Shown here: one piece after another, positions 1 to 64,000 of the stretch
Numbering within the stretch: position 1 is the stretch's first letter
Layout of the letters: every line of letters starts with the position of its first letter
IMG/VR virus record: IMGVR_UViG_3300029288_001928
Span: 32,001 to 96,000 of that record
Strand: one strand, 5' to 3'
Source of the DNA: a virus
Lineage: Duplodnaviria > Caudoviricetes
DNA: 64,000 nucleotides
Position numbers and translations under genes: made by a program
The notes under the pieces: generated by a model
What the model was told of the DNA's origin: nothing
Database searches by the model: none
What the model saw: only the letters and a program-made list of their open reading frames with translations

Positions 1-287
1 GTACAGGTCCGGCTAATAATATACGGTTATTATACCTACTATCTGTAACAGGAAACGAAAATTATTATAATATCGGAGATGCAGAAATATCAGATGTTCG
101 TATATGGAACACTGAACGAACTCAGGAAGAAATTACCAGTTCTATTAACTATAAATCTGTTACAGGATCAGAAACAGGATTAGTTGGATTATGGTTTTGT
201 GACGAAGGTTCAGGGGTGGCTATAAACGATCAAACTTCATATGCTCACCAATTAACTGCATCAAATGCTGCAATTTGGCAATCATAA
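1..287 (+). CDS. C-terminal part of a LamG/concanavalin A-like domain protein (5' truncated)
   Basis: Frame 3 reads ...GDAEISDVRIWNTERTQEEI...GLVGLWFCDEGSG...WQS*, a typical LamG_3 C-terminal motif; not in the ORF track. Confidence 0.7.
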   Translation, partial: TGPANNIRLLYLLSVTGNENYYNIGDAEISDVRIWNTERTQEEITSSINYKSVTGSETGLVGLWFCDEGSGVAINDQTSYAHQLTASNAAIWQS

Positions 288-298
288 AGGAATATAAT

Positions 299-646
299 AT
301 GCCTATAAAATACGATGAAAATGGTGCAGTAAAACGCCCAAATAAAGAAATTAAATATACAAAAGAAATGATTGAGAAATATGCAAACTCTGCAAAATCA
401 GTCATATATTTTGCAGAAAATTTCTATTATATTATACATCCAACTAAAGGAAAAATGAAAATTAAATTGTTCGATTATCAAAAACAAATGCTTGAAAATT
501 TTCAAAATCACCAGCATAATGTGCTATGCTGTGGGAGACAACTCGGAAAATGTTTAAATAATCAACAACTTGTTGAAATTTTAAACACAGAAACCGGAGA
601 AATTGAAAAAATTGAAATAGGAAATTTATTTAATTTGTTACTTTAA
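299..646 (+). CDS. terL: Terminase large subunit N-extein (T4 gp17-like) fused to a 31-aa N-intein
   Basis: YFAENFYYI..L.DYQK..L; Walker A GRQLGK followed by intein Cys1 (CLNNQQLV, codon at 551); probable start ATG 299 after AAGG. Confidence 0.9.
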   Translation: MPIKYDENGAVKRPNKEIKYTKEMIEKYANSAKSVIYFAENFYYIIHPTKGKMKIKLFDYQKQMLENFQNHQHNVLCCGRQLGKCLNNQQLVEILNTETGEIEKIEIGNLFNLLL

Positions 647-749
647 TATGGGCTAGACATCTCGGAAAATAGGTTTATACATAGAATAGACAAGAAGGAA
701 AAAGTTTAGAGAAGTGATATAATATTATTCTTGTTTAAAGGAGAATAAT

Positions 750-1892
750 ATGAAAACAGAATGTCCTATATGTAAAAATATATTTCCATTTTATATTTTA
801 ATAAATCATTTAGAAAAAGAACATAATATATTAAAAGATGAATTTGAAGAAAAATATTTACATAAAATTTTTAAATGTATTATATGCGGAAAAAGATTTG
901 AAAAGGAATCGCAATTAAATAAACATACCAAAATAGTACATGGAAAAGAGGAAAGAGAAAAGAATAAAAAAATAAAAGAAGAACGGTATACTGTAGTTTG
1001 TCAAGTTGATGGAAAGAAATTTATTAATATAAAAGGATTAGCAACGCATTTAAAAAGTATTAAATATTCAAAAGAAGAGTATTGGTTAAAATATTTAAAC
1101 ATAGAAAATAAAACAGGTACGTGCAAACAATGTGGAAAGAAATTAAAATTTCGAACATTGACAAGTAATTATGCGGATTTTTGTTGTTTTTCTTGTTCTA
1201 CTACATGGTTTGCAAAAAATACTGATAGAGTTGATAGAGCGATGAAAACTCTACAAAAAAAGAAAGACGAAGATCCGACATATTGTTTAAACCCATCGCA
1301 ATTAGAATATTGGGTGAATAAAGGATATTCTATCGAAGACGCAAAGAAAATGCAAAAAGAAAGACAAACGACGTTTACACTAGAAAAATGTATAGAAAAA
1401 TATGGGGAGAAAAAAGGAAAACAAAGATGGGCAGAAAGACAAGAAAAATGGCTTACTTCATTTGGAAGAATATATTATTCTCAAATATCACAAAAATTAT
1501 TTTCTGATGTAGAAAAAGAAATAAAGATGTTATATCCAGAAAAAAATTTAAAATGCTTTTACGCAGAAAGCGAAGATGATAAAACAAAAAATAATGAAAT
1601 TGTGATTCGAACAGAATTATCAGCATACAGATTAGATTTTTTTATACCAGAATTAAACTATGTTATAGAATTTGATGGTGAATATTGGCACGGAGAAGCA
1701 AGAGGAAATCAAGAAAGAGATATTATTAGAGAACTTGAAATAAAAGCTGCATATCCAGATTTTATTATTAGACATGTATTGGAAAAAGAATATAAACAAA
1801 ATCCATTATTAATATTAAACAATATTATAAAAGAAATATCGTATTTAATAGAAACTGTTTATGAGGAGTATAGAAATAATTATAAAAATTAA
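750..1892 (+). CDS. Free-standing homing endonuclease: C2H2 zinc fingers plus a Vsr/DUF559-like PD-(D/E)xK domain
   Basis: CPIC..HLEKEH and CIICGKRF..HTKIVH; C-terminal YRLDFFIPELNYVIEFDGEYWHG; lies between the split terL halves. Confidence 0.8.
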   Translation: MKTECPICKNIFPFYILINHLEKEHNILKDEFEEKYLHKIFKCIICGKRFEKESQLNKHTKIVHGKEEREKNKKIKEERYTVVCQVDGKKFINIKGLATHLKSIKYSKEEYWLKYLNIENKTGTCKQCGKKLKFRTLTSNYADFCCFSCSTTWFAKNTDRVDRAMKTLQKKKDEDPTYCLNPSQLEYWVNKGYSIEDAKKMQKERQTTFTLEKCIEKYGEKKGKQRWAERQEKWLTSFGRIYYSQISQKLFSDVEKEIKMLYPEKNLKCFYAESEDDKTKNNEIVIRTELSAYRLDFFIPELNYVIEFDGEYWHGEARGNQERDIIRELEIKAAYPDFIIRHVLEKEYKQNPLLILNNIIKEISYLIETVYEEYRNNYKN

Positions 1893-1916
1893 TATAAATA
1901 TTATATAATATAAGTT

Positions 1917-3641
1917 ATGGAACAACCAACAAGAAAATTTGAACTTATAAAAGAGTGTCCTTCCCGATACAAGATAAAAACTCCGCAGGGGTGGAAGGGG
2001 ATAAAGAATGTAATGAAGACAGTACCATATACTGTATGGTACATAGAATTAGATAATGGTGATAGTTTAAAATGTGCAGACACTCATATAGTTTACACTG
2101 ATTTACACACATCAATATATGTATGTGATGTTAAGGTTGGGCAGTTAATTGAGACAGATACAGGATATCATAAGTGTGTAAAGGTAGAGGATTTAGGCTA
2201 TGAAGAGAACATGTATGATGTTGAAGTAGATTCTGATGAGCATGAATATTATTCAAACAATTTTATATCACACAATACAACGTGTTCTGCAATTTACATT
2301 TTATGGTATTCTATTTTTAATAAAGAAAAGAAGATTGCAATATTAGCAAACAAAGCAGCAGTTGCAAAGAAAATTTTAGAAGAAATAAAATATGCATATG
2401 AGAATTTACCAGAATATATCAAACCTGGAGCAGTCGAATATAATGCATATAATATAAAATTTGATACTGATACAGAAATAATGTGTTCTGCTACAACCCC
2501 TTCTGCATTAAGAGGTTATTCAATTTCTTTATTATTTATGGATGAGTTAGCGTTCGTAAATCCTCCTTCTTTAGCAGAAGAATTCTGGACATCAAACTGG
2601 CCTATTTTGAGTACTGGTGGATCATCAATTATTGTATCTACTCCAAAAGGTACTGCTAATTTATTTTACAAACTTTGGAAAGATGCAGTTGATGGAAAAA
2701 ATACGTTAAAACCATTAATGGTTAAATGGAATGCCCATCCTGACAGAGACCAAAAATGGTATGAAGAAACTATTAGAAATATGGGTAAAGTATCTTTTCA
2801 CCAAGAACACGATTGTTCATTTTTCGGATCATCATCAACGTTAATTGATGGTCAATTTATTTTAAATGGACTAAAACAGATAGATCCTATAGATCAGCCA
2901 GATCAATGGACAAAATATTGGGATAAACCAAAACATAATAGAAAATATGCTATATCTATAGATGTGTCACAAGGAGTTGGTTCTGACTATTCTGTTGCTA
3001 ATGTGTTTGATATTACAGATTATCCAGAAGGTGCAGTAAAACAAGTATTTTGTTATCGGAGAAATGATATAAATGTTCCAATATTTACAAGTATTGTACA
3101 CGAAATTGCTAAAGAATGGAATAACGCATATTTAATTATTGAAACAAATGCAAATTTGGGAGAAGAATTACAAAGAATTATGATGGAATCTAATGAATAT
3201 GAGAATATATTTTATGATTATGAGAAAAATTCATATGGAGTATTTGCTAATAGGGGTAATAAACCTGCGGCATGTTCTTGGTTAAAAGAGTTAATTGAGA
3301 ATAATAAAATTCAAGTGTATGATGGTCAACTTATTGAAGAATTTGGATATTTTGAGGAATTAAAAGAAGGGGTATTTAAAGCTAAGAATAATAAAGGTTG
3401 CCATGACGATTTAGTTGCTACGTGTTTATGGTTATCATATTTTTTAAAGTCCAAATATTTTGCAGATATTAAGGACTCTTGGGTATTTGATGAGTCTCCG
3501 TCCGAAGAAGTTAAGGATAAAGAAGCATATGAGGTTTGGAATAACTTTTTAACCAAAGATTATGAAGAAGTTGAGAATAATTGGTTAGATAAAGATATAA
3601 ATGGCAAGAATAATAGAAATTCCAACTCTGTTTGGTGGTAA
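1917..3641 (+). CDS. terL: 120-aa C-intein (1917-2276) fused to the terminase large subunit C-extein (ATPase and nuclease)
   Basis: Intein motifs CADTH, MYDVEV and terminal SHN/T; then TTCSAIYILW, Walker B LLFMDE, IVSTPKG, nuclease IDVSQGVGSDYS and HDD. Confidence 0.92.
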   Translation: MEQPTRKFELIKECPSRYKIKTPQGWKGIKNVMKTVPYTVWYIELDNGDSLKCADTHIVYTDLHTSIYVCDVKVGQLIETDTGYHKCVKVEDLGYEENMYDVEVDSDEHEYYSNNFISHNTTCSAIYILWYSIFNKEKKIAILANKAAVAKKILEEIKYAYENLPEYIKPGAVEYNAYNIKFDTDTEIMCSATTPSALRGYSISLLFMDELAFVNPPSLAEEFWTSNWPILSTGGSSIIVSTPKGTANLFYKLWKDAVDGKNTLKPLMVKWNAHPDRDQKWYEETIRNMGKVSFHQEHDCSFFGSSSTLIDGQFILNGLKQIDPIDQPDQWTKYWDKPKHNRKYAISIDVSQGVGSDYSVANVFDITDYPEGAVKQVFCYRRNDINVPIFTSIVHEIAKEWNNAYLIIETNANLGEELQRIMMESNEYENIFYDYEKNSYGVFANRGNKPAACSWLKELIENNKIQVYDGQLIEEFGYFEELKEGVFKAKNNKGCHDDLVATCLWLSYFLKSKYFADIKDSWVFDESPSEEVKDKEAYEVWNNFLTKDYEEVENNWLDKDINGKNNRNSNSVWW

Positions 3642-3677
3642 TTAAATAATTTCGCAATTATTTAATGCCCTGTCGGT

Positions 3678-3685
3678 TATAAATA
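3678..3685 (+). promoter_or_regulatory. T4-type late promoter TATAAATA (representative; also 1893, 16427, 17583, 26025, 31561, 35766, 36104, 38502, 38705, 51834, 53692, 59816 on +, and 33832, 34593, 42781, 43664, 51785 on -)
   Basis: Exact octamer recurring just upstream of genes; matches the T4 gp55 consensus. Confidence 0.75.
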
Positions 3686-3729
3686 AATATGAATGATAAC
3701 TATGCTTTGTAAGGGATAAGGAGTTTCCA

Positions 3730-5664
3730 ATGCCTGACAATTTATCTCCAAATGTATCAATAAGAGAGAGAGATTTAACACAAATAGTACCAACAGTAAC
3801 ATCTTCTGTTGGTGGAATGGTAATGTATGCGGTTAAGGGTCCAGTAAATGTACCTATTGATCTAACATCAACAAAGGATTTAGAAGATATTTTAGGTAGA
3901 CCAAATGAAGTTGGTTATACACATTGGTTTACCGCAGAAGCGTTCTTAAAAGCTTCAAATCAATTAAGAGTTGTTCGTGTAGAAGATAGTGCATTAGCGG
4001 TTGCTGGATTAACAGTTGGTCTTTCAGGATCAACAGTATTAACAGATACGACTACAAAAGCAACCGAATTGTTTCCTTTATCATATAATGATATAAAAGA
4101 ACACGAAGCAAAAATAGATTATGATCTTCCTGCTGGTACTGGTGCTGGCGAATTAGATGAAGCAGCAAACAATTTATTTACTACTGACATCTATCATTTT
4201 TATGGTGTTGGTCCTGGTGATTATTATGAAGGAATTTCTGTTGTAGTCGTAAATTCTACAGATTTTGGATTACTTGTAGATTTAAAGGGAGAATTGGTAG
4301 AAGCATATACACAAACGGCAATTAATACAATTGCAGATAAATATTATAATGGTGATATGAGTGGATCTGATTATCTTCTAAACTCATTAATTAAGTATGA
4401 TGTATTAACTCCTCCTGCCACTGGCGCAACTGATTGGGTAATAAATACAACACTTCTTGAAACAATTACAAACTTTGAAAATGGTCCATCAACTGCAGAT
4501 GAAGCAATTTTGTTAGTATTTGATGAATTTGGTAGTAATGTAGAAAGCTATTTATTCTCTCATGATAAAGATAAGAGAGATGCAGTAGGAAACAAGATGT
4601 TTGGCCCTACACTTGTTAATGGAAATTCAAGATATATTTATTTCTTTATTGCAAATACTGAAACCGCTGCTAATGGTGTAACTTCTGTAAGTACTCGCAA
4701 GTCATATTTGGCTGGTGCAGATGATTTAACTGGAATTGCTATTGGCACAAGTTTAGCAGATTTAACTGGTGAAATGCAAACACAATTATATAAGCATTTC
4801 TCAAACCCAGAACAGTTTGAAGTTGATCTATTAATAGATGCAGATTATCCAGATATAATCAAGAGAACATTAGATGAGCTAGCTAGAAATATTCGTAAAG
4901 ATTGTTTGGCTGTTCTAACTGTTCCATTAAATACAGTATTAAATACAAGTAATTATCGTGAAATTGCTGCACCATATACAGCAATGAAAAATTATGTTGC
5001 TAATACTTTAAATATTAATAGTTCTTATAGCACAATTTATGGTAACTGGCTAAAGATTTATGATAGATTTGCAGAAAAGGAACGCTGGATTCCTGCAAGT
5101 GGACTAGCAGCAGCAGTAATGGCATACACAGATTTCTCTGATGCGCAATGGTTTGCTCCTGCCGGTTTAAATCGTGGAATCTTATCAAATGTTATTGATG
5201 TTGCTGTAAATCCAAATAAGGGACAGAGAGATATTCTATATTACAATAGAATCAACCCTATTGTAGATTTTACTGGTGAAGGTATAGTAATTTGGGGGCA
5301 AAAGACTCTTCAAAGTGGTGCAAGCGCATTTGATAGAATCAATGTTCGTCGTTTATTCCTATATCTTGAAAAGAGTATTCGTAAAATGGCTAGATACTAT
5401 CTATTTGAATTCAATGATGAATTCACTCGTAGTCGTTTCCGTGGAACAGTAAATCCGTTTATGTCCATAGTTCAGTCTCGTCGTGGTGTATATGACTTCC
5501 AAGTTGTATGTGACGCAACGAATAATCCACCTGAAGTAATTGATAGAAATGAATTTAATGCTGAAATATTGGTCAAGCCAACAAGAGTAGCAGAATTCAT
5601 AACACTAACATTTACTGCAGTTGCAACTGGCGTAGAATTTAGTGAAGTTGTGCAACGTAGTTGA
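3730..5664 (+). CDS. Tail sheath protein (T4 gp18-like)
   Basis: LSPNVSIRERDLT N-terminus; WFAPAGLNRG, RINPI, WGQKTL, INVRRL, FEFNDEFTR. Confidence 0.95.
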   Translation: MPDNLSPNVSIRERDLTQIVPTVTSSVGGMVMYAVKGPVNVPIDLTSTKDLEDILGRPNEVGYTHWFTAEAFLKASNQLRVVRVEDSALAVAGLTVGLSGSTVLTDTTTKATELFPLSYNDIKEHEAKIDYDLPAGTGAGELDEAANNLFTTDIYHFYGVGPGDYYEGISVVVVNSTDFGLLVDLKGELVEAYTQTAINTIADKYYNGDMSGSDYLLNSLIKYDVLTPPATGATDWVINTTLLETITNFENGPSTADEAILLVFDEFGSNVESYLFSHDKDKRDAVGNKMFGPTLVNGNSRYIYFFIANTETAANGVTSVSTRKSYLAGADDLTGIAIGTSLADLTGEMQTQLYKHFSNPEQFEVDLLIDADYPDIIKRTLDELARNIRKDCLAVLTVPLNTVLNTSNYREIAAPYTAMKNYVANTLNINSSYSTIYGNWLKIYDRFAEKERWIPASGLAAAVMAYTDFSDAQWFAPAGLNRGILSNVIDVAVNPNKGQRDILYYNRINPIVDFTGEGIVIWGQKTLQSGASAFDRINVRRLFLYLEKSIRKMARYYLFEFNDEFTRSRFRGTVNPFMSIVQSRRGVYDFQVVCDATNNPPEVIDRNEFNAEILVKPTRVAEFITLTFTAVATGVEFSEVVQRS

Positions 5665-5694
5665 TATAAGTATAAGGTAAATTAGGAGAAAAAA

Positions 5695-6321
5695 ATGCCA
5701 TTACCAAACTTTGATGGGTTTAATCTTTACAAGTTTAGAGAAACAGTAGGTGATCCTGGCCGTCCATATTTATTTTTAGTAAATGTTCCTCAAATTGGTA
5801 CTGATACTGTTGTAACTGCAATGGCAAGATCAACAAATCTTCCTGGATACACTGTTGGTCAAGTAGCTATACCATTCCAAGGTGTTAATATAAAGATTGG
5901 TACTACACCAGAATATCAGGATTGGACAGTTAACTTTTTATGTGATGAAGCACACGAATTACGCAGACTATTTATGAACTGGCAAGCCATTGTATATGAC
6001 GTTGGACTTGGATTAACTGGTCATTCAAATCAATATAAGTCAGATCAGGTAGGTGTAGCACAACTTGCTCGTACAGGAGCAATAATTGCTGCATATAATA
6101 TGGTTGGTGCATGGCCAAAGAGTGTAGGTGATATTACAATAGGACATGATCAAAATAGTTCAATTGAACAATTTGATGTTACATTTGCATATGATTACTA
6201 CATTTTAGACTCTAAGTTTGGTGAAAGCACAAATGCTGCTGCTATGATTCGTGGTTCTGCTCCTCAAATTAATCGTGGCAATTCAATAAATGGGTCATCT
6301 AATAACTTCACTCCACAGTGA
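5695..6321 (+). CDS. Tail tube protein (T4 gp19-like)
   Basis: Follows the sheath gene; RPYLF, LPG..G, DWTVNF, AWPKSVGDI, FDVTFAYDY. Confidence 0.85.
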   Translation: MPLPNFDGFNLYKFRETVGDPGRPYLFLVNVPQIGTDTVVTAMARSTNLPGYTVGQVAIPFQGVNIKIGTTPEYQDWTVNFLCDEAHELRRLFMNWQAIVYDVGLGLTGHSNQYKSDQVGVAQLARTGAIIAAYNMVGAWPKSVGDITIGHDQNSSIEQFDVTFAYDYYILDSKFGESTNAAAMIRGSAPQINRGNSINGSSNNFTPQ

Positions 6322-6346
6322 TATTTTTAAAATAATTTAAAATAGT

Positions 6347-6379
6347 TAAACTGGTTAGGATTATCCTAACCAGTTTTTT
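6347..6379 (+). terminator. Intrinsic terminator
   Basis: aaactggttagga-tta-tcctaaccagttt followed by a T-run. Confidence 0.85.
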
Positions 6380-6439
6380 GTTAATATTTTTATATTTTTG
6401 ATATAATATACTATATTACTTTTAGGGAGTACAATACAC

Positions 6440-7225
6440 ATGTCAAAGTCATTTAAAGATCTTCGTAAGCATATAGCAGTTTCTACTAACGAAGTACCAG
6501 ATTTTTCTACAGAATTGCCTTATTTAAAGAAAAAAGCATCTTATAGAGCAATGAAAAACAAAGAATTAAAGAGTTTTTTAAAGGCAATAGAAAAGAAGGA
6601 TGAATATTTAATAAATGATGCATTAGACAAGATATTAGAATATTGTGTAATATCAATTGATGGTAAACCATTTGATAATAATGAGTTATGTATACAAGAT
6701 AGAACATATCTATTATTAAAAGTTAGACAGGCATCATTAGGTGATATAGCTAAATTTCCTCATATTTATAAAGAAGATGCCCAGCCGGTTGAAGTTACTG
6801 TTGATATTTCTGAGTTTCCGATAGTATATAAAGAGGAATCGGTAGAAGAAATAGTACAATTAAATGATGCAGTAAGAGTTACATTATCTCCAGTTACAAG
6901 AGCAACAGAAAAAGAATTAGAATCATGGATTAAAAAGAATGGTAGTAAAGAGTCTATGATAGATCGTAGATATTGTGCATATGCTGCATTAATTTCAAAT
7001 GTAGAAATGTTATCGGATGATAATAAAGAGTGGGAACATGTTACTTTATCATTTGAAGAAAGGGTAAAGGTTGTTGAAGAGATGTGTGGTCCTACCGATA
7101 TTGAAAATTTTAACAAAATAACAGAAAAACTTGATTTTGGTGTAAAACTTTACTTTAAATTCAAGCATGAAGATTATGAGAATGAAAAGGAGGAAATTAA
7201 TCTTCTAAGTTTTTTTATAGCATAA
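6440..7225 (+). CDS. Baseplate hub subunit (T4 gp26-like)
   Basis: ELP..KK...YRAM..KE, L..QD..YLLLKVR..SLG pattern and gene position. Confidence 0.7.
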   Translation: MSKSFKDLRKHIAVSTNEVPDFSTELPYLKKKASYRAMKNKELKSFLKAIEKKDEYLINDALDKILEYCVISIDGKPFDNNELCIQDRTYLLLKVRQASLGDIAKFPHIYKEDAQPVEVTVDISEFPIVYKEESVEEIVQLNDAVRVTLSPVTRATEKELESWIKKNGSKESMIDRRYCAYAALISNVEMLSDDNKEWEHVTLSFEERVKVVEEMCGPTDIENFNKITEKLDFGVKLYFKFKHEDYENEKEEINLLSFFIA

Positions 7226-7488
7226 TGGGTGGAATGCACTATACACAAATAATAAATGATTGTATAGAACTTTCTATTTATTCTAGAGGCGCAATTTCGT
7301 ATGAAGAAGCTATAAATATAGGTGCTGATGAAACTCCATATTTGATATATATATTTAAGAAACATTATGAAAATGAAGAGAAAAACCGACAGGAGTTAAT
7401 CAAAGCCGGATTCGATTATGCAACTAAAGCATTTGATCAATTATTTAAACTTCTTGCAGCCCTTGGAAAAAATAGAAGGCAGAATTAA
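7225..7488 (+). CDS. Small baseplate/tail assembly protein (gp51-like position)
   Basis: Coupled to the gp26-like gene; synteny only. Confidence 0.4.
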   Translation: MGGMHYTQIINDCIELSIYSRGAISYEEAINIGADETPYLIYIFKKHYENEEKNRQELIKAGFDYATKAFDQLFKLLAALGKNRRQN

Positions 7489-9887
7489 TGGCTGAAATAT
7501 CTCCAAATCAAGAATTTTTTAATAAATTAGTAGGTAAATCAGCAAATGTTGATGAGACATTATTACATAATGTTTCGTTGACCGTAGAAAAAATTAAAAA
7601 TTTTTTAAAATTGTCATCCAAACAGTTATTAGATAAATCAACACAAGATAATTTTACAGATTTGGAAAAAATAATATTAGGAAAACAGAAAAATACTGGA
7701 ATCTCTAAGATTTTAAAGAGTGGTAGAGAAAAATTAAAAGAAATTAAAAACATATTAACAAAGTCTAAATCTGATAAACCAACCGTAGATTCTATATTGT
7801 CTACTTTAGGATTATCTGAATCTTTAATGAATATTTTACACAGAAATATAAAAATAAAATCAGATAAAATTATAATTAAATTAAACAAAGTAATACCATC
7901 AGATCTTGATAAAGTTAAAAAAGAATATGCATTAGCAGAAAAAAAATATGGACCAAATATATTTAAATCAACGTTTGGAAAAATGTCAGATTGGTTTAAA
8001 GATTCTGCTAATGATATTAATCAAATATTAGATTATACGTCTACAAAGGTAATTTCTGTATTTAAATGGATGAAAGATGTCGTGATGAATCCATTAGATG
8101 CATTAGTTGATTTAGTAGGAGTAATGGCAGAAATAGGATTTGAAGCAGTACGAACAGTATTTACTGTACTCGCATGGCCAGTAAATAAGGCTATGAATTT
8201 TTTATGTAAAGCAATAAAGAAATTTTTATTTAATCCTCTAATATTTTTACCACTAACAATTGTATTGGGTATCTTTGGATTTCAAATATTTAAAATAGTA
8301 TCACCATTTATATCAAAATTAATTGATTATGTATGGGATAAAATATCAGGATATGTTTTAAATTTCATTAATACGTTAATGGATTCTTGGTTAGCAAAAT
8401 GGCTAGCAGAAAACACACAACCAGTATTAGATTTTGTAAAAAGTATATTTTCAAAAGAGACAGCAGAAAATATAAAAGAAATATTAAAAGAATGGTTTGG
8501 TATGGATATAGATGCATTTAATACAAAAGTTAGAAATGTTATAGATATTATAAAGAAAATAGATTTTAAAAATAATACATTATGGGATTTAACGTGGACA
8601 GCAATTGTAAAAGTAGCATATTCTGCACAACAAGGAATATGGTCATGGATAGTAGATAATGCTAAAAAAATGATGGAAAATATAGGAATAAATAAACTTA
8701 TTCAAGATTTTACAAATCAAATTTATTCTTTAATATCTATATTTAAGTTGAGTTTAGAAACATTCATTGGTGAAACAGAAGATGTATTTTTACAATTAGA
8801 AAATGTTCCTTCTGAACTAATGGAATCATTTTTTGATGAAAAGTTTAATGAAACAGATGAAAAGCTTAAAGAAGAATTATCTTTAATGACACAAGATATG
8901 GAAAATTCCGCAAATGCAAGTATACGTTCAGCGGAAACACTGATAGAACAACAGGTAGAAGATAATGTATCTCCAGAAAGAAGAAATTTAGAAAAACGTA
9001 TAAAAGGAAATGAAGCGTATTTAGAAATGAGTAGAAAACTTAAAGAAGAAAAAGGTACACCAACTGTAGAAACATTAGAGAGAATAGAATTAGAAAGTAA
9101 AAGTGCTGTTAGTATTCCTGGAATGTCTGTTGATATACCAGAAAATACAAAAACCAATATATTATTATCAGATAATACTCCAATGTCTATAGATTATGGA
9201 AAATTACCAGATATACCAGAATTACCAAAAACCGTTTTGGAATTGCAAGTCGTTGGGGCAGGAACAGAAGATATTGTAAAACATATCTATAGTACTGCAC
9301 CACAATATAAAACGATGTTTGAATTAATAGAATATGGAGATACTTTATCAAAATTAGAAGCAGTTCCAGAAAGTCAAAGATCTCAAACCGCTATCGAAGA
9401 TTATAAGAGAAGAATTGAACAATCTAATAGTTATTTAATATCATTAAATATTCCTGGAATAGAAGGTGTTAAATATGATGTATTTGATCCATCAATGATT
9501 TCGAAAACAAATGAAGGGTTTGTAGTAAATAATAATTGGTCAAAAGATAGAATATTTATGAGTTTGTTACAACATGAACTACGAAGTAAATCATCTCCTT
9601 CGCCCGATATTCCACAAGCAGAATGGGGCGGAATTATAACGTCACCATCGTTAGCAATAATTGGTGAAGGAATGGTATCAGAAGTAATAATACCATTAAA
9701 TTCATTCGGAATTAATTTTATAACAGAGTCAATAAATGAAGTCATTAAACGAAATGAAATATCAAAACCATCACAAACAAAAGAAAAAAATGATCCTATA
9801 GTAAGAAGATATAAATCTTCTAAGGGGGGAATTGATAAAACCTTATATGATATGAAATTATTTTCAACATCGGTTATAGGAAATTAA
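7488..9887 (+). CDS. Tape-measure-like protein 1
   Basis: Long helical protein with a hydrophobic W/F-rich central region, in the tail module. Confidence 0.5.
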   Translation: MAEISPNQEFFNKLVGKSANVDETLLHNVSLTVEKIKNFLKLSSKQLLDKSTQDNFTDLEKIILGKQKNTGISKILKSGREKLKEIKNILTKSKSDKPTVDSILSTLGLSESLMNILHRNIKIKSDKIIIKLNKVIPSDLDKVKKEYALAEKKYGPNIFKSTFGKMSDWFKDSANDINQILDYTSTKVISVFKWMKDVVMNPLDALVDLVGVMAEIGFEAVRTVFTVLAWPVNKAMNFLCKAIKKFLFNPLIFLPLTIVLGIFGFQIFKIVSPFISKLIDYVWDKISGYVLNFINTLMDSWLAKWLAENTQPVLDFVKSIFSKETAENIKEILKEWFGMDIDAFNTKVRNVIDIIKKIDFKNNTLWDLTWTAIVKVAYSAQQGIWSWIVDNAKKMMENIGINKLIQDFTNQIYSLISIFKLSLETFIGETEDVFLQLENVPSELMESFFDEKFNETDEKLKEELSLMTQDMENSANASIRSAETLIEQQVEDNVSPERRNLEKRIKGNEAYLEMSRKLKEEKGTPTVETLERIELESKSAVSIPGMSVDIPENTKTNILLSDNTPMSIDYGKLPDIPELPKTVLELQVVGAGTEDIVKHIYSTAPQYKTMFELIEYGDTLSKLEAVPESQRSQTAIEDYKRRIEQSNSYLISLNIPGIEGVKYDVFDPSMISKTNEGFVVNNNWSKDRIFMSLLQHELRSKSSPSPDIPQAEWGGIITSPSLAIIGEGMVSEVIIPLNSFGINFITESINEVIKRNEISKPSQTKEKNDPIVRRYKSSKGGIDKTLYDMKLFSTSVIGN

Positions 9888-9890
9888 TAA

Positions 9891-12635
9891 ATGGCTAATA
9901 TAGGATCATTGTTTGATAAACTGATGTCTAAAAAACCAGATATGCCTATATCTGATCAAATAACTTCTCAAGTAGAGAATACATATAAATCTGTACAAGA
10001 ATTTACAGAATTAGCATCTAAAGAAATAAATGAAAGATTATTAAAACTAATAAAGACATTTAATACTAAAAAAGAAGATACTAATATAGATTCAACAATA
10101 ATAGGAACAAGTATTAGTGATATTCAAAAGATTTTAAACTCAAAAAATCTTGATGCTATTACTACTATTCTTAATAAAAAAGAAAAAGATAAACAAGATA
10201 CATTAAAAATATTACAAGAAAAAACAAAAAATATACATAAAGTTATGATAACAGGAATAAAATCTATTGATAATAAATTAAATGATACATACTTTGTTGC
10301 AGAAAAGATTTCAAATAATGTTCAATGGGCATTTTCAAAAACTTTTAAATTTGTTAAGTCTTGTTTACCGTATATCACATCAAAAGACATATTTTCGTTG
10401 AAGCCAATTACTTCATTATTAATGAAACCAGCTACGTTTATAAAAAATATGTCAAAAACTTTAATAAAGACAATAGCATGGCCAATATATGCAATGGGAA
10501 AATATACTAAAAAACTTTTAATGTTAGGATGGAAAGCCATAAAAACTATATTTTTGACATTACCATACGGGGTATTAAAAACAGCAGTTAGTATTGCGGG
10601 TAAAGGTATAGATAAATTTATGGAATGGACTGGTGGTTTGTTTTTAAAGATATTTGATTTTCCATGGATATTTGTATTGGGAATACCATTTATTTTATTT
10701 GTTGTGCCTAAAGTTTTTGATGCAGTATGGGGATTTGTTAGTAAAAATGTAAAATATTTATGGAAATTTCTTGATAAGCATCTTCAAGTATCTAAAATAT
10801 GGAATGAATGGATAATGCCAGGAATTGATAAATTTTGGACTTGGTTAACTGGAAAACCTTTTAATGCATGGTGGAAAGCACAATGGCCTACTATAAAAGG
10901 TTATATTAGAACATTTTTTGAATTTATTTTTGGAAAAGAATTGGTTTCTGATTTTATACAAACATCTTTTGAATTATGGGATTGGTTAAAACAAACATGG
11001 GAAGATATTAAATGGGTTTGGAATGCATCAAAAATAGTATTTGGATTTTTGTTTATTAGAAATGGACTACGTATAATACAATCAATAATTGTAAACGCAT
11101 TTAGACTGGTAAAATTTGTAGTAAATATAGGGGTATTCATTGCAAAGCAAGTTGGAAAAATTATTTCTTTTGTTGCGAAAAAGACTGCAACATTTGGAAG
11201 ATTTATTGCAAAACGTATTGCGGGGTTAATCGGTGTAATAAAAAGTACTATTTCAAAATTTATACCAAATTTTATAAAACGTGCAGTTGGATTCATGGGA
11301 AAATTATCAGGGTTTATATTTAAGAAATTATTTGGTAGTATTTTTGGAAAAATTGGAATGTTTTCAATTGCCAAAATTATTGGAAGAGGATTGTTAAAGT
11401 TTATACCATTTATTGGATTAGCATTAGATTTGTATGAAATCGGTAAAGCAATGTGGTATGCAGCAAAAGTAATAATTGCAAGAGCAGACGCAAGAGAAAC
11501 AGCAGAAAAATGGGTTGACATGAATCAAAAATTTTTAGCATCAATGGAGACAGATGCAGAAATAAGTAGTCAACAGATGACCGAATATACTTCAATGGGT
11601 ATGACTCCATTACAAGCAAAAAGTTTTGCAAAACGAAAGAATTTTTTGGATACATTAGCAAGAGCATCCGTATATTTAGGTAGTCAGTTTAATTCTATTG
11701 CCACATCTGCATTAAATGATCCACATGCAGAACAAACAGAAGTCGATTTAGGATTTTGGATAGAAAAACAAATGGCAAATTTATATAATCTTATATCTAA
11801 TACAATGAAAACCGGATTTTCTACTTCACTTCCTAGTTTAAAAAATATATTATCATATGCAGAAAATATTATAAATCAAGTTAAATTGGATTGGGCATCA
11901 ATGAAACAAAGTGCTGGCCAAAGAATAGATTCTGGCTGGTTTAGTAATAAAGATCTTGTTATAGGAGTAGATAGTAGTATACAAATGTTTAGTGAATTTA
12001 TAAAGAGATATTCACAATATGTAAAAGAATTAGAAATTGAACGAAATGAAAAGGCGTTTTCTAAATTTATTCCTGGAATGCAAGTTGATGACCTTAAAGA
12101 CATTGAAATATCGGGTAGAGCAGCAGATTTATATAAAGATTATCAATATGATGCATTAAGAGATCTTGACGATGTTTTAAAGCCAGAAGCAAAACAAAAA
12201 TTATTAAAGGCTATACAATTATCTATACAAAATGGTCCTAGTGCAGAAAAATATATTATGGCCGCTATACAAAAATTTACATCAAATCGTACATACATAA
12301 ATACAGTGTTTTCGGCAATACAAAGTGCAAGTAAATATTATATTGAAGCAAGTAGAAATTCTATATCAATTCCATCTAATTTTACAGATGAAGATCTACA
12401 AAGATTTGAGTTTGGTGGGGTTTTGGCAGCAACACCAAACAAGACTAAAGTAATAAAATTAAATACAGAAGGGAAAGAATATATAATTAAACAATTAGAT
12501 GATATTAAGATCCCAGAAATAGAGGGAAAAGATCAAAAACAAAATATAACTATAATAGAGGAAGAAAATATTATGGTTGAATCATATGAATTATACGCAA
12601 TGGATAAAATGAGCAAAGGAATTTTAGGAGTTTAA
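9891..12635 (+). CDS. Tape-measure-like protein 2 (paralogue of the previous gene)
   Basis: Same architecture; LLKFIPFIGLAL motif typical of T4-like tape measure/gp29 proteins. Confidence 0.55.
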   Translation: MANIGSLFDKLMSKKPDMPISDQITSQVENTYKSVQEFTELASKEINERLLKLIKTFNTKKEDTNIDSTIIGTSISDIQKILNSKNLDAITTILNKKEKDKQDTLKILQEKTKNIHKVMITGIKSIDNKLNDTYFVAEKISNNVQWAFSKTFKFVKSCLPYITSKDIFSLKPITSLLMKPATFIKNMSKTLIKTIAWPIYAMGKYTKKLLMLGWKAIKTIFLTLPYGVLKTAVSIAGKGIDKFMEWTGGLFLKIFDFPWIFVLGIPFILFVVPKVFDAVWGFVSKNVKYLWKFLDKHLQVSKIWNEWIMPGIDKFWTWLTGKPFNAWWKAQWPTIKGYIRTFFEFIFGKELVSDFIQTSFELWDWLKQTWEDIKWVWNASKIVFGFLFIRNGLRIIQSIIVNAFRLVKFVVNIGVFIAKQVGKIISFVAKKTATFGRFIAKRIAGLIGVIKSTISKFIPNFIKRAVGFMGKLSGFIFKKLFGSIFGKIGMFSIAKIIGRGLLKFIPFIGLALDLYEIGKAMWYAAKVIIARADARETAEKWVDMNQKFLASMETDAEISSQQMTEYTSMGMTPLQAKSFAKRKNFLDTLARASVYLGSQFNSIATSALNDPHAEQTEVDLGFWIEKQMANLYNLISNTMKTGFSTSLPSLKNILSYAENIINQVKLDWASMKQSAGQRIDSGWFSNKDLVIGVDSSIQMFSEFIKRYSQYVKELEIERNEKAFSKFIPGMQVDDLKDIEISGRAADLYKDYQYDALRDLDDVLKPEAKQKLLKAIQLSIQNGPSAEKYIMAAIQKFTSNRTYINTVFSAIQSASKYYIEASRNSISIPSNFTDEDLQRFEFGGVLAATPNKTKVIKLNTEGKEYIIKQLDDIKIPEIEGKDQKQNITIIEEENIMVESYELYAMDKMSKGILGV

Positions 12636-12636
12636 A

Positions 12637-14535
12637 ATGCCAGATCAAAATATTGTTCAGGAAATGATGAATACTGCAAATGATATAACTATTGCAACAA
12701 ATAATGAAGAAAGAGCAAAAGAGGAATTTGATCGTAGAAATGCGCAAATAACTACGACGCTCAACAATCATACAGAAAATAATGAAGATTTGGATGAAAA
12801 TTTAACTGGAATTAATAATACAGCAGATATAGTTTCTGATATAGATCCTGCCGTAAGCGAATATGCATTAAAATATTCGGAACTTGTTGCATCCGGAAAT
12901 CCTGCATCGTTTGCATTATCACAGACATTATTAGCAGATTTAAATGATAAGATTACTTCAGATGATTATACAGAATATGAAAAAGAATATTTACAGGAAC
13001 TATCTACATATGTAGAAAATACTAGTATTAATCTTTCAAACAATCCAGATATAAACGAACAATATTCTTCATGGAACTCTGCTAAAATAACATATAGTAC
13101 TGCGCAAACCGAAAAGGATTCTGAAATTTCTGCATTATTAGTATTAAGAGATCAAGATCCAGAAGCATTTGAAATTGCAAAAACAAAATTAGATACTGCA
13201 TCAAGACAAGCATTAGATTCAGCATTAGATCGTAGAGATCCATTAAATGAAAGATCTACTGGAAATTTGGATGCAGATTCAATTGCATCTCAAAATAAAT
13301 TTTTAGTATCTTCTTTGTCAGATCCATCTCAATCTCTTCCACCATTTTATTTACAATTTCCAACTATAAAAACTATAACAGATTTTCACTTACGAAATGG
13401 ATTTTCCCCATATGGTCAGCAAAGTCCGTCTGATGTTGCAAGAGATGCTATACATGTAAATATATTTAAAGGCGAATTAGGAAATATGACAGAACAGATT
13501 ATTCCAGGAACAACAATGAAAACCATGTCATTACAAAATGCATCCGAATCTGTCATGGGGTCATTTACAATATATCCAAATAATCCAGATTGGTTACAAA
13601 TGTCACACAATCATACTTATTCGGATGAAAATCCTCTAGCATTTATAGCTAATCCAATGCTTCAATTTGTTAATACTACATCAAATTTATTGGGTGCTGT
13701 TAATAATCTTGCTGGCGGAAAAGATTATACTAAAGTAACTAGAAGATTTGATTTTATAGATCAATATCAAACCACAGAAAAAATACAATTAAATATACCA
13801 TTTATTTTGTTTACAAAGGGTGATTTTATTAATGATATTTTTAATCCTATAATGTTTTTGACTGCATTATCATATCCACAAAGATTATCAGAAGATCCGT
13901 TGGCAGGACAAATAACAGATTCGACCAATTTAATATTGAATTCTTTAGGGGGAGAAGGTACATCAACAAGAAATGAAGATGAATTAACAACAACACAAAA
14001 AACAATTAAATCTGTTGGACAATTTGGAAGCGAAGGCGCAGATAAAGTTAATGATATAGTACAAAAATATGGAAATATGGGGGCATTTAGATATATTATT
14101 ACACAAAGACCAGAATATTTGAGTATAAGACATGCATCTGGGTTATTTTTCTTTAAACTAGCAGTTATTACAAACTTTTCATATGCGTTTAAAGGTCCAT
14201 GGATAAATTCTACAGGAGATATTCTGTCAGAACAAGGCGCATTTAATCCTAATACAGCATCAAAGGTTTTTAATTCATTTTTGTCTAATAGAAGAAGAGG
14301 AAAGATGCCTTATGCATTTCCGTCAATAGCAGAATGTACAATAGGTATAAAAGCAGTAGAACCTATGTTTAGAAATGACTGGTTAGAATTATTAAATGCG
14401 GGGGATGATTCGTCAGGAAAGGGTATTGTTCGGGTAAGTGAAACAAGAACAGGTACAGTAAATTCCGAAGGTAAAAAAATAACACCAATTAATTTAGAAC
14501 AATCAATAGGATCTAGAAATACTAGAAGAGGATAA
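12637..14535 (+). CDS. Putative baseplate/tail tube-associated protein
   Basis: Long ORF in the tail operon; function inferred from context only. Confidence 0.35.
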   Translation: MPDQNIVQEMMNTANDITIATNNEERAKEEFDRRNAQITTTLNNHTENNEDLDENLTGINNTADIVSDIDPAVSEYALKYSELVASGNPASFALSQTLLADLNDKITSDDYTEYEKEYLQELSTYVENTSINLSNNPDINEQYSSWNSAKITYSTAQTEKDSEISALLVLRDQDPEAFEIAKTKLDTASRQALDSALDRRDPLNERSTGNLDADSIASQNKFLVSSLSDPSQSLPPFYLQFPTIKTITDFHLRNGFSPYGQQSPSDVARDAIHVNIFKGELGNMTEQIIPGTTMKTMSLQNASESVMGSFTIYPNNPDWLQMSHNHTYSDENPLAFIANPMLQFVNTTSNLLGAVNNLAGGKDYTKVTRRFDFIDQYQTTEKIQLNIPFILFTKGDFINDIFNPIMFLTALSYPQRLSEDPLAGQITDSTNLILNSLGGEGTSTRNEDELTTTQKTIKSVGQFGSEGADKVNDIVQKYGNMGAFRYIITQRPEYLSIRHASGLFFFKLAVITNFSYAFKGPWINSTGDILSEQGAFNPNTASKVFNSFLSNRRRGKMPYAFPSIAECTIGIKAVEPMFRNDWLELLNAGDDSSGKGIVRVSETRTGTVNSEGKKITPINLEQSIGSRNTRRG

Positions 14536-14537
14536 TT

Positions 14538-14945
14538 ATGGCTAAAATAAATAATACACCAATTACAAGTTTTATAAACTTTTTTAAAAACATAATATAT
14601 GATGATTCTATAGAATCCAATTATTCGTTAGATATTTGGGACGCATATGTTATTTCTCCATTTTTTAAAAATGAAATATCATATTTTTTAACTCATATTG
14701 TTAAAACTGGAGATAATTGGGTTGCATTAGCAAATAAATATTATAAAAATGATAGATTGTGGTGGGTAATACCATTATTTAATGATACAGAAAATCCATT
14801 TTTAATTTTCGACAAAGACTTATATAATAATGAGACAAAAGAAATAAAAATATTAAAACCACAATATATAGAACAATTAATTATGATTGCTAGACAAGAA
14901 AAAATATTAAACGATAGATTATTAAAAGAAGGAAAAATTAATTAA
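14538..14945 (+). CDS. Baseplate wedge protein (gp53-like, LysM-like)
   Basis: HIVKTGDNWVALANKYYKNDRLWWVIPLFNDTENP. Confidence 0.7.
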   Translation: MAKINNTPITSFINFFKNIIYDDSIESNYSLDIWDAYVISPFFKNEISYFLTHIVKTGDNWVALANKYYKNDRLWWVIPLFNDTENPFLIFDKDLYNNETKEIKILKPQYIEQLIMIARQEKILNDRLLKEGKIN

Positions 14946-16315
14946 TGGATAATAATCAGCCAATAGGTTCAGTTGATATATCAGAATCATCAGTAATGAT
15001 ATACATTACTCCTGGACCATTGTTTGATAATTTTGATCCTAAAAAGAAATATGATAATGTAATATCAGAAGTCATTGCAATGGAAATACATTCATCTATA
15101 GAAAGTTTTTATAGATATGGATTTGTCGTTATTCCAGATAGAATTGGTATGAGAGAATCTTTATCATTAACAGGAAATGAAATAATAACAGTAAGATATT
15201 CTAATTCGGTCGCAACATCTTTAGTTCCTCCAAAATCTATTCATTTTAATATTTATGATATGGAAGAAGTTGCATTAAATAATGAGTATAAAGATAGATA
15301 TACAAATAAAGCTATTAAATTACATCTTATAGAAGCACCATTCTTTTTAACATATAATATGAAAGTTTGGTCTAAAGTGTATGGAAAAGATTATGGAACA
15401 GCACAAGAAACACTTAAATTAAACAAAATATTTGAAAATCATTTAATAAATGATCTAAAAATAACAAATACAAACATAGTTAGCTTAGATTTAAATGATA
15501 TGTCAACTGATATGTATTGGATAAATCCATCATGGAAATCACAAAAAATGTTTAGTTATTTATTGCAATTTGCAAGAGATACAAATAATAATGGTAATGT
15601 AAAGTTTTTTACAACATCTGATGTGTTTGAAGATAAAATTATTTTAAACCTTAAAAGTGTAAATCAAATGTTCGATGTTAAAAATTTATATCAATATACT
15701 ATTGTAAACGTCGGACCTTTAGAACAATCTGGACTTGATGTAGGACAACGTGCTCCAAAATCATTAAACCATATTATTGATTTTAAGTTGAAATCTTATG
15801 ATTTATTAAGTTTAACATCTGGATTACCAGGAGGATATATTTACAACAGAGATTATTTAAGTAATAAGAGATTTATTCAGTTGGATAATTATGCATCAAC
15901 AAATAGAACAGAAAAGTATTTTTCAAATAATGCATTATGGCTGGAAGATATATCTGCATGGGATAATGCAGCATACACTATAGGAAGTATGCCTATTAAT
16001 CTTGCTAAAGCATATTTAAATAATAAAATTATAGACCAAAAATATCAATTAAAATGTTTGGCAGATTGTTATTTAAATCATGAAAGAAACTGTGGAGATA
16101 AAGTAAATATAATATTCCCGCCAGCAGGAGGCGCAATAGATAATGCAAAATATATAGATGAACATATGTCAGGAGATTGGATAATCCAAGAGATGATAGA
16201 CGTTATTACAAATAATAGAGGATATACTAATATAACATTTATTAAAGATTCATTTTATTATGATCATAGAATGCCAGGAGTAGAACCTATACAAAAGATA
16301 ACTTTCAAGGAATAA
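14945..16315 (+). CDS. Putative baseplate hub protein (gp27-like)
   Basis: SSIES...G.V.I.D..G..E.L.LTGNE N-terminus; GDKVNI...SGDWII C-terminus. Confidence 0.5.
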   Translation: MDNNQPIGSVDISESSVMIYITPGPLFDNFDPKKKYDNVISEVIAMEIHSSIESFYRYGFVVIPDRIGMRESLSLTGNEIITVRYSNSVATSLVPPKSIHFNIYDMEEVALNNEYKDRYTNKAIKLHLIEAPFFLTYNMKVWSKVYGKDYGTAQETLKLNKIFENHLINDLKITNTNIVSLDLNDMSTDMYWINPSWKSQKMFSYLLQFARDTNNNGNVKFFTTSDVFEDKIILNLKSVNQMFDVKNLYQYTIVNVGPLEQSGLDVGQRAPKSLNHIIDFKLKSYDLLSLTSGLPGGYIYNRDYLSNKRFIQLDNYASTNRTEKYFSNNALWLEDISAWDNAAYTIGSMPINLAKAYLNNKIIDQKYQLKCLADCYLNHERNCGDKVNIIFPPAGGAIDNAKYIDEHMSGDWIIQEMIDVITNNRGYTNITFIKDSFYYDHRMPGVEPIQKITFKE

Positions 16316-16440
16316 AATATGGAAATGGAAATGTTTATTTTTAAAACAATGGAAATCGAAACAACTATATATTTTGTTTTAGATCTTGAATCATTTTTAT
16401 TCCAAGATGATATAGAATCTGCAATATATAAATAATTATA

Positions 16441-17097
16441 ATGATTAATAAAGTAATCAAAACTATTTTAAATGAAGGACTTATAACAATTCCAGAAGAA
16501 ATATATTCCTGGATTAATAATAATATTGAAAAATTATACAAATTATTGAAAACTAAACCACTATCAGAAAAATTATTGTTTGATTCATTTAGTTTTATTA
16601 ATCCATATTTTAAAAACCAAGATCCACAACCTATTGATATATGGATAATTAGAGATACAAAAAATGTAAAAGATGGTGAGGCATCTTTCTATGTTTCTAC
16701 AGAAAAAGGAATGTTTATAAATTCCGAATATAATTTTGTTAATATTGATCAATTATACGATATATTGGTTCATGAATTTGTTCATGCAGTAGATCCAAAA
16801 AATAATAAAGATCAAGAATTAAGATTAAAATCTAATGATTATAAAGATATAATCAATGATAAACATAGATCCGCCATAGAAATAGATGCATATACAAAAT
16901 CAATAATAACTACATTAAAACGGTTGCTTCCAAATAAAGAATTAGAAGAAAAATTAAAAGATTTTATTAAAAACGATCAAGAATTTCCTCTTTTACCCCA
17001 AGGATATCATGCCTACCAAAAATTTGTTGATAAAATCTCTATTGATAAAAAAATATTAACAAGATTTAAAGAGAAATTGGCTAAATTTCTATTTTAA
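16441..17097 (+). CDS. Hypothetical protein with an HExxH zinc-metallopeptidase motif
   Basis: LVHEFVHAVD...EIDAY. Confidence 0.5.
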   Translation: MINKVIKTILNEGLITIPEEIYSWINNNIEKLYKLLKTKPLSEKLLFDSFSFINPYFKNQDPQPIDIWIIRDTKNVKDGEASFYVSTEKGMFINSEYNFVNIDQLYDILVHEFVHAVDPKNNKDQELRLKSNDYKDIINDKHRSAIEIDAYTKSIITTLKRLLPNKELEEKLKDFIKNDQEFPLLPQGYHAYQKFVDKISIDKKILTRFKEKLAKFLF

Positions 17098-17411
17098 GCT
17101 ATTTGAAAGCTAAATAAATTCCATTTATGTTGTATATTCATAATACAATAATCTGTTGAATATATTTTAGACTCATTAAATTCTTTATTTGATCTATACT
17201 TATAAAGATCATCTACTATTTCTAATAAATTTTCATTTTCTAATGTTTTAACACATTCTTTTAATTGTTTCATATTTGTTTTATAATTTGCGTTAATTAT
17301 TGAATAAAGAGAATTGAATGTTAATGGGCTGTTAAAATTTGATACAATTTCCAGCACAATACGTTTTAGGTTTGTGTCCATTTTAGTATTCCTCAGTTTT
17401 AATATTTTCAT
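17094..17411 (-). CDS. Hypothetical protein, possible winged helix
   Basis: LKECVKTLENENLLE pattern. Confidence 0.35.
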   Translation of the reverse strand: MKILKLRNTKMDTNLKRIVLEIVSNFNSPLTFNSLYSIINANYKTNMKQLKECVKTLENENLLEIVDDLYKYRSNKEFNESKIYSTDYCIMNIQHKWNLFSFQIA

Positions 17412-17609
17412 TTTTAATTAGTTAATCGGATAAAATCTTATATAACTTGTAGGGCATATAATCAATATGTTTCCCTCCTTTTGAGTGTAAATTATTTTAA
17501 ATAACACTCTATAAACCATTTACATCAGTATTTAGAACGACATTTTATAATTTTTTGATAAAATATTTAATGGTATTTTTGGTATAAATATATCAATAGA
17601 GGACAATTA

Positions 17610-18386
17610 ATGAGAGATAAAATAATAAAAATATTCGAATCATCTGTTATTACTAATCAGCCATTACTAAAAAAGACTGAATTAGATCAAAATCAATTTG
17701 TTCGTGTTTTAGTATCAAAACCAGGAGATATTAATATAATTTTAGCTAGAACCTCGTCATTAATCACTGGAGATACCCCAGAAAAGACTAAACAAATGCT
17801 TATTAATGAGATATTAGAAGTTTTAGAACGTTCCGAAGCATCAAGAATATTTGTTGGTCTAGGTCTCCAAGAATCATATCACGTTTATAAAGGGTTTCCT
17901 GTTAGAAAAGGAGAAAAGTTTTCAGATTTACCAGAACAAGGTTCCGAAATTCAATTAGATACTCCTGCATTATATCAGTCATGGACAGTAGATCCTACTA
18001 ACGGTCGTCAAATTGCAACTATGTTCGATCCAGCAAAAGGCGATCCGGTTGGGGGTTTATTAGTAGATTCTCATATTGCTAATAAAAAAATAATATTTGA
18101 TGTAAATGCAGTAATCAGAACATGTAAAAAGTATTATAAAATAATTGCAAATTATAACCTAAAAGCACCACAAGGAAAATCTATATCTAATAAAAATGTA
18201 GATTTCCTTGCAACGGAAACACAATATTATCACGATATATATGAATTACTAACTGATCCATCTATAGTAAGTGTAAAGGTCACAGATACATGGAAATGGA
18301 ATGTTAGCGGGGGCAGAAAGGTTCCTCAATGGAAAACATCAGCAGATACTCAACAAAAACCACCAGTGACAGGGGATACACAATGA
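17610..18386 (+). CDS. Hypothetical late protein (probable virion-internal)
   Basis: Late promoter, RBS GAGGA, N-terminal IIKIFE motif. Confidence 0.55.
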   Translation: MRDKIIKIFESSVITNQPLLKKTELDQNQFVRVLVSKPGDINIILARTSSLITGDTPEKTKQMLINEILEVLERSEASRIFVGLGLQESYHVYKGFPVRKGEKFSDLPEQGSEIQLDTPALYQSWTVDPTNGRQIATMFDPAKGDPVGGLLVDSHIANKKIIFDVNAVIRTCKKYYKIIANYNLKAPQGKSISNKNVDFLATETQYYHDIYELLTDPSIVSVKVTDTWKWNVSGGRKVPQWKTSADTQQKPPVTGDTQ

Positions 18387-20026
18387 CTGCGTTGCAAAAA
18401 TTAAAAATGATGGAAGATGAAATTACATCAGTGGAAAAAAAGAGAAGAGAACTTAAAAAATCTATAAAAGATTTTATGGATGATGATACATATAAACTTT
18501 ATATATCATTGGAACAAGATAATAAGAATAAAGCTAAAATAGCAATTCAGAATGCATTGAATGACCAAAATAAGGGATTAAAGAAAATAGTTATTTTACA
18601 ATTACAACGATTGATTGCATCACAAAAATCATTAGAAAAAAGACAATCTGAATTAACCGAAAGTTTGACATATGATGAGTTAATAGGACTATTTCCATCT
18701 TTATTACCAATATATAATAAATTGAATGAACATTATCAAGCTAAATTTAATGAATGGCTAAATGAAAAGTTTAAAATTGCATTATTTGCAGTATCAAAAA
18801 GAATAATGACTGAATTAAATTTTATTGAAGAAAAGACACCAGAAGCAAAACAAGACGCAGTAGACGCAAGAGAAACTGTGGTTTCTGCTGCAAAAGAGGC
18901 AAATAAGCCTATTGATACATCAGAAAAAACTCCGGAACCTACACCAGAAACATCAGAAGTACCACCAGAAGATAAACCACAAAATATCATAGATGTTTTA
19001 AAAGGTTTGAAAACTAATATAGTAGATGCAAAATCATTTTTAATTGAAAAGGGGTTATTAGCTCAGAGGTCTGTAAAATTATTTTTTGATACGTTACCTA
19101 AAAAATTGCAACTTAAAGTTATTAATAATATTATAAAATTTTTAAAAGAATATTCCGTTAAAAAACAAAAACAAGTATCTGCTGTATCAGAAGCAAAGAT
19201 AACACCAGAAGAACTAGGATTGCCTTCTGGAACTAGAATTGGATCAAAAGTATTATCAAGTCAAATTTTTAATATTTTAAAGACTATTTATTCCCAGGCA
19301 AAAGAAGAAGGAAATTTAGTAGAACCAACACCAGTAGAAGAACCAACACCAGTAGAAGAACCAACCTCAATAGAAGAACCAACCCCAATAGAAGAACCAA
19401 CCCCAATAGAAGAACCAACACCAGTAGAAGAACCAACACCAGTAGAAGAACCAACACCAGTAGAAGAACCAACACCAGTAGAAGAACCAGAACCAGTACC
19501 AGTAGAAGAACCAAAAGGACCAAATATGCCGACAAATACTCCATCACAAAAACCTGATTTGATAGTATCTGGTGGCAAAAAAGCAAAAATTGCTATTAAA
19601 AAGAATCCTGATGGATCATATGTATTGCAATATTTAAATAAAGATGGTATTTCACAAACACCATTAAAATTAAATAACTTAGAAAAATTAAGTAGTAAAA
19701 TTCAGCAATTAAAAGATGAATTGATGATTCCCGATTCAGAAATGCTAAAATATAATACATTTATTAATCCAAAAGCAGCATTAACCACAAGACCAGAATT
19801 ATCACAAAGTGAAGATTCTTTAGATAACGAACCTATTGAAGAAGAATCAATAAAAAATACAATTTTAAAAATATTTGAAGATGATTTGGATGAAGCAGTA
19901 GATCCAGCAGTTGAAAAAGCAAGACGAGCAAAAGAAATAGAAACTAAAGAAACTAAAGAAGCACTAATTGCTAAACAAAAATCTCTTAATGCACAACAAG
20001 AATTAATTAAAAACAGATTAAAATAA
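18383..20026 (+). CDS. Hypothetical late protein with PTPVEE repeats
   Basis: ORF track 18329-20026; probable start ATG 18383 overlapping the upstream stop. Confidence 0.6.
   Translation: MTALQKLKMMEDEITSVEKKRRELKKSIKDFMDDDTYKLYISLEQDNKNKAKIAIQNALNDQNKGLKKIVILQLQRLIASQKSLEKRQSELTESLTYDELIGLFPSLLPIYNKLNEHYQAKFNEWLNEKFKIALFAVSKRIMTELNFIEEKTPEAKQDAVDARETVVSAAKEANKPIDTSEKTPEPTPETSEVPPEDKPQNIIDVLKGLKTNIVDAKSFLIEKGLLAQRSVKLFFDTLPKKLQLKVINNIIKFLKEYSVKKQKQVSAVSEAKITPEELGLPSGTRIGSKVLSSQIFNILKTIYSQAKEEGNLVEPTPVEEPTPVEEPTSIEEPTPIEEPTPIEEPTPVEEPTPVEEPTPVEEPTPVEEPEPVPVEEPKGPNMPTNTPSQKPDLIVSGGKKAKIAIKKNPDGSYVLQYLNKDGISQTPLKLNNLEKLSSKIQQLKDELMIPDSEMLKYNTFINPKAALTTRPELSQSEDSLDNEPIEEESIKNTILKIFEDDLDEAVDPAVEKARRAKEIETKETKEALIAKQKSLNAQQELIKNRLK
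19325..19486 (+). repeat. 18-bp coding tandem repeat, 9 copies (ccaacaccagtagaagaa; PTPVEE/PTPIEE)
   Basis: Directly visible. Confidence 0.95.
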
Positions 20027-20039
20027 TAGGGGAAATATT

Positions 20040-21053
20040 ATGGATCAGAAATTGGATGAAGTTAAAAAAGAAACTGTAATAGAACCAATTGTATCATTAC
20101 CAATATCAAATCAACTTGAATTTCTGAGAATATTGCATCCGAATAAAGATGTTGTTAAAAAATATGCTGAACGGTTTGAAACATTAATGGATATATCACC
20201 AGAAGATAGAGATAATAATGAATTAAAAAGATTAACACATGCAATAAAAATATTATCAAAAAGCGTGGAAAAAGAATATGAAAAATATTCTAAAGAACAA
20301 AATGTAGATAAAGAAAAATCTAAAACTGAACATTTCAATAAATTAATATCAGAATTAAAATCACAAACTGATTCACAATATCAAGTAGCTAAAGAAAAAA
20401 TAAATGCGTTAATAGAAAATCGTGGTAATGAAGAAGGAATAAAACAGAAAGCAAATGAACAGTTAGAAAAATTAGAAAAGTCTAAAAATGGATTTGATGA
20501 ATTATATGTTAAAGAATTTTCAAATGAAGAAGAAAAACATAAAGAATTATCAAAAGTGTCACATGAAATTAATATGAATATTAATAATACAAATAAATTA
20601 ATTAAATATGGAAAACTGTTAAGTGGTGAAGAACAAACAAGTAAAGTAGGTGATAATTGGATTAAAAATATAAAAAAGAGTAATAAACAAAAACCAGTAC
20701 AAAAACAAAAATTATCAGGAATAGAAAAATTAGCAAGAAAAATTGCTGATATAAAAGAACCAGCATCTAATACAGATATAGAACCAGTATCAAATGAAAT
20801 AAAAGAACCAGAATCACAAAAAGAAATAAGTTTAGATACATTATTAAATCAACTTAATTCTTTAACACCAGAAGAAATAGAAGGAAATGAATTAGATCCA
20901 GAAATGATTGATTATGCAAAGGCAAATCCATCAGAGGAATCCGTAAATGCTGCATTAGATGGAATGTCAGTTGAAGAATTTAATCAACAATATGCATTAA
21001 AAGAACAAAAAATAAAAATTAAAAATAATATTTTAAAAATATTTAATGATTAA
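20040..21053 (+). CDS. Hypothetical coiled-coil protein
   Basis: ORF; C-terminal IKNNILKIFND resembles IKNTILKIFED in the previous gene. Confidence 0.55.
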   Translation: MDQKLDEVKKETVIEPIVSLPISNQLEFLRILHPNKDVVKKYAERFETLMDISPEDRDNNELKRLTHAIKILSKSVEKEYEKYSKEQNVDKEKSKTEHFNKLISELKSQTDSQYQVAKEKINALIENRGNEEGIKQKANEQLEKLEKSKNGFDELYVKEFSNEEEKHKELSKVSHEINMNINNTNKLIKYGKLLSGEEQTSKVGDNWIKNIKKSNKQKPVQKQKLSGIEKLARKIADIKEPASNTDIEPVSNEIKEPESQKEISLDTLLNQLNSLTPEEIEGNELDPEMIDYAKANPSEESVNAALDGMSVEEFNQQYALKEQKIKIKNNILKIFND

Positions 21054-21337
21054 TTTGATCCTAAATGTTCTTTTCCATCTTTGTCAATCCATTTAAGTTT
21101 GTAACAATATCCAACATTAAACCATCCAAGTATTTCTATTTGATGTTCGTGAACTAATGAATGACAGTTCGAACATAATGGAATTAAGTTATCTGGTTTA
21201 TTAGATCCACCTTGATTTCTTTCTTTTATATGATGTATTTCTATAAGGTTTCTAAATCTTTTATCTTTAGATTTTTTACAATTCTTAATACCACAAAAGT
21301 AGCATGACTCATGATCACACAATAACTTATATTTCAT
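21050..21337 (-). CDS. Small HNH endonuclease
   Basis: CYFCG...IEIHHI...GGSNKPDNLIPLCSNCHSLVH. Confidence 0.85.
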   Translation of the reverse strand: MKYKLLCDHESCYFCGIKNCKKSKDKRFRNLIEIHHIKERNQGGSNKPDNLIPLCSNCHSLVHEHQIEILGWFNVGYCYKLKWIDKDGKEHLGSN

Positions 21338-21360
21338 TTTTACATTATAACATTTTTTAA

Positions 21361-21388
21361 TTGACTTTAAATTGTGCTCTTTTATAAT
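21361..21388 (+). promoter_or_regulatory. Sigma70-like promoter TTGACT-N16-TATAAT (representative of about 16 copies)
   Basis: Also at 24727, 25462, 26908, 28419, 31488, 33874, 34947, 36712, 37576, 42795, 45381, 46331, 53022, 54649, 57787. Confidence 0.75.
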
Positions 21389-21411
21389 CGTTTCAACAAA
21401 AGGAGACTTTC

Positions 21412-21945
21412 ATGAAAGTTTTTATAATCGTTGGCGTATCTATTCTGATCCTATTAGGAGCAATGGGTGGATGCACTATTAGCTATTACAATACGGCAAT
21501 TGATTTAGAATCACAGTTTAATGCGGTTCAGAAGGACAATCAAAACCAGTATGATAATATGACTAAAAAGATTATGCAATCTGCACAAGTTACGTCTGCA
21601 CAAGCAGATATGATTCGTAATATCATAGTTGAGCATGCACAGGCACGTACTACCGGCGGTGGTGGATTAATGAAGATGGTTACAGAATCCATTCCCACTA
21701 TACCAAGTGAAACTTGGTCAAATTTACAAAACATAATTGTTTCAAGTCGAGATAAATTTGCTTTAGCACAAACTAAATTAATTGACATTAAACGAGAACA
21801 TGATGCGCTAAGACAGAGGTTTCCATCTTCAGTAATTTGTGGTGGCAGACCAGTATTGGATGCAGTAATAGTCACTAGCACTCGTACTCAACAAGCCTTT
21901 GAAACTGGTGTTGATGACGATATCAATCTAAACCTAACAAAATGA
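21412..21945 (+). CDS. LemA-like membrane-anchored protein
   Basis: N-terminal TM, SYYN..IDLE, helical body, QRFPS. Confidence 0.55.
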   Translation: MKVFIIVGVSILILLGAMGGCTISYYNTAIDLESQFNAVQKDNQNQYDNMTKKIMQSAQVTSAQADMIRNIIVEHAQARTTGGGGLMKMVTESIPTIPSETWSNLQNIIVSSRDKFALAQTKLIDIKREHDALRQRFPSSVICGGRPVLDAVIVTSTRTQQAFETGVDDDINLNLTK

Positions 21946-23081
21946 CATATTTACTAATCCTCGTAGCATTATGGTCTGCATTAGCAGGAGTATTCTGGCT
22001 AAAACTGAATACTATTGTTTGGTGGGAATGGTTACTAGGTACTATCATTGGTATTCTAGTAACTGTAACTACTTGGTATATTATAAAAAATGGTCGTACC
22101 CATGACATAGAAATGTGGAGTGGTACAGTATCTTCTGCTATTTACATACCAGAATGGGTTTCGCACCATGAAAGGGCAGTATATAGAACAGTAATAAATT
22201 CAAAAGGAAATTCTAGTAGAGTATTCTCTCACTATGAAACATATTATGTAACACATTCACCAGAATATTCTGTAAATACTACATTAGGAACGTTTAATAT
22301 TTCAAAAGATAAATTTTCATATCTTGTTGAAAAATTCGGAGGGAAAAAGTCTGTTTCTGGTCATAGACCATCATATCATTCTGGTGATAGGAATGACTAT
22401 CATACAGTTAATAACAATAATTGGGAAGAACCATGTACCGATCTAAGATCGTTTGAAAATAAAATAAAGGCAGCACAGTCAACGTTTTCTTTTCCAGAAG
22501 TACCAAAGGACGTTCCTGTGTTTAAATGGCCAGAATTAGATGGGGTTAAACGTTCCGAAAGATTATTGGGTAGAGCAAGACAACAAATTAATATTCTAGA
22601 ATTTGATAGAATGAATTCAAGATTAGGGCCATTTAAAAAGGTCAACGTAATTATCATAGGATTTCCAGAATCATCTTCGACCGATATCGCCACGCTACAA
22701 GAGGCAGCATGGATCGGTGGCAAGAAAAATGATTTGGTCCTTTGCTACGGAGGTAAGGAATCCTCAAAATGGTCATATGTCTTTGGATGGACAGATGAAA
22801 TGCTAGTTAAACGAAATCTTGAAACAATACTATTGCAAAATCCAATCAATGATTCTATACTGCCTCTAATAGAAACAGAAATCCGCAAGAATTATAAATT
22901 AAAAGATTGGTCACAATTCGATTATATTTCTGTTCCTATGCCTTGGTGGTCTTATCTGTTAACTATTTTATTGTTATCAATCTCACAAGGTATATTTTAT
23001 TACTTCGCCCATAATAATGACGTTTCAAAAGATAGTAAAAATAACGCACGAATAATATTCAAAGGATTTAACCATGTCTGA
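21942..23081 (+). CDS. Membrane protein, coupled to the LemA-like gene
   Basis: Two N-terminal and one C-terminal TM segments. Confidence 0.55.
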   Translation: MTYLLILVALWSALAGVFWLKLNTIVWWEWLLGTIIGILVTVTTWYIIKNGRTHDIEMWSGTVSSAIYIPEWVSHHERAVYRTVINSKGNSSRVFSHYETYYVTHSPEYSVNTTLGTFNISKDKFSYLVEKFGGKKSVSGHRPSYHSGDRNDYHTVNNNNWEEPCTDLRSFENKIKAAQSTFSFPEVPKDVPVFKWPELDGVKRSERLLGRARQQINILEFDRMNSRLGPFKKVNVIIIGFPESSSTDIATLQEAAWIGGKKNDLVLCYGGKESSKWSYVFGWTDEMLVKRNLETILLQNPINDSILPLIETEIRKNYKLKDWSQFDYISVPMPWWSYLLTILLLSISQGIFYYFAHNNDVSKDSKNNARIIFKGFNHV

Positions 23082-24465
23082 CTGGAAAGAACAAAAAGCT
23101 AAAGCAGGCGATGATGCTTTATCAAAAGATTTCCCTGATTACGAAGTCGTAGAACATCGTATCGGAAATCAAACAAACGCAGAAGAAAATAATAATAAAT
23201 TCTTTAGCCTAGAATTGCATAAATCCTCCACAGGAAAATGGAGAGTATATTCAAACTACGGTAGAGTATCGTCAGATGAATATACTGGCGCGGTAGGAAT
23301 TTACGGACCATCAGATGAAACAGATATGAGAGCATTCTTTGAGTCTAAATTTAAATCAAAAGTTAGACCGTCTAAAGGGTATAAAGAAATAGAATTCGTT
23401 ACTGCTAAAGTAGGATCGCCTAAAGCAAGACAAAAGAAAAATAAAATAAGTGACGAATTTATTCCAGAAACTAAAAAACAAAAATTGGTAGAAAATACTA
23501 CTCTTCCTAAAATTGACCTACATCCAGATATAGCTAGATTAATTGAACAATGGTATAAAGAAACCTCATCAACTATTAAAAATAACTCTGCTGTTGAAAT
23601 TACATCAGATGGTCTTACAACACCATTGGGTGTATTATCTTTTAAACAACTATCAATCGGTAGAGATATTCTAAAAGAAATTAACGATTCACTAACAAAT
23701 AAAGATAAAATAAGAAAACTAACAGGAGATTTCTATTCAAATATTCCTGCAAAACTTGGAAGAAAAATATCAGATGATGATTTAATCTCCACAAAAGAAA
23801 TTATAGAACAAAAACAAACACTAATAGATTTAATGGAAGATGCTCTAGAAGTTGGTGGTGCATCATTTACTTCTCCAACAATTCAGAAATTCATTGATCT
23901 AGGAATATCTATAGATTTTATCCCAAAAGCAGATCAAGAATGGGCAAGAGTACAAAAAAATATTATTAATACAAAAGGACATAATCACTACTCAACAACT
24001 ACAAAAGTCAAACACGTGTTTAAAATAAAATTAAAAGATCAGTCAACATTTAATTCATGTCGTATTGTAAATCAACAAGAATTGTATCACGGCACAAGAA
24101 ATTGTAATATTACTGGTATTTTAAAATCTGGTATGAAAATCGCTCCACCAGGAACACCTACAAATGGGTCGATGTTTGATGTTGGATCGTATTTTGGTTC
24201 ACAATCAACAAAATCAATTAATTACTCTTTATACCCATTTCCCGGTATGGGAAATCCAAAAAACTGCTTCCTATTCCTTTTCCAAGTTAAACTAGGAAAA
24301 CAAATGGAATTGTATGATGCATGTTACAATGCAAGAACCTTATGTAAACAAAAAGGATATGATTCTGTTTGGGGTAAAAAAGGAAGATCCTTGATCCATG
24401 ACGAATATATCGTTTATGATACTGCACAAACTATGGCTACACATATAATTGAGTTGGAACGATGA
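23074..24465 (+). CDS. WGR-domain poly(ADP-ribose) polymerase-like ADP-ribosyltransferase
   Basis: WGR (NNNKFF.LE...YGRV...F.SK...KGY), helical domain (TPLGVLS..QL, FYSNIP), catalytic H-Y-E: LYHGT, GSYF, DEYIVY. Confidence 0.9.
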   Translation: MSDWKEQKAKAGDDALSKDFPDYEVVEHRIGNQTNAEENNNKFFSLELHKSSTGKWRVYSNYGRVSSDEYTGAVGIYGPSDETDMRAFFESKFKSKVRPSKGYKEIEFVTAKVGSPKARQKKNKISDEFIPETKKQKLVENTTLPKIDLHPDIARLIEQWYKETSSTIKNNSAVEITSDGLTTPLGVLSFKQLSIGRDILKEINDSLTNKDKIRKLTGDFYSNIPAKLGRKISDDDLISTKEIIEQKQTLIDLMEDALEVGGASFTSPTIQKFIDLGISIDFIPKADQEWARVQKNIINTKGHNHYSTTTKVKHVFKIKLKDQSTFNSCRIVNQQELYHGTRNCNITGILKSGMKIAPPGTPTNGSMFDVGSYFGSQSTKSINYSLYPFPGMGNPKNCFLFLFQVKLGKQMELYDACYNARTLCKQKGYDSVWGKKGRSLIHDEYIVYDTAQTMATHIIELER

Positions 24466-24719
24466 CATTAATATCATTTTTAGCATACTATATTAGTTCT
24501 GGGCTTTTTCTCGTCCTATTCTACTTCCTCATCCAACATAAAGGAATAGATAATTGGATAAAATCATCAATAGAAAAAGAAAAATCTAAAAAGTTTAAAC
24601 TCGTTACAACATTAAAAAATACAAATGGAATTGATGAATATATAAAATCATTTGTTTTTGTTTCTATGATATTCCCTATTATACCACTTATTTTTATCGT
24701 AGGAGATTTGTCAGATTAA
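24462..24719 (+). CDS. Small membrane protein
   Basis: Two hydrophobic segments. Confidence 0.45.
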   Translation: MTLISFLAYYISSGLFLVLFYFLIQHKGIDNWIKSSIEKEKSKKFKLVTTLKNTNGIDEYIKSFVFVSMIFPIIPLIFIVGDLSD

Positions 24720-24778
24720 AAACTATTTGACTTTCAAAAACTCTCTATTATAATAGATTCAACAAAAAGGAAAACATT

Positions 24779-25453
24779 ATGAACCTAACAGACCGCGTTG
24801 AACAAGCTATCGTCTCTTTCCTAGAAAAAGGAGACGCTTTTACACTCCTTGATATCTCAAATAGTGTAAAAAATGACGGCAATGGATTCGTTCGCCATCG
24901 TGATTGTAGAGAAGAAGCAATCTCTATTCTTCACCGTCTTGAAGATGATGAAGATGAAAATATCGCAGACTATATGTGTACATCAATAATGGTAACTACT
25001 CCAAGAGGTCAAGAATATGCAAGCCTTTATCATAGAGAAGATTTTGACCCAGATGACTATGTAAATAAATGCCAAGTAGCACTAAAACCCTCACAAATTC
25101 AAACTCAAACCATTAAACCAGTTACACCTGTACCATCTACTAATCCAACAAACCCATCGCCTATATTCAATACCTCAACATTTAAAACAAACGCCCATGT
25201 GTATAAACTACTAAAACCAATGCGAAAAGACGGATCTATAGAAATACCTAAGAGTCTACTAGTTGAATCTGGTCTACTTAATAAAGTGATAGATATAGTA
25301 AACCATCCAAATAGCATAAGTCTTGTACCAGGACAGAGTAGAATCGCAATATCAGGAATGAGAATTTCTAAGACATCACTAGCTAAATCAAATTTGGAAT
25401 CTGACGACATAATTGAAGCAGCATCTTTCACCGATAAAATAGTTCTAGCATGA
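24779..25453 (+). CDS. Hypothetical protein, possible C-terminal AbrB-like domain
   Basis: Promoter and RBS; DGSIEIPKSL motif. Confidence 0.45.
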   Translation: MNLTDRVEQAIVSFLEKGDAFTLLDISNSVKNDGNGFVRHRDCREEAISILHRLEDDEDENIADYMCTSIMVTTPRGQEYASLYHREDFDPDDYVNKCQVALKPSQIQTQTIKPVTPVPSTNPTNPSPIFNTSTFKTNAHVYKLLKPMRKDGSIEIPKSLLVESGLLNKVIDIVNHPNSISLVPGQSRIAISGMRISKTSLAKSNLESDDIIEAASFTDKIVLA

Positions 25454-25533
25454 AAAAGTAGTTGACAAGTATAAATACAATGTTATAATAGTCTCATCAT
25501 TTGAAAATTATATATTGTGGATGACATTCTTAC

Positions 25534-25613
25534 TGCGGTGTAGAGAAACGGCCATCTCATTACCCTCATAAGGTAAAGAAAGCACCTAAGCGGTTCAACT
25601 CCCGCCACCGCAT
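25534..25613 (+). tRNA. tRNA-Met(CAT), atypical variable and T region
   Basis: tgcggtg/caccgca acceptor; ttacc-ctCATaa-ggtaa. Confidence 0.7.
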
Positions 25614-25616
25614 CTA

Positions 25617-25750
25617 TGCACGAATGCCAGAAAGGTTTACATCTATCAGGAAGACGAGGCGCGTGGTTCAAATCCCGCTTCCCCCATTAACGGGGGGAAT
25701 AGCTTAGTGGTTAGAGCGCGAAAAATAGACTTTTCAATTTTTGTCGTGCA
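25617..25750 (+). ncRNA. Y RNA (YrlA-like) 1 with a permuted tRNA-like domain
   Basis: Terminal stem tgcacGAATGC...ttttgtcgtgca; internal T-arm, closed acceptor (ttccccc/gggggaa), then D-arm. Confidence 0.8.
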
Positions 25751-25757
25751 TTTTTAT

Positions 25758-25831
25758 GGTCCCATCATATAACAGGCTAGTATACCAGATTTTCATTCTG
25801 GCAATCGTGGGTTCGACTCCCCGTGGGACTG
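25758..25831 (+). tRNA. tRNA-Glu(TTC)
   Basis: ccaga-ttTTCat-tctgg. Confidence 0.85.
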
Positions 25832-25839
25832 CTATTTAT

Positions 25840-25912
25840 GCCCCTGTAGCACAACTGGAAGTGCAAGTGTTTTCTACACACTAGGTTGCATGTTCAAATC
25901 ATGCCAGGGGTG
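25840..25912 (+). tRNA. tRNA-Arg(TCT)
   Basis: agtgt-ttTCTac-acact. Confidence 0.85.
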
Positions 25913-25914
25913 CT

Positions 25915-25975
25915 AACACGAATGCTGGAAAGTTTACATCTTCAAAAACTAAACTTTCTAAATTTTTGTCGTGTT
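25915..25975 (+). ncRNA. Minimal Y RNA 2 (Ro-binding stem only)
   Basis: aacacGAATGCtggaaagtttacatc...taaactttctaaatttttgtcgtgtt. Confidence 0.7.
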
Positions 25976-25994
25976 TTTTGTCATCCACAAACCG

Positions 25995-26022
25995 AAAGAC
26001 TCTCTTTTGGAGAGTCTTTTTT
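25995..26022 (+). terminator. Intrinsic terminator of tRNA cluster 1
   Basis: aaagactctc-ttttg-gagagtcttt followed by Ts. Confidence 0.85.
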
Positions 26023-26050
26023 GTTATAAATAATTTAGAGGTATTAACTT

Positions 26051-26911
26051 ATGAAAATATTATCATTAAATGGTGGAGGCTCACTTGGATATTGTACTGC
26101 AATATTTCTAAGAGAGTTAGAGAAGTACATAGGTGTTCCATTAATAGATTATTTTGATATGTTTGCTGGTGTATCAACAGGGTCATTGATTGCTGCTGCC
26201 TTAGCATCTGGTAAGACAGTAAATGAGATATGTTGGATGTATGAGAATGGTATTCCCAAGATTTTTAAATCACCAAAGTCATTAGTAATGCGTATATTTA
26301 AACCCAAGTTTAAAATAGATGGATTAAAGCAAGTAGTTACTGATATATTTGGAGATTCATTAATATCTGAGGCTAAAAAGAGGGTATTAGTTAGTGCAGT
26401 AAAGATTACAGGGGGTGACATTAAGCCGAAGTTTTGGAAGTCATGGGAAGACAGGGAATTATTTAGAAACGTTTTACTTGCAAGTTGTTCTGCTCCTACA
26501 TATTTTGAGCCATACAATATTCATGAAGATTATTATATAGATGGTGGGATGGCGACTAATAATGTATCAATGTGTGCAGTAGCAGATGCAGTTAAAATGG
26601 GTGTATCTTTAAACTCAATAAAGGTTTTGAACATTGCGTGTTTATCGCGGTGGTCATATGAGTTTAAAAATGCTAAGGGTTTGCAGGGGTTAAAGGATTG
26701 GGCATCTGCTGCGCCGATGGTAGCGACCACATCATCTGAACCATTAGCAGTTTATCAATGTAGTCAGATATTAGGTGAGAACAAGTTTAAACTTATTCAA
26801 TCGAAGATTGATTTAGACATAGATTCAGTAGATATAGATAGGTTAAAGGAGAGAGGATTTTGTTTATTTCCTCATTTACGAGAGACCAAGTTATTTTTAG
26901 AATCTATTTGA
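26051..26911 (+). CDS. Patatin-like phospholipase
   Basis: LSLNGGG, GVSTG (catalytic Ser), ASCSAPTYF, DGG. Confidence 0.9.
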   Translation: MKILSLNGGGSLGYCTAIFLRELEKYIGVPLIDYFDMFAGVSTGSLIAAALASGKTVNEICWMYENGIPKIFKSPKSLVMRIFKPKFKIDGLKQVVTDIFGDSLISEAKKRVLVSAVKITGGDIKPKFWKSWEDRELFRNVLLASCSAPTYFEPYNIHEDYYIDGGMATNNVSMCAVADAVKMGVSLNSIKVLNIACLSRWSYEFKNAKGLQGLKDWASAAPMVATTSSEPLAVYQCSQILGENKFKLIQSKIDLDIDSVDIDRLKERGFCLFPHLRETKLFLESI

Positions 26912-26955
26912 CTTTTGATATTTTTGGTTTAGAATAGTTGAGAAAGGTATAATTT

Positions 26956-28422
26956 GTGAAAACAAAAAAAGAAGTTTTAGAAAAATATTTTGGGTTTAAC
27001 TCATTTAGACCTGGGCAAGAAGAAGTAATTGATGAAGTTTTAAATCCCGATAATAAGGGGGTAGTATGTGTAATGCCTACAGGTGGTGGTAAAAGTTTAT
27101 TATATCAAATACCATCAATATTATTAAAAGGTACATCAATAATTGTATCTCCGCTGATATCATTGATGAAAGATCAAATAGATGCATTACATAAAAATGG
27201 TATAGATGCAGCATTTTATAATTCTTCACAATCTAAAAAGGAACAAGAATCTATTATTAATTCTTTAAATTTGGGATTAGTAGATTTATTATATGTATCG
27301 CCAGAAAGATTTGCAGATCAATATTTTTTAGATATTTTAAAAGATATGGACATTGCTTTATTTGCAGTGGATGAGGCCCATTTAATATCTCAACAGGGGC
27401 ATGATTTTAGACCATCTTATAGAAAATTAAAAAGAGCAATATTAGAATTAAATCCGAAGTCTGTAATTGCTGTTACTGCGACTGCGAAGAAAGCAGTACA
27501 AGATGACATTTGTATTCAATTAGGAATCCCATTAGCAAAAAGATTTATTAGAGGGTTCTTTAGAGATAATATATGTTTAGAATTTGTTGAATCGCATAAA
27601 GGATCAAGATTTTATGATATTGCGAATGAAGTAAAACATAGTGTAGAATATGGAATGAAAACTGGAATAATTTACACACAAACAAAAGATGATGCAGTAA
27701 TGATTTCAGAAATATTACAGAAAGATTTTAAAATACCTTGTTTATATTATCATGCTGGTTTATCTGATGATAAAAGAAAAGAAATACAGGAAGAATGGAT
27801 TATAAAAGGTGGAATAATTGCCGCTACTACTGCAATGGGAATGGGTATAGACAAAAAAGATGTAAGATTTGTATTTCATTGCGGTTTACCTGCATCAATA
27901 GAAGCATGGAGCCAAGAGTGGGGTCGTGCAGGTAGGGACGGTAATGAATCTGTTGCTAAAACATTTACAGACGTTGGCTCGGATAGTTTTTTACAAAAAT
28001 TTTTAATTAATTTATCATTGCCACCTATTAGTGAGATTAAAAAGTTTTGGTATTGGTTATATAATGAGACAAAGCACGATTTGAATTTAAAAATGACACA
28101 AGAAAAAATGCAAGAAAAGTCAAAGTGTAAATTTGTAAGTGGTGCATTATCCGTATTAAAATATAATAACATGGTTGAGACTATAAAAAGAGGAGAATAT
28201 AGAGTTAAAGAAAGATATTCTTCTATTAATGTTATTGATGAGTTAGTAGATTGGAAATCACATTTAGATAGAAGAAATTCCAAATTAGAAATGTTAAAAC
28301 AAATGATTGATTTATCATGTAACAATAGTGACTGTAGGATGTTACAAATATTAGAATATTTTGGTGATACATCATATACAAAACCATGTGGTAGATGTGA
28401 TGTTTGTCAAAAATCTATTTGA
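26956..28422 (+). CDS. recQ: RecQ-family helicase
   Basis: FRPGQEE, MPTGGGKSLLYQ, VDEAH, MGIDK, GRAGRDG, C-terminal Zn site CR...CGRCDVC. Confidence 0.92.
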   Translation: MKTKKEVLEKYFGFNSFRPGQEEVIDEVLNPDNKGVVCVMPTGGGKSLLYQIPSILLKGTSIIVSPLISLMKDQIDALHKNGIDAAFYNSSQSKKEQESIINSLNLGLVDLLYVSPERFADQYFLDILKDMDIALFAVDEAHLISQQGHDFRPSYRKLKRAILELNPKSVIAVTATAKKAVQDDICIQLGIPLAKRFIRGFFRDNICLEFVESHKGSRFYDIANEVKHSVEYGMKTGIIYTQTKDDAVMISEILQKDFKIPCLYYHAGLSDDKRKEIQEEWIIKGGIIAATTAMGMGIDKKDVRFVFHCGLPASIEAWSQEWGRAGRDGNESVAKTFTDVGSDSFLQKFLINLSLPPISEIKKFWYWLYNETKHDLNLKMTQEKMQEKSKCKFVSGALSVLKYNNMVETIKRGEYRVKERYSSINVIDELVDWKSHLDRRNSKLEMLKQMIDLSCNNSDCRMLQILEYFGDTSYTKPCGRCDVCQKSI

Positions 28423-28467
28423 CTTTTAAAATCTAACCTGTAAAATATAATTAAAGGAGTCATAAAA

Positions 28468-28896
28468 ATGACAGATTTATCATTTCCAGCAGAGTTAATA
28501 GAAAAAGTAGAATCAGACAATAAAGATGAAAAACCATTAATTACGTTAAAAAATGTAAATATGGTAGAATTTATTAAAGAGATTTTAAAAGATGAATTGG
28601 TAGAAAAATTTCTTTCCAATACTGATGTATTAGATATGTTTGCACGAAGAATTGGTGTAGAAGGTCTGCTTCGTACTTATAATAAGGAAGAAGTATGTGA
28701 TAAAATCACATGGGATTATATTAAAGAATATTTCTTAGATCATATTGAATCATCTGATATTCTTGATTATATAGGTTGGGAAACTGTATCTAATCATTTT
28801 AAGGATCATATTGATTCTGTAGAACCTAGTAAAGAAGATATAAATAATGGTGGATCTATATTGGAGAAACTGAATGCAAATAAGGGAAAAAATTAA
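28468..28896 (+). CDS. Hypothetical protein
   Basis: ORF with promoter and RBS AAGGAG. Confidence 0.55.
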   Translation: MTDLSFPAELIEKVESDNKDEKPLITLKNVNMVEFIKEILKDELVEKFLSNTDVLDMFARRIGVEGLLRTYNKEEVCDKITWDYIKEYFLDHIESSDILDYIGWETVSNHFKDHIDSVEPSKEDINNGGSILEKLNANKGKN

Positions 28897-29596
28897 ACAA
28901 ATATTAGAAGAAAATTATAAAAGTTTAGTAGGTACTTTTGGTGAAAAGCAAAATAAGGGGAAAATGTATCTTCGTAGAGAAGATGCAAAACGAAAGAGAA
29001 AAGAACGAGCAAAAGATAAATCTTCAAATAAAATAGTAGAAAATGAAGATTGTGTCGATCCAAAAGAAATAGTTAAACAACAACGCAGAAATCTCAAAGG
29101 GGGGTTAAGACTAACTCCTCTTGAGACGTTTGCTGCAAAATTAATCTATTATATAGAAACAAAAAAACAAAAACATATAATAGAAGCAATAGAATTAATG
29201 GAAGATTATCCAAAATTAGGAAAATATGTTAAAGAACAAAGTAAAAAAATACTTCCTAAATATGAATTCTGTGTTTATGCTGGTAGAGAACGTTTAGATG
29301 AAGAAATAGGTCAAATATCACAAAGATCCGATGGTGATTATCATAACTGGACACTTTCAAAAGAAAGTGTTAAATATGTATTTAATGAAAGTGAATCTCC
29401 ATATACAATGGAGTGTAAAATAGTTCCAGATGATGTTATAATATACATTCCCGCGTTTACACAATTAATGGAAAATGTTATCCTTGAAGGATTGATAGAA
29501 GAACCATCAAAAAATGTAATCAGAGATGCAAAAAAACAAGAAGAAATTATCCTACCTGGAAAATATAATGAAGGATATATTATAGGAGTTAATTAG
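28874..29596 (+). CDS. Hypothetical protein
   Basis: ORF. Confidence 0.5.
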   Translation: MQIREKIKQILEENYKSLVGTFGEKQNKGKMYLRREDAKRKRKERAKDKSSNKIVENEDCVDPKEIVKQQRRNLKGGLRLTPLETFAAKLIYYIETKKQKHIIEAIELMEDYPKLGKYVKEQSKKILPKYEFCVYAGRERLDEEIGQISQRSDGDYHNWTLSKESVKYVFNESESPYTMECKIVPDDVIIYIPAFTQLMENVILEGLIEEPSKNVIRDAKKQEEIILPGKYNEGYIIGVN

Positions 29597-29598
29597 CA

Positions 29599-29958
29599 AT
29601 GAGTATAGATAATATGCATAAAGCATTTGAAGGCTGGAAAGCTATTAAATCTGGTAAGCGTTCAGTAGAACCACCACAACCAAAAAATGATGTTGATGAT
29701 CAAAAAATAACACCAGAATTAAAAAGAAAACTTTTAATGGAAGCACAAAAAGAAGCAGATAATGCAATTGAAGATCCTGCAAAACATTTAAGAAATGCTT
29801 ATAAACAAAAAATTCAAGCAGAAAAAGCCTCAAAAACTGTTAAACTGGACCCACCAAAAACATTAATGCTATTGTGTGAAGTATCAGAAAAAGGTGGAAA
29901 AATCCTGTCAGTCGAAGAAGCAGGATTTAACGTATATAAAATAACATATATAATATAA
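29599..29958 (+). CDS. Hypothetical protein
   Basis: ORF with RBS. Confidence 0.5.
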   Translation: MSIDNMHKAFEGWKAIKSGKRSVEPPQPKNDVDDQKITPELKRKLLMEAQKEADNAIEDPAKHLRNAYKQKIQAEKASKTVKLDPPKTLMLLCEVSEKGGKILSVEEAGFNVYKITYII

Positions 29959-29967
29959 GGATTTTAA

Positions 29968-30333
29968 ATGGCACAAGAACGATTCGATAGTACATTTAGA
30001 GTAGGTGATGCGGTTACAATCATTGTAAAAGTAAAACCATATATTGATGTAAGTTTACCCCCATCAGCAAATGATTATCGTAGAGTATCATGTGTTAAAA
30101 TAGCAATTTATGATCCTCAAGAAGAATTAGTAGAAGATACAAGAGAAAATCCAAGAGATATGTTACCTGTTCCAAATAGACCAGGATGGTATTATTATAG
30201 ATATCAAACAACACCTGATATGGAACAAGGAGTATATACTGCAATTGCAACTGCATATTGTAAAATAGATACACAAGTATATCAAAATAGAAATGTACAA
30301 GAGTTTAGACTTGTAAATGATGGGATAGCCTGA
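29968..30333 (+). CDS. Hypothetical Ig-like beta protein
   Basis: VGDAVTI...IYDP...GWYYY.Y...GVYTA pattern. Confidence 0.45.
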   Translation: MAQERFDSTFRVGDAVTIIVKVKPYIDVSLPPSANDYRRVSCVKIAIYDPQEELVEDTRENPRDMLPVPNRPGWYYYRYQTTPDMEQGVYTAIATAYCKIDTQVYQNRNVQEFRLVNDGIA

Positions 30334-31085
30334 TGGCACTTTACGATAAAACTGATAATTATTCCAATTTATGTCCAGATGGTCCATCTGGTGAAACAAG
30401 AAGTGAAGTAAATCACGTTCTTGAAATAAATGAATCTCATTCAGATAACTTTTTATTAGTAATTCCACGATTACCAGTTGCGAGATATTTAAGTAGTTAT
30501 TTTAGTGAAATAACTAATCCTAAATATTTTTTTGATACTCCTGCTACATCAGGAACATCTGGTACTTCCAGTACACCAGATATATCAACATGCTCATCTG
30601 CATCTGTTACACAAGATAAAATTAGAAGAGAAGAAAATCTGGATATTACAAATTTCAGATTATATATTTCTGGATGCACTATGCCAGATGTTACTATAAA
30701 TCCAGTAACATTAGGTACACAATTTGCAGATATTAATAGAGCATCAAAAATACAATTTGGTGATTTAACGACAAATATGCAAATTAGCGAAAACTTTATA
30801 AATTATAATGTAATATTATTCTGGATGTATGCTCTCCATAACCCACAAGAATATAATAAACTATTCGGTAGACAAATGATCCAAACATTCTTTACGGAAA
30901 TTCATCTAATAGTTACAAATAACCATAGAGAAAAAATAGCAGAATTTAAATTCATAGACGCATTTCCTTCAACTATGGGCGGTCCTCAATTCGATTATAA
31001 AAACGCAGATAAAATAAATACAGCAGTCACTTGGAAACATTCTGGTATGCAACCATGTGATAACTTTATTCTAAAATACGTTTGA
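30333..31085 (+). CDS. Tail completion/sheath stabilizer (T4 gp3-like)
   Basis: MPDVTI...KIQFGDL...ENFINY..I..WM...FKFIDAFPST. Confidence 0.65.
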   Translation: MALYDKTDNYSNLCPDGPSGETRSEVNHVLEINESHSDNFLLVIPRLPVARYLSSYFSEITNPKYFFDTPATSGTSGTSSTPDISTCSSASVTQDKIRREENLDITNFRLYISGCTMPDVTINPVTLGTQFADINRASKIQFGDLTTNMQISENFINYNVILFWMYALHNPQEYNKLFGRQMIQTFFTEIHLIVTNNHREKIAEFKFIDAFPSTMGGPQFDYKNADKINTAVTWKHSGMQPCDNFILKYV

Positions 31086-31094
31086 TTTTTATTT

Positions 31095-31478
31095 GTGAGG
31101 ATATATAATAATACTATGACAGATAGATCAAATTGTAAATTCGCATTAATAAAAAATCTAGATTCTACTACTGTAGTAAATTCTGATGGATCTACTATTA
31201 AAAAAACAAAAAAAGTAATACAAAAAATTGACGAAAATGGCCAACCTATGTTTACTATCCAAGAAGTAACTGTAAAAAAAGGCTGTAAGTGTAAAGGTAA
31301 TCAAACTACCGAAATAGTACAAAAAAAAGTCCCTGTTACAGAAGAAATATGGGTCGAAGAAGTCGTATCACATCAACAAGTGTCTGTAGAATCAGGACTT
31401 ATAATGTGTAAACTATACGGAAAAGTAAAACGAACCTTCTGCGATAAATGCTCTACCTTCAAACCTAAACCATCTTAA
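31095..31478 (+). CDS. Hypothetical Cys-containing protein
   Basis: ORF. Confidence 0.45.
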   Translation: MRIYNNTMTDRSNCKFALIKNLDSTTVVNSDGSTIKKTKKVIQKIDENGQPMFTIQEVTVKKGCKCKGNQTTEIVQKKVPVTEEIWVEEVVSHQQVSVESGLIMCKLYGKVKRTFCDKCSTFKPKPS

Positions 31479-31588
31479 AAAAAGTAGTTGACTTTTAATT
31501 TCGACCTGTTATAATTGATCCCAGACAAAAGAAAAACTTTTCGGAAACGAAAAGAACGAGTATAAATAAAACCTAGAGGGAACAAAAA

Positions 31589-31708
31589 ATGACTTGCTTA
31601 TCTCTGAATACAAAGTATAATAAGCAAAATATGGCACCAAAATATTGCCATATTACATCCCTCTCCGTCGATTCATTTAGTGATCGTATTGGAGGGATCC
31701 AGAGGTAA
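31589..31708 (+). CDS. Putative 39-aa leader peptide of the tRNA array (MTCLSLNTKYNKQNMAPKYCHITSLSVDSFSDRIGGIQR)
   Basis: GAGGG RBS at 31576; downstream of two promoters; final codons overlap the antiterminator strand. Confidence 0.6.
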   Translation: MTCLSLNTKYNKQNMAPKYCHITSLSVDSFSDRIGGIQR

Positions 31709-31730
31709 GTAGGAATACATAGAGATTCCG

Positions 31731-31761
31731 AAAGCCTCTGGGAAACCCCAGAGGCTTTTTT
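31731..31761 (+). terminator. Intrinsic terminator/attenuator upstream of the tRNA array
   Basis: aaagcctctggg-aaac-cccagaggc-tttttt. Confidence 0.9.
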
Positions 31762-31847
31762 AATGGTCTTTTACAATTATATATCGTGGAATATAATAAA
31801 GGTTAAACCCCTCTTGGATAGGGTAAAATCTATCCAAGAGATTTTTT

Positions 31848-31942
31848 GGAAACGAGTTAGATATCGGTTCGCTAAAACGATTTGCTAAATCGTGTGTCGT
31901 TCAAAAAAGATCGGCATGGGAGTTCGACTCTCCCCGTTTCCG
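31848..31942 (+). tRNA. tRNA-Ser(GCT)
   Basis: acgat-ttGCTaa-atcgt, long variable arm. Confidence 0.85.
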
Positions 31943-31949
31943 CTTATAT

Positions 31950-32035
31950 GGAGAGTGATCTATACGGCGGTCTGTAGAACCGTTGCTTTTAATATGTATA
32001 GCGGCTAGCGATGGGTTCAACTCCTACACTCTCCA
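31950..32035 (+). tRNA. tRNA-Tyr(GTA) lacking a D-arm, 8/4-like (possibly a pseudogene)
   Basis: ggagagtg/cactctcc; gcggt-ctGTAga-accgt; only about 9 nt where the D-arm should be. Confidence 0.6.
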
Positions 32036-32042
32036 ATTTTAT

Positions 32043-32120
32043 GGGACAGCATGACCAAGGAAGGGCGAACTATTATGAATTACTTAATAGTTGTGTCGGG
32101 TTCGATCCCCGACTGTTCCA
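32043..32120 (+). tRNA. tRNA-like RNA with Ala identity (G3:U70) and no canonical anticodon loop
   Basis: gggacag/ctgttcc-a; intact T-arm; 7-bp anticodon stem with a 9-nt loop. Confidence 0.55.
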
Positions 32121-32126
32121 ATATAC

Positions 32127-32205
32127 GGAAGTGAGGCCGAAGTATCCGAGGGGCCGGTCTTTTAAACCGGACGATTAGTGAGTGAAAGACTCACCACTTC
32201 CACCA
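32127..32205 (+). tRNA. tRNA-Lys(TTT), atypical T-loop, encoded CCA
   Basis: ccggt-ctTTTaa-accgg. Confidence 0.8.
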
Positions 32206-32210
32206 TTTAT

Positions 32211-32282
32211 AGCCCTGTAGTGTTAATGGGAGCACATTTGATTGTTACTCAAAAAGTGGGGGTCCGAATCCCTCTGGGGCTG
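32211..32282 (+). tRNA. tRNA-Asn(GTT)
   Basis: tttga-ttGTTac-tcaaa. Confidence 0.75.
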
Positions 32283-32288
32283 TTACAC

Positions 32289-32362
32289 AGGAATGAAGCA
32301 AAACTGGATTATGCACCAATTTCTTAAATTGGGGAAAGTGGGTTCGACTCCCACCATTCCTA
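32289..32362 (+). tRNA. tRNA-Lys(CTT)
   Basis: ccaat-ttCTTaa-attgg. Confidence 0.8.
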
Positions 32363-32395
32363 TTATATACACTTGCAGAGTTAGATAAAGTATAA

Positions 32396-33661
32396 CTAAA
32401 TATTACTTTTATCTTGATTCTTGGTGAGTGGGACTCTAAACTCCACTCTGTTAAGATCAAAGAAACCAGATTCTAACCAGTAGAATCCTTTTCGGTTCCT
32501 TTGTTCTCTACGCAATTCCCAAGGAATGTCCGGTAATTCTATTTCATGATTGAGTGCAGCATTAAGATCAGAATCAATCTCACTTCCACATTCTTTACAT
32601 TTGTATAGTTTACTTTTTCTTTGTGACTTACGCACCATTCCGCAACATGAACATCTTTGACTACGATAAGTACAACTTTGCTCTTTGACATGGACCCCAT
32701 GTAATTCGCAAGTTGATAGTAACTTATCTCTGATCAAAGTGTTCGTCCAATGAGACATTAACCTTGAAGTTTTTGACTTAAAGTTAATGTTCCAAACTTT
32801 CTCTAAATTTACTTGTTTTACTTCACTTAAATTTAATCTATTAATTGACCAATTAATAAAATTCTTTCTTTCTTGTTGTTTCTTTTGGAATCTCTTACTT
32901 CCTTTTTTACATTTACTCAAACTTAACATTATAGAATCAAGTGACTTACCATGAAGATTAGTTTTTGGTGGGACAATTCCATTTGAAAGAGTAACTACAT
33001 CTTTCTTACCTTGGTCACAACCAACCACAATTCCATTTTGTTTCTTTTCTACTTTAGTTTCCCAACGAAAGTTTATCCAGTTTTCATTAAGTAAGAACGA
33101 ATTCTTAAGTTCCCAATCTTTATATTTTTTATTATGTTTATGTAATTTTACTGGTAATTTTATAAACCCATAATCTTTACCAATGGACTTTAATCTTACG
33201 AAGTAATTAAATTCACCTTCTACCTTTTCAATGTCAACACATTTAGAACTTAATTCTGGATTGAGTTTACTTATATCTGGTTTTTGTGGTTTATTTTGTT
33301 CTATTTTCTTTTCTAATTGTGAATTTGGTGTTTTCTCCCACTGATACAATCTCTTTCTTTGCTTTTCAACCGAGGCACCTATAATCCCACAAAGTTGTGT
33401 AACAAGTGAACTTAATGCTCTTGCTGATAAGTTTGTCTTTATATCAAATGAGTTATAATCAATGAATTTTGGATGATCTAATTTATTCTCATTAACATTA
33501 AATTCATAATTTTTATTTTTAACTTCCCACTTGTATCCATTTTCCCATATTTGATCAAGAATCAAACCACTTACTCTACGATATTCACTAATAAACTCTT
33601 GAAGTTTATTCAACTTATTAGTATTACTGAATTTAAGAGTATGGTTAGTCGTTCTGATCAT
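32396..33661 (-). CDS. tnpB: TnpB/Cas12f-like RNA-guided nuclease
   Basis: RuvC-I VGCDQG, RuvC-II NLE, Zn finger CSCCG..CKECG, RuvC-III DSDLNAALN. Confidence 0.9.
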   Translation of the reverse strand: MIRTTNHTLKFSNTNKLNKLQEFISEYRRVSGLILDQIWENGYKWEVKNKNYEFNVNENKLDHPKFIDYNSFDIKTNLSARALSSLVTQLCGIIGASVEKQRKRLYQWEKTPNSQLEKKIEQNKPQKPDISKLNPELSSKCVDIEKVEGEFNYFVRLKSIGKDYGFIKLPVKLHKHNKKYKDWELKNSFLLNENWINFRWETKVEKKQNGIVVGCDQGKKDVVTLSNGIVPPKTNLHGKSLDSIMLSLSKCKKGSKRFQKKQQERKNFINWSINRLNLSEVKQVNLEKVWNINFKSKTSRLMSHWTNTLIRDKLLSTCELHGVHVKEQSCTYRSQRCSCCGMVRKSQRKSKLYKCKECGSEIDSDLNAALNHEIELPDIPWELRREQRNRKGFYWLESGFFDLNRVEFRVPLTKNQDKSNI

Positions 33662-33807
33662 TTTATTTCTACTTTAACCTCTTTACAATTTTTTCCAATA
33701 TACCTAAGATATTCACTAACAGAAACAAACCCAAATTTCTTGGCATTTTCTTCAATTAGTTTTTTATCTTCTTCATTAATTCTAATCATTATTTTTAAAT
33801 CTTTCAT
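33658..33807 (-). CDS. Ribbon-helix-helix (CopG-like) protein, 49 aa
   Basis: MKDLKIMIRINEEDKKLIEENAKKFGFVSVSEYLR; RBS GGGAG; stop overlaps the tnpB ATG. Confidence 0.7.
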   Translation of the reverse strand: MKDLKIMIRINEEDKKLIEENAKKFGFVSVSEYLRYIGKNCKEVKVEIK

Positions 33808-34017
33808 TTGTCTCCCATTCGCTTATACGTTTATTTATATCAAGAAATTATGATTTTGAAAATTATTTTTCTCTTGACTTAATTTGAGATCATTATATAA
33901 TAAAAAGTAACACTTAGTAAAGGATTATATGAAATGTTATTAGACGGTGGGAACGTCGGGAAATTTCCAAAATTTCTGTCTTTTAGTTGGTCCGATTCCA
34001 ACCAAGTGTGCTTTTAT

Positions 34018-34091
34018 ACCTCCATAGTTTAAGCGGTTTAAAACATAATCCTGTCACGATTAAGATAGGGGTTCAAATCCCCTTGGGGGTG
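34018..34091 (+). tRNA. tRNA-Asp(GTC)
   Basis: taatc-ctGTCac-gatta. Confidence 0.85.
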
Positions 34092-34092
34092 C

Positions 34093-34587
34093 TTATATAT
34101 TTGTAGGTATTTTAAAAAATTTAGATTTTGTCATACCACGATTATCCATATCAATCACAAGAACATTTTTAATAGTATTCAATAAATCAGATACTCTTAT
34201 AGGTTTGTATATAATAGCATCTGCACCAATACTTACAATTTTTTCGTATGGTATTTGTAATTCTGAAAGTGCCATTAGAATTACAGGAGTTTCATTTTGG
34301 GCCTGTCGAATACAGTCAATGAAATTTTCTGTTTGATTTTCTGGTAAAGTTGTATCCAAAAATATAATATCAAAATCTTTATGTTCGTCTAAAATATTTT
34401 TTAATGCTTTGTATGAATCTTCAACGATTGTTATTGTGCATGGAGAACAATATCTTTGAATTGTTTTTTCGACATATTTGCATAATACATCATTGTTATC
34501 AATTATTAAACAATTTAAGTTATTTTCGACAATTTTATGTCTTTCGGTTTTTTGATTATGATATTCTTTTGTATCTGTATTATCCAT
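34093..34587 (-). CDS. Single-domain response regulator (receiver)
   Basis: LIIDNN, FDIIFLD..LP, PVILM, GADAIIYKP. Confidence 0.8.
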   Translation of the reverse strand: MDNTDTKEYHNQKTERHKIVENNLNCLIIDNNDVLCKYVEKTIQRYCSPCTITIVEDSYKALKNILDEHKDFDIIFLDTTLPENQTENFIDCIRQAQNETPVILMALSELQIPYEKIVSIGADAIIYKPIRVSDLLNTIKNVLVIDMDNRGMTKSKFFKIPTNI

Positions 34588-34606
34588 AAAGGTATTTATA
34601 TTTTAA

Positions 34607-34680
34607 ACCCTCATCGTCCAATTGGTTTAAGACATTTGATTGTCGATCAAAAAATACGGGTTCAAATCCCGTTGGGGGTG
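34607..34680 (+). tRNA. tRNA-Asp(GTC)
   Basis: tttga-ttGTCga-tcaaa. Confidence 0.8.
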
Positions 34681-34687
34681 CTTTAAT

Positions 34688-34759
34688 GCTTCCGTAGTAT
34701 AAAGGATAGAACGATTGGCTACGGACCAGTAAATGCACGTTCGAATCGTGCCGGAAGCG
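34688..34759 (+). tRNA. tRNA-Arg(ACG)
   Basis: attgg-ctACGga-ccagt. Confidence 0.85.
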
Positions 34760-34766
34760 ATATTTT

Positions 34767-34837
34767 GCTGGATTCGTATAGTGGCAATACTGCTGTTTCG
34801 TACTCAGCAAACGGGTGTTCGATTCATCCATCCAGCA
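34767..34837 (+). tRNA. tRNA-Thr(CGT)
   Basis: gctgt-ttCGTac-tcagc. Confidence 0.75.
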
Positions 34838-34841
34838 TAAT

Positions 34842-34938
34842 GGTGCTTTGTCAGAGTGGACGATTGAGATTGCTTGGAAAGCAGTTGGGCGGGGGCATAT
34901 ACCTCGTTCCGTGGGTTCGAATCCCACAGGCACCGCCA
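34842..34938 (+). tRNA. tRNA-Ser(GGA), encoded CCA
   Basis: attgc-ttGGAaa-gcagt, long variable arm. Confidence 0.9.
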
Positions 34939-34992
34939 GTTTTTTCTTGATCTTGATTTTAAACTCGTTAAAATATAGTCAGGAGATTTGTT

Positions 34993-35511
34993 ATGGGATA
35001 TCTTAATGATAAATCAGTTTATTTATGTGGTGCTATGCAAATGACATCAGATGATGGAATTGGTTGGAGAGATTATATAACCCCTACTCTAAAAAAATAT
35101 GGATTAAATATTTCAGACCCAACAAGAAAACAATGTCATAGCGCACAAGAAATAGGAGATAATAAAGAACTATTTAAATCATTAAGACTAAAACAGGATT
35201 TTAAACAACTTAAAAAAGTATTTATGCCTGTTGCAAGATGGGATCTACGATCTGTAGATAAAGCAGACTTCCTAATTGTAGCATATGATCCATGTATTCC
35301 TACTGTCGGGACAATTGATGAAATAGTTATAGCTAATATGCAACGTAAACCAATCCTAATGAAATATGATCCAAAGAAAATGGAACAATTTAGTTCTTGG
35401 ATGGTTGTAAGAATTGAACCGGAACATATGTTTCCAACATGGAAAAAGATGTTTAAATATCTTGACTCAATAGATAAAGGAAATATAGATCCTGATTATT
35501 GGACATTATAA
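34993..35511 (+). CDS. Nucleoside 2-deoxyribosyltransferase-like protein
   Basis: VYLCGAM...WR...DP...DLRSVDKADFLI...GTIDE. Confidence 0.75.
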   Translation: MGYLNDKSVYLCGAMQMTSDDGIGWRDYITPTLKKYGLNISDPTRKQCHSAQEIGDNKELFKSLRLKQDFKQLKKVFMPVARWDLRSVDKADFLIVAYDPCIPTVGTIDEIVIANMQRKPILMKYDPKKMEQFSSWMVVRIEPEHMFPTWKKMFKYLDSIDKGNIDPDYWTL

Positions 35512-35512
35512 T

Positions 35513-35602
35513 GGAAGCGCAATCAGATTGGCGACTGAACTTCTTTCGAAAAGAAGCGAGCGAAATATATTAGCCTTGGGGGTTCGACTCCCTCCGCTTC
35601 CG
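35513..35602 (+). tRNA. tRNA-Ser(CGA)
   Basis: cttct-ttCGAaa-agaag. Confidence 0.85.
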
Positions 35603-35608
35603 ATATAC

Positions 35609-35679
35609 GCTGGATTAGTAAAGTGGTATTACAATTGTTTTGTACTCAATAGGCGTGGGTTCGATTCCTGCATCCAGCA
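35609..35679 (+). tRNA. tRNA-Thr(TGT)
   Basis: attgt-ttTGTac-tcaat. Confidence 0.8.
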
Positions 35680-35687
35680 TACAATAT

Positions 35688-35764
35688 GGGCACGTAGTTT
35701 AACGGTATTAGAATTTTTCTCTGATAAAGAAAAGACGAAGGTCCGACTCCTTCCGTGCCTACCA
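35688..35764 (+). tRNA. tRNA-Ile(GAT), encoded CCA
   Basis: tttct-ctGATaa-agaaa. Confidence 0.85.
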
Positions 35765-35778
35765 CTATAAATATTAAT

Positions 35779-36024
35779 ATGATTAATTACACGGTATATT
35801 TATTGAAAAACAAAATAAAAACAAAATATAGATGTAAACAAGTTTATATTGTCGCAAATAGTAAAAATGAATTGAGTTTAAAAATATATAAACTAATTAA
35901 AGATAGTAAAGATCTGTATTATGGAACAATATTCTTCGAATATCCATATTACTACGTAACAGATAAATATGGAAAATTATTAGTTAAAACAGAAACAAAT
36001 ATAGAACCAATGATTGTAAACTAA
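35779..36024 (+). CDS. Hypothetical protein
   Basis: ATG just after the late promoter at 35766. Confidence 0.4.
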   Translation: MINYTVYLLKNKIKTKYRCKQVYIVANSKNELSLKIYKLIKDSKDLYYGTIFFEYPYYYVTDKYGKLLVKTETNIEPMIVN

Positions 36025-36099
36025 TCCCTTGTGTAGCTCACCGGAAGAGCAGTTGGTTGAAGCCCAACGTGAAAGGAGTTCGACTCTCCTCCAAGGGAC
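36025..36099 (+). tRNA. tRNA-Phe(GAA)
   Basis: gttgg-ttGAAgc-ccaac. Confidence 0.8.
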
Positions 36100-36133
36100 T
36101 TAATATAAATATATGTGTAGTAAAGGAATAATT

Positions 36134-36604
36134 ATGAATGTCGCATTCGATTTTGATATGACTCTCATGTTTCCCGTTAATATAATAAATAGAGATGATC
36201 CAGAAATAGGATCTCCTAATATTGAATTTGTAAATAAATGTAAAAACCATATAAAAAATAAAGATACTGTATTTATTATAACTTCTAGAAAATTTTCAGA
36301 TCTTAGTATAAAACAAATAAATAAATTTTTATCACATAATAATATCAATATTTCAAATACTAATATTTTCCACACAGATGGAAAAATGAGCAAAGCAGAA
36401 TATAGTATAAAAAATAATCTTGATATTTCTATATTATATGATGACGATGGTTTAGAATTGGTAGAAGCAAAAAAATTAAATATTATTCCAATAAATTCAT
36501 TTAATAACGACGCAAAAAACGCTTTTAATAAATTTTATGAAATTGAAGAATCTAAAAAGAAAATTAATAATTTTAAAACATTTTTTAATACTACAAAAGT
36601 TTAA
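36134..36604 (+). CDS. HAD-superfamily phosphatase-like protein
   Basis: VAFDFDMTL, IITSR, K, LYDDD; probable start 36134 after AAGGA. Confidence 0.65.
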   Translation: MNVAFDFDMTLMFPVNIINRDDPEIGSPNIEFVNKCKNHIKNKDTVFIITSRKFSDLSIKQINKFLSHNNINISNTNIFHTDGKMSKAEYSIKNNLDISILYDDDGLELVEAKKLNIIPINSFNNDAKNAFNKFYEIEESKKKINNFKTFFNTTKV

Positions 36605-36607
36605 AAT

Positions 36608-36700
36608 GGAAGGTATTGCCTGTCGGGACAGGATGTTGTCTTGAAAACAAGAAGGGGCGGCACAACCGTCCCTACAGTTCAACTCTGTTGCCTTCCTCCA
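36608..36700 (+). tRNA. tRNA-Ser(TGA), 8/4 fold, encoded CCA
   Basis: ggaaggta/tgccttcc (8 bp), T-stem acag/ctgt (4 bp), ttgt-ctTGAaa-acaa. Confidence 0.8.
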
Positions 36701-36921
36701 AAAAATTGTATTTGACTTTCAATTATCTCTATATATAATATAGATGTATTTGATAACTATATATTGCGGATATAATTCTGTACCCCCTAAGCTTAATTTT
36801 AGTAGAAATACTAAAATGCTAAAACCAGTCAGTAGAAATTCCTCTACGAATTTAAGTGCGGTCTCTAAACATGACGATGGCACAAATGGGGTTTATTGGC
36901 CTCATAAGGTGAGGCACCTTT

Positions 36922-36995
36922 CAGTGTGTGGCGAAACTTGGCATCGCGTTTGGTTTGGGTCCAAAAGATTGGAGGTTCAAATCCTCTCACACTGA
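36922..36995 (+). tRNA. tRNA-Pro(TGG)
   Basis: tttgg-ttTGGgt-ccaaa. Confidence 0.85.
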
Positions 36996-37109
36996 TAATA
37001 AACGCTGGTAGTATCTACTACTAGAGGGCAAGACCGTAAGCAGGTCGGAAACCAACGAAGTGCGGTCGGATTAAGTGCGGTGTGGGGGCAACTTAATCTT
37101 TCAATTTTT

Positions 37110-37179
37110 TGGGGAATGCTAGAATGTTTACATCTTTTTTGTCAAAAGAACCAATTAGACATTCTAATTTTTGTCTCCA
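37110..37179 (+). ncRNA. Minimal Y RNA 3
   Basis: tggggAATGCtagaatgtttacatc...tagacattctaatttttgtctcca. Confidence 0.7.
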
Positions 37180-37186
37180 TTTTCCT

Positions 37187-37259
37187 GGCCATGTGGTGAA
37201 AAGGCTTATCACGTTTTCCTCATAAGAAAAAATTTCTGGTTCGATTCCAGATATGGCCA
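37187..37259 (+). tRNA. tRNA with anticodon CAT (Met or Ile2)
   Basis: ttttc-ctCATaa-gaaaa. Confidence 0.8.
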
Positions 37260-37260
37260 T

Positions 37261-37400
37261 GTAGCGAATGCTAGTGAGGTTTACATCGAATGTTAATCGG
37301 CTGGTCGTAGGTTCGAATCCTACCAATAATAACGAAAGTTATTGTTGTAGCTCAGTTGGTAGAGCAGCAAAAAAATAGACTTCACAATTTTTGTCGCTAC
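37261..37400 (+). ncRNA. Y RNA (YrlA-like) 4 with a permuted tRNA-like domain
   Basis: gtagcGAATGC...tttttgtcgctac; T-arm gtagg-ttcgaat-cctac, closed acceptor with a GAAA loop, D-arm tagctcagttggtagagc. Confidence 0.85.
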
Positions 37401-37408
37401 TTTTTTAC

Positions 37409-37482
37409 GGGTGCGTAGACCAACTGGCAGAGTCTTATCGCTTAGAACGATAAAAGTGGGGGTTCGAATCCCTCCGCACCTA
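37409..37482 (+). tRNA. tRNA-Leu(TAG), short variable loop
   Basis: tatcg-ctTAGaa-cgata. Confidence 0.8.
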
Positions 37483-37485
37483 TAT

Positions 37486-37563
37486 GTCGGATGACATTAT
37501 CCAAGTGGACTTGGAGGCTGTCTGCAAAATAGTCCGTTATTGGTTCGATTCCAACATCCGACT
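37486..37563 (+). tRNA. tRNA-Cys(GCA), 8/4 fold
   Basis: gtcggatg/catccgac-U73; T-stem ttgg/ccaa; gctgt-ctGCAaa-atagt. Confidence 0.75.
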
Positions 37564-37632
37564 TTATATTGACTATTGACAACCATTAAAACTATGTTAT
37601 AATATTATCATTGCAAAAAGGAGCAATTATTT

Positions 37633-37857
37633 ATGATTCGTGTAGATAGAAAGCCTAATGAACCAATTGATAAACTTCTTCGTCGCTTCAAAAAGCGGTG
37701 CGAAAAAGAAGATCTTATCAAAGATATGAAAAAAATAGAATACTATGAATCCGATAGCGTTCGTAGACGTAGAGCAAAAAGAAAATTAGAAAAACGTCTA
37801 GAAAAAGAAAAAACAGAAGGAACAAGTCCAAAAGAAGACTTCACTTTTTGGGAATGA
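37633..37857 (+). CDS. rpsU: Ribosomal protein bS21
   Basis: NEPIDKLLRRFKKRCEKE..IKDMKK.EYYE..SVRRRR. Confidence 0.9.
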   Translation: MIRVDRKPNEPIDKLLRRFKKRCEKEDLIKDMKKIEYYESDSVRRRRAKRKLEKRLEKEKTEGTSPKEDFTFWE

Positions 37858-37873
37858 AAATTCCCAAACATAT

Positions 37874-38155
37874 TCCCAAGTAGCTCAATGGTCGAGCAAT
37901 CGGCTGTCGGTGGCAGCTTTTACTGGAAACAGTAATCGAAAATTCTCCAAATTAGGGGGACTCTTAACAGGTTATGCTGATGATTATCCCTAGCCAAGCA
38001 TGAGTGTAAAAACTCAAGGCGTGTGTAGAGACTAGAAGGAGAACACCTTTAAACTGGTGATGGTATAGTCCAGACCACAAACTTACATTAGGTAGCGAAA
38101 GCTATAGTGGTATGTAACCGATAGGTTGTAGGTTCGAATCCTACCTTGGGAGCCA
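37874..38155 (+). tRNA. tRNA-Asn(GTT) with a group I intron (exons 37874-37907 and 38115-38155)
   Basis: Joined exons give atcgg-ctGT|Taa-ccgat, tcccaag/cttggga, encoded CCA. Confidence 0.9.
37908..38114 (+). other. Group I intron, 207 nt, no ORF
   Basis: P1 gctgt/gcagc with U.G at the splice site; R element gtagagacta; S element ggtatagtcc; terminal G. Confidence 0.88.
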
Positions 38156-38201
38156 ACGAGAAGTTTGATGGTTTTACTCAAAAACAAAAATCATCATTTA
38201 T

Positions 38202-38274
38202 GCGAGATAGGTGTTTAAAGATACATATCTGGTTTCCACCCAGAAGTAGTTGGGGGCGTTACCCACATCTCGCT
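38202..38274 (+). tRNA. tRNA-Gly(TCC), atypical T-loop
   Basis: tctgg-ttTCCac-ccaga; gcgagat/atctcgc-U. Confidence 0.75.
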
Positions 38275-38276
38275 TT

Positions 38277-38340
38277 TAGCACAAATGCTATTGAGTTTAC
38301 ACCTGTTAAATGTAAAAACTCAGTTATTTTTGTTGTGCTA
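38277..38340 (+). ncRNA. Minimal Y RNA 5 (divergent)
   Basis: tagcacAAATGCtattgagtttacacc...aaactcagttatttttgttgtgcta. Confidence 0.6.
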
Positions 38341-38347
38341 TTTTCAT

Positions 38348-38420
38348 GCCGCTATAGCTCAATTGGCAGAGCAATTATTTTGTAAATAATAGGTTCCAGA
38401 TTCGAATTCTGGTGGTGGCA
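38348..38420 (+). tRNA. tRNA-Thr(TGT)
   Basis: attat-ttTGTaa-ataat. Confidence 0.85.
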
Positions 38421-38427
38421 TACTTAC

Positions 38428-38501
38428 TGGCCTGTAGTTTAACTGGTTAAAACGTCAGACTTTGAATCTGAATAGTGGGTGTTCGACTCGCCCCAGGCCA
38501 A
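38428..38501 (+). tRNA. tRNA-Gln(TTG)
   Basis: tcaga-ctTTGaa-tctga. Confidence 0.85.
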
Positions 38502-38529
38502 TATAAATATAATCTTTACAAGGGATTAT

Positions 38530-38709
38530 ATGTTTACAAAATATATTTTATACTTATTAAGGTGGCAATTATCGACGCCGATATTAGCGATAGTTTTAGT
38601 TTTGTTGAGTTCGATATCTCCTATAATATCCACAATAATAGCCAATTTAATTGGTGGATTGATATTTTTTTGGATAGACCGGAAGATATTTTCAGTTAAG
38701 AAGGTATAA
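38530..38709 (+). CDS. Small two-TM membrane protein
   Basis: YLLRWQLSTPIL...ANLIGGLIFFWIDR; late promoter and RBS. Confidence 0.6.
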   Translation: MFTKYILYLLRWQLSTPILAIVLVLLSSISPIISTIIANLIGGLIFFWIDRKIFSVKKV

Positions 38710-38717
38710 ATATTAGT

Positions 38718-39803
38718 ATGAATTTTAAAACATTTTACACTGAGTCAATAGAGAAGAAGATTAGTAATAAGGGTGATTTCCAAGTTAAGGGGAATCGCAT
38801 GTTATTTCAGAGAGTTGGTCCAGTTAGTTCTCAATATCAGAGCAATACGAAAGCACCGGAGAGAAGGGGTATATGGGCTTTTCCATGGCCGGTGTTTGAT
38901 TATTTTTTTGTATCTGGTAGTTTTTCTGATCCATCCAGGCGTATGCCTAAAAATACGTGGAATGTAAGAATTTCGTCTGAAATGGTAGAAAAACTAAAAG
39001 CAATTTTATTTGAAAAGGAAAAGCAATTAGGTATAATTCGGGGAAAGTTTATAAATTTTAAAGATCGTTATAAAGATTCAAGAGACAAGGAATTAAGTAA
39101 AGAGTATGATAATATTGAGTATGTTATAGAGACATTAAAGGATATTATAAAAGAACGGCATTCAAATGCGTATGATTTAGAGAGTTTTGGGATAGAAGTA
39201 GAAGAAAAAGAAGCACCTACTATTAAATTATCTAAAGAACAAATACGTGAATTAGAGCAGACCAAGAAAAAGCTTGATAGAAATTTAAAATCATTAAAAG
39301 ACAAGATGGTAGATACTGATAGGATTCGGGTTGAGTTATTTAACAAGATGAATATGTCAAAAAATACAGACAATGAAGAGAAGGACAAGAATACATATCA
39401 TAATTTTTTACGTTCATCTGGATATCACAAGATTTCAACTGATATACAGAATCTTGGGGATAAGATATCTGATATAGAAGATTTATTATCAGACAAGGAA
39501 TCTGCTAATAAGAGAAATGTTCACACATTTTTTCATGGAGAAAAATTTAATAAGACTTCTCAATTTTGGTATAGTGGGGTTATATATGCTCATTTTGCAC
39601 CAAAAGGAAGAGAAAATGAAATGATCAATAGTTGGTTTAAATATGATACCGTATCGGAATATTTAGAACAATTAAAGAAAAATTTATTTGTACACGAAAA
39701 GTTGGATGGTAAATTTTATAAATATGCTGTAAAGAATATTGGGCATGGTGATTATGGATTAGCATCAGATCATTTAGAAGTATTTTTACCAAATATAAAA
39801 TAA
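38718..39803 (+). CDS. Hypothetical late protein
   Basis: N-terminal MNFKTFYTE motif; late promoter. Confidence 0.6.
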   Translation: MNFKTFYTESIEKKISNKGDFQVKGNRMLFQRVGPVSSQYQSNTKAPERRGIWAFPWPVFDYFFVSGSFSDPSRRMPKNTWNVRISSEMVEKLKAILFEKEKQLGIIRGKFINFKDRYKDSRDKELSKEYDNIEYVIETLKDIIKERHSNAYDLESFGIEVEEKEAPTIKLSKEQIRELEQTKKKLDRNLKSLKDKMVDTDRIRVELFNKMNMSKNTDNEEKDKNTYHNFLRSSGYHKISTDIQNLGDKISDIEDLLSDKESANKRNVHTFFHGEKFNKTSQFWYSGVIYAHFAPKGRENEMINSWFKYDTVSEYLEQLKKNLFVHEKLDGKFYKYAVKNIGHGDYGLASDHLEVFLPNIK

Positions 39804-39976
39804 TTAAATATGGTACAATACAAAGATGAAAGACATATTTTCTCTTGTATGGATATGTTATATAGAAAATAATTTTGCTGGTATACAATTATATAGTGCA
39901 TTATATTCATCATTTAAATTTGATGAAATGAGTTTAAATTTACCAAAGAACATATTAGAAAAGTGTTATAGTTTAA

Positions 39977-40050
39977 CGGCATGTAGCCCAACAGGTAGAG
40001 GCAACTAGTTCAAACCTAGTAATGTGTGGGTTCGATTCCCTCCATGTCGA
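39977..40050 (+). tRNA. tRNA-Leu(CAA), short variable loop
   Basis: actag-ttCAAac-ctagt. Confidence 0.8.
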
Positions 40051-40055
40051 TATAT

Positions 40056-40130
40056 GCGGCTGTAGCGCAACAGGTAGGAGGCGTTTGCCTTAAGAGCAAA
40101 ACAGTGTGGGTTCGAATCCCTCCAGCCGCA
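40056..40130 (+). tRNA. tRNA-Leu(TAA), short variable loop
   Basis: tttgc-ctTAAga-gcaaa. Confidence 0.8.
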
Positions 40131-40137
40131 TAATTAC

Positions 40138-40208
40138 GGGGCCGTGGTGTAATGGGAACATATCTGATTTGCATTCAGGCGATAAGGGTTCGACTCCCTT
40201 CTGCTCCA
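40138..40208 (+). tRNA. tRNA-Ala(TGC)
   Basis: tctga-ttTGCat-tcagg; G3:U70. Confidence 0.85.
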
Positions 40209-40302
40209 GAGTTAATGTTTTATTACATTAACGATGTTCAACGTCTGATGACGTTGATTTGGCTTCTGGTCCCGTGAGCCGGTGAATCACGGGGCATTTT
40301 AC

Positions 40303-40375
40303 GGGCGATTGACGCAATGGCTAGCGTGCTTTCCTTACAAGAAAGAAGTTACAGGTCCGAATCCTGTATCGCCTA
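40303..40375 (+). tRNA. tRNA-Val(TAC)
   Basis: ctttc-ctTACaa-gaaag. Confidence 0.85.
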
Positions 40376-40381
40376 TTTTAT

Positions 40382-40458
40382 GGTGGCTAAGGTGTTAATG
40401 GATTGCACGTTTGTATGTGAAACAAAAAGATCGGGTTCGATCCCCGATAGCCACCCCA
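40382..40458 (+). tRNA. tRNA-His(GTG) with G-1, encoded CCA
   Basis: tttgt-atGTGaa-acaaa. Confidence 0.85.
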
Positions 40459-40463
40459 CTCAA

Positions 40464-40536
40464 AGCCATGTAGCATAATCGGTAATGCAAATCCCTCTGA
40501 AGGATTCTATTAGAGGTCCGAGTCCTCTCATGGCTA
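40464..40536 (+). tRNA. tRNA-Gln(CTG)
   Basis: aatcc-ctCTGaa-ggatt. Confidence 0.8.
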
Positions 40537-40553
40537 TTTTAGAAAGGAACCAC

Positions 40554-41096
40554 TTGCTATTAGAAACGGATCATAATCCAGAGTTTGATTTATTGAATCA
40601 AATTTCTCAACCATTATTATATTCCACATATATGTCATGGAGTGATGAGTTTGTAAATGCATATCAATGGTTATTTTCTGTATTAGGTACGTCTAATATT
40701 ATTTGGTGTAATAGTCATTTATCTAAATCATGGGAAGTTCATAAGCAAGTATTTAAACGCTGGATATTAGATGTTCCAGAAGATTGTATATTAGCCAAAG
40801 TAGATACAAATATATGGCATTATATTTTAAATAATTGGCATTATTCAGAAGATTGTGATAAATGGTGGGATGACGCAGAAGAATTATATCCAACTGATGA
40901 TAATTCTCAATATATGCACTATCAAAATAAAATAAAAGAATTTGAAAAAACTATTTCAAGAGAAATTGGATGGTTAAAAGTATTTGATCCGCCAAATGAT
41001 CTTAAAAATGGTAGAATAGAATATATAATTCCTTCTCCAATTAAAAAAGAATGGTTAGTTGAAGTTGTGGATTTATGTGGGGTTAATCCTAATTAA
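40554..41096 (+). CDS. Hypothetical protein (DUF3841-like)
   Basis: Probable TTG start after AAAGGA; AYQWL, WHYILNNW motifs. Confidence 0.45.
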   Translation: MLLETDHNPEFDLLNQISQPLLYSTYMSWSDEFVNAYQWLFSVLGTSNIIWCNSHLSKSWEVHKQVFKRWILDVPEDCILAKVDTNIWHYILNNWHYSEDCDKWWDDAEELYPTDDNSQYMHYQNKIKEFEKTISREIGWLKVFDPPNDLKNGRIEYIIPSPIKKEWLVEVVDLCGVNPN

Positions 41097-42765
41097 GCAG
41101 TAATTTTATTTTTCTTTTAAAGGATTCTGTTACTGCTTCAGACTCTACATTGTCTTTAATATCTAACGCCAATTTATATAATAAGTGCAAATTTTCATCT
41201 GTAGAATCTTCTGTTAGTATAGAAAGATAATAACATATTTTTTCCCATTCGTGTTTTATATCAAAATATGAATGTTTTTTATCTTCTTGATAATCATATC
41301 TTTTGAATAATTCAATTAAAATATTAATAGCTTGTTGATTTTTATCAGATTCTATGAAACGTTTCAAAAATATTAATATTGATCTAGAATTATAAAACAC
41401 TTCTTCTGGATCATCTTTATTATATTCTATTATTTTTTCATATATTCCTAGTGTCACCGAATCACTAGAAATTCCATAAGATAATGAACTTAGTGGTATA
41501 TAATGATTGTGTTTCATCAATGTATATATTATTTTTAAAAAAGAATCTTTATACTTTTTATTTGGTACGCGGAATAAATCGACAAGATCTATAATTTCTA
41601 TTTCTAATTCTGGGATTTTATCTAATAACACATCTATTGTTTTCCATAAATAATTTTGCAATGAATATTTTAATATTGTTGTAATATTTTGTTCTGACAA
41701 ATAATCTTTTTGTAAACTATCTGAAGTCCATATATACAATTCGTCAGGTGTTAGAGATTCTATTAAATCTCCTACATAATTTTTATTTTTTTCTACTTGT
41801 TCAGATTTTATTTCTATTCTTTGTCTTATTTTGTCGTAGTATCTATTTTTAAATTTAGACTTATCTATAATATCCGATGGAATATCGAACATACCAGTTT
41901 CGATATATTTTTTAATTATTTCATCGTTATTTTTATACTCATTCCATTCATAATCTAAAATTTGGTGTCCTGTTTCTATATACAATAGTTTATCATCTAA
42001 TGTTTTTAGTCTAGATATTGATGATGCATTTAATACATTTTTATAAAGGTTTTGTTCTTTTTCGTTGAAAGGTTTATATACAAATACGTCATCAAATATA
42101 TTTTCTAATACAGGAAACTTATTAATAATTTCTTCTTTTGTTATTGGATGATCTTGGTTTGGTGTAGCATAATTTATTTGGTATTGGTTATTAGGATAAG
42201 CATGAATCACAATGATATTTTCTGGTGCATCAGATTGTGCTTCTTTTGTTTTAAAATAAACAAAATAAAATGTTGCTCCCCTACTACGATATCCATGATA
42301 TAAGTTACTTTGGTCTATTCTAGATATACAGAATCCATATTTTCTTCCTTGTCCATAATTAATACATTTTTGTTTATTATCACCTAGAAATACTTTTATA
42401 TTATTATCTTCGTATATTGGTTTATCATCAATATCTTTATCGTCAACATTTACTTTTGTTGCAGTACTATCTACTATATTTTCAAATTCTTGAAAGTTCA
42501 TATTATCAATAGGTTTAGAAGATAATTTGCTATTTTTCATAAACTTATCATAATATGATTTAATAATATCTAATGAATTTCCTTCTAATGCGAATTCTAC
42601 TAATTTAGGTAAATGTTTATTGTTTTTACCATGTGGATTGGTTTTATATGGTTCTGTTATTGATAAAAATTTATTAAATATTTCATCTGAAAATTTATTA
42701 GACTTAACTAATAAGGATTTTGCTCTATCTTCATTCTGACCTTCAAATAAGAAATCTTTAAACAT
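41089..42765 (-). CDS. Hypothetical late protein
   Basis: Late promoter at 42781; MFKDFLFE N-terminus. Confidence 0.6.
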   Translation of the reverse strand: MFKDFLFEGQNEDRAKSLLVKSNKFSDEIFNKFLSITEPYKTNPHGKNNKHLPKLVEFALEGNSLDIIKSYYDKFMKNSKLSSKPIDNMNFQEFENIVDSTATKVNVDDKDIDDKPIYEDNNIKVFLGDNKQKCINYGQGRKYGFCISRIDQSNLYHGYRSRGATFYFVYFKTKEAQSDAPENIIVIHAYPNNQYQINYATPNQDHPITKEEIINKFPVLENIFDDVFVYKPFNEKEQNLYKNVLNASSISRLKTLDDKLLYIETGHQILDYEWNEYKNNDEIIKKYIETGMFDIPSDIIDKSKFKNRYYDKIRQRIEIKSEQVEKNKNYVGDLIESLTPDELYIWTSDSLQKDYLSEQNITTILKYSLQNYLWKTIDVLLDKIPELEIEIIDLVDLFRVPNKKYKDSFLKIIYTLMKHNHYIPLSSLSYGISSDSVTLGIYEKIIEYNKDDPEEVFYNSRSILIFLKRFIESDKNQQAINILIELFKRYDYQEDKKHSYFDIKHEWEKICYYLSILTEDSTDENLHLLYKLALDIKDNVESEAVTESFKRKIKLLLN

Positions 42766-42852
42766 ATTTAACTCTGTACGTATTTATATTTTATTTGAAA
42801 CGAATTTTCTTTTTGTTATAATAGTTGTATCGTTATTGGTTGAGGGAAATAG

Positions 42853-43329
42853 TTGAGATATCCAAAATTAGAGATAACAGAAGATTTAGTAAAACTTATT
42901 ATTCAGGAACGAATTAAGAAGTTTTTAAAAAGTTCTGTTGATATCAAATACAAAAATTTTATATCCAAAATAGATATACTTCCGTGTATTAACAATAGAC
43001 AGAAGACCTATTATGGGTTTGCATTTATTTTACCAGATAAGGTTCATTTTAGAAGAAAGTATAAATGTGTAAGTAAGAGAATAAAGACTTTTAAATTTGA
43101 GAATAAAAAATGTTTTGCAGTATTGGAGATTTGTTCTAAGACAATTAATAATGGTCCAATGTCTCCTATAAATGAATTAAGAGAAACAATATCACATGAA
43201 TTAGCGCATATATTAGAAATGAAAGTAAATGGAGAAGATACCAGATCATCAGAAAACAATTATCATGGTATAGTTTGGCAGAGATTTGCTAAACAATTTG
43301 GGTGTAAGTATTTGCATTATAATGGATAA
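42853..43329 (+). CDS. SprT-like zinc metalloprotease
   Basis: ETISHELAH...HGIVWQRFAKQFG. Confidence 0.75.
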   Translation: MRYPKLEITEDLVKLIIQERIKKFLKSSVDIKYKNFISKIDILPCINNRQKTYYGFAFILPDKVHFRRKYKCVSKRIKTFKFENKKCFAVLEICSKTINNGPMSPINELRETISHELAHILEMKVNGEDTRSSENNYHGIVWQRFAKQFGCKYLHYNG

Positions 43330-43330
43330 C

Positions 43331-43364
43331 AAAAAAAGACTGGTGAGAAAACTCACCAGTCTTT
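43331..43364. terminator. Terminator between convergent genes
   Basis: aaagactggtgag-aaaa-ctcaccagtcttt with an upstream A-run. Confidence 0.85.
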
Positions 43365-43388
43365 AGCGATTAAGCTAATTAATTAGAT

Positions 43389-43610
43389 TCAGGATGCTGA
43401 AACTAGTTTAGCCCAGAAATCGCGTTGTGGGATACGAATCTTAGCACCAGTTACAACTGATGTTGCTTCGATATAGTTACGTTCAACTGCTAAGGAATCT
43501 TCCTTTACAGTGATTGTAAATGTACCCCAATCTACACGTTGGCGCATATCAATTATAATATTACCAACTGTTGCGTCTGCGAATGCTAAGTCCGCTACGT
43601 TATAAGCCAT
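43389..43610 (-). CDS. Small, probably abundant late (virion) protein
   Basis: Own late promoter, AAGGAGG RBS and terminator. Confidence 0.6.
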   Translation of the reverse strand: MAYNVADLAFADATVGNIIIDMRQRVDWGTFTITVKEDSLAVERNYIEATSVVTGAKIRIPQRDFWAKLVSAS

Positions 43611-43741
43611 AATGACCTCCTTGGCGCAATGCCGATGAAAAGCTTGAACCGCCTTTCATAATTTATTTATATTAATATTTTATATTTTTTATTTGAAAGT
43701 TTAAAAACATAGTGATATAATATAGAAAAGGAGACAATAAA

Positions 43742-44038
43742 ATGCCTTATATTAAAGAAGAAGATCGTGAAAAGTTTTCTAGCTTAGAAAATACAGATGG
43801 TCCTTTAGTTAAAATAGGATCGCTATGTCAATCTGCAGGAGAATTGAATTATTGTTTTACAATTATTGCCCAAGCATATTTGAAGTCTAAAGGGTTAAAC
43901 TATCAGCACATTAATGATATAGTTGGTGCATTAGAAGGAGCGAAGATGGAATTCTATAGACGTATAGCGGCAAAGTATGAAGATGAAAAAATAGAACTTA
44001 ATGGTGACGTTTGTTTATTCAATGCTTATAGATTTTGA
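43742..44038 (+). CDS. Conserved phage hypothetical protein
   Basis: MPYIK...GELNY...GALEGAKMEFYRR...YEDEKI..NGDV. Confidence 0.65.
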   Translation: MPYIKEEDREKFSSLENTDGPLVKIGSLCQSAGELNYCFTIIAQAYLKSKGLNYQHINDIVGALEGAKMEFYRRIAAKYEDEKIELNGDVCLFNAYRF

Positions 44039-44044
44039 GGCATT

Positions 44045-44419
44045 ATGGACATTATAAAAGAGATTTGGTCTAGTTTAGACAAATATGCAGACAAATATAT
44101 TCCTATCGGATCTGAATCTGTTAGGTTAAATTCTCATACTCATAAGTTAGGATCTGAGGCAAAACCTCCGCAAGAAATAATAGAAAAATGTATTAGGACA
44201 TTTGTAAAGTTTTGTCAGCAAGACGAAACATTTTGGAAAGGACAAACTACAATTGTACAAATACTAGATACATTACTTGGTTTTGCACGAACGTTTCCTC
44301 GTCAACAAGAGGGAACTAAAGCAATTATAGTTGACTTCATTAATTACATTGGTACAATGAATGGAGTAAATTATTCTTTACAAACGAGTGACATATATGA
44401 CCGGATATCTAAAAAATAA
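44045..44419 (+). CDS. Hypothetical protein
   Basis: ORF. Confidence 0.5.
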   Translation: MDIIKEIWSSLDKYADKYIPIGSESVRLNSHTHKLGSEAKPPQEIIEKCIRTFVKFCQQDETFWKGQTTIVQILDTLLGFARTFPRQQEGTKAIIVDFINYIGTMNGVNYSLQTSDIYDRISKK

Positions 44420-44921
44420 AGTTGTTTATCTTTGTGGCCCATTAGGTGCCGTCGATGATGATGGTATAGGTTGGCGCAGAGAGATTACACCACATTTAGA
44501 ATCGTTAGGTATAATTGTAGATGATCCTACGAAGAGTACTGCTAGCGGTATTGGAGAGGTTGCAGATGATAAGAAGAGATTTAGGAAATTGATTTTAAAT
44601 GAAGATTTTGCCACATTAAAAGAACAATTTTGGCCAATAGTTAGAAAAGATTTACGAAGTGTTGATAAGAGTGATTTTTTGATTGTAAATTATGATGCGA
44701 AAGTTCCGACTGTTGGTACATATGATGAATGTACTAGAGCAAGTATTCAAAAGAAACCTATTTTATTAAAATATGATAAAACCCAACTAGACATGTTTAA
44801 TCCATGGGTAGTTACATGGGTTAAGAAAAATGAATTTTTTTCTAGTTGGGAAGATCTGATAGACTATTTGAAGAATAAGATAGATAATGGCATATTCAGT
44901 TCATCGACCTGGACACTTTGA
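44397..44921 (+). CDS. Nucleoside 2-deoxyribosyltransferase-like protein (paralogue of 34993-35511)
   Basis: VYLCGP...DDGIGWR...DLRSVDKSDFLI...GTYDE. Confidence 0.75.
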   Translation: MTGYLKNKVVYLCGPLGAVDDDGIGWRREITPHLESLGIIVDDPTKSTASGIGEVADDKKRFRKLILNEDFATLKEQFWPIVRKDLRSVDKSDFLIVNYDAKVPTVGTYDECTRASIQKKPILLKYDKTQLDMFNPWVVTWVKKNEFFSSWEDLIDYLKNKIDNGIFSSSTWTL

Positions 44922-44932
44922 AAGGAATAGCA

Positions 44933-45379
44933 ATGGAAACAACAACTAATAAAGTTTATTGTACATCAACAGAAATACATGAAATGTTAGATGTGTTATA
45001 TCGTAAAATTAGGGATAAAGGAACACAATTTACAAAAGTTGTTGGCATTGCAAATGGTGGATTGAATATAAGTATTCCATTGGCTAAGATGTTAAATTTG
45101 CCACATGAGCAATTAAGAATTAGTTATTATGAAGGTGATTTTATATTTGAGATGCAGGATTATAATCACAATAAAGATGATACTATTTTATTAGTTGATG
45201 ATTTAATAGATTCTGGTAAAACAGTAAATTATTTTAATAATAAGTTTAATATGTGTCAAGGAAAGAATTTATTTGTAGCATGTTTATTTTATAATGCATA
45301 TAATGACAATTTTCAATATGCAAACTTTTATGCTTGTGAAAAACCAGATGCTTGGATTATATTTCCTTGGGAAATTTGA
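44933..45379 (+). CDS. Type I phosphoribosyltransferase
   Basis: VVGIANGG, ILLVDDLIDSGKT, WIIFPWE. Confidence 0.85.
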   Translation: METTTNKVYCTSTEIHEMLDVLYRKIRDKGTQFTKVVGIANGGLNISIPLAKMLNLPHEQLRISYYEGDFIFEMQDYNHNKDDTILLVDDLIDSGKTVNYFNNKFNMCQGKNLFVACLFYNAYNDNFQYANFYACEKPDAWIIFPWEI

Positions 45380-45414
45380 GTTGACAAATCATTTAGATCT
45401 GTTATAGTTCGTTC

Positions 45415-46341
45415 ATGTTAAACCTTGGTTATTGTTGTATAAATCAGACTTTACGGAATAAAAAGATTCCTGTATATGGGTCTAGGTCTTTAAATAGAAA
45501 AAATTTTACACTCATGAAGGCTAGTCAACTGGCATTACAGAATGTTAAAGACATTTTAACTATTTTACATTGGAATGAGTCTAATAACATTCGCGTTTTT
45601 CGTATTGGATCTGAACCATTACCTAGATCAAATGATCCATTGGTAGGATATTCTATTGACCAATTGCCGGATAGTGTAGAGATTATAAAAATATTAAAAT
45701 CTATTGGAAAATTTGCATACGATCATAAACATTTACTTTCTTTTCATCCTGGCCAATTCGTATGTATTGGTTCTTCTAACGAGTCGGTTAGACAAATGGG
45801 TATACTGGCATTAGAGAGAGAAAATGAAGTAGCAGACATAATATGTTCAGAGTATAAGTCTCATTTACCTATCAATATACATGTTGGCAGTTCATATGGT
45901 TTAGATTTTTTAAACACATCTAATAGATTTATTAATTCTTTCAATTCATTATCACCAACTTTAAAGTATCGCTTGACAGTTGAGAATGACGACAAAGTTA
46001 ATGGTTGGTCTGTGCATAACTTATTTTACTATCTAAGTTTACGTATTGATATTCCTATTGTATTTGATGTTCATCATTGGAAGTTTTGTAATGATTATAA
46101 GTCTATTGATGACAATAAGATGTATAATGACTTTTTATTAGCATATTCTACATGGCATACAAATATGCAAGTGCATTATAGTGAATCTTCAAATATCAAT
46201 AAGTTAATACCAAAACATTCAGAGTATTGTACATCATTAATGCCAAAGTGGTTAAATGAGTTTAACGATATTCATATTCATATTGAGGCTAAACAGAAAG
46301 AATTGGCTGTTTTACAATATAAAAAACTAATTGACTTTTGA
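45415..46341 (+). CDS. uvsE: UV-damage endonuclease
   Basis: LGYCCIN, SFHPGQF, NIHVG, RLTVENDD, FDVHH, HYSES, EAKQKE. Confidence 0.9.
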   Translation: MLNLGYCCINQTLRNKKIPVYGSRSLNRKNFTLMKASQLALQNVKDILTILHWNESNNIRVFRIGSEPLPRSNDPLVGYSIDQLPDSVEIIKILKSIGKFAYDHKHLLSFHPGQFVCIGSSNESVRQMGILALERENEVADIICSEYKSHLPINIHVGSSYGLDFLNTSNRFINSFNSLSPTLKYRLTVENDDKVNGWSVHNLFYYLSLRIDIPIVFDVHHWKFCNDYKSIDDNKMYNDFLLAYSTWHTNMQVHYSESSNINKLIPKHSEYCTSLMPKWLNEFNDIHIHIEAKQKELAVLQYKKLIDF

Positions 46342-46402
46342 TTTTTAGAAGATATAATATTAAAACATTTGCTGGCATAAGCCAGATGAAAGGGGGCCTA
46401 TC

Positions 46403-48115
46403 ATGGCTAACAAGTCTATTTTCAAGTCGAACAAGACTCGTAATTCAGTAGTTGTAGAGGCAGCGGATTGTGTAAACAATGCTGGTGGTGTTGCTTACAA
46501 GCAAACTGACAAGCATGCTCTTGCACAATACTGTCTAACAGGTACTATTTCAAATACTTTCTATTCAAATGCTGAAGCACAATTGGATGAAATTTTAAAA
46601 TTATCCAAGAAAGTACCAACAGAGTTTATTGCTAAATTAGCAGTTTATGCCCGTGAACATGGGTATATGAAGGATACTCCTGCTGTCCTTTGTGCAATTC
46701 TTGCAGTACGTGATGTAGAATTGTTAAAGAAAGTGTTTCCTCTTGTAATGGATAACGGTAAGATGGTACGCAACTTTGTTCAGATAATCCGTTCTGGCAA
46801 GGTTGGTCGTAAGTCTTTTGGTTCTTCATTGAAGAAAATGATTCAGAAGTGGATCACATCTCGTCATGAAAATCAATTATTCCGTGATAGTGTTGGCAAT
46901 GATCCATCATTGTGTGACGTTATAAAGATGGTACGTCCTCGTCCAGCAGACAAGGTTCGTGAAAATCTTTACGCTTATATTACTGGACACCTATCATTTA
47001 GTATGAAGAACGATAAGTTAACCATTGCAAAGACTATTCCTTGTAAGGGTGAAGTAAAGACCGTAAAGGTTTCATCTAAGGATATTCCAAAGATAATTTG
47101 TGAATATGAGACATATAAGCTAACAAAGAATGGGGAAGTACCAGATGTTCCATTCCAAATGCTAACTGCATTGGATCTTGGAAAGAAAGAATGGACTTCT
47201 ATTGCAGATAACGCAAAATGGACTATGACCCGAATGAATCTAAACACATTCAATCGTCATGGTGTATTTGAAGATCGAAAGATGATTGCGAAGATAGCGT
47301 CTCGCCTATCTTCTAAGGAAGAAATTCAAAAGGCAAAAATCTTTCCATATCAGTTATTTGCGGCATATATGAATACCGAAGATGTTCCACATGAAATAAA
47401 GGAAGCATTACAGGATGCAATGGAAATTGCTATTGATAATATTCCTTCTATTGACTGTCAGGTTTATATTGCTTGTGATACCAGTGGTAGCATGAGTAGT
47501 AACATTACTGGAAATCGCGGAAGTGCATCATCTAAGATTCGTTGTATTGATGTTGCTGCACTAATCAGTTCAGCAATATTGAGAAAGAATCCAAGTGCAA
47601 AGATATTACCATTCGATACAACCGTTCATAAGTGTAACTTTAATCCAAGAGATAGTGTAATGACAAATGCACGTACTCTTGCTAAGTTTGGTGGTGGAGG
47701 AACATCATGTGCAGCACCTATTGCTACTCTAAATGCATCAAATGCTAAGGGTGATCTAGTTATAATGATTTCTGACAACGAATCATGGGCATCTTTCAAC
47801 AAACAGAATTATTATGGTGATTCGGGAACAGAAATGTCTAGTGCATGGAAGCAATTTAAACTTCGCAATCCAAATGCTAAGTTGATTTGTTTAGATCTTG
47901 TTCCAAATAACCATTCACAAGCGAAGAATTCAGAAGATGTCTTGAATATTGGTGGATTCTCTGATATTATATTTGATATATTTGCTTCCTTCATTAAGGG
48001 AGACCTATTTAATGAAGCATTTACAGCAGTCATCGAATCTGTATCTTTAGACTCCAAAAATGTTAGAAAGGCATTATCATCTGAAAAGATTGAAGTGGAA
48101 AAAGCAAAGAAGTGA
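46403..48115 (+). CDS. rsr: Ro60/Rsr (TROVE plus vWA) RNA-binding protein
   Basis: NNAGGVAY, LAQY..TG...TFY, MKDTPA, MVRNFVQIIRSG, RMNLNTF.RHGV; MIDAS DTSGSM, GGGT, SDNESW. Confidence 0.92.
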   Translation: MANKSIFKSNKTRNSVVVEAADCVNNAGGVAYKQTDKHALAQYCLTGTISNTFYSNAEAQLDEILKLSKKVPTEFIAKLAVYAREHGYMKDTPAVLCAILAVRDVELLKKVFPLVMDNGKMVRNFVQIIRSGKVGRKSFGSSLKKMIQKWITSRHENQLFRDSVGNDPSLCDVIKMVRPRPADKVRENLYAYITGHLSFSMKNDKLTIAKTIPCKGEVKTVKVSSKDIPKIICEYETYKLTKNGEVPDVPFQMLTALDLGKKEWTSIADNAKWTMTRMNLNTFNRHGVFEDRKMIAKIASRLSSKEEIQKAKIFPYQLFAAYMNTEDVPHEIKEALQDAMEIAIDNIPSIDCQVYIACDTSGSMSSNITGNRGSASSKIRCIDVAALISSAILRKNPSAKILPFDTTVHKCNFNPRDSVMTNARTLAKFGGGGTSCAAPIATLNASNAKGDLVIMISDNESWASFNKQNYYGDSGTEMSSAWKQFKLRNPNAKLICLDLVPNNHSQAKNSEDVLNIGGFSDIIFDIFASFIKGDLFNEAFTAVIESVSLDSKNVRKALSSEKIEVEKAKK

Positions 48116-48170
48116 TGATAAATATACTCTCCATAATATAATGTTATGGAGAGTATTTTTAAGGGATAAA

Positions 48171-48824
48171 ATGGATTTTAAATCTTATATTAGTAAACTA
48201 CCAGAAATAAAATTGACAATTGCATTGGACATGGATGGTGTTCTTTGTGATTTTGCTGGAGCATTTCAAAAAATAGCAAAAACAAAATTAATGCCAAATG
48301 AATATGAAGACAAATATGGATCTGATGAATTTTGGGATATTGTTACAAAAGGAGAAAAAGAATTTTGGTCTAATATGGACTGGATGCCTGACGGTAAAGT
48401 GTTATGGAATTATGTTAAAAGATATAATCCAATAATAATTTCAGCACCATCAAAAATAAATGCTGAAAATTGTGTTGGTGGAAAAGTTCAATGGTTAAAA
48501 AAGAATATTCCACAACTAGATCCTTTAAACTATTCTTTAAGTTTTAAAGATACCAATGTAAGAGTCTATTTTAGTTCCGATAAATATCAATTTATAATGC
48601 AAAATAAAGATTTAAAATATTTGCGTGGCGAATATAAGACCAGATTGCGTAGAAAAGAGAATGTTGATGATTTATTTAATGCTATATCAAAACTTGAAAG
48701 ATCATTTATTTTAATTGATGATACTGATAAAAAAATAGATATGTGGAATAAAGCTGGTGGTGTTGGTATTCTACATACATCAGCAAACGAAACCATCTCT
48801 CAATTACAATCATTAGGAATTTAA
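48171..48824 (+). CDS. 5'(3')-deoxyribonucleotidase-like HAD protein
   Basis: LDMDGVLCDF, GKVQWL, ILIDD, W.KAGGVGILH. Confidence 0.8.
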   Translation: MDFKSYISKLPEIKLTIALDMDGVLCDFAGAFQKIAKTKLMPNEYEDKYGSDEFWDIVTKGEKEFWSNMDWMPDGKVLWNYVKRYNPIIISAPSKINAENCVGGKVQWLKKNIPQLDPLNYSLSFKDTNVRVYFSSDKYQFIMQNKDLKYLRGEYKTRLRRKENVDDLFNAISKLERSFILIDDTDKKIDMWNKAGGVGILHTSANETISQLQSLGI

Positions 48825-48826
48825 AT

Positions 48827-49474
48827 TTGAATAAAGAAGAAGCAATAAAGACTTTATATAAGTCCATCGAAACATATACATTAAATCTTCAATATTTGTA
48901 TTCTTCTGTTTTGGAAAAGAAATTAGAAGATGCAGATTTTAATATATTTAAAGATGATAATCATAAAATATCATCTGAAATATTCCTTTTTATTGTAAAA
49001 CGTGTATATTTAGGATTATCACAGGAAGAACAGAAAGAATTAATTTTATTATCAATGAAGCATTCATCTGATATGAAAGATAGCGCAGAATCAACATTTA
49101 ATATAATAGATGATTCTGTATTAAATATTATTGATATGTTACATAATACTCCATCGGAAGAATATATTTCTGATATGACAACGTTTGTAAATACTTTGGT
49201 AAATGGTTTAATAGATAGCGTATATAAAAGAATAGAAAATATACCTGATAGATTATTTAAAAAGATAGTTTTAAACTTTTTCAGACCAGATGTAAATGTT
49301 ATTAATATTATAAGATCCATATTTACGATTGATGTATCAGATGCAGAATTAGATACATACAATAATATGGAAGAAAGCAAATTACTAGCAGAATTAATTA
49401 ATGCTTATGCTACAGGAAATATTAAAACCGTTAAAATAATAAGCAAAATTTTGGATGATAGAAGGAATAAATAA
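48827..49474 (+). CDS. Hypothetical protein
   Basis: ORF. Confidence 0.5.
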   Translation: MNKEEAIKTLYKSIETYTLNLQYLYSSVLEKKLEDADFNIFKDDNHKISSEIFLFIVKRVYLGLSQEEQKELILLSMKHSSDMKDSAESTFNIIDDSVLNIIDMLHNTPSEEYISDMTTFVNTLVNGLIDSVYKRIENIPDRLFKKIVLNFFRPDVNVINIIRSIFTIDVSDAELDTYNNMEESKLLAELINAYATGNIKTVKIISKILDDRRNK

Positions 49475-49479
49475 TATAC

Positions 49480-50826
49480 ATGTTGAATTTAAATGATTTA
49501 AAACAAAAATTAAATGAAGTATTTGAGACGGATATTCCGTCTTTACATAAAAAATTAGTCGAAATGGTTAAAAAATGGAATGGTAAAATCTATCTTGTTG
49601 GTGGTGCAGTAAGAGACGAAATTATGGGATATGAATCCAAAGATATGGATTATGTTGTAACTGGAATTGAAAGAAATAAATTAAAGGAAGAATTATTAAA
49701 AACTCTACCAGGATCAAAAGTTAATGAGGCTGGTGCTAATTTTGGTATAGTGATTGTAAATATTGGTGATGATCAATTTGAATTTGCTTTACCAAGATCC
49801 GATATAGATCGTGATACTGTAAAAACAAATCCTAATTTATCAATTGAAGAAGATTTATTAAGAAGAGATTTTACAATAAATGCAATTGCAAAAGATCTTG
49901 AAACCGGAAAATTAATTACTGCACCCAATTACAATGGAATTGATGATATAAAAAATAAAATATTACGAACTGTAGGAGATGCAAATAAAAGATTTAAAGA
50001 AGATGGATTACGAATTTTGAGATTAATTCAATTTTCTGCCAGATTTGGGTTTAAAATAGACCCATATACATTAAATGCAGTCAAAACAAATATTGATTTG
50101 TTATCATCCGTTTCCAAAGAAAGATTTAAAGAGGAATTCAAAAAAGGATGGGTAAAAGGGTGTCGAGATACAAATACATTTTTTTATTTATTAAAAGAAA
50201 CTGGAATAGGAAATATGATTTTTGGAAAAGATTTTAATCCAATTCCATTAAATATTAAAGAATTTTCAGAAAATGATGCGTTTATTATTCAAAATATTGG
50301 CGCTTTTATTAACGGAGGAAATTTTGAAGTTGTTAATATTTCAAAAAAAGACAAACATCCAATAATTTTATCAATAATATTAAAAGATGTTTTAGAAAAT
50401 AAATTTGATTTAGAAAAATCAAAACAAATTTATAAAATATTTAATGAAAATATTAATTATGTATTAAATGCGTTTAATATAATTGATAAAAAATTATTTA
50501 AAGAATTAAAAAAATATTTAAAAACTCCTTGTATGCCTTTTATTGGAGACACATATAAATCTTGGATGTTACCAGTTAAAGGCGAAGAAATACTTAAATT
50601 TTCTGAAGAAAATGGAATTGTATTAACTGGTAGTTCTATAGGTAAAATTATAGACGAATTAATTTTATCATATCAAAACAAAAAAATAAAAATAAACAAT
50701 GATTTATCAAAATCAAAAGAAATAGTAAAAAATTATTTATTAACAAATATATTTCAGACTAAAAATATAAAAGATTCTATAAATTTAGAAATTCTTAAAG
50801 AAAGAATGAGAAATATTTTAAGATAA
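49480..50826 (+). CDS. cca: tRNA nucleotidyltransferase (CCA-adding, class II)
   Basis: YLVGGAVRD..DMD, EDLLRRDFTINAIA, RFKEDGLRILR. Confidence 0.92.
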   Translation: MLNLNDLKQKLNEVFETDIPSLHKKLVEMVKKWNGKIYLVGGAVRDEIMGYESKDMDYVVTGIERNKLKEELLKTLPGSKVNEAGANFGIVIVNIGDDQFEFALPRSDIDRDTVKTNPNLSIEEDLLRRDFTINAIAKDLETGKLITAPNYNGIDDIKNKILRTVGDANKRFKEDGLRILRLIQFSARFGFKIDPYTLNAVKTNIDLLSSVSKERFKEEFKKGWVKGCRDTNTFFYLLKETGIGNMIFGKDFNPIPLNIKEFSENDAFIIQNIGAFINGGNFEVVNISKKDKHPIILSIILKDVLENKFDLEKSKQIYKIFNENINYVLNAFNIIDKKLFKELKKYLKTPCMPFIGDTYKSWMLPVKGEEILKFSEENGIVLTGSSIGKIIDELILSYQNKKIKINNDLSKSKEIVKNYLLTNIFQTKNIKDSINLEILKERMRNILR

Positions 50827-50852
50827 AAATATTAATTTTATATTTGACCGAT

Positions 50853-51743
50853 TTAATTCATATTTAATATATTTTTTATTTGTTCTTTAATGTTTTTAAA
50901 ATTATTATTGATATCATATTCCCAAAAAAACATAAAATTTATTTTATTTTCCTCTAAAAATTGTTTTTTTCTATTGTCTCGTATAATATTATTTAATTGC
51001 ATTTTGTTTAATATTTTATTTTCATATTTTAAAGGATTTGCATGATAATAATCCCCAAAACATTCTAATACTAAATTATGGGCTGGGAAATAAAAATCAT
51101 AAATAAATTTTCCGTGTGGATATTGAAAGAAAAAATCTTTTTCTAATACAAGATGTAAATCGTTTAATAAATAATTTTTTATTTTAATTTCAATTGAAGT
51201 ATTTTTTTTATTAATATTCATTAAATGGATATTTTTTATTAACATAGTTATTTGTCTATTTTTTTCTTCTTCTGGTAAATTTTTCCAATATAATTTTTTT
51301 CGTACTTTAGCTTTTTCTGATATATTCATTAATATTTCATTATCGTCTTTTGTTTTTCCTTTACACCAAGAATCTTTGCCGTACATTGGATTATTAGATC
51401 CAGAGAGATTTGGTAAGGTTCCGTCTTTAAACATTTGTATTCTTATTTTTGATATTTTTTCTGATGAATTTTTTAAAATACTATTATTTTCTTTTGTTTG
51501 TCCGTTAGACCATGATTTTTTTCCATACATTCCATTTTTTTCTCCAGATAATGCAAACCTTTTAGATTTAAATATTTGTTCCTTTGTACATTTTAAATTT
51601 AAAAATTTTAATTTCTTTTTTATTGAATTATATCCTCTATTTAAAATTATGCAAATTTCATTTTTTGTTTTACCCTCTATAACAAATAATTTAATTAATT
51701 CTTCCTCTTCTTCTTTAGTCCATTTTTTATATTCTTTTCTCAT
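50853..51743 (-). CDS. Homing-endonuclease-like protein (NUMOD3-like repeats plus a Vsr/DUF559 domain)
   Basis: GEKNGMYGK and GSNNPMYGK; TSIE...YDFY...LECFGDYYH...RDNRK. Confidence 0.75.
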   Translation of the reverse strand: MRKEYKKWTKEEEEELIKLFVIEGKTKNEICIILNRGYNSIKKKLKFLNLKCTKEQIFKSKRFALSGEKNGMYGKKSWSNGQTKENNSILKNSSEKISKIRIQMFKDGTLPNLSGSNNPMYGKDSWCKGKTKDDNEILMNISEKAKVRKKLYWKNLPEEEKNRQITMLIKNIHLMNINKKNTSIEIKIKNYLLNDLHLVLEKDFFFQYPHGKFIYDFYFPAHNLVLECFGDYYHANPLKYENKILNKMQLNNIIRDNRKKQFLEENKINFMFFWEYDINNNFKNIKEQIKNILNMN

Positions 51744-51853
51744 TAATTGCTCCTTATTGTTCTTAGTATTCTATATGGTACTTTTATTTATATACAAAAT
51801 TAATTTTTTATTAAAATATGTTAATATATAAGTTATAAATAATATTAGTTATT

Positions 51854-53020
51854 ATGGAGATAAATATGTCAAATTTTCAAGATCGCATCAGAAAATTCAT
51901 GCGTGGAGACTATGAAAAGTTTGAACAGGTCGAAACGGAAGAAAAATTAAAGAATGTAAGTGCTTGTATTAAAGCATTTAAGACAAAATTATCAGATGCT
52001 ATTGATGCAATGAAAGTTGCTAAAGAAAATGCTATTGTTCCGTTAACAGAAAGTCTTGAAAAGTTTAATTCTATTATAAATGATGTTAAAAAGACAAAGA
52101 AAATAGAAGTAATTTCAGAAACAATTAATAAAATTAATGTAATGCTGCAAGTTGAATGTGATAAAGACCAAATTGCCGAAATAAATAGAACTTTAAATAT
52201 TATTAAAGAAAATTTTGATCTTGCTCTAAAAGAGGCTGGATTAGATGATACGGTTTTAAATCCTGTAAAGAAAATTAGAATATCATATGAAACCTGGACA
52301 GACAAAGATGTAGAATCAGGCGACACCGATGATAAAGGGTGGGAAAATGAAGAAGGTGTTGATATTAAAGATGTTGATGATGCTATACAGTTTTTAAAAT
52401 CAGAAGGTGTTGTACATTCATCAAGTTCACAATTCCATCCTGGCGTTTGGTATAGTTCAGAAACTGATATGCAGACTCATGAACGTACTATAAGAAGTTT
52501 CCATTTAGATGGATTTACCGACGAAGAACAAAAACAGATTTATGATAGTATTAATAAAATGAGTGAAGACGTTGATACATCTGCAATAGATCCTGCATCT
52601 GTTGATTTAAAAGCATCTATTCCTACAGAAGAAGATCCACTAGCAGTAGTAGAAGAATCTAATCATGACGCTATTCCTGGTGTAGAATTGGGTGATGTTG
52701 GTAAAGAATTAAATGCAACAGAAGATAAAGAAAAACTACCAACCCCAGAAGATCCAGTAAGCCAACACGAAAAAGATGTAAAACTTAGTGCATATGAAGA
52801 AGGATTTAATAAAGCTAAAGTCTTGTGGGAAAAGGGAATTTCTTCTAAGAAAATAGCACAGCAATTAGCAGAGACAGAATTATCAAATAGACCATATAAT
52901 TATGTTATGAGATTCCAAGAAGGATTTTTAGCAGGATGTACATTCCAAGAGGAATATATGCGCGACACAAATCCTACATTATTTGAAGAAGATGATATAG
53001 TTGATACCGAAGAAAAATAA
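51854..53020 (+). CDS. Acidic late protein (probable head-internal or scaffold-like)
   Basis: Late promoter; several L/I-x-E sites. Confidence 0.5.
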   Translation: MEINMSNFQDRIRKFMRGDYEKFEQVETEEKLKNVSACIKAFKTKLSDAIDAMKVAKENAIVPLTESLEKFNSIINDVKKTKKIEVISETINKINVMLQVECDKDQIAEINRTLNIIKENFDLALKEAGLDDTVLNPVKKIRISYETWTDKDVESGDTDDKGWENEEGVDIKDVDDAIQFLKSEGVVHSSSSQFHPGVWYSSETDMQTHERTIRSFHLDGFTDEEQKQIYDSINKMSEDVDTSAIDPASVDLKASIPTEEDPLAVVEESNHDAIPGVELGDVGKELNATEDKEKLPTPEDPVSQHEKDVKLSAYEEGFNKAKVLWEKGISSKKIAQQLAETELSNRPYNYVMRFQEGFLAGCTFQEEYMRDTNPTLFEEDDIVDTEEK

Positions 53021-53110
53021 TTTGACTTTCAAAAACAACCAATTATAATATTAACTATAAAGTCATGCCGACTTTATAGTTATTTTTTACCCATTTAGGA
53101 GAAATGAATT

Positions 53111-53635
53111 TTGGCCATCAATAAGTATTTTAATGATCGTCCTGTAAAGAAAAAGGACACAAATCCTATTAATAATGCAATTAAAGCATCACAAGTTCGA
53201 TTAATAGATGAAACAGGTAATAATGTAGGTATCGTATCTACAAAAGATGCGTTAAATAGAGCAAGAAACTGCGAATTAGACCTAGTTGAAGTATCTCCAG
53301 GAAATCCACCTGTTTGTAAGATAATGAATTATGGTAAATATCTATATGAGCAAGCAAAAAGCAAAAAGAATGCATCTAAAGCAGCAAAACATGATGATAA
53401 AGAAATCCAATTAAGACCAAGTATTGGATTTCATGATCTTGAAATAAAAGCAAGAAAAGCAAAAGAATTCCTTGAAGATGGTCGCAAAGTAAATATTGTA
53501 TTTAAATTCCAAGGAAGAGAAAATCAACATAAAGATATTGCTGTTGATGTAATGAATAAGTTTTATGATATTATTAAAGATGTCGCTAAATTAGAAAGAC
53601 GTGGAGATAATTTCATACTTCTTCCGAATATTTGA
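53111..53635 (+). CDS. infC: Translation initiation factor IF-3
   Basis: INNAI...VRLIDE.G...LDLVEVSP..PPVCKIMNYGKYLYE...KEI..RP.I..HD...FQGRE. Confidence 0.93.
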   Translation: MAINKYFNDRPVKKKDTNPINNAIKASQVRLIDETGNNVGIVSTKDALNRARNCELDLVEVSPGNPPVCKIMNYGKYLYEQAKSKKNASKAAKHDDKEIQLRPSIGFHDLEIKARKAKEFLEDGRKVNIVFKFQGRENQHKDIAVDVMNKFYDIIKDVAKLERRGDNFILLPNI

Positions 53636-53659
53636 ATTAATATTTAGAATTGTTTTAAA

Positions 53660-53690
53660 GAAATCCTCCTGATAAACAGGGGGATTTTTT
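53660..53690 (+). terminator. Intrinsic terminator
   Basis: aaatcctcctg-ataaa-cagggggatttttt. Confidence 0.75.
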
Positions 53691-53716
53691 GTATAAATAT
53701 GTTTGAGGTATAAGAT

Positions 53717-54652
53717 ATGGAAAATGGATTTAGAAACAATTTACAAAAGATTTTTGAATCTTTTAGCCTTAGAAATGGTTATGGTACAAAACAAATGCCT
53801 GTTATAGGTGCAGATTACAAAGAAGAACCTATTAAAGATGTTTATAAAAATGAAGATGAACAAAATACAGAAAAGGTTTTAAATATTTTAAACGATTTAT
53901 TAGTTAAAGTCCAAGGAAATATAGAAGCACAAAATCTTATAAGTCAAGCAAAAAATATATTAACTGGTAATGTTTCGCCAGTAGTAGGACAACCACAAGA
54001 ACCAGAAAATCCAGAAGAAATTAATGAACAAGCATGTCCAAACCAATTGCCAATAGAACAACCTACTATACCCATATCAGTTGATAATGAACCACAAGAA
54101 TATAATGAAAGAAACGATACGCAATCTGAAATTGCAAGTTTATTAGTAACTATTGGTCATATTTTACATTCTGATAGATTAATTCCAAATAAATTTGATA
54201 TTCCTTTTATTTTAAAATATTTAAACCAGACATTTGCAAATCAATCTCCTGAAAATATACAATCATTATATGAATCTTTGCAAGAAGGAAAATTTGGTAA
54301 AGCATTGTCTGGATTGGGAATTGCTGCCGCATCATTGGCATCTTCTCAATCAGCACCAGCCGCAGAAAAACATATGCCAACAACTGAACCAATTAGACAA
54401 GAAACTGTTGTAGATGCGAATTTAGACACACAAACATCAATTCAAATTAGAGTTGGTGCTAATAAATTAAGCAAAACATTAGTACAAGGTTCTAGAGAAC
54501 AATCAATGCTAGCAAATAGATTATCTGTATTGGGGGCTGGTGTGGCTTCTAAAAAAATATCAGTAGAAGATGCAACAAATAATATTTTAAAAGCAGTTCC
54601 ATCTCTAGAATCACAAAGAAATAATATTATAAAATACTTTAGATCTATTTGA
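53717..54652 (+). CDS. Hypothetical late protein
   Basis: LQKIFE N-terminal motif; LQE|GKFGKAL.GLGIAA. Confidence 0.55.
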   Translation: MENGFRNNLQKIFESFSLRNGYGTKQMPVIGADYKEEPIKDVYKNEDEQNTEKVLNILNDLLVKVQGNIEAQNLISQAKNILTGNVSPVVGQPQEPENPEEINEQACPNQLPIEQPTIPISVDNEPQEYNERNDTQSEIASLLVTIGHILHSDRLIPNKFDIPFILKYLNQTFANQSPENIQSLYESLQEGKFGKALSGLGIAAASLASSQSAPAAEKHMPTTEPIRQETVVDANLDTQTSIQIRVGANKLSKTLVQGSREQSMLANRLSVLGAGVASKKISVEDATNNILKAVPSLESQRNNIIKYFRSI

Positions 54653-54701
54653 AATTGATAGGATCTGTGATATAATAGTGTACTTTAATAAGAGGTACAC
54701 T

Positions 54702-55511
54702 ATGCGAGGAATCATATTATCTGGTGGAAAAGGTACTAGAATTGCCCCTTTTACACTATCAACAAATAAACATTTAGCACCAATTTACACTTATCATCAA
54801 GGTGCAGTACCTTGTATATATTACCCAATAAATACGCTTGTAAATAGTGGTATTCATGATATTTTAATTATTACATCTACAGAACATTCAGGTCATATAA
54901 TTGAAACATTAAAAGATGGAGAAAAGTTTAATGCGGATTTCACATATAAGATTCAAGTAACAGACAATCCAACAAAACCTCTTGGAATTGCTTCTGCTTT
55001 AAAATTAGCACAAAATTATACAAATGATGATAAGTTTGCAGTTATCCTTGGAGATAACTTTTTTGAAGACAATTTTACTGCCCCAATAAACGATTTTAAA
55101 AATCGTACAGATATATCTGCATCTGTATTCATCAAACAAGTACCAGATCCAGAAAGATTTGGCGTAGCGACTATAAATGGTTTATATGAACATAACGAAT
55201 TCATAACGGCATCTGTTAAAGACATTATAGAGAAACCAAAAGAACCAAAATCAAATTATGCAGTAACAGGATTATATCTTTATACTCCTGATGTTTATAA
55301 TCAATTACCTAATTTAATAGTAAGTAATAGAAATGAATTAGAAATATCTCATATAAATGATTTTTATGCTAAAAACAATCAATTAATATGTTATTTATTA
55401 AATGGTTATTGGTCAGATATGGGATTATCAGAAAGTATGATTAAAACTACAGAATTTATAAATAGTAGAAAATATAAATATAATTTTGAGAAAAATAATG
55501 CCATATTATAA
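54702..55511 (+). CDS. rmlA: Glucose-1-phosphate thymidylyltransferase-like
   Basis: GIILSGGKGTR.P.T...NKHL.P, LGDN, DPERFGVA, EKP..PKSNYAVTGLYLY, RNELEI. Confidence 0.88.
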   Translation: MRGIILSGGKGTRIAPFTLSTNKHLAPIYTYHQGAVPCIYYPINTLVNSGIHDILIITSTEHSGHIIETLKDGEKFNADFTYKIQVTDNPTKPLGIASALKLAQNYTNDDKFAVILGDNFFEDNFTAPINDFKNRTDISASVFIKQVPDPERFGVATINGLYEHNEFITASVKDIIEKPKEPKSNYAVTGLYLYTPDVYNQLPNLIVSNRNELEISHINDFYAKNNQLICYLLNGYWSDMGLSESMIKTTEFINSRKYKYNFEKNNAIL

Positions 55512-56076
55512 AAATAAAGAAGATTTTGTACAACCTATAACTATATCTGGTAAACGTTATATTGTAAAACCAGGAGAAGTTATATTTTCTGAAAGAGATT
55601 TAGATACTAAAATATATTCATTTCTTGAAAAAACAACAGAAAAAACTCAAACAAAATTAATAGCTTTAAAATCAAATTCACAACAACCAAATAAAGAAAT
55701 AGAAACATTAAAAAATATTTTTAATAATTCAATAAAAGATATAACAGATAAACTAGAAAAAACAGTAACAAGAGAACAACTTATTGGTGCAATAAATGAA
55801 GTTTTAAAAGAAACTCCTAAAATTGAACAAGAAGAATTAGAATCCCTTGCAGCAGATGTAATAAAATTAAAAGAAACTCTTGAACATATATCAGATGATA
55901 GTATAATAGTACAGTTGACAAATTCTGTTGATGATATTAAAAATAATCAGGAAATCATATTTAAAAGATTGGATATTTTAAAACAAGTTTTACAAAATAT
56001 TGAATCTGTTATATATGAATCAGAAGAATATGTTATAACCGACGATGAAAAAGGAGATGAAAATGCCACTGTATGA
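55498..56076 (+). CDS. Hypothetical coiled-coil protein
   Basis: ORF. Confidence 0.5.
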   Translation: MPYYKNKEDFVQPITISGKRYIVKPGEVIFSERDLDTKIYSFLEKTTEKTQTKLIALKSNSQQPNKEIETLKNIFNNSIKDITDKLEKTVTREQLIGAINEVLKETPKIEQEELESLAADVIKLKETLEHISDDSIIVQLTNSVDDIKNNQEIIFKRLDILKQVLQNIESVIYESEEYVITDDEKGDENATV

Positions 56077-56254
56077 TTATGAGTGTGAAAAGTGTAAAAA
56101 TGTACAAGAAGAATTGCATAGTATGAATGGTCCTAGTTATGAAATTGTCTGTAAAAAGTGTAAAAGTAATAAAATGAAAAAATGTTTATCAAGACCTGGA
56201 ATGTTTTTATTTGCTCATAAAGTTCCAAAACCACCTACTGGAGAACAAGAGTGA
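56063..56254 (+). CDS. FmdB-family zinc ribbon protein
   Basis: MPLYDYECEKC...CKKCKS..MKK.LS. Confidence 0.8.
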   Translation: MPLYDYECEKCKNVQEELHSMNGPSYEIVCKKCKSNKMKKCLSRPGMFLFAHKVPKPPTGEQE

Positions 56255-56556
56255 CAATTGCTATTACTGGAAGGTTTATTGCCCGATTGGGGGATAAATC
56301 TGATCATGGTGGTGTTATTATAACAGCAGATCCAGTAACATTAATTAACGGTATTCCTGCTGCACGTATTGGAGATTTGCATGCATGTCCGCAATATTGG
56401 GGTGACACTCCTCATGGAACAAGACCAATAATTCCTATTGGATGTTTAAGCAATCGTGGTATAATGTATGGTCGAATAATGGCATTAGAAGATGATATGA
56501 CGACATGTGGTGCTAAAATAAAACCAACGCAGGATATAGGTGCATCTAATTGCTAA
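56251..56556 (+). CDS. PAAR-repeat spike tip protein
   Basis: ARLGDKSDHGG...INGIPAARIGDLHACP...HG...CGA. Confidence 0.9.
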   Translation: MTIAITGRFIARLGDKSDHGGVIITADPVTLINGIPAARIGDLHACPQYWGDTPHGTRPIIPIGCLSNRGIMYGRIMALEDDMTTCGAKIKPTQDIGASNC

Positions 56557-56557
56557 T

Positions 56558-57562
56558 TCATAATAATTTTTCTAAAGGAAGATATATAAAATATTTTTTA
56601 TATGCATCATCAAATTCGTTATATATTTCTTCCAAAATCAATTTATATTCATTATAAAATTTTTGTTTAAGAAGTATTCTTATTTGTTTAAGTTCTTTAT
56701 AATTTTCTGATCTGTCTTTCATATTTAATGCATGAGAACCTATAATAATATTATTATATGAATTATCTGATTTTATGTCATTTATATGTAATATACATGT
56801 ATTTTTATCATATTTATATTCATTATATTTTGTAAGTGCCATAAAATAATGAACGTTATACGATTTTCCATGATATACACAACGAGGATATCTTTTACAT
56901 ACTAATGATTTATGTATTGTAATATTTAAATATTTTTTATTAAAATCATCATATATTTTATTTCCATCAATAGATATATATAGTTTATAAAATCCAGAAA
57001 TTTTCAAAAATTGTTCATTATTGAATAAAAAAATTTTATTTTTTGGAATCTTCTGGTTATTCTTCAAATAATATTTTTCTGGTATTTTTAATTCATTAAT
57101 TAAAAATTTAAATTTTTCACAAATTTTTAAAACTATTAATTTATTTAATTCTGTATTAATTCCAAAAATTTTTGTATTATAATTTTGTGAACTCCATGAC
57201 AAATTATTAATTTCATTATTTAATTGATTATCATCATAATGAATACATACATCTTTTTTATTAGATTTTAATCCATTAAAAGTTTCTAATATCAAACTAG
57301 AAACAGTTTTTACTATTCTATGTTCTGACGTAGTAACTGTTATAATTTCTTTTTTCTCTATTTTATTTAAATTGATATTTAAAGATATAAAAAATGAATC
57401 ATATTTTTTTATAATAATTTTTATATTATTTTTATTAAAAAAGTATCCTTTATAAATTGGATGTTCTTTAAAATATATTGAGTTATACATAATATTAGTT
57501 TGATCTATTATTACTATATCTTTTGTTATAATAGGCATATTTCTAAATATTTTCTTTTCCAT
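56558..57562 (-). CDS. HNH homing-endonuclease-like protein (two HNH-like halves)
   Basis: CIHYDDNQLNNEINNLSW and ILHINDIKSDNSYNNI.IGSHALN. Confidence 0.65.
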   Translation of the reverse strand: MEKKIFRNMPIITKDIVIIDQTNIMYNSIYFKEHPIYKGYFFNKNNIKIIIKKYDSFFISLNINLNKIEKKEIITVTTSEHRIVKTVSSLILETFNGLKSNKKDVCIHYDDNQLNNEINNLSWSSQNYNTKIFGINTELNKLIVLKICEKFKFLINELKIPEKYYLKNNQKIPKNKIFLFNNEQFLKISGFYKLYISIDGNKIYDDFNKKYLNITIHKSLVCKRYPRCVYHGKSYNVHYFMALTKYNEYKYDKNTCILHINDIKSDNSYNNIIIGSHALNMKDRSENYKELKQIRILLKQKFYNEYKLILEEIYNEFDDAYKKYFIYLPLEKLL

Positions 57563-57731
57563 TTAAAAAATCCTTTATATTTTTTTCTGATATTATAATT
57601 TTTCGGTTGCTAATTCTGTTACATTTTAATTGATTATGGTTTATCCAATTATGTATTGTTTGTACACTTTTATTAAATATAATAGAAATTTCTTTTATAT
57701 TATAATATTTTTCATTATCAATAATAATCAT
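57543..57731 (-). CDS. MerR/excisionase-like HTH protein
   Basis: YNIKEISIIFNKSVQTIHNWI...L. Confidence 0.75.
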   Translation of the reverse strand: MIIIDNEKYYNIKEISIIFNKSVQTIHNWINHNQLKCNRISNRKIIISEKNIKDFLNGKENI

Positions 57732-57842
57732 TTTTATCTCCTGTATGTGTATATTTATAAAATTATATCAAAATATATAAAATTATTTGAAAGTTGTTAA
57801 AAAAATAGTATAATAGTATATTACAATATGAAAGGGTAATAC

Positions 57843-58814
57843 ATGAATAAAAAATTTTGGATTATAACACATTGTGATTTAGATGGAGGATCATCAGCGA
57901 TTTGTATAATAAATTATATAAAACAAAAATATGGTAGAAATTCTGAAATAAAACTAGCATTTAAAACATATAAAAATATAAATGAATTTGTTGAACGGAT
58001 ATTAGAAACTGCAGATCAATATGAAAAAATTTTTATATCTGATATTTCTGTATCAGAATACATTGCAGATGGATTTCCGGATAACATAATTTTATTAGAT
58101 CATCATGATACCGCAAAAAATCTTATAAAGTATAAAAATTGTATAGTAGATGTGTCAGGAAAAGAATGTGGTGCATCTTTATGTTACTATCATCTTCTTA
58201 AAAAAGAAGGATTTAAATATGATCATTTAACACAGTTAGTTGCAATAACAAGAACTTATGATTTATGGATTAATAATTCTCTGACTCATGTATCAAAAAA
58301 TTTAAATTTCATATTTTATGATTATTGGGGTGATAAATTTTGCGAAAGATTTGAAAATGGATTTGATGGGTTTAATGATTATGAAAAGAAATTTTTAAAA
58401 GAAAGATGGGATGGTGTATTAAGACAACAAAAAGAGGCAGTTTTAATAGATTTATTGGACAATGAAGTAAATAAAAAATTAAAAAATAAATTATGTCTAT
58501 ATATAACGGAAGAAAAACATCTTAAATCTGGTGATAATAATGAGTTATGTGATTATGTTTTAAACACATTAAATTATGAAGCAATTATTTGTGTTATACC
58601 TAGAAGAAACCAATTAAGTATAAGAATAAAACCAACATTAGCAGAAAAAGGAATTCATGTAGGCAAATTATGTGAAGAATTCCATAAAGTTTATGAATAT
58701 ACATCAAATGGTGGTGGGCATGCTGCTGCAGGTGGGGCACATTATGAGGATGAAAATAAACTTGAATTATTATGTGATAAATTTGCGGAGAAAATTTGTC
58801 CATTTATAATATAA
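57843..58814 (+). CDS. DHH/DHHA1 phosphoesterase (NrnB-like nanoRNase)
   Basis: THCDLDG, SD, LLDHH, GGGHAAAGG. Confidence 0.85.
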   Translation: MNKKFWIITHCDLDGGSSAICIINYIKQKYGRNSEIKLAFKTYKNINEFVERILETADQYEKIFISDISVSEYIADGFPDNIILLDHHDTAKNLIKYKNCIVDVSGKECGASLCYYHLLKKEGFKYDHLTQLVAITRTYDLWINNSLTHVSKNLNFIFYDYWGDKFCERFENGFDGFNDYEKKFLKERWDGVLRQQKEAVLIDLLDNEVNKKLKNKLCLYITEEKHLKSGDNNELCDYVLNTLNYEAIICVIPRRNQLSIRIKPTLAEKGIHVGKLCEEFHKVYEYTSNGGGHAAAGGAHYEDENKLELLCDKFAEKICPFII

Positions 58815-58821
58815 TATAAAT

Positions 58822-59043
58822 ATGAAAAAATTATTAAGAGAAGATTTTTTTGGTCATGAAAAAGTTATTAAAGTAGCTTCACTTATTAATAAAAAGACCA
58901 AACAACATATTAATTATTTAAATATACATGATAAAGAAATAATTAAAATATTAGTAGCTAATGAAGATTGGTTAGATTTTGTTGGTATATCTTTGAAAAT
59001 AAAAGATAAAAAAACAATAATACTTAGATGGGAAATAATATGA
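58822..59043 (+). CDS. Hypothetical protein
   Basis: ORF. Confidence 0.4.
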   Translation: MKKLLREDFFGHEKVIKVASLINKKTKQHINYLNIHDKEIIKILVANEDWLDFVGISLKIKDKKTIILRWEII

Positions 59044-59501
59044 AACAATTAATACCACCATTTATTTCTAAAAAATACAAAATAATTGATAATGGATTTT
59101 TTATGCATGGCAAAGTCCATGTTAATTCAGTAAATGATCTTTCTGAACAAGAAATAGAAGAAATAGAATCAATTATAAATAACAAAATAAAACTTGCACC
59201 AAAAATAACAGAAGAAACTTTTAAAAAGAGATTTTCTGAAAAATATAATGAGGTATCTATGGAAGAAATTACCCCTAGTAAATTTACACCAAACGAAAAG
59301 TTTGTCGATTTTTCAACAGAAGAATTATATAATGAAATTAAAATTAGATCATTGAGACAAAAATCAGAAGCAATTATAAATATTACACAAGACGGAAAAG
59401 TGTCATTTACAAATTTAAAAATAAACTGGCCGGTTGGGCAATTTAAAGTCGAAATCACTGCAGTTGATGAAATTCGTTCAGAAACAAAGGAAACAAAATA
59501 A
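59040..59501 (+). CDS. Hypothetical protein
   Basis: ORF overlapping its neighbours. Confidence 0.5.
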   Translation: MKQLIPPFISKKYKIIDNGFFMHGKVHVNSVNDLSEQEIEEIESIINNKIKLAPKITEETFKKRFSEKYNEVSMEEITPSKFTPNEKFVDFSTEELYNEIKIRSLRQKSEAIINITQDGKVSFTNLKINWPVGQFKVEITAVDEIRSETKETK

Positions 59502-59785
59502 TGGAATCCGATATTAGACTACCATTAGATCTTCTTTTGTGTAATGATGTAGATTCATTAGAGGAAGCATTAATATCTAAATATGCAGTTGAATTTGAAT
59601 GTGAAATATTCTTTTGTAAGAATAAATCAGATTTAAAAGCTATGTTAGAAGAATATGGAGATAACGCAAATTGGTATCCGATTGATGAGATTGAGAATGA
59701 TAGAATTAAAGCTATTATTGATTTACTTAATCTTTCAGAAGAAAATGGTGTTTTAGGTCATATTTTAGATAGAATTGTTCGGTAA
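59501..59785 (+). CDS. Hypothetical protein
   Basis: ORF with RBS. Confidence 0.5.
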   Translation: MESDIRLPLDLLLCNDVDSLEEALISKYAVEFECEIFFCKNKSDLKAMLEEYGDNANWYPIDEIENDRIKAIIDLLNLSEENGVLGHILDRIVR

Positions 59786-59852
59786 ATTTATAATATTCTT
59801 AAAAGTTGGAATAAATATAAATACTGATGTATTTATATTCTGAGGAAATAAT

Positions 59853-62800
59853 ATGCCAGGATTTGTAAAAACAGCAGCAGATGAAAAAGTTTGGTCAAAA
59901 GCTAAAAATATAGCAAAAGATCGTGGATTGTCTGGCGATTCAATGTATGCTTATGCAAATGCTGTTTTTCACAAAATGAAAGAATCAATAGAATTAACAG
60001 AAAATGATTTAAATTTATTACAAGAAAAAATAGATGTATATTCACAAATAGATTATCCTATAAAATCATTAAATGAAGAAGAAATATGGCATATAATGAA
60101 TGCTATAATGACAGAATGTGAACATTTTAATAAAAAATTAGAAGAAGAAAATAGATATCTTGTATTAGAATACTTATTTAATAATTATAAGACTACTATA
60201 AATGAAAATGATTATTCTAGAATAAAAGAATATGTAGAAGGAATGGTAATTCCTAATGCAAAATGTTCATATAATGATAAAGAAATACAATATGGTGTAA
60301 TTTCAGAAGACTATATTAGTGGTGGATATGGTGGTGTTGCATCTAATGATTATGGTATTGGTGGAACTGGATACTATGGGGCAAATAATAGACGTAGTGG
60401 TTTTGGTGGACCCCGTGGTGGTGGTCAAATGTCTCGTAGAGCAACAGGAAATCCTGATAGAGTAATTACTGCCGCAATAGGTGATGAACCAGTAGAAGTA
60501 AATATAGAACCAAAACAAAGTAATTATAAGCCATGGGAAGTACAATTAACACCAAATGGCGAAAAAGTTAATAATATAGAAAGAAATAAAGTTCAAAATG
60601 ATATAGATGATGAATGGAATAGTGAATTGGGTGCAATGATACAAGGATTGGAATATATTGGGTTAAATTTAAATGAATTGGAAGATATGAGTCAAGAGCA
60701 AATAGAAGATTTGATGATTAAAAAATTGAAAAAGGTTGGACAAGATTTTCAAAAAGAAATGGGTACACAATTAACGGAAGATATGAATATTCCAGATAAA
60801 ATTACTGCTCTATTTGAAGATGATATAGAAACATTAGAAGAAAAACTACAAAAACATTCTAGAATACAAGATGCAAGAGAAGTATTATCTACAAAACATC
60901 AAGTACATAAGGCAATAGAAAAAAATAAAGATAGAGCATATGTTATAGATCAATATGGTGTTGAAAAATTAATGAAACAATATGGCTATGTATATGATGA
61001 TAATAATCTAAAATGGTTAAAGAAAGCACATTCTCCATCACCAGAAGATGTAAAACCAAAATCATCTACTGATACAAAACCTACTGATATTAAAGCACCA
61101 AAAAATTTACCAGACGAAGATAAAGAAAAAATATCAAAACCAGAAGATTTTAATGTTGTTGGTGATGTTCCAGAAAAACAATCATCTGAAACAACAGATG
61201 GTTTAGAAAAATTAGAACCAACAGAAAAAGATTATAATAAATTTAAAACAATTAAAGATCCTGTAACATTAGAATCTAAATTAAAGCCGTTAATGGCCAG
61301 ATTTATTATTTCTTTAAGCCAAGAGTCTAAGGAACCTTCTGAATTTGAATTGAAAGACAATGGTTTACTAGTTCCAAAGATTGAAGATAAAGAAGTATTA
61401 TTAAAAATGCATGATAGAAAATTGGAATGGAATGGAGAAAAAGATATTTGGGTTGATGATACAAACACGTTACCAGAAATAATTTTTAATTCTGGTGATT
61501 CAAGACAATCTTTATTGGCTAGATCGTATCTTGCATCTATGGGAGAAATTGCTGCAATTCAATTTGATATGGAACACAATCCATTATTTTCAGCAGAAGA
61601 ATCAAATAATAGAATGGAATCACATGGATATGTCTGGAATGGAGAAGTTAATAAGTGGTTGTATAATCAAAAAGATTTAGCAGAATCTTTAAATGAAAGT
61701 GTATTATATGAACAAGAACCTAAAAAACCAGAAATAAAATTAGCAATTCCTGATAATAAAGCAGAAGAATTACAAGCAAGATTTTTATATAGAGCAATAC
61801 AATTAAAAGCATTAGAAAATGTTCCAGATTGGCAAAAACCAAAAATTGATGCAATAAAAGATCAAATTATTGATCCTACATTAGATTTAAAATCATTAAA
61901 TATTAATATTATTGAAAAACTTCTTACTGGAAAAGGTTCTGCTGTAAATGATAATACATCAGATAAAAATAATAATGAAACTAAAAAAGTTGAAGAAACA
62001 TTAATATCTCGTATGAAACAATTGTTTTCGGAACAAGATGATGAATTAACTCTTTCTGGGGATGAAGAGAATGATCCTGCTGATGAACTTTCTATTCAAG
62101 GAGATCCAGAAGAGGATAAAAATGAACCAGCCGGAAATACTACATGGGATATGGAAAACGATGATTCTGATCTAAGTAAAGTATTATTGGATAATAAGAA
62201 TAATATAGTTCCTAATGAAATATATGAATGGAATGATAATTTACATTTCTGGGTTGAAGGAAGAGGATCAAAAGCATTTCCCTCTGTATTAGAAGATAAA
62301 GGCGAAAATATACAATCATTTACTGGTCGAGCAATAATAGCACAAAAAGATTTACGGGCAATCCAGTTTGAAGAAAGTGGTATGCCATTAATGGATAAAG
62401 ATAGAGTTTTAAGAATATTAAAACAAAATGATATTAAATGGTCGGATAAAAGAAATATTTGGTTTACTGGAACAGAAATTGATGAGGAAGATATTCAAGA
62501 AGAATTAAATGAATTGGAAAATCTACTTAAAAAGAATGATGATAAAATATTAAAAAGATATAATAATGGTACAGCATTTAATGGTGATATAATACCCATT
62601 ACAGAATATACTGGATTGGTGAATGCTATTATTGCTAAAAAAATAATAGCTGGTGGAAAATTATCTGAAAAAGAATGGTACTATGCACCAGAAGGTAATG
62701 AGTTGGAAATTAAAAAGGGTGAAGATAGAAGAGAAAAAGAAAGAAATATATTTAAAGAAAAATATGATATAAGAAAAGAGAAAATAGAAGATGAAAATGT

Positions 62801-63134
62801 TGAACCAGAATTAACACACAAAATAACTATTAAACCAAAAGTTAAATTGGGTAATATTTTAAAGAAGAAATTAATGGCAGGATTGAAAAATGTTACAAAA
62901 GGACTATTAAAAGCATCTCTTGGTACGGCAGGAAACTTAATAAAAACTGGTGCAATGATTTTAGCAGCATCACAAGGATATCAAGGTCCATTTATGTTTA
63001 TGCCATTTGGAAAAGATTCATATAAAAAGATATGGAACTTTATGTATGCTAATAAACAAGCAACATCATTAGATAAAGAATTGAGAAGAAAAGGGTCGTC
63101 TAATATGTCGTCACAAAAAAATAAGACAAATTAA
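59853..63134 (+). CDS. Large acidic late protein with a ChaB-like N-terminus and internal aromatic repeats
   Basis: EKVWSKAK.IA...YAYA.AVF.KM; repeated (Y/W)..W.....W units. Confidence 0.55.
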   Translation: MPGFVKTAADEKVWSKAKNIAKDRGLSGDSMYAYANAVFHKMKESIELTENDLNLLQEKIDVYSQIDYPIKSLNEEEIWHIMNAIMTECEHFNKKLEEENRYLVLEYLFNNYKTTINENDYSRIKEYVEGMVIPNAKCSYNDKEIQYGVISEDYISGGYGGVASNDYGIGGTGYYGANNRRSGFGGPRGGGQMSRRATGNPDRVITAAIGDEPVEVNIEPKQSNYKPWEVQLTPNGEKVNNIERNKVQNDIDDEWNSELGAMIQGLEYIGLNLNELEDMSQEQIEDLMIKKLKKVGQDFQKEMGTQLTEDMNIPDKITALFEDDIETLEEKLQKHSRIQDAREVLSTKHQVHKAIEKNKDRAYVIDQYGVEKLMKQYGYVYDDNNLKWLKKAHSPSPEDVKPKSSTDTKPTDIKAPKNLPDEDKEKISKPEDFNVVGDVPEKQSSETTDGLEKLEPTEKDYNKFKTIKDPVTLESKLKPLMARFIISLSQESKEPSEFELKDNGLLVPKIEDKEVLLKMHDRKLEWNGEKDIWVDDTNTLPEIIFNSGDSRQSLLARSYLASMGEIAAIQFDMEHNPLFSAEESNNRMESHGYVWNGEVNKWLYNQKDLAESLNESVLYEQEPKKPEIKLAIPDNKAEELQARFLYRAIQLKALENVPDWQKPKIDAIKDQIIDPTLDLKSLNINIIEKLLTGKGSAVNDNTSDKNNNETKKVEETLISRMKQLFSEQDDELTLSGDEENDPADELSIQGDPEEDKNEPAGNTTWDMENDDSDLSKVLLDNKNNIVPNEIYEWNDNLHFWVEGRGSKAFPSVLEDKGENIQSFTGRAIIAQKDLRAIQFEESGMPLMDKDRVLRILKQNDIKWSDKRNIWFTGTEIDEEDIQEELNELENLLKKNDDKILKRYNNGTAFNGDIIPITEYTGLVNAIIAKKIIAGGKLSEKEWYYAPEGNELEIKKGEDRREKERNIFKEKYDIRKEKIEDENVEPELTHKITIKPKVKLGNILKKKLMAGLKNVTKGLLKASLGTAGNLIKTGAMILAASQGYQGPFMFMPFGKDSYKKIWNFMYANKQATSLDKELRRKGSSNMSSQKNKTN

Positions 63135-64000
63135 ACTATCCACCCACCACCTAAACAATGTCTTGACCCATCAGTTAATTCATCAGAATATATTACAGCA
63201 GTTTGACCCTTATTGGCCTTTACGATTTTATCATTCACTAGCGTAATTATATTGCCGTTTATGGTACATTTATGCAAAGTACCACCATGCCGAACTCGTA
63301 CCCATCCGGCTGTAGGAATAATTGGTGAAATCCAATTTGGTCGTTCAATGTTAATGGTGTCTGTTAATAATGATTCTCGTGGCCCCACCACAAGCACATT
63401 ATTAATAACATCTATTTTAATAACAAACATTTTTACAGGTTTAAAAATTTCTAGTCTCTGACTTTGGCCAATTGTATATAAAACTGCCCCCTTGTGGCGA
63501 CCGATTATATTACCATCTAAATCTAATACATTTCCTGGGTTACAATAATCAGGTAAATGTCTCTTTAAAAAATTACTATTTCCATCGGATATAAAACATA
63601 CATCCATTGATTCTTTTTTATTCCAATTTGGAAGATTTGAATCTTTACCAATATTTCGAACATATGGTTTAGTCATACCACCAATAGGAAATATGGTGTT
63701 AGATAATTGTTCCTGTGTCATTTGCCATAAAAAGAATGTCTGATCTTTTTTAAGATCATATGAAGTTTTCAACATGTAAAAATCATTTACCTGTTCAATT
63801 CTTGCATAATGACCAGTTGCAATCTTTTCACATCCTAACTTTTTTGCAAACTCCCACATATAATGCCACTTACAATGTGAGTTACAAATTGTACATGGAC
63901 TCGGAGTTTCACCATTTTTAAAAGAATTAATATAATATTTTACAACATCATTGTAAAATTGATCTGTTAAAGTATATAGATAATGAGGAAATCCCTTATC
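63131..64000 (-). CDS. mnmA: tRNA 2-thiouridylase MnmA (5' end outside the window)
   Basis: TPSPCTICN, IATGHYAR, KDQTFFL, KKESMDVCF, HKG...YTIGQ, GQTAVIY, LGGGWI. Confidence 0.92.
   Translation of the reverse strand, partial: DKGFPHYLYTLTDQFYNDVVKYYINSFKNGETPSPCTICNSHCKWHYMWEFAKKLGCEKIATGHYARIEQVNDFYMLKTSYDLKKDQTFFLWQMTQEQLSNTIFPIGGMTKPYVRNIGKDSNLPNWNKKESMDVCFISDGNSNFLKRHLPDYCNPGNVLDLDGNIIGRHKGAVLYTIGQSQRLEIFKPVKMFVIKIDVINNVLVVGPRESLLTDTINIERPNWISPIIPTAGWVRVRHGGTLHKCTINGNIITLVNDKIVKANKGQTAVIYSDELTDGSRHCLGGGWIV

What the first reader, a model, noticed from the sequence alone, without database searches (positions are those of the whole stretch)
25617..48115. Phage Ro60 with a family of five modular Y RNAs embedded in the tRNA operons
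Seen: five dispersed elements (25617, 25915, 37110, 37261, 38277) share a closing stem, (G/A)AATGC, a second stem ending GTTTACA(T/C)C, a variable apex, (T/A)A(G/A)AC and TTTTTGT(C/T). The flanking base pairs covary (gcac/gtgc, acac/gtgt, tagc/gcta, ggg/ctcc). A full TROVE-vWA gene lies at 46403-48115. Known: bacterial YrlA Y RNAs carry a CGAA-type Ro-binding helix and normally sit next to rsr, often with rtcB. Unusual here: five copies, 8-21 kb from rsr, interleaved with tRNAs, with a constant scaffold and interchangeable apices (two tRNA mimics, three short loops). Inference: a Ro60-chaperoned set of decoys or adaptors for tRNA repair or anti-defence.
Basis: partly seen in the sequence, partly recalled or inferred. 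Interest (0 to 1): 0.85.

Follow-up and report, generated by a model that had tools for sequence, protein, structure and literature searches.

The report
Five Y RNAs inside phage tRNA operons
A large uncultured phage carries five small RNA genes of the Y RNA type (partners of the RNA-binding ring protein Ro60) wedged directly between its tRNA genes. The same tRNA-array, Y-RNA and Ro60 package recurs in other big phages and in some soil bacteria, and I found no paper describing that layout.

Summary
Exactly five elements share one scaffold, at 25616-25755, 25915-25979, 37110-37183, 37261-37406 and 38277-38344. The scaffold is a closing helix, an internal loop (5' AUGC / 3' AUUUUUG), a second helix ending GUUUACAYC, and a variable apex.

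- **Chance:** the 5' motif occurs 5 times against 0.02 expected.
- **Match to known Y RNAs:** Rfam YrlA aligns full-length to E4 (49.6 bits, E 1e-8) and more weakly to E1 and E5. All are below Rfam's cut-off of 69 bits.
- **Types:** E1 and E4 carry the YrlA tRNA-like domain. E2, E3 and E5 are short, YrlB-like hairpins.
- **Protein:** a real Ro60 gene (TROVE + Ro60-vWA, MIDAS intact) lies at 46403-48115, 8-21 kb downstream on the same strand.
- **Relatives:** my covariance model finds the family in multiple copies in about a dozen large phage contigs, in Myxococcus phage Mx1, and in Pyrinomonadaceae and Undibacterium genomes.
- **Link to Ro60:** 6 of 6 near-complete element-bearing records encode TROVE, against 0 of 10 controls.
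- **Link to tRNAs:** 24 of 42 elements abut a tRNA, against 4% by chance.

These are Y RNAs, probably released by tRNA-processing enzymes and bound by phage Ro60. Their function is untested. I rate this a new variant of a known kind. Earlier unchecked notes of this scan report similar multi-RNA sets beside Ro60-like genes on other phage DNA.

The parts
25462..25489 (+). Consensus sigma-70-type promoter (TTGACA-16-TATAAT, with TG) in front of ncRNA operon 1
   Evidence: 12 of 12 match in the scan. This is a consensus match only; function is inferred.
25534..25614 (+). tRNA-Met(CAU), with no encoded CCA. Its 3' end lies 1-2 nt before the closing helix of E1
   Evidence: ARAGORN, Rfam tRNA 41 bits, sequence read
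25616..25755 (+). E1: YrlA-type Y RNA. Scaffold plus T arm, 7-bp closed acceptor-like stem and D arm, with a U-rich tail
   Evidence: RF02553 28.9 bits; R1 75.9 bits; fold. Its apex is conserved in L014:9518-9659, with compensatory stem changes.
25758..25913 (+). tRNA-Glu(UUC) and tRNA-Arg(UCU) between E1 and E2
25915..25979 (+). E2: short, YrlB-like Y RNA. Scaffold with a 13-nt apical loop
   Evidence: R1 70.1 bits; RF02565 YrlB 21.6 bits, weak; fold z -3.9
25994..26020 (+). Intrinsic-terminator-like hairpin closing operon 1
   Evidence: 12-bp stem followed by a T run
37110..37183 (+). E3: short Y RNA (GGAAUGC variant) with a small hairpin in the apex. tRNA-Met starts 6 nt after its closing helix
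   Evidence: R1 81.3 bits; fold; tRNA at 37186
37186..37260 (+). tRNA-Met(CAU) between E3 and E4, abutting both
37261..37406 (+). E4: YrlA-type Y RNA. T arm, 10-bp acceptor-like stem closed by GAAA, D arm, and a linker with a UGUUAAU insertion
   Evidence: RF02553 49.6 bits, E 1e-8, full-length alignment; R1 73 bits. Its 18-nt T arm is identical to window 38128-38145.
37409..37482 (+). tRNA-Leu(UAG), starting 8 nt after the closing helix of E4
38277..38344 (+). E5: short Y RNA (CAAAUGC variant with a compensating UUGUU). tRNA-Thr starts 6 nt after its closing helix
   Evidence: RF02553 28.5 bits; R1 76.7 bits; fold
46403..48115 (+). Ro60 (TROVE ring plus vWA with MIDAS), 570 aa, the presumed protein partner
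   Evidence: Pfam; PDB sequence hits; 47% identical to Mx1 Ro60; 47-54% identical to Ro60 genes that sit next to the same RNA family elsewhere
49480..50826 (+). CCA-adding enzyme / poly(A) polymerase family protein, probably needed for the CCA-less phage tRNAs. A role on Y RNAs is speculative.
   Evidence: Pfam PolyA_pol head and RNA-binding domains

Best explanation
The five elements are genes for Y RNAs, the small RNA partners of Ro60. They belong to a phage and bacterial sub-family of YrlA/YrlB.

Proposed mechanism:
1. They are transcribed as parts of tRNA operons from strong sigma-70-type promoters.
2. The enzymes that mature the neighbouring tRNAs cut them out. RNase P at the 5' end of the downstream tRNA would leave a 6-8-nt U-rich 3' tail. 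Cleavage at the 3' end of the CCA-less upstream tRNA (RNase Z-type) would set the 5' end 0-2 nt before the closing helix.
3. The constant part is the closing helix, the asymmetric loop (5' AUGC / 3' AUUUUUG) and the second helix with the UA of GUUUACAUC. This is the Ro60-binding module plus the YrlA 'anticodon-stem' equivalent, and it docks on the phage Ro60 ring.
4. The variable apex is the effector module. It is an L-shaped tRNA mimic in E1 and E4 and a short loop in E2, E3 and E5. The phage would therefore make up to five different Ro60 particles.
5. By analogy with Deinococcus, Salmonella and Thermus phage phiLo, these particles most likely couple Ro60 to a host 3'-5' exoribonuclease such as PNPase, or gate access to the Ro60 cavity. 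That would let the phage handle structured RNA (tRNA or rRNA) during infection.

Shown here: the anatomy, homology to YrlA, covariation, genome-level coupling to Ro60, and abutment to tRNAs. Inferred: transcription, processing, Ro60 binding and the downstream function.
For: Homology to YrlA: the full-length RF02553 alignment of E4 includes the conserved CGAAUGC...UUGUCG module, T arm, closed acceptor stem and D arm. E1 and E5 match more weakly.

One scaffold, five copies, not chance.

Compensatory changes occur within the window and across 14 members.

The same RNA family lies beside or near orthologous Ro60 genes:
- G002: two copies, 28 and 152 nt upstream of a 54%-identical Ro60.
- G001: at least 5 copies flanking Ro60 within 2.5 kb.
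- Mx1: two copies in the tRNA array, about 11.5 kb upstream of Ro60.
- Pyrinomonadaceae tRNA arrays and an Undibacterium array, next to Ro60 genes 47-50% identical.

Co-occurrence with TROVE: 10 of 14 distinct element-bearing records against 0 of 20 controls (p 8e-6). For near-complete records it is 6 of 6 against 0 of 10 (p 1e-4).

tRNA abutment: all 5 elements here and 24 of 42 overall lie within 10 nt of a same-strand tRNA, against 3.9% for random placement.

Operon 1 has a perfect promoter match and a terminator.

Two apex types (E1-type and E4-type) are conserved in a phage whose Ro60 is only 48% identical.

Precedent: bacterial and phage Ro60 bind two or more Y RNAs, and these tether PNPase (PMC4201824, PMC12135203).
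Against: - No element reaches Rfam's YrlA gathering score (best 49.6 against 69).
- There are no expression or binding data.
- E3 (GGAAUG) and E5 (CAAAUG) depart from the published CGAA core.
- The genes lie 8-21 kb from Ro60, outside the 4-kb rule reported for YrlA (PMC4201824).
- One 82%-complete contig with five copies (G011) shows no TROVE gene.
- The phage fragment encodes no PNPase/RNase PH domain and no RtcB, so any effector would have to be a host protein.
- The control set was checked for elements only in the fetched loci, not in whole records.
Confidence: 0.75

Rival explanations
1. Only E1 and E4 are working Y RNAs. The three short copies (E2, E3, E5) are decayed remnants that lost the tRNA-like module and persist as spacers in the tRNA operons.
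For: The short copies lack the effector domain. E3 and E5 deviate from the CGAA core. Rfam support for them is weak or absent.
Against: - They score as high as or higher than E1 and E4 on the scaffold model.
- They keep both helices through compensatory changes.
- Short forms are kept in multiple copies in other phages and bacteria. All three copies in L157 are short (70-76 nt), and Undibacterium has short ones in its eight-copy tandem array.
- Bacteria have functional short Y RNAs: YrlB and Yrn2 (PMC4201824).
Confidence: 0.08
2. The elements are Ro60-independent parts of tRNA operons, such as processing or punctuation signals, leaky terminators or insulators between tRNAs. They merely descend from or resemble YrlA.
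For: They abut tRNAs. In this window a run of at least four U follows every closing helix. They lie far from Ro60 here. G011 has copies but no detected TROVE gene.
Against: - Genome-level coupling to TROVE is strong.
- In G002 and Undibacterium the RNAs sit beside Ro60 without abutting tRNAs.
- The conserved unpaired nucleotides are those of the YrlA Ro-binding module.
- Most tRNA junctions in the same arrays have no such element.
Confidence: 0.07
3. The RNAs act mainly as decoys or sponges for host factors that attack or modify tRNAs, such as anticodon nucleases and other tRNA-directed defences. Ro60 serves only to stabilise them, or plays no part.
For: - E1 and E4 mimic tRNA.
- E4 and its counterpart in L014 carry a UGUUAAU stretch like the 3' part of a tRNA-Asn anticodon loop.
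- The phage invests heavily in tRNAs, a CCA-adding enzyme and two Rnl2-type RNA ligases.
- A Ro60-like protein of phage Bas63 counters a defence system (PMC11482910).
Against: The three short RNAs have no tRNA-like part. The acceptor stems are closed loops and no complete anticodon arm is present. No direct evidence bears on this.
Confidence: 0.1

Closest known systems
Bacterial Rsr (Ro60) with YrlA and YrlB Y RNAs (Salmonella, M. smegmatis; Rfam RF02553 and RF02565; Chen et al. 2014, PMC4201824; YrlA structure, bioRxiv 10.1101/312249)
   Same: - Closing helix with the CGAAUG(C)...UUGUCG module.
- A second ('anticodon-like') helix with the conserved UA.
- T arm, closed acceptor stem and D arm in E1 and E4.
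- One tRNA-like RNA plus short hairpin RNAs per genome.
- Same strand as Ro60.
   Different: - Five copies instead of two.
- 8-21 kb from Ro60 instead of within 4 kb.
- Embedded in tRNA operons and abutting tRNAs.
- A family signature (GWUUACAUC, AUUUUUGYC) that keeps every copy below the Rfam cut-off.
- No RtcB/RtcA context.
Thermus phage phiLo Ro60 with Yrl1 and Yrl2 (PMC12135203)
   Same: A phage-encoded Ro60 with more than one phage-encoded Y-like RNA carrying a CGAA-type motif. No phage PNPase, so the host enzyme is used.
   Different: phiLo has two RNAs directly upstream of the gene and no reported link to tRNA genes. Its Ro60 is only distantly related (E 6e-9).
Deinococcus radiodurans Rsr-Yrn1/Yrn2-PNPase (RYPER) machine (as summarised in PMC4201824)
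   Same: Modular Y RNA: a Ro-binding stem plus a tRNA-like effector end that tethers an exoribonuclease. Several Y RNAs per genome.
   Different: Yrn1's tRNA-like part has a different order of arms and an independent origin. It is encoded next to rsr. A link to PNPase is only inferred here.
Release of a non-tRNA RNA by tRNA-processing enzymes (mitochondrial tRNA punctuation; MALAT1-mascRNA; plant tRNA-snoRNA and herpesvirus tRNA-miRNA units). From my own knowledge, not tested here.
   Same: The RNA of interest directly abuts tRNAs, so RNase P and RNase Z cuts would define its ends.
   Different: None of these concerns Y RNAs or phages. Processing here is inferred from spacing only.
Escherichia phage Bas63 gp130, a Ro60-like protein upstream of a tRNA block (PhageMaP preprint, PMC11482910)
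   Same: A phage Ro60-like gene next to a tRNA array. The authors speculated that some annotated tRNAs are Y RNAs, and reported an anti-defence phenotype.
   Different: No Y RNAs were identified there. I did not examine Bas63.

Membership tests
YrlA (Rfam RF02553) | Score at or above the curated gathering threshold (69 bits) | tested here: not met
   E4 49.6, E1 28.9 and E5 28.5 bits; E2 and E3 have no YrlA hit. E4 nevertheless aligns over all 114 model positions with E 1e-8.
YrlA (Chen et al. 2014) | 5' motif GNCGAAN0-1G in the Ro-binding stem | tested here: inconclusive
   The CGAAUG core is present in E1, E2 and E4. E3 has GGAAUG. E5 has CAAAUG with a compensating C-to-U on the 3' strand. 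The leading 'GN' lies in the covarying helix and is not kept.
YrlA (Chen et al. 2014; structure in 10.1101/312249) | tRNA-like domain in the order T arm, closed acceptor-like stem, D arm | tested here: met
   Met for E1 and E4 (cmscan alignment; folds). Absent from E2, E3 and E5, which are therefore YrlB-like rather than YrlA.
YrlA (Chen et al. 2014) | Encoded within about 4 kb of the Ro60 gene on the same strand | tested here: not met
   Same strand, but 8.1-20.6 kb upstream. In related genomes the distance ranges from 28 nt to about 12 kb.
YrlB (Rfam RF02565) | Score at or above the gathering threshold (97 bits) | tested here: not met
   Only E2 matches, at 21.6 bits, E 2.6. According to PMC4201824, YrlB was found only in Salmonella serovars.
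Y RNA (functional definition) | Stable small RNA bound by Ro60 | not testable with these tools
   Needs an RNA pull-down or EMSA. The only proxy here is genomic co-occurrence with TROVE.
Ro60 / TROVE protein | TROVE HEAT-repeat ring followed by a Ro60-type vWA domain with a MIDAS motif | tested here: met
   PF05731 42.9 bits and PF25045 61.1 bits, both above their cut-offs. The query's DTSGSM aligns with Rsr's DVSGSM (the DxSxS MIDAS motif) in 2nvo.

The most novel reading that the evidence does not exclude
A mobile three-part module (tRNA array, a diversifying family of 2-8 Y RNAs cut out by tRNA-processing enzymes, and Ro60) is shared by large phages and some bacteria. It would work as a programmable set of Ro60 particles. 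Each apex, including conserved tRNA-Asn-like and other tRNA mimics, would direct Ro60 and a host exonuclease to a different RNA, or would decoy a different tRNA-directed host defence. That would make it a counter-defence or tRNA-quality-control system specific to elements that import their own tRNA sets.
Probability: 0.25. Interest if true: 0.8.

Novelty: new variant of a known kind. Interest (0 to 1): 0.6.

Why it matters
Y RNAs and Ro60 are conserved from bacteria to humans, where Ro60 is a major lupus and Sjogren autoantigen. Their function remains poorly defined, and in phages almost nothing is known.

This locus and its relatives show three things:
- Y RNA genes can be numerous, can lie far from Ro60, and can be hidden inside tRNA arrays. 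Standard tools miss them (all are below the Rfam cut-off) or mislabel them. ARAGORN calls a tRNA-Phe inside one relative, and Mx1 has an annotated ORF over one.
- Their ends are probably set by tRNA-processing enzymes.
- Distinct apex types are conserved across distant phages, which argues for several specialised Ro60 particles.

This gives a concrete, testable system for asking what phage Ro60 does, for example in the cultivable Myxococcus phage Mx1. It also supplies a covariance model that would improve annotation of phage and bacterial tRNA arrays.

Tried and rejected
- **Nucleotide relatives:** megablast of 20 kb against GenBank phages found nothing.
- **Loose pattern scan:** the 15-base 5' motif scan of IMG/VR gave mostly chance hits, 118 or more loci. 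They had to be filtered with the covariance model; the non-matching loci then served as controls.
- **Mx1 with R1:** the model built from the window alone was too narrow to find the Mx1 copies. Rfam YrlA and the broader R2 found them.
- **Extra copies next to Ro60:** none in the window.
- **RNA-repair and decay partners in the 133-kb record:**
  - RtcB: none.
  - RNase PH/PNPase domain: none.
  - T4 Rnl1: none, but that search also found nothing in any control genome, so it is uninformative.
  - Two Rnl2-type ligase ORFs lie outside the window.
- **MITE or repeat origin:** rejected. Copies share structure rather than sequence, have no terminal repeats, and covary.
- **Misannotated ordinary tRNAs:** rejected. 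The acceptor stems are closed loops and the arm order is permuted.
- **Literature:** searches joining 'tRNA array' with Ro60, TROVE or Y RNA found no description. One search on Mx1 was uninformative. The supplements of Chen et al. 2014 and the Sim et al. 2020 review are not held, so I could not check whether their phage tables already list copies inside tRNA arrays.

Full report
**Setting.** The window is bases 32001-96000 of a 133,443-base IMG/VR virus record that CheckV rates 62% complete. Its G+C content is 29.5%. ARAGORN finds 27 tRNA genes, all on the + strand, between 25534 and 40536. The window also encodes:
- ribosomal protein S21, IF3, an MnmA-like tRNA thiolase, a CCA-adding-type nucleotidyltransferase and a DHH/DHHA1 phosphoesterase;
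- a PARP-like protein, a patatin, a RecQ helicase and UvdE.

The nearest named phage is Myxococcus phage Mx1, whose Ro60 is 47% identical. No nucleotide-level relative exists in GenBank phages.

**The observation.** Reading the sequence confirms five elements:
- E1, 25616-25755
- E2, 25915-25979
- E3, 37110-37183
- E4, 37261-37406
- E5, 38277-38344

Each has the same parts in the same order:
- a closing helix of 4-8 bp whose sequence differs between copies;
- an asymmetric internal loop, 5' AUGC(N) and 3' (A)AUUUUUG;
- a second helix of 10-11 bp whose top is GUUUA paired with UAGAC, UAAAC or AAAAC;
- the motif CAUC or CACC;
- a variable apex;
- after the closing helix, a run of at least four U.

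The evidence that this is a real family:
- The 5' motif occurs five times against 0.02 expected.
- All five fold into the same scaffold on their own.
- A covariance model of the five finds only these five in the whole record, with a gap from 70 bits down to 16 bits. A broader model run with filters off gives the same five.

**What they are.** With relaxed thresholds, Rfam's YrlA model aligns end to end with E4 (49.6 bits, E 1e-8). The alignment covers the closing helix, the conserved GAAUGC and UUGUCG strands, the second helix with its UA, the T arm, the closed acceptor-like stem and the D arm. E1 (28.9 bits) and E5 (28.5 bits) also match YrlA, and E2 weakly matches YrlB. None reaches the curated cut-off, so a standard annotation would miss them.

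E1 and E4 are YrlA-type tRNA mimics. E2, E3 and E5 keep the Ro-binding module and the 'anticodon-like' helix but replace the tRNA body with a short loop. This resembles the short hairpin Y RNAs (YrlB, Yrn2) that accompany YrlA or Yrn1 in bacteria (PMC4201824).

The published core CGAA(N)G is intact in E1, E2 and E4. E3 has GGAAUG. E5 has CAAAUG, with a compensating change on the 3' strand.

The protein at 46403-48115 is a genuine Ro60. It has TROVE and Ro60-type vWA domains above the Pfam cut-offs. It matches D. radiodurans Rsr, phage phiLo Ro60 and vertebrate Ro60 in the PDB, and its MIDAS motif is aligned.

**Relatives, and the link to Ro60.** Pattern scans of IMG/VR filtered with the covariance models, together with whole-record searches, find the same scaffold, usually in several copies:
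- G001, 322 kb: at least 5 copies by the model, plus two more that I read by eye.
- G002: 2 copies.
- G007: 6 copies.
- G008, 433 kb: 2 copies.
- G011: 5 copies.
- G013: 3 copies.
- G014: 4-5 copies.
- G012, G015 and G019: 3 copies each. Their hit scores and spacing are identical, so I counted them as one phage.
- G032: 3 divergent copies.
- G003 and G004: single copies.
- Mx1: two copies inside its tRNA array, about 11.5 kb upstream of its Ro60.

On 14 members from five contigs, 88% of cells pair and 14 of 18 pairs show changes on both sides. The covariation score is 0.73, against 0.24 for shuffles and at most 0.135 for slid controls. That alignment was fitted to the model, which favours the structure.

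Two changes fall within the conserved modules themselves. GUUUA/UAGAC becomes GAUUA/UAAUC, and CGA/UCG becomes AGG/CCU in G001.

Placement relative to Ro60 varies:
- In G002 the two RNAs lie 28 and 152 nt upstream of a Ro60 gene that is 54% identical to the window's.
- In G001 they flank Ro60.
- Elsewhere they lie up to about 12 kb away on the same strand.

TROVE genes are present in 10 of 14 distinct element-bearing records, and in 6 of 6 that are at least 90% complete. The comparison set was IMG/VR records of 39 kb or more that had only a chance match to the 5' motif. In that set TROVE was found in 0 of 20, and in 0 of 10 of the near-complete ones. Fisher's test gives p = 8e-6 and 1e-4. One 82%-complete contig with five copies (G011) shows no TROVE gene.

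**Not only phages.** A scan of one genome per prokaryotic species, followed by the model and by tblastn and ARAGORN, shows the same scaffold in bacteria. It occurs in 3-8 copies in several Pyrinomonadaceae (Acidobacteriota) assemblies and in Undibacterium sp. Ji49W.
- In Pyrinomonadaceae the copies are interleaved in arrays of about 20 tRNA genes, and a Ro60 gene follows the array directly.
- In Undibacterium eight tandem copies sit just downstream of the Ro60 gene, with no tRNAs in the 8-kb locus.
- These Ro60 genes are 47-50% identical to the window's.

The unit 'tRNA array + Y RNA family + Ro60' is therefore a recurrent and probably mobile module. I did not test whether the bacterial copies lie in prophages.

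**Relation to tRNAs.**
- In the window, E1, E2 and E4 start 0-2 nt after a tRNA.
- E1, E3, E4 and E5 end 6-8 nt before the next tRNA.
- Across all contigs, 24 of 42 elements lie within 10 nt of a same-strand tRNA, against 3.9% for random placement in the same loci.
- The upstream tRNAs have no encoded CCA.
- Operon 1 is a compact non-coding RNA unit: a perfect sigma-70-type promoter (25462-25489), then tRNA-Met, E1, tRNA-Glu, tRNA-Arg, E2 and a strong terminator hairpin at 25994-26020.

From this I infer that RNase P and the tRNA 3'-end nuclease release the Y RNAs. This is inference from spacing only.

**Apex modules.**
- E1's apex is conserved in G001 (L014:9518-9659). The linker CAUCUAU..GGAAGACGAG and the D arm are nearly identical, while the T and acceptor stems differ by compensatory changes.
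- E4's linker carries UGUUAAU, like the 3' part of a tRNA-Asn anticodon loop. Its T arm is identical over 18 nt to that of an apparently intron-containing tRNA-Asn at 37874-38155.
- A counterpart of E4 in G001 (L014:11576-11714) has the same UGUUAAU and a similar T arm.

At least two apex classes are therefore old paralogues kept by selection. Other relatives carry only a T-arm hairpin or unrelated hairpins. This fits the known modular design of Y RNAs.

**Function.** Nothing here tests function. Bacterial Y RNAs tether Rsr to PNPase (PMC4201824). Phage phiLo Ro60 with its two Yrl RNAs assembles with host PNPase in vitro (PMC12135203). A Ro60-like protein of phage Bas63 counters a defence system, and its authors guessed that some neighbouring 'tRNAs' are Y RNAs (PMC11482910).

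The phage record has no RtcB and no RNase PH/PNPase domain. It does have two Rnl2-type RNA ligase ORFs, about 20 kb beyond the window's end.

My best reading is a set of up to five Ro60 particles that use host nucleases on structured RNA during infection. Decoy or anti-defence roles remain open.

**Novelty.** Phage Ro60, phage Y RNAs, several Y RNAs per genome and tRNA mimicry are all published. I found no paper describing:
- families of five or more Y RNAs;
- their placement inside tRNA operons, abutting tRNAs and far from Ro60;
- the recurrent tRNA-array, Y-RNA and Ro60 module in phages and bacteria.

The supplementary tables of Chen et al. 2014 and the 2020 review were not available to me. 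Earlier unchecked notes of this scan report comparable 'shared-handle' RNA arrays beside Ro60-like genes in other phages. I did not test those. This case differs in that its handle is demonstrably the YrlA module and its protein is a Pfam-significant TROVE protein.

Noticed in passing
window 37633-37857 (+): A 74-aa ORF behind a perfect sigma-70-type promoter match (37576-37603) is a ribosomal protein S21 homologue (Pfam E 8e-14). It sits inside the tRNA/Y RNA region.
   Followed up: partly
window 53111-53635 (+), 63131-63859 (-), 57843-58814 (+): The phage encodes IF3 (both domains), an MnmA-like tRNA 2-thiouridylase fragment or gene, and a DHH/DHHA1 (NrnA/RecJ-like) phosphoesterase. With the 27 tRNAs and a CCA-adding enzyme, this makes a large translation/RNA island.
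   Followed up: partly
The exons read as a tRNA with an encoded CCA. The T arm of its 3' exon is identical to E4's.
   Followed up: partly
window 36997-37109 (+): A 113-nt gap between tRNA-Pro and E3 folds into three hairpins (z -2.7) and has no Rfam match. It could be another small RNA or a processing spacer.
   Followed up: partly
window 37485-37563, 31949-32035 and about 38200-38274 (+): tRNA-like sequences missed by ARAGORN. The first two have sub-threshold Rfam tRNA-Sec hits of 34.6 and 29.5 bits. The third has a 7-bp acceptor-like helix and a UCC loop by eye. They may be extra or degenerate tRNAs that also set Y RNA ends.
   Followed up: partly
window 32396-33661 (-): A TnpB-like ORF (Cas12f1-like TNB domain) sits on the opposite strand inside the tRNA region.
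   Followed up: no
window 23074-24465 (+): A PARP-like protein with WGR, regulatory and catalytic domains lies just upstream of ncRNA operon 1.
   Followed up: no
L025:1806-1880; L008:8610-8732: Annotation artefacts caused by Y RNAs. ARAGORN calls a 'tRNA-Phe(aaa)' inside the tRNA-like apex of a relative's Y RNA. The Mx1 GenBank record has a 'hypothetical protein' CDS over its second Y RNA.
   Followed up: yes
L181, L184, L186, L187, L189, L191, L192 (Pyrinomonadaceae); L190 (Undibacterium sp. Ji49W): Bacterial arrays of about 20 tRNA genes are interleaved with 3-7 copies of the same Y RNA scaffold and followed by Ro60. In Undibacterium, eight tandem copies lie next to Ro60 with no tRNAs. I did not check whether these loci are prophages or mobile islands.
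   Followed up: partly
L046:11108-11179 (-): In the contig with the closest Ro60 (54% identity), a suppressor-type tRNA with anticodon CUA (called tRNA-Pyl by ARAGORN) lies 52 nt upstream of the two Y RNAs.
   Followed up: no
L008:9732-10109: Mx1 carries a tmRNA (Rfam 117.7 bits) inside its tRNA array. It is not in the feature table of the GenBank record, and a short CDS annotated as an endonuclease partly overlaps it.
   Followed up: no

Follow-up and report, generated by a model that had tools for sequence, protein, structure and literature searches.

A possible ribosome-dependent transcription attenuator in the 5′ leader of the main tRNA operon of an uncultured giant phage

The 5′ leader of the main tRNA operon of an uncultured giant phage contains a short open reading frame (ORF), a terminator-like hairpin and RNA segments predicted to compete for the same partners, and we give about an even chance to the reading that this stretch is a ribosome-dependent transcription attenuator. 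According to this reading, transcripts from an early promoter (P1) and from a late promoter (TATAAATA) would carry a 39-codon ORF, whose last codons and stop codon constitute segment B. The partner of B would be either segment A at the 5′ end of the ORF or segment C in the 5′ arm of the terminator. With no ribosome on the transcript A:B would form and C would be left free, so that transcription would stop at the terminator hairpin (C:D). A ribosome at the stop codon would cover B, which would also result in termination. If a ribosome lags or stalls within the ORF, A would be kept from B and B would hold C, which would permit read-through to the boxA-like leader and the tRNA genes. The net output would be more array transcript when translation is slower. 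Translation of the ORF, termination at the hairpin, the dependence on ribosomes and any link to tRNA supply are what we infer from these arrangements; the quantity sensed might be tRNA supply, translation in general, or nothing.

The stretch of DNA that was analysed (64,000 nucleotides, in the following the window) corresponds to bases 32001-96000 of the 133-kb IMG/VR virus record IMGVR_UViG_3300029288_001928, which has an estimated completeness of 62% and a G+C content of 30%. A landfill metagenome was the sole sequencing run (DNA) that contained the leader stretch. The source phage is a member of an uncultured giant-phage clade known from metagenome contigs. Among GenBank phages, neither a DNA match to window positions 31000-32400 nor a match to the sheath-like protein was found. 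Of the 27 tRNA genes in the window, some form a small cluster (cluster 1, 25534-25913) and the others a long array (31848-40536), which begins with a tRNA-Ser(GCT) gene at 31848-31943. The features described below for the leader, the head of the array and its two clamp arms are all located on the + strand.

P1 (31488-31515) is a sigma70-type promoter, TTGACT-16-TATAAT with an extended TG, which matches the consensus at 11/12 positions. Its upstream and −10 context (AAAAAGTAGTTGAC...TGTTATAAT) matches that of the promoter of tRNA cluster 1 at 25462. The late-promoter-like motif TATAAATA follows at 31561-31568, 20 nt 5′ of the leader ATG. In its distribution the motif resembles a real late promoter of this phage: an ORF of at least 80 aa begins 0-60 nt downstream of 26 of the 47 copies, whereas control octamers of equal composition reach 1-17 of 52-66 copies. 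A Shine-Dalgarno sequence, GAGGG (31576-31580), is placed 8 nt ahead of the ATG at 31589. Shine-Dalgarno sequences are common among the genes of this phage, and the order of TATAAATA, 20 nt including AGAGGG, and ATG is the usual arrangement of its late genes. The leader ORF (31589-31708) has 39 codons and ends with a TAA at 31706-31708. The original prediction had proposed a sigma70-like promoter at 31488, a late promoter at 31561, a GAGGG ribosome binding site and a 39-codon ORF at 31589-31708, and these were all recovered. A short ORF with start signals near the promoter, as expected for a leader-peptide attenuator, is thus present, and it is longer than in dinucleotide shuffles (P=0.075). 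No homologue was found for the leader peptide, which was searched as a 41-aa in-frame extension. Within the ORF, RNA folding revealed a 9-bp hairpin (31628-31654) and a branched hairpin with an 8-bp base helix (31657-31698).

Between the ORF and the tRNA genes lies an intrinsic terminator, T1 (31730-31761). It consists of a 13-bp stem (arms 31730-31742 and 31747-31759), an AAAC loop and a run of six U residues, with a folding energy of about −23 kcal/mol. A strong terminator had been predicted at 31731-31761, and the stem at 31730-31759 together with the U6 run agrees with it. T1 was the most stable of 21 terminator-like hairpins in a scan of this record and the loci of its relatives. It was missing from the consensus scan, probably because the longest stem absorbs 4 of the U residues. 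Segment B, CCAGAGGU (31699-31706), overlaps the stop codon and is a near-copy of the terminator 3′ arm, and segment C, GCCUCUGG (31734-31741), is part of the T1 5′ arm. The complementarity of the last leader codons to the terminator 5′ arm, which had been noticed before, was confirmed as a pairing of CCAGAGGU with GCCUCUGG over 8 bp including one G-U (−15.7 kcal/mol; P=0.006 against shuffled leaders in the window). Among the 21 terminators it was the best upstream complement and a clear outlier (mean −5.6, sd 3.4 kcal/mol). The B:C helix encloses an inner hairpin (31712-31729) formed by GGAAU and AUUCC at 31712-31716 and 31725-31729, as had also been described. A further complement of 16 nt (31708-31723 and 35289-35304) was no better than chance.

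In addition to these pairings we found a helix between A (31593-31606) and 31700-31713 that is absent from the original prediction. It comprises 14 bp (−20.6 kcal/mol; P=0.005 in the window); alternatively, A can pair locally with 31614-31626. The pairings A:B, B:C and C:D therefore represent the classical 1:2, 2:3 and 3:4 topology of trp-like attenuators. For simulating translation, transcripts that ended before the 3′ arm of the terminator were folded with a ribosome footprint of 28 nt at successive positions of the ORF. B:C was formed at most footprint positions and was lost when the footprint lay over the last codons or the stop, in line with the earlier claim that a ribosome at the stop codon masks the antiterminator. 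In these predicted folds antiterminator and terminator are mutually exclusive, a ribosome at the end of the ORF hides the antiterminator, and the same holds for two distant relatives described below. Stepwise folding of the growing transcript, a check that had been suggested together with the prediction, was performed without a ribosome and led from the local A hairpin to A:B and finally to A:B plus terminator. An anti-antiterminator (1:2) pairing which gives termination without translation is thus predicted for the window. Full-length equilibrium folds kept the terminator every time. Since the terminator always wins at equilibrium, any switch must be kinetic, as in known attenuators.

Downstream of the U-run of T1 follows a boxA-like sequence, GGUCUUUUACAA, and then the motif TATATATCGTGGA (together 31765-31790), which represents the standard leader of the tRNA operons of this phage. 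A boxA-like sequence at about 31765 had been part of the original prediction and was found there. Compared to the boxA consensus GYTCTTTAANA (PMC5725501), GGTCTTTTACA matches 8/10 specified positions of a consensus that is gamma-proteobacterial and may not be that of the host. The motif TATATATYGYGGA has exactly three copies in the record, all on the + strand and before tRNA genes (25509, 31778, 36758). In the copies at 25509 and 36758, 19 nt separate its start from the −10 element of a canonical promoter, and the boxA-like stretches CAUUUGAAAAU and UAUUUGAUAAC precede it. At 31778 the same leader (UCUUUUACAAU plus motif) comes after the T1 U-run, and P1 is 270 nt upstream. The genome thus has two simpler tRNA operons in which the promoter is followed directly by the boxA-like/TATATATYGYGGA leader. 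On the simplest reading of these sequences, ORF and terminator would be a module inserted between the operon promoter and the ordinary leader of the operon. This place, between promoter and ordinary leader, is the position of an attenuator.

The array is furthermore bracketed by a pair of complementary arms that is absent from the original prediction. The 5′ arm (31786-31804) and the 3′ arm (40609-40627), which starts 73 nt beyond the end of the last tRNA, form a 19-nt complement with one mismatch across 8.8 kb. Around the RNAs of cluster 1 there is a 12-bp pair as well, with a sequence of its own (25514-25527 and 25978-25991). Because the sequences of such clamps differ and complementarity is kept, pairing of precursor ends is a better explanation than transposon ends. 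Any transcription start from P2, a promoter-like site behind T1 (see below), would lie downstream of the 5′ arm; if the clamp acts in RNA, polymerase must therefore pass T1.

No close relatives turned up in a search of IMG/VR with the tail-tube protein, and profile searches with this protein and the sheath protein led to the same six or seven records. Near-complete relatives with tRNA arrays were limited to two distant phages (G003, 332 kb, and G004, 263 kb; 50-51% tail-tube identity). The head of each main array is occupied by a TTGCNT-17-TATAAAT promoter and a stretch of 150-180 nt; next comes a hairpin, stronger than any other on the + strand of the array region, and after it tRNA-Ser. The head stretch contains an ORF of 49 codons in G003 and of 38 codons in G004. 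In either case the stop codon borders on a 7-8-nt segment that can pair with the 5′ arm of the hairpin, with a small hairpin in between; the B and C segments are GCCCCAGG and CCUGGGGU in G003, and GGUCCCA and UGGGACC in G004. In transcripts cut before the 3′ arm, a B:C helix of 7-8 bp around a small hairpin appeared in the folds of all three phages, and only a footprint over the final codons or the stop removed it. The pairing was better than in shuffles for the window and the two relatives (P=0.006, 0.009 and 0.046; Fisher 2e-4), and the longest ORF at the three heads exceeded dinucleotide shuffles with P=0.075, 0.013 and 0.051 (Fisher about 0.003). Since the three head sequences differ, B, C and D have changed together. 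With only three heads, which share architecture but not sequence, formal covariation statistics are impossible, and a three-sequence MAFFT alignment of the switch was left out of the pair counts since it is not structure-aware. The search upstream of the relatives' tRNA arrays, also suggested at the outset, thus found an ORF with its stop at an antiterminator in both phages. The geometry of ORF and terminator is kept at three main-array heads (n=3), with no closer relative that has the leader.

The A:B helix was significant neither in G003 nor in G004, and the leader peptides of the three phages show no mutual likeness. In G003 the ATG overlaps the predicted −10 element, and an in-frame GTG with AAGGA still leaves 40 codons. 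The G004 ORF is without a Shine-Dalgarno sequence, as are most G004 genes. The main array of G003 parallels the window in its order of promoter, ORF, hairpin and ACAAGTATATATCTGCGG, while a small cluster of G003 (265.5 kb) has a promoter and then ACAAGTATATATCTGTGG. A perfect 16-bp clamp, again of different sequence, surrounds the G003 main array (L066 96-111 and 8299-8315); no clamp was found in G004. ARAGORN reported a tRNA with the anticodon TCA in the G004 array (L067 849-924); it was labelled SeC and may decode UGA.

Nine contigs of closer relatives (54-73% tail-tube identity) have protein genes and no tRNAs after the homologue of the 127-aa gene that precedes the leader (31095-31478), and they contain nothing resembling the leader. 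Right behind this gene, at 31478, synteny is lost with all closer relatives (L004-L009, L069-L071). Their next genes (80 aa, 170 aa, DUF2201) were not found in the 133-kb record, and the proteins upstream of the G003 and G004 heads had no useful relatives. A pattern search of IMG/VR with CTTTTACAANTATATATC gave 25 matches, which except for G003 were all due to chance and lay mostly, as it appears, inside protein-coding sequence. A search for relatives with a terminator pattern matched an unrelated terminator.

The original prediction regarded the leader as codon-diverse and as a general sensor in which a stall at any codon would allow read-through. Its counts were correct (29 distinct codons and 18 amino acids, without Glu and Trp). 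Compared to real genes, 29 codons gave P=0.015 and 18 amino acids P=0.09. Stop-free shuffles of the ORF, however, contained 27.9 ± 1.9 codons and 16.9 amino acids (P=0.38 and 0.33), and the diversity in the G003 and G004 ORFs likewise equalled that of stop-free shuffles; the diversity is thus that of the base composition and not above chance. GC-ending codons which are uncommon in this genome are indeed used (GC3 0.38 vs. 0.157 in genes). The rare ones (TGC, CTG, TCC, CTC, GTC, GGG, ATC, CAG, AGG) fall within segments A and B or the two internal hairpins, that is in RNA stems, and do not serve as a sign of tRNA sampling. The absence of Glu and Trp is likewise uninformative: the leader contains Cys, Tyr and Gly codons, and for the window no phage tRNA-Cys or tRNA-Gly was called, with tRNA-Tyr represented only by an uncalled tRNA-like stretch. 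Neither runs of regulatory codons nor an enrichment of them were detected in the leader ORF. A CAI-like index was 0.44 for the window ORF and 0.40 and 0.50 for the G003 and G004 ORFs, compared to about 0.71 for genes and 0.40-0.44 for off-frame stop-free windows. Codon use of the three leader ORFs is therefore indistinguishable from off-frame sequence, which counts against an attenuator, and a deliberate sampling of the tRNA set by the leader is not supported. What stood of the original interpretation is the idea of a translated leader with an antiterminator at its stop region, for which the geometry in G003 and G004 and the paralogous leaders argue; the sampling of all tRNAs by diverse codons did not hold.

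The same codon data bear on the possibility that the switch is real but set by a trans-acting factor (a protein, a tRNA or other RNA, a small molecule) or by polymerase kinetics, with an incidental ORF. Codon use like that of non-coding sequence speaks for this view. The leader RNA is also far more structured than shuffles (z=−6.5), its two strong internal hairpins are superfluous to the ribosome model, the peptides are not conserved and have no homologue, and the start signals in G003 and G004 are weak or doubtful. Nevertheless, open frames exceed chance length at all three heads, the stop adjoins B in each of them, and the window ORF has a canonical late promoter, a Shine-Dalgarno sequence and an ATG. 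In addition, an Rfam search over 25000-42000 up to E=1 gave no family at the curated cut-off, and a T-box was absent even among the weak matches; a JA03 match on the leader (21.8 bits vs. a cut-off of 44, E=0.29) looks like chance. We consider a switch of this kind unlikely.

Equally to be weighed is a self-contained short unit made up of P1, the ORF or structured RNA, and T1, i.e. a gene for a small RNA or a micropeptide. T1 would then insulate the array from upstream tail-gene transcription, and the tRNAs would be transcribed from P2 and internal promoters. P2 (TTTACA-16-TATAAT, 31770-31797) is a promoter-like site with 11/12 matches that shares sequence with the boxA-like site and with the clamp arm; it may function as a genuine promoter by which T1 is bypassed. 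On the + strand of the array region, sites of this grade are about 16 times as frequent as expected (6 observed vs. 0.38 expected). The promoters which had been named as a possible bypass at 33874, 36712 and 37576 were confirmed and another one was found at 39010; they would supply the array's later portions. With a promoter-like site immediately behind T1, the caveat of a bypass is stronger than originally held. T1 is moreover a textbook strong terminator, and no terminator was found between the upstream 127-aa gene and P1. A short unit of this type, on the other hand, leaves the B:C pairing and its conservation in three phages unexplained. Transcripts starting from P2 near 31804 would omit the boxA-like/TATATATYGYGGA leader and the clamp arm, both of which are transcribed in the two simple operons, and neither G003 nor G004 has a promoter comparable to P2 behind its hairpin. 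In G004 no + strand sigma70-type site with at least 10/12 matches was found between the hairpin and the first tRNA or elsewhere in the array of 27 tRNAs. On balance we regard this explanation as having a low probability. A mere chance assembly, in which an ordinary terminator happens to have an ORF and a complement upstream of it, would fit the modest single statistics (P=0.075 for ORF length in the window, 18 amino acids being not unusual) and is quite improbable, since G003 and G004, the only near-complete relatives, again show ORF, B:C and stop position at the heads of their main arrays, the combined P values are about 3e-3 (ORF) and 2e-4 (B:C), and the control with 21 terminators agrees.

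For the attenuator, the possible supply of the array from P2 and the internal promoters independently of T1 remains a point against it. A second terminator-like hairpin with a U-run (31811-31847; 12 bp, 31811-31840) directly before the first tRNA, which the original prediction had not listed, is left unexplained by the model and also counts against it.

Several other elements were observed in and around the array. Under permissive settings, ARAGORN called a tRNA at 32043-32120 whose 8-nt loop carries a four-base anticodon (atga), and the stretch 31949-32035, called neither by ARAGORN nor by the tRNA model, resembles a class II tRNA-Tyr(GUA). A TnpB-like transposase ORF (421 aa, 32396-33661) lies within the array on the opposite (−) strand. 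Between two tRNA-Asp genes the − strand encodes a stand-alone response-regulator receiver domain (34093-34587; 164 aa, no output domain detected). This protein has no ANTAR domain, and an ANTAR-type antiterminator was therefore rejected. Sub-threshold matches to YrlA (Y RNA-like) were located within the tRNA clusters (37261-37403, 25617-25753, 38278-38342), and a gene for a Ro60/TROVE protein with a vWA domain (46403-48115) lies 6 kb downstream. From these two observations the phage seems to possess its own Ro-Y RNA system.

Phage tRNA arrays are usually viewed as a constitutive supplement to the host tRNA pool or as a replacement for tRNAs destroyed by defence nucleases. If the proposed attenuator is correct, the phage would measure decoding capacity and adjust its own tRNA output by a compact module of about 280 nt, and leader-peptide attenuation would be extended from enzyme genes to tRNA genes. 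A full-text literature search found no description of a translation-coupled attenuator before viral tRNA genes. With somewhat less than even confidence we extend this view to the giant phages of the clade: their main tRNA operon would be under feedback, with a leader ORF that gauges ribosome speed and a terminator that opens when ribosomes are slow, for example when host anticodon nucleases or host shut-off deplete tRNAs. The switch would then be part of a unit resembling an rRNA operon, in which a boxA-like site is combined with a stem formed between the two ends of an 8.8-kb precursor.

Leaders of the rrn type share with the present one the boxA-like GGUCUUUUACAA, here behind the hairpin, and the complementary arms (31786-31804 and 40609-40627) that flank the array; clamps of differing sequence at cluster 1 and in G003 likewise resemble rrn processing stems. 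The boxA-like site differs from the gamma-proteobacterial consensus by two mismatches, and an attenuator upstream of such an element is no part of the rrn layout. T-box riboswitches also take a terminator/antiterminator decision in a leader with an output related to tRNA status. In contrast to these, the leader gave no T-box match at permissive thresholds, showed no specifier loop or T-box bulge, and holds an ORF.

The leaders trpL and hisL and the multivalent ilvGMEDA and thr leaders are leader-peptide transcription attenuators of amino-acid operons. As in the trpL/hisL type, a promoter-proximal short ORF is followed by 1:2, 2:3 and 3:4 regions with an intrinsic terminator, and it is proposed that a ribosome at the stop masks region 2 and a lagging ribosome favours the antiterminator. 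Unlike these leaders, the present one has no regulatory-codon runs and two extra strong hairpins in the ORF, the genes behind it are viral tRNA genes and not those of biosynthetic enzymes, and the 1:2 helix is clear in the window only and not in G003 or G004. Ribosome-mediated attenuators that answer general translation arrest are known from the vmlR leader of B. subtilis (PMC9226507) and the mef/mel leader (PMC4335068). They too combine a short ORF free of amino-acid-specific codon runs with a terminator/antiterminator switch, and are activated by slow or stalled ribosomes. They control antibiotic-resistance genes and respond to drugs, whereas the output here would be a tRNA operon. In kind, the element would thus be a case of leader-peptide attenuation, and its logic appears closest to that of attenuators which respond to a general slowing of ribosomes, rather than to the type that senses a single amino acid.

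Follow-up and report, generated by a model that had tools for sequence, protein, structure and literature searches.

The window, i.e., the entire stretch of 64,000 nucleotides analyzed here (positions 32,001 to 96,000 of the IMG/VR virus record IMGVR_UViG_3300029288_001928), carries on its plus strand a tRNA-Asn(GUU) gene that is split within the anticodon by an intron of 207 nt. According to the sequence and to ARAGORN, the 5′ exon (37874..37907) comprises the acceptor 5′ strand, the D arm, the 5′ strand of the anticodon stem and the loop nucleotides C32, U33, G34 and U35, while the 3′ exon (38115..38155) comprises U36, A37 and A38, the 3′ strand of the anticodon stem, the variable loop, the T arm and the acceptor 3′ strand with G73 and an encoded CCA. 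The tRNA gene starts 16 nt downstream of a gene for a phage ribosomal protein bS21 of 74 aa (37633-37857, plus strand; Pfam PF01165, 51.5 bits), and a promoter scan detected a perfect sigma-70-type promoter (TTGACA-16-TATAAT with an upstream TG, 12/12 matches) on the same strand at 37576-37603. The genes for bS21 and tRNA-Asn are likely co-transcribed from this promoter.

Tail sheath and large terminase genes are present in the record of 133 kb (estimated to be 62% complete, ~29% G+C), and at least 27 tRNA genes in the window, all of which agrees with the phage origin assumed when the DNA was first read. The tail sheath is ~34% identical to the sheaths of T4-like cyanophages and other large myoviruses, and judged by this similarity the record represents a large myovirus distantly related to T4-like phages. 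The closest homolog of its bS21 (P0002, on a contig of 2.3 kb) is 84% identical. No syntenic relatives were found in IMG/VR, either via this homolog or via the 361-aa protein encoded downstream, cultured phages had no megablast match to a query of 15 kb, and the exact exon-plus-intron pattern of the split tRNA-Asn had 0 matches in IMG/VR. The stretch has its best DNA match in a metagenome from a landfill, possibly the source sample, and none of the runs listed as containing it is an RNA run.

Several further observations were made around the gene. The closest named cellular homologs of bS21 belong to Planctomycetota (~58% identity), which is a possible clue to the host. A contig of 1,078 nt (depth 4) from the landfill run has 81 letters where the window has 37869-38157 (289 bases), with flanks that are ~82-90% alike; it would be consistent with a co-occurring relative whose tRNA at this locus is intronless, and hints at a presence/absence polymorphism. 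At 37290-37366, a permuted tRNA-like module consists of a TGTTAA remnant, a T arm, an acceptor helix closed by GAAA and then a D arm; the 17 nt of this T arm (37307-37323) recur without a change in the T arm of the split tRNA-Asn (38128-38144), where chance alone would give 0 matches, and the module has the appearance of a YrlA/Y-RNA-like element derived from this tRNA-Asn lineage. Two minus-strand ORFs are also found in this region: one of 421 aa (32396-33661) inside the tRNA array with a Cas12f1-like/TnpB TNB domain (PF07282, 49.5 bits), and one of 164 aa (34093-34587) between tRNA genes with a response-regulator receiver domain (PF00072, 47.8 bits).

Exons, Splice Junction and Detection of the Split tRNA Gene

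By reading of the sequence, the 34-nt 5′ exon ends in ...GGCTGT (...AATCGGCTGT), and the 41-nt 3′ exon starts with TAACCGAT and ends in ...GGGAGCCA (...CTTGGGAGCCA). When the exons were joined in a script, ARAGORN recognized a tRNA-Asn(gtt) of 75 nt that folds into a normal cloverleaf with the loop CUGUUAA, G73 and CCA; the insertion point of the intron is located after U35, i.e., at 35/36, in the CUGU/UAA junction. The joined exons are identical at 69/75 positions (92%) to an uninterrupted tRNA-Asn(GUU) of another IMG/VR viral contig (L075:6073-6147), which has the same loop CTGTTAA and in which a T-A pair of the anticodon stem is replaced by G-C, a compensatory change. The identity of the tRNA is given by its sequence, namely by GUU in a 7-nt loop, by G73 and by the high similarity to this intact tRNA-Asn. 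Additionally, Logan DNA contigs from two unrelated metagenomes skip 207 bases exactly from 37907 to 38115, without slack; most simply, these contigs represent other, intronless tRNA-Asn genes, and they confirm the exon boundaries.

Default ARAGORN listed 27 other tRNAs in the window without reporting the split gene, and the Rfam tRNA model detected its 3′ half with 16.4 bits and not the whole tRNA. Thus, the sequence-only reading was right both in deriving a complete tRNA-Asn(GUU) with CCA from the exons and in expecting that standard finders may miss it, and mislabeling has to be added to the hazards: the intron mode of ARAGORN moved the junction by one base and labeled the gene tRNA-Thr(ggt), i(34,207).

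A junction located one base leftward would indeed give tRNA-Thr(GGU) as the product, and the ARAGORN annotation of the array in the window is otherwise devoid of a Thr(GGU) gene. However, U37907 faces G37913 in the P1 helix of the intron, the uninterrupted DNA contigs run from 37907 to 38115 without slack, and the tRNA body is Asn-like, with a U1-A72 pair and G73, and shares 92% identity with an intact tRNA-Asn(GUU). Moreover, the leftward junction would leave a G before the 5′ splice site and a U at the end of the intron, contrary to the U/G rule that is satisfied by 98.5% of raw intron calls (Williams, 2020; bioRxiv 10.1101/2020.01.27.920355). On these grounds tRNA-Thr(GGU) was rejected as an extremely improbable product, and only the junction 37907/38115 combines a U ahead of the 5′ splice site with a terminal G of the intron.

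Anatomy of the Intron

The intron (37908..38114, plus strand) begins with CGGTGGCAGC, ends in ...GTGGTATG and resembles the compact IC3-like tRNA type of group I introns. It contains no ORF of at least 30 aa on the plus strand and encodes no endonuclease, and a Pfam scan of its neighboring ORFs detected no endonuclease domain; an endonuclease-bearing mobile intron was rejected for these reasons.

All group I helices, P1 to P10, can be formed on the plus strand, with P10 as a candidate by complementarity. P1 (37902..37918) consists of 6 bp between the exon sequence GGCUGU (37902-37907) and the guide GCAGCU (37913-37918), closed by the loop CGGUG, with the wobble pair U37907·G37913 at the 5′ splice site. 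The putative P10 strand CGGU (37908..37911) may pair with ACCG (38117-38120) of the 3′ exon. P2 (37920..37935) is a hairpin of 6 bp with a GAAA tetraloop (37926-37929), and the 5′ strand of P3, UUCUCC (37943..37948), finds its partner GGAGAA at 38038-38043. The P4-P5-P6 domain (37953..38020) comprises P4 (37953-37958/37987-37992), P5/P5a (37962-37970/37977-37983), P6 (37993-37995/38018-38020) and P6a (38001-38005/38012-38016); its joining segments J4/5 (37959-37961) and J5/4 (37984-37986) carry an unusual G and an unusual U, respectively, when aligned to the intron family. P7 (38030..38070), the guanosine-binding helix formed by GACUA (38030-38034) and UAGUC (38066-38070), encloses the 3′ strand of P3 (38038-38043) as well as P8 (38044-38047/38056-38059), and P9 (38074..38111, ACCAC/GUGGU) encloses a mini-hairpin (38082-38091) and P9b (38092-38096/38101-38105) with its GAAA tetraloop (38097-38100). 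The last nucleotide before the 3′ splice site, G38114, aligns with the terminal G of 30 relatives and corresponds to omega-G.

All helices are canonical except for one U·U mismatch and a 2-nt bulge, both in P5, and the anatomy of the sequence gives a group I core from P3 to P9 including the P3/P7 pseudoknot and the G-binding P7. This agrees with what had been read from the letters, namely a 207-nt ORF-less group I intron at 35/36 with a U·G pair at the 5′ splice site in P1, core elements and a terminal G; the coordinates, the missing ORF and the covariance-model matches described below, among them an alignment to RF00028 over its full length, all bear this description out. Folding of the single sequence recovered most helices, with an MFE z-score of just −1.27, a value that carries little information. 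A protein-spliced BHB tRNA intron, the canonical position of which is 37/38, was rejected in view of position 35/36 and the full group I core.

Covariance Models and Compensatory Changes

An Rfam group I search, proposed together with the first description of the intron, gave a full-length match to RF00028 (Intron_gpI, model positions 1-253) with 42 bits and an E-value of 1.8e-9, or 1.3e-10 when the 133-kb record was searched, and did not reach the curated gathering cut-off of 50 bits. This cut-off is a database threshold without biological meaning as a feature, and none of the Rfam group I seed sequences is bacterial; a threshold of ~18-20 bits was used by Williams (2020; bioRxiv 10.1101/2020.01.27.920355). 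Because the RF00028 score was below the curated cut-off, an independent test with a covariance model was built. A P7-P9 signature common to the intron and its first two blastn matches was scanned through IMG/VR and yielded 69 stretches, among which ARAGORN and the U/G rule resolved 32 distinct intron-split tRNAs; the model, R1, was derived from an alignment of 30 of these viral tRNA introns from which the intron of the window was left out. R1 recognized the latter (37900-38120, model positions 1-208) with 122.7 bits and an E-value of 4.7e-35, a score in the lower-middle part of the 50-214 bits that the family spans, and as the sole such element in the 133-kb record. Two further matches were discarded: cmscan and ARAGORN both failed to reproduce a second, weak RF00028 match outside the window (G000:C1:31003-31201, 14 bits), and a weak R1 match at 2812-2934 in the terminase ORF (13.9 bits) was taken as noise.

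In the alignment of 31 sequences, compensatory double changes were observed for 26/40 pairs predicted by RNAalifold, distributed over P2, P3, P4, P5, P6, P8, P9 and P9b. Each P2 pair showed 8-18 double changes and all six pairs of P3 covaried, with 9-19 double changes each, P9 was changed from CCAC/GUGG to CUAC/GUAG in four sequences, and the P7 strands GACUA/UAGUC were invariant. Furthermore, the guide covaries with the exon among 33 family members: GAGU is found with ..ACUU, GGUC with ..GACU and GCAGC with GCUGU, the guide GCAGC being present in all tRNA-Asn cases.

Departures From the Family Consensus

The other 30 introns share 93 columns with a conservation of at least 90%; the intron of the window has the consensus nucleotide in 82 of these and differs in 11. 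Four of these differences fall into the exon/P1 part, as expected given the different tRNA, two convert a C-G pair of P4 to A-U and are compensatory, and one in J8/7 (38061) is common to two other family members. The last four comprise G37959, where the family has its first J4/5 adenine, U37985, where it has a J5/4 adenine, and two that stem from a J6/7 that is ~4 nt longer. Hence, J4/5 reads GA and J5/4 reads UUA in this intron. The adenines of J4/5 in studied group I introns contact the wobble pair at the splice site and help to recognize it, and this role is the main ground for caution regarding the activity of the intron. Across 101 introns of the family, including those from bacteria, the first J4/5 position is A in 88 and G in five; the J4/5-J5/4 combination A/A occurs in 73/101 relatives and G/U in 2/101, the carriers of G/U being the intron of the window and a tRNA-Lys intron of the huge phage LR756508. 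The recurrence of G/U in LR756508 suggests that J4/5 G together with J5/4 U may be a tolerated variant rather than damage.

The main rival to a functional intron is a decaying relic that splices poorly and leaves the gene as a tRNA pseudogene, with Asn codons decoded by another tRNA. A second, intronless tRNA-Asn(GUU) was indeed detected by ARAGORN at 32210-32283 in the same array, and its presence means that the split copy could decay without loss of function. Departures from the family in J4/5, J5/4 and J6/7, i.e., at functionally sensitive places, an R1 score in the lower-middle of the family range and the lack of a homing endonuclease that would maintain the intron point in the same direction. 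Contrarily, P1-P4 and P6-P9 are without broken pairs and P5 shows only the U·U mismatch and the 2-nt bulge, the exons are pristine, their stems being perfect and 92% of their positions identical to those of an intact homolog, and the junction variant G/U is found again in another phage intron, with J4/5 G in 5/101 natural introns. The second tRNA-Asn is, moreover, a very different gene (49/80 aligned positions identical to the split copy) and not a recent backup copy. Taken together, decay of the intron is considered unlikely, and an intron that is still capable of splicing is the preferred reading.

Distribution of the Intron Family

The 69 IMG/VR stretches with the family signature include tRNAs for Leu, Met, Arg, Lys, Thr, Ile and Asn. 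In viral contigs, the introns are located after U34 mostly, and after U33 in some cases, of tRNA-Leu(UAA), after U33 of tRNA-Met(CAU) and tRNA-Ile(GAU), after U33 or U34 of tRNA-Arg(UCU), after U34 of tRNA-Thr(UGU) and tRNA-Lys(UUU), and after U35 of tRNA-Asn(GUU). Dense tRNA arrays, with at least three other tRNA genes nearby, surround 28 of the 69, and several viral contigs have two or three split tRNAs, such as IMGVR_UViG_3300008267_000013 (L011, L073) with split tRNAs for Asn, Ile and Leu, and IMGVR_UViG_3300022935_000005 (L031) with a split tRNA-Arg, a Glu-like one and a third. Bacteria carry the signature as well: it was found in at least 120 species from many phyla, for the most part in tRNAs for Leu, Arg and Met, and no tRNA-Asn is among the 120 bacterial matches listed. 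The sequence-only reading had considered such a site in a phage rare; the intron does not stand alone but is an ordinary member of a family found widely across phage tRNA arrays, with 69 stretches in IMG/VR.

Searches with Asn-specific 3′ junction patterns identified one other tRNA-Asn case in IMG/VR (L011) and three in metagenomes (L197, L198 and L199). Their introns are only 61-68% identical to that of the window and all have the GCAGC guide, and the nearest relative of the window intron overall resides in a tRNA-Arg (68%). This pattern indicates that the Asn site was probably colonized more than once.

Members of the family were also recognized in named phages. The cultured jumbo Agrobacterium phage Atu_ph07 (MF403008.1, ~112.9-113.25 kb, minus strand; L005:344-707) has an unannotated split tRNA-Leu(UAA) with a 278-nt group I intron after U34 (R1 170.8 bits); its 3′ exon is overlapped by a CDS annotated as 'hypothetical protein' (AUZ94936.1). 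The uncultured huge phage LR756508.1 has a tRNA-Lys(UUU) split after U34 (L004:460-730, R1 133 bits) and a second family intron ~200 nt downstream (L004:886-1074, R1 104.9 bits). In Pelagibacter phage HTVC120P (MH598807.1; L003:515-730), a family intron was found in the capsid gene (RF00028 48.6 bits, R1 131.8 bits), which is annotated as two CDS, gp29 and gp30, with the intron between them.

Discussion

With the sequence anatomy, the family membership, the covariation and the exon junction established, the element is very probably a genuine compact IC3-like tRNA group I intron that separates U35 from U36 in the tRNA-Asn(GUU) gene of a phage, where it would reside as a self-splicing, neutral or selfish passenger. 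From its anatomy and established group I chemistry we infer splicing in vivo, the transcription unit and the mode of spread as follows. The promoter at 37576-37603 probably drives transcription of the precursor along with that of phage bS21. The exon sequence GGCUGU would pair with the guide GCAGCU to form P1, a free guanosine bound in P7 would attack after U37907, and G38114 would then occupy the guanosine site of P7 for ligation of the exons, possibly assisted by a P10 between CGGU and ACCG. Ligation would create the loop CUGUUAA and hence the GUU anticodon. A working tRNA-Asn is plausible given that 6.9% of the codons in ten long ORFs specify Asn (404 AAT and 57 AAC of 6,637). The endonuclease-free intron would most likely be inherited vertically and occasionally shift between tRNA genes by retargeting of its guide. 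Self-splicing and the status of a neutral passenger are the most likely properties of the element on the basis of these sequence comparisons.

An adaptive role would add to self-splicing and does not exclude it: the precursor, in which the anticodon does not yet exist, could escape host anticodon nucleases, or splicing could couple the supply of the tRNA to GTP, Mg2+ or the timing of infection. Some anticodon nucleases count tRNA-Asn among their targets, and we know of no nuclease that is involved here. The frequency of the intron family in phage tRNA arrays (28/69 IMG/VR stretches with at least three other tRNAs nearby), the fact that in its tRNA members the anticodon loop is always the interrupted site, and the position of the gene directly behind phage bS21 with its strong promoter, as in a module for translation takeover, are circumstantial points in line with such a gate or shield. 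However, the preference for the anticodon loop is explained by the need of the intron for a U and for exon pairing, the same sites are occupied in at least 120 bacterial species, where the logic of phage defense does not apply, and the spliced tRNA-Asn is ordinary and exposed like any other. The notion of a protective precursor, raised already in the sequence-only reading, is thus speculative and unlikely, and an adaptive gate or shield in either form appears decidedly improbable. A more far-reaching version, in which the precursor pool would be nuclease-resistant, GTP-gated and released together with bS21 in a timed takeover, and in which phage tRNA arrays would form a large and so far unreported reservoir of endonuclease-free introns that change between tRNA species by retargeting of their guide, is very unlikely; if it were true, a GTP-dependent step would withhold the anticodon of a heavily used tRNA (Asn 6.9% of codons).

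Independent of any adaptive role, a split tRNA gene of this kind has consequences for the annotation of phage genomes. Default finders skip the split gene and intron-aware ARAGORN returns Thr for Asn, and tRNAs that are skipped or mis-typed in this way bias tRNA inventories and the arguments on codon supply drawn from them for large phages. The presence of a family intron in the cultured phage Atu_ph07 makes a bench test of phage tRNA self-splicing easy to set up. Moreover, at least seven tRNA species have near-identical cores inserted after U33, U34 or U35, with a guide that fits in each case, which provides a natural data set on the change of target by endonuclease-free introns; the intron of the window itself is ordinary.

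With respect to the literature, a review of 2014 places all phage introns observed up to that time in protein-coding genes, despite the many tRNA genes of phages (Hausner, Hafez and Edgell, 2014; PMC3984707), and a later study describes phage tRNA introns as previously unreported and mentions 'enigmatic' ones in Lak megaphages (Devoto, 2019; PMC6784885). A full-text literature search found no description of a phage tRNA gene that is split by a group I intron. Such introns are essentially unreported in print, which contrasts with the 69 IMG/VR stretches and the intron of Atu_ph07 identified here. The introns of Lak megaphages resemble the one of the window in being located in phage tRNA genes; as far as the accessible text goes, they were found with the eukaryote mode of tRNAscan and assigned to no class (PMC6784885), whereas a complete group I core is present here. 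The protein-gene introns of phages, i.e., those of T4 (td, nrdB and sunY), Twort, SPO1 and the HTVC120P capsid gene, are likewise phage-borne group I introns with self-splicing, a property that is predicted for the intron of the window, and the one of HTVC120P is even a member, by its sequence, of the family described here (R1 131.8 bits, blastn 72.7%). Contrarily to the window intron, they interrupt coding genes and are often accompanied by homing endonuclease genes.

In its architecture, the intron is close to the IC3 introns of Azoarcus sp. BH72 pre-tRNA-Ile(CAU) and of cyanobacterial and plastid tRNA-Leu(UAA). All of these are ~200 nt in length, ORF-less and inserted in the anticodon loop after a U, bear GAAA tetraloops on P2 and P9, and have nearly the same core with J3/4 AAA and P7 GACUA/UAGUC. 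The consensus core of the family presumably resembles that of the Azoarcus ribozyme. Differences concern the site, which is 35/36 here as compared to 36/37 in tRNA-Ile and 34/35 in tRNA-Leu, the viral host, J4/5 with GA instead of AA, the longer J6/7, and a short P8 without an obvious tetraloop receptor. By anatomy, i.e., as a compact and ORF-less intron after U35 with GAAA loops on P2 and P9, the element is IC3-like.

The background given in the sequence-only reading is out of date: the four classical tRNAs named for bacteria have been superseded, since the number of intron-split bacterial tRNA classes was raised from four to 21, and these include the class Asn.4Ug, represented in the accessible part of the seed alignment by Pam37.Asn.4Ug, a tRNA-Asn with the site 35/36 (Williams, 2020; bioRxiv 10.1101/2020.01.27.920355). 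The comparison with bacterial tRNA-Asn introns proposed at the outset thus led, as far as this part of the alignment shows, to the same tRNA and the same site. The insertion point 35/36 of tRNA-Asn is consequently not new, as it is known from the bacterial Asn.4Ug class and from the four additional environmental examples found here. The intron of the window shares with this class the tRNA-Asn exons, the insertion after the fourth loop nucleotide (CUGU/UAA), the U at position −1 and the G at omega. It differs in its location, the class having been derived from bacterial genome assemblies and the window intron residing in a phage tRNA array, and, as judged from the accessible seed row, P2 of Pam37 apparently has a UUAA loop as compared to GAAA in the window intron, so that the two may be of different lineages. 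Taken all together, the anatomy, the exons and the site identify the element, as far as sequence comparison can assign it, as a phage-borne, IC3-like tRNA group I intron that belongs to the Asn.4Ug class.
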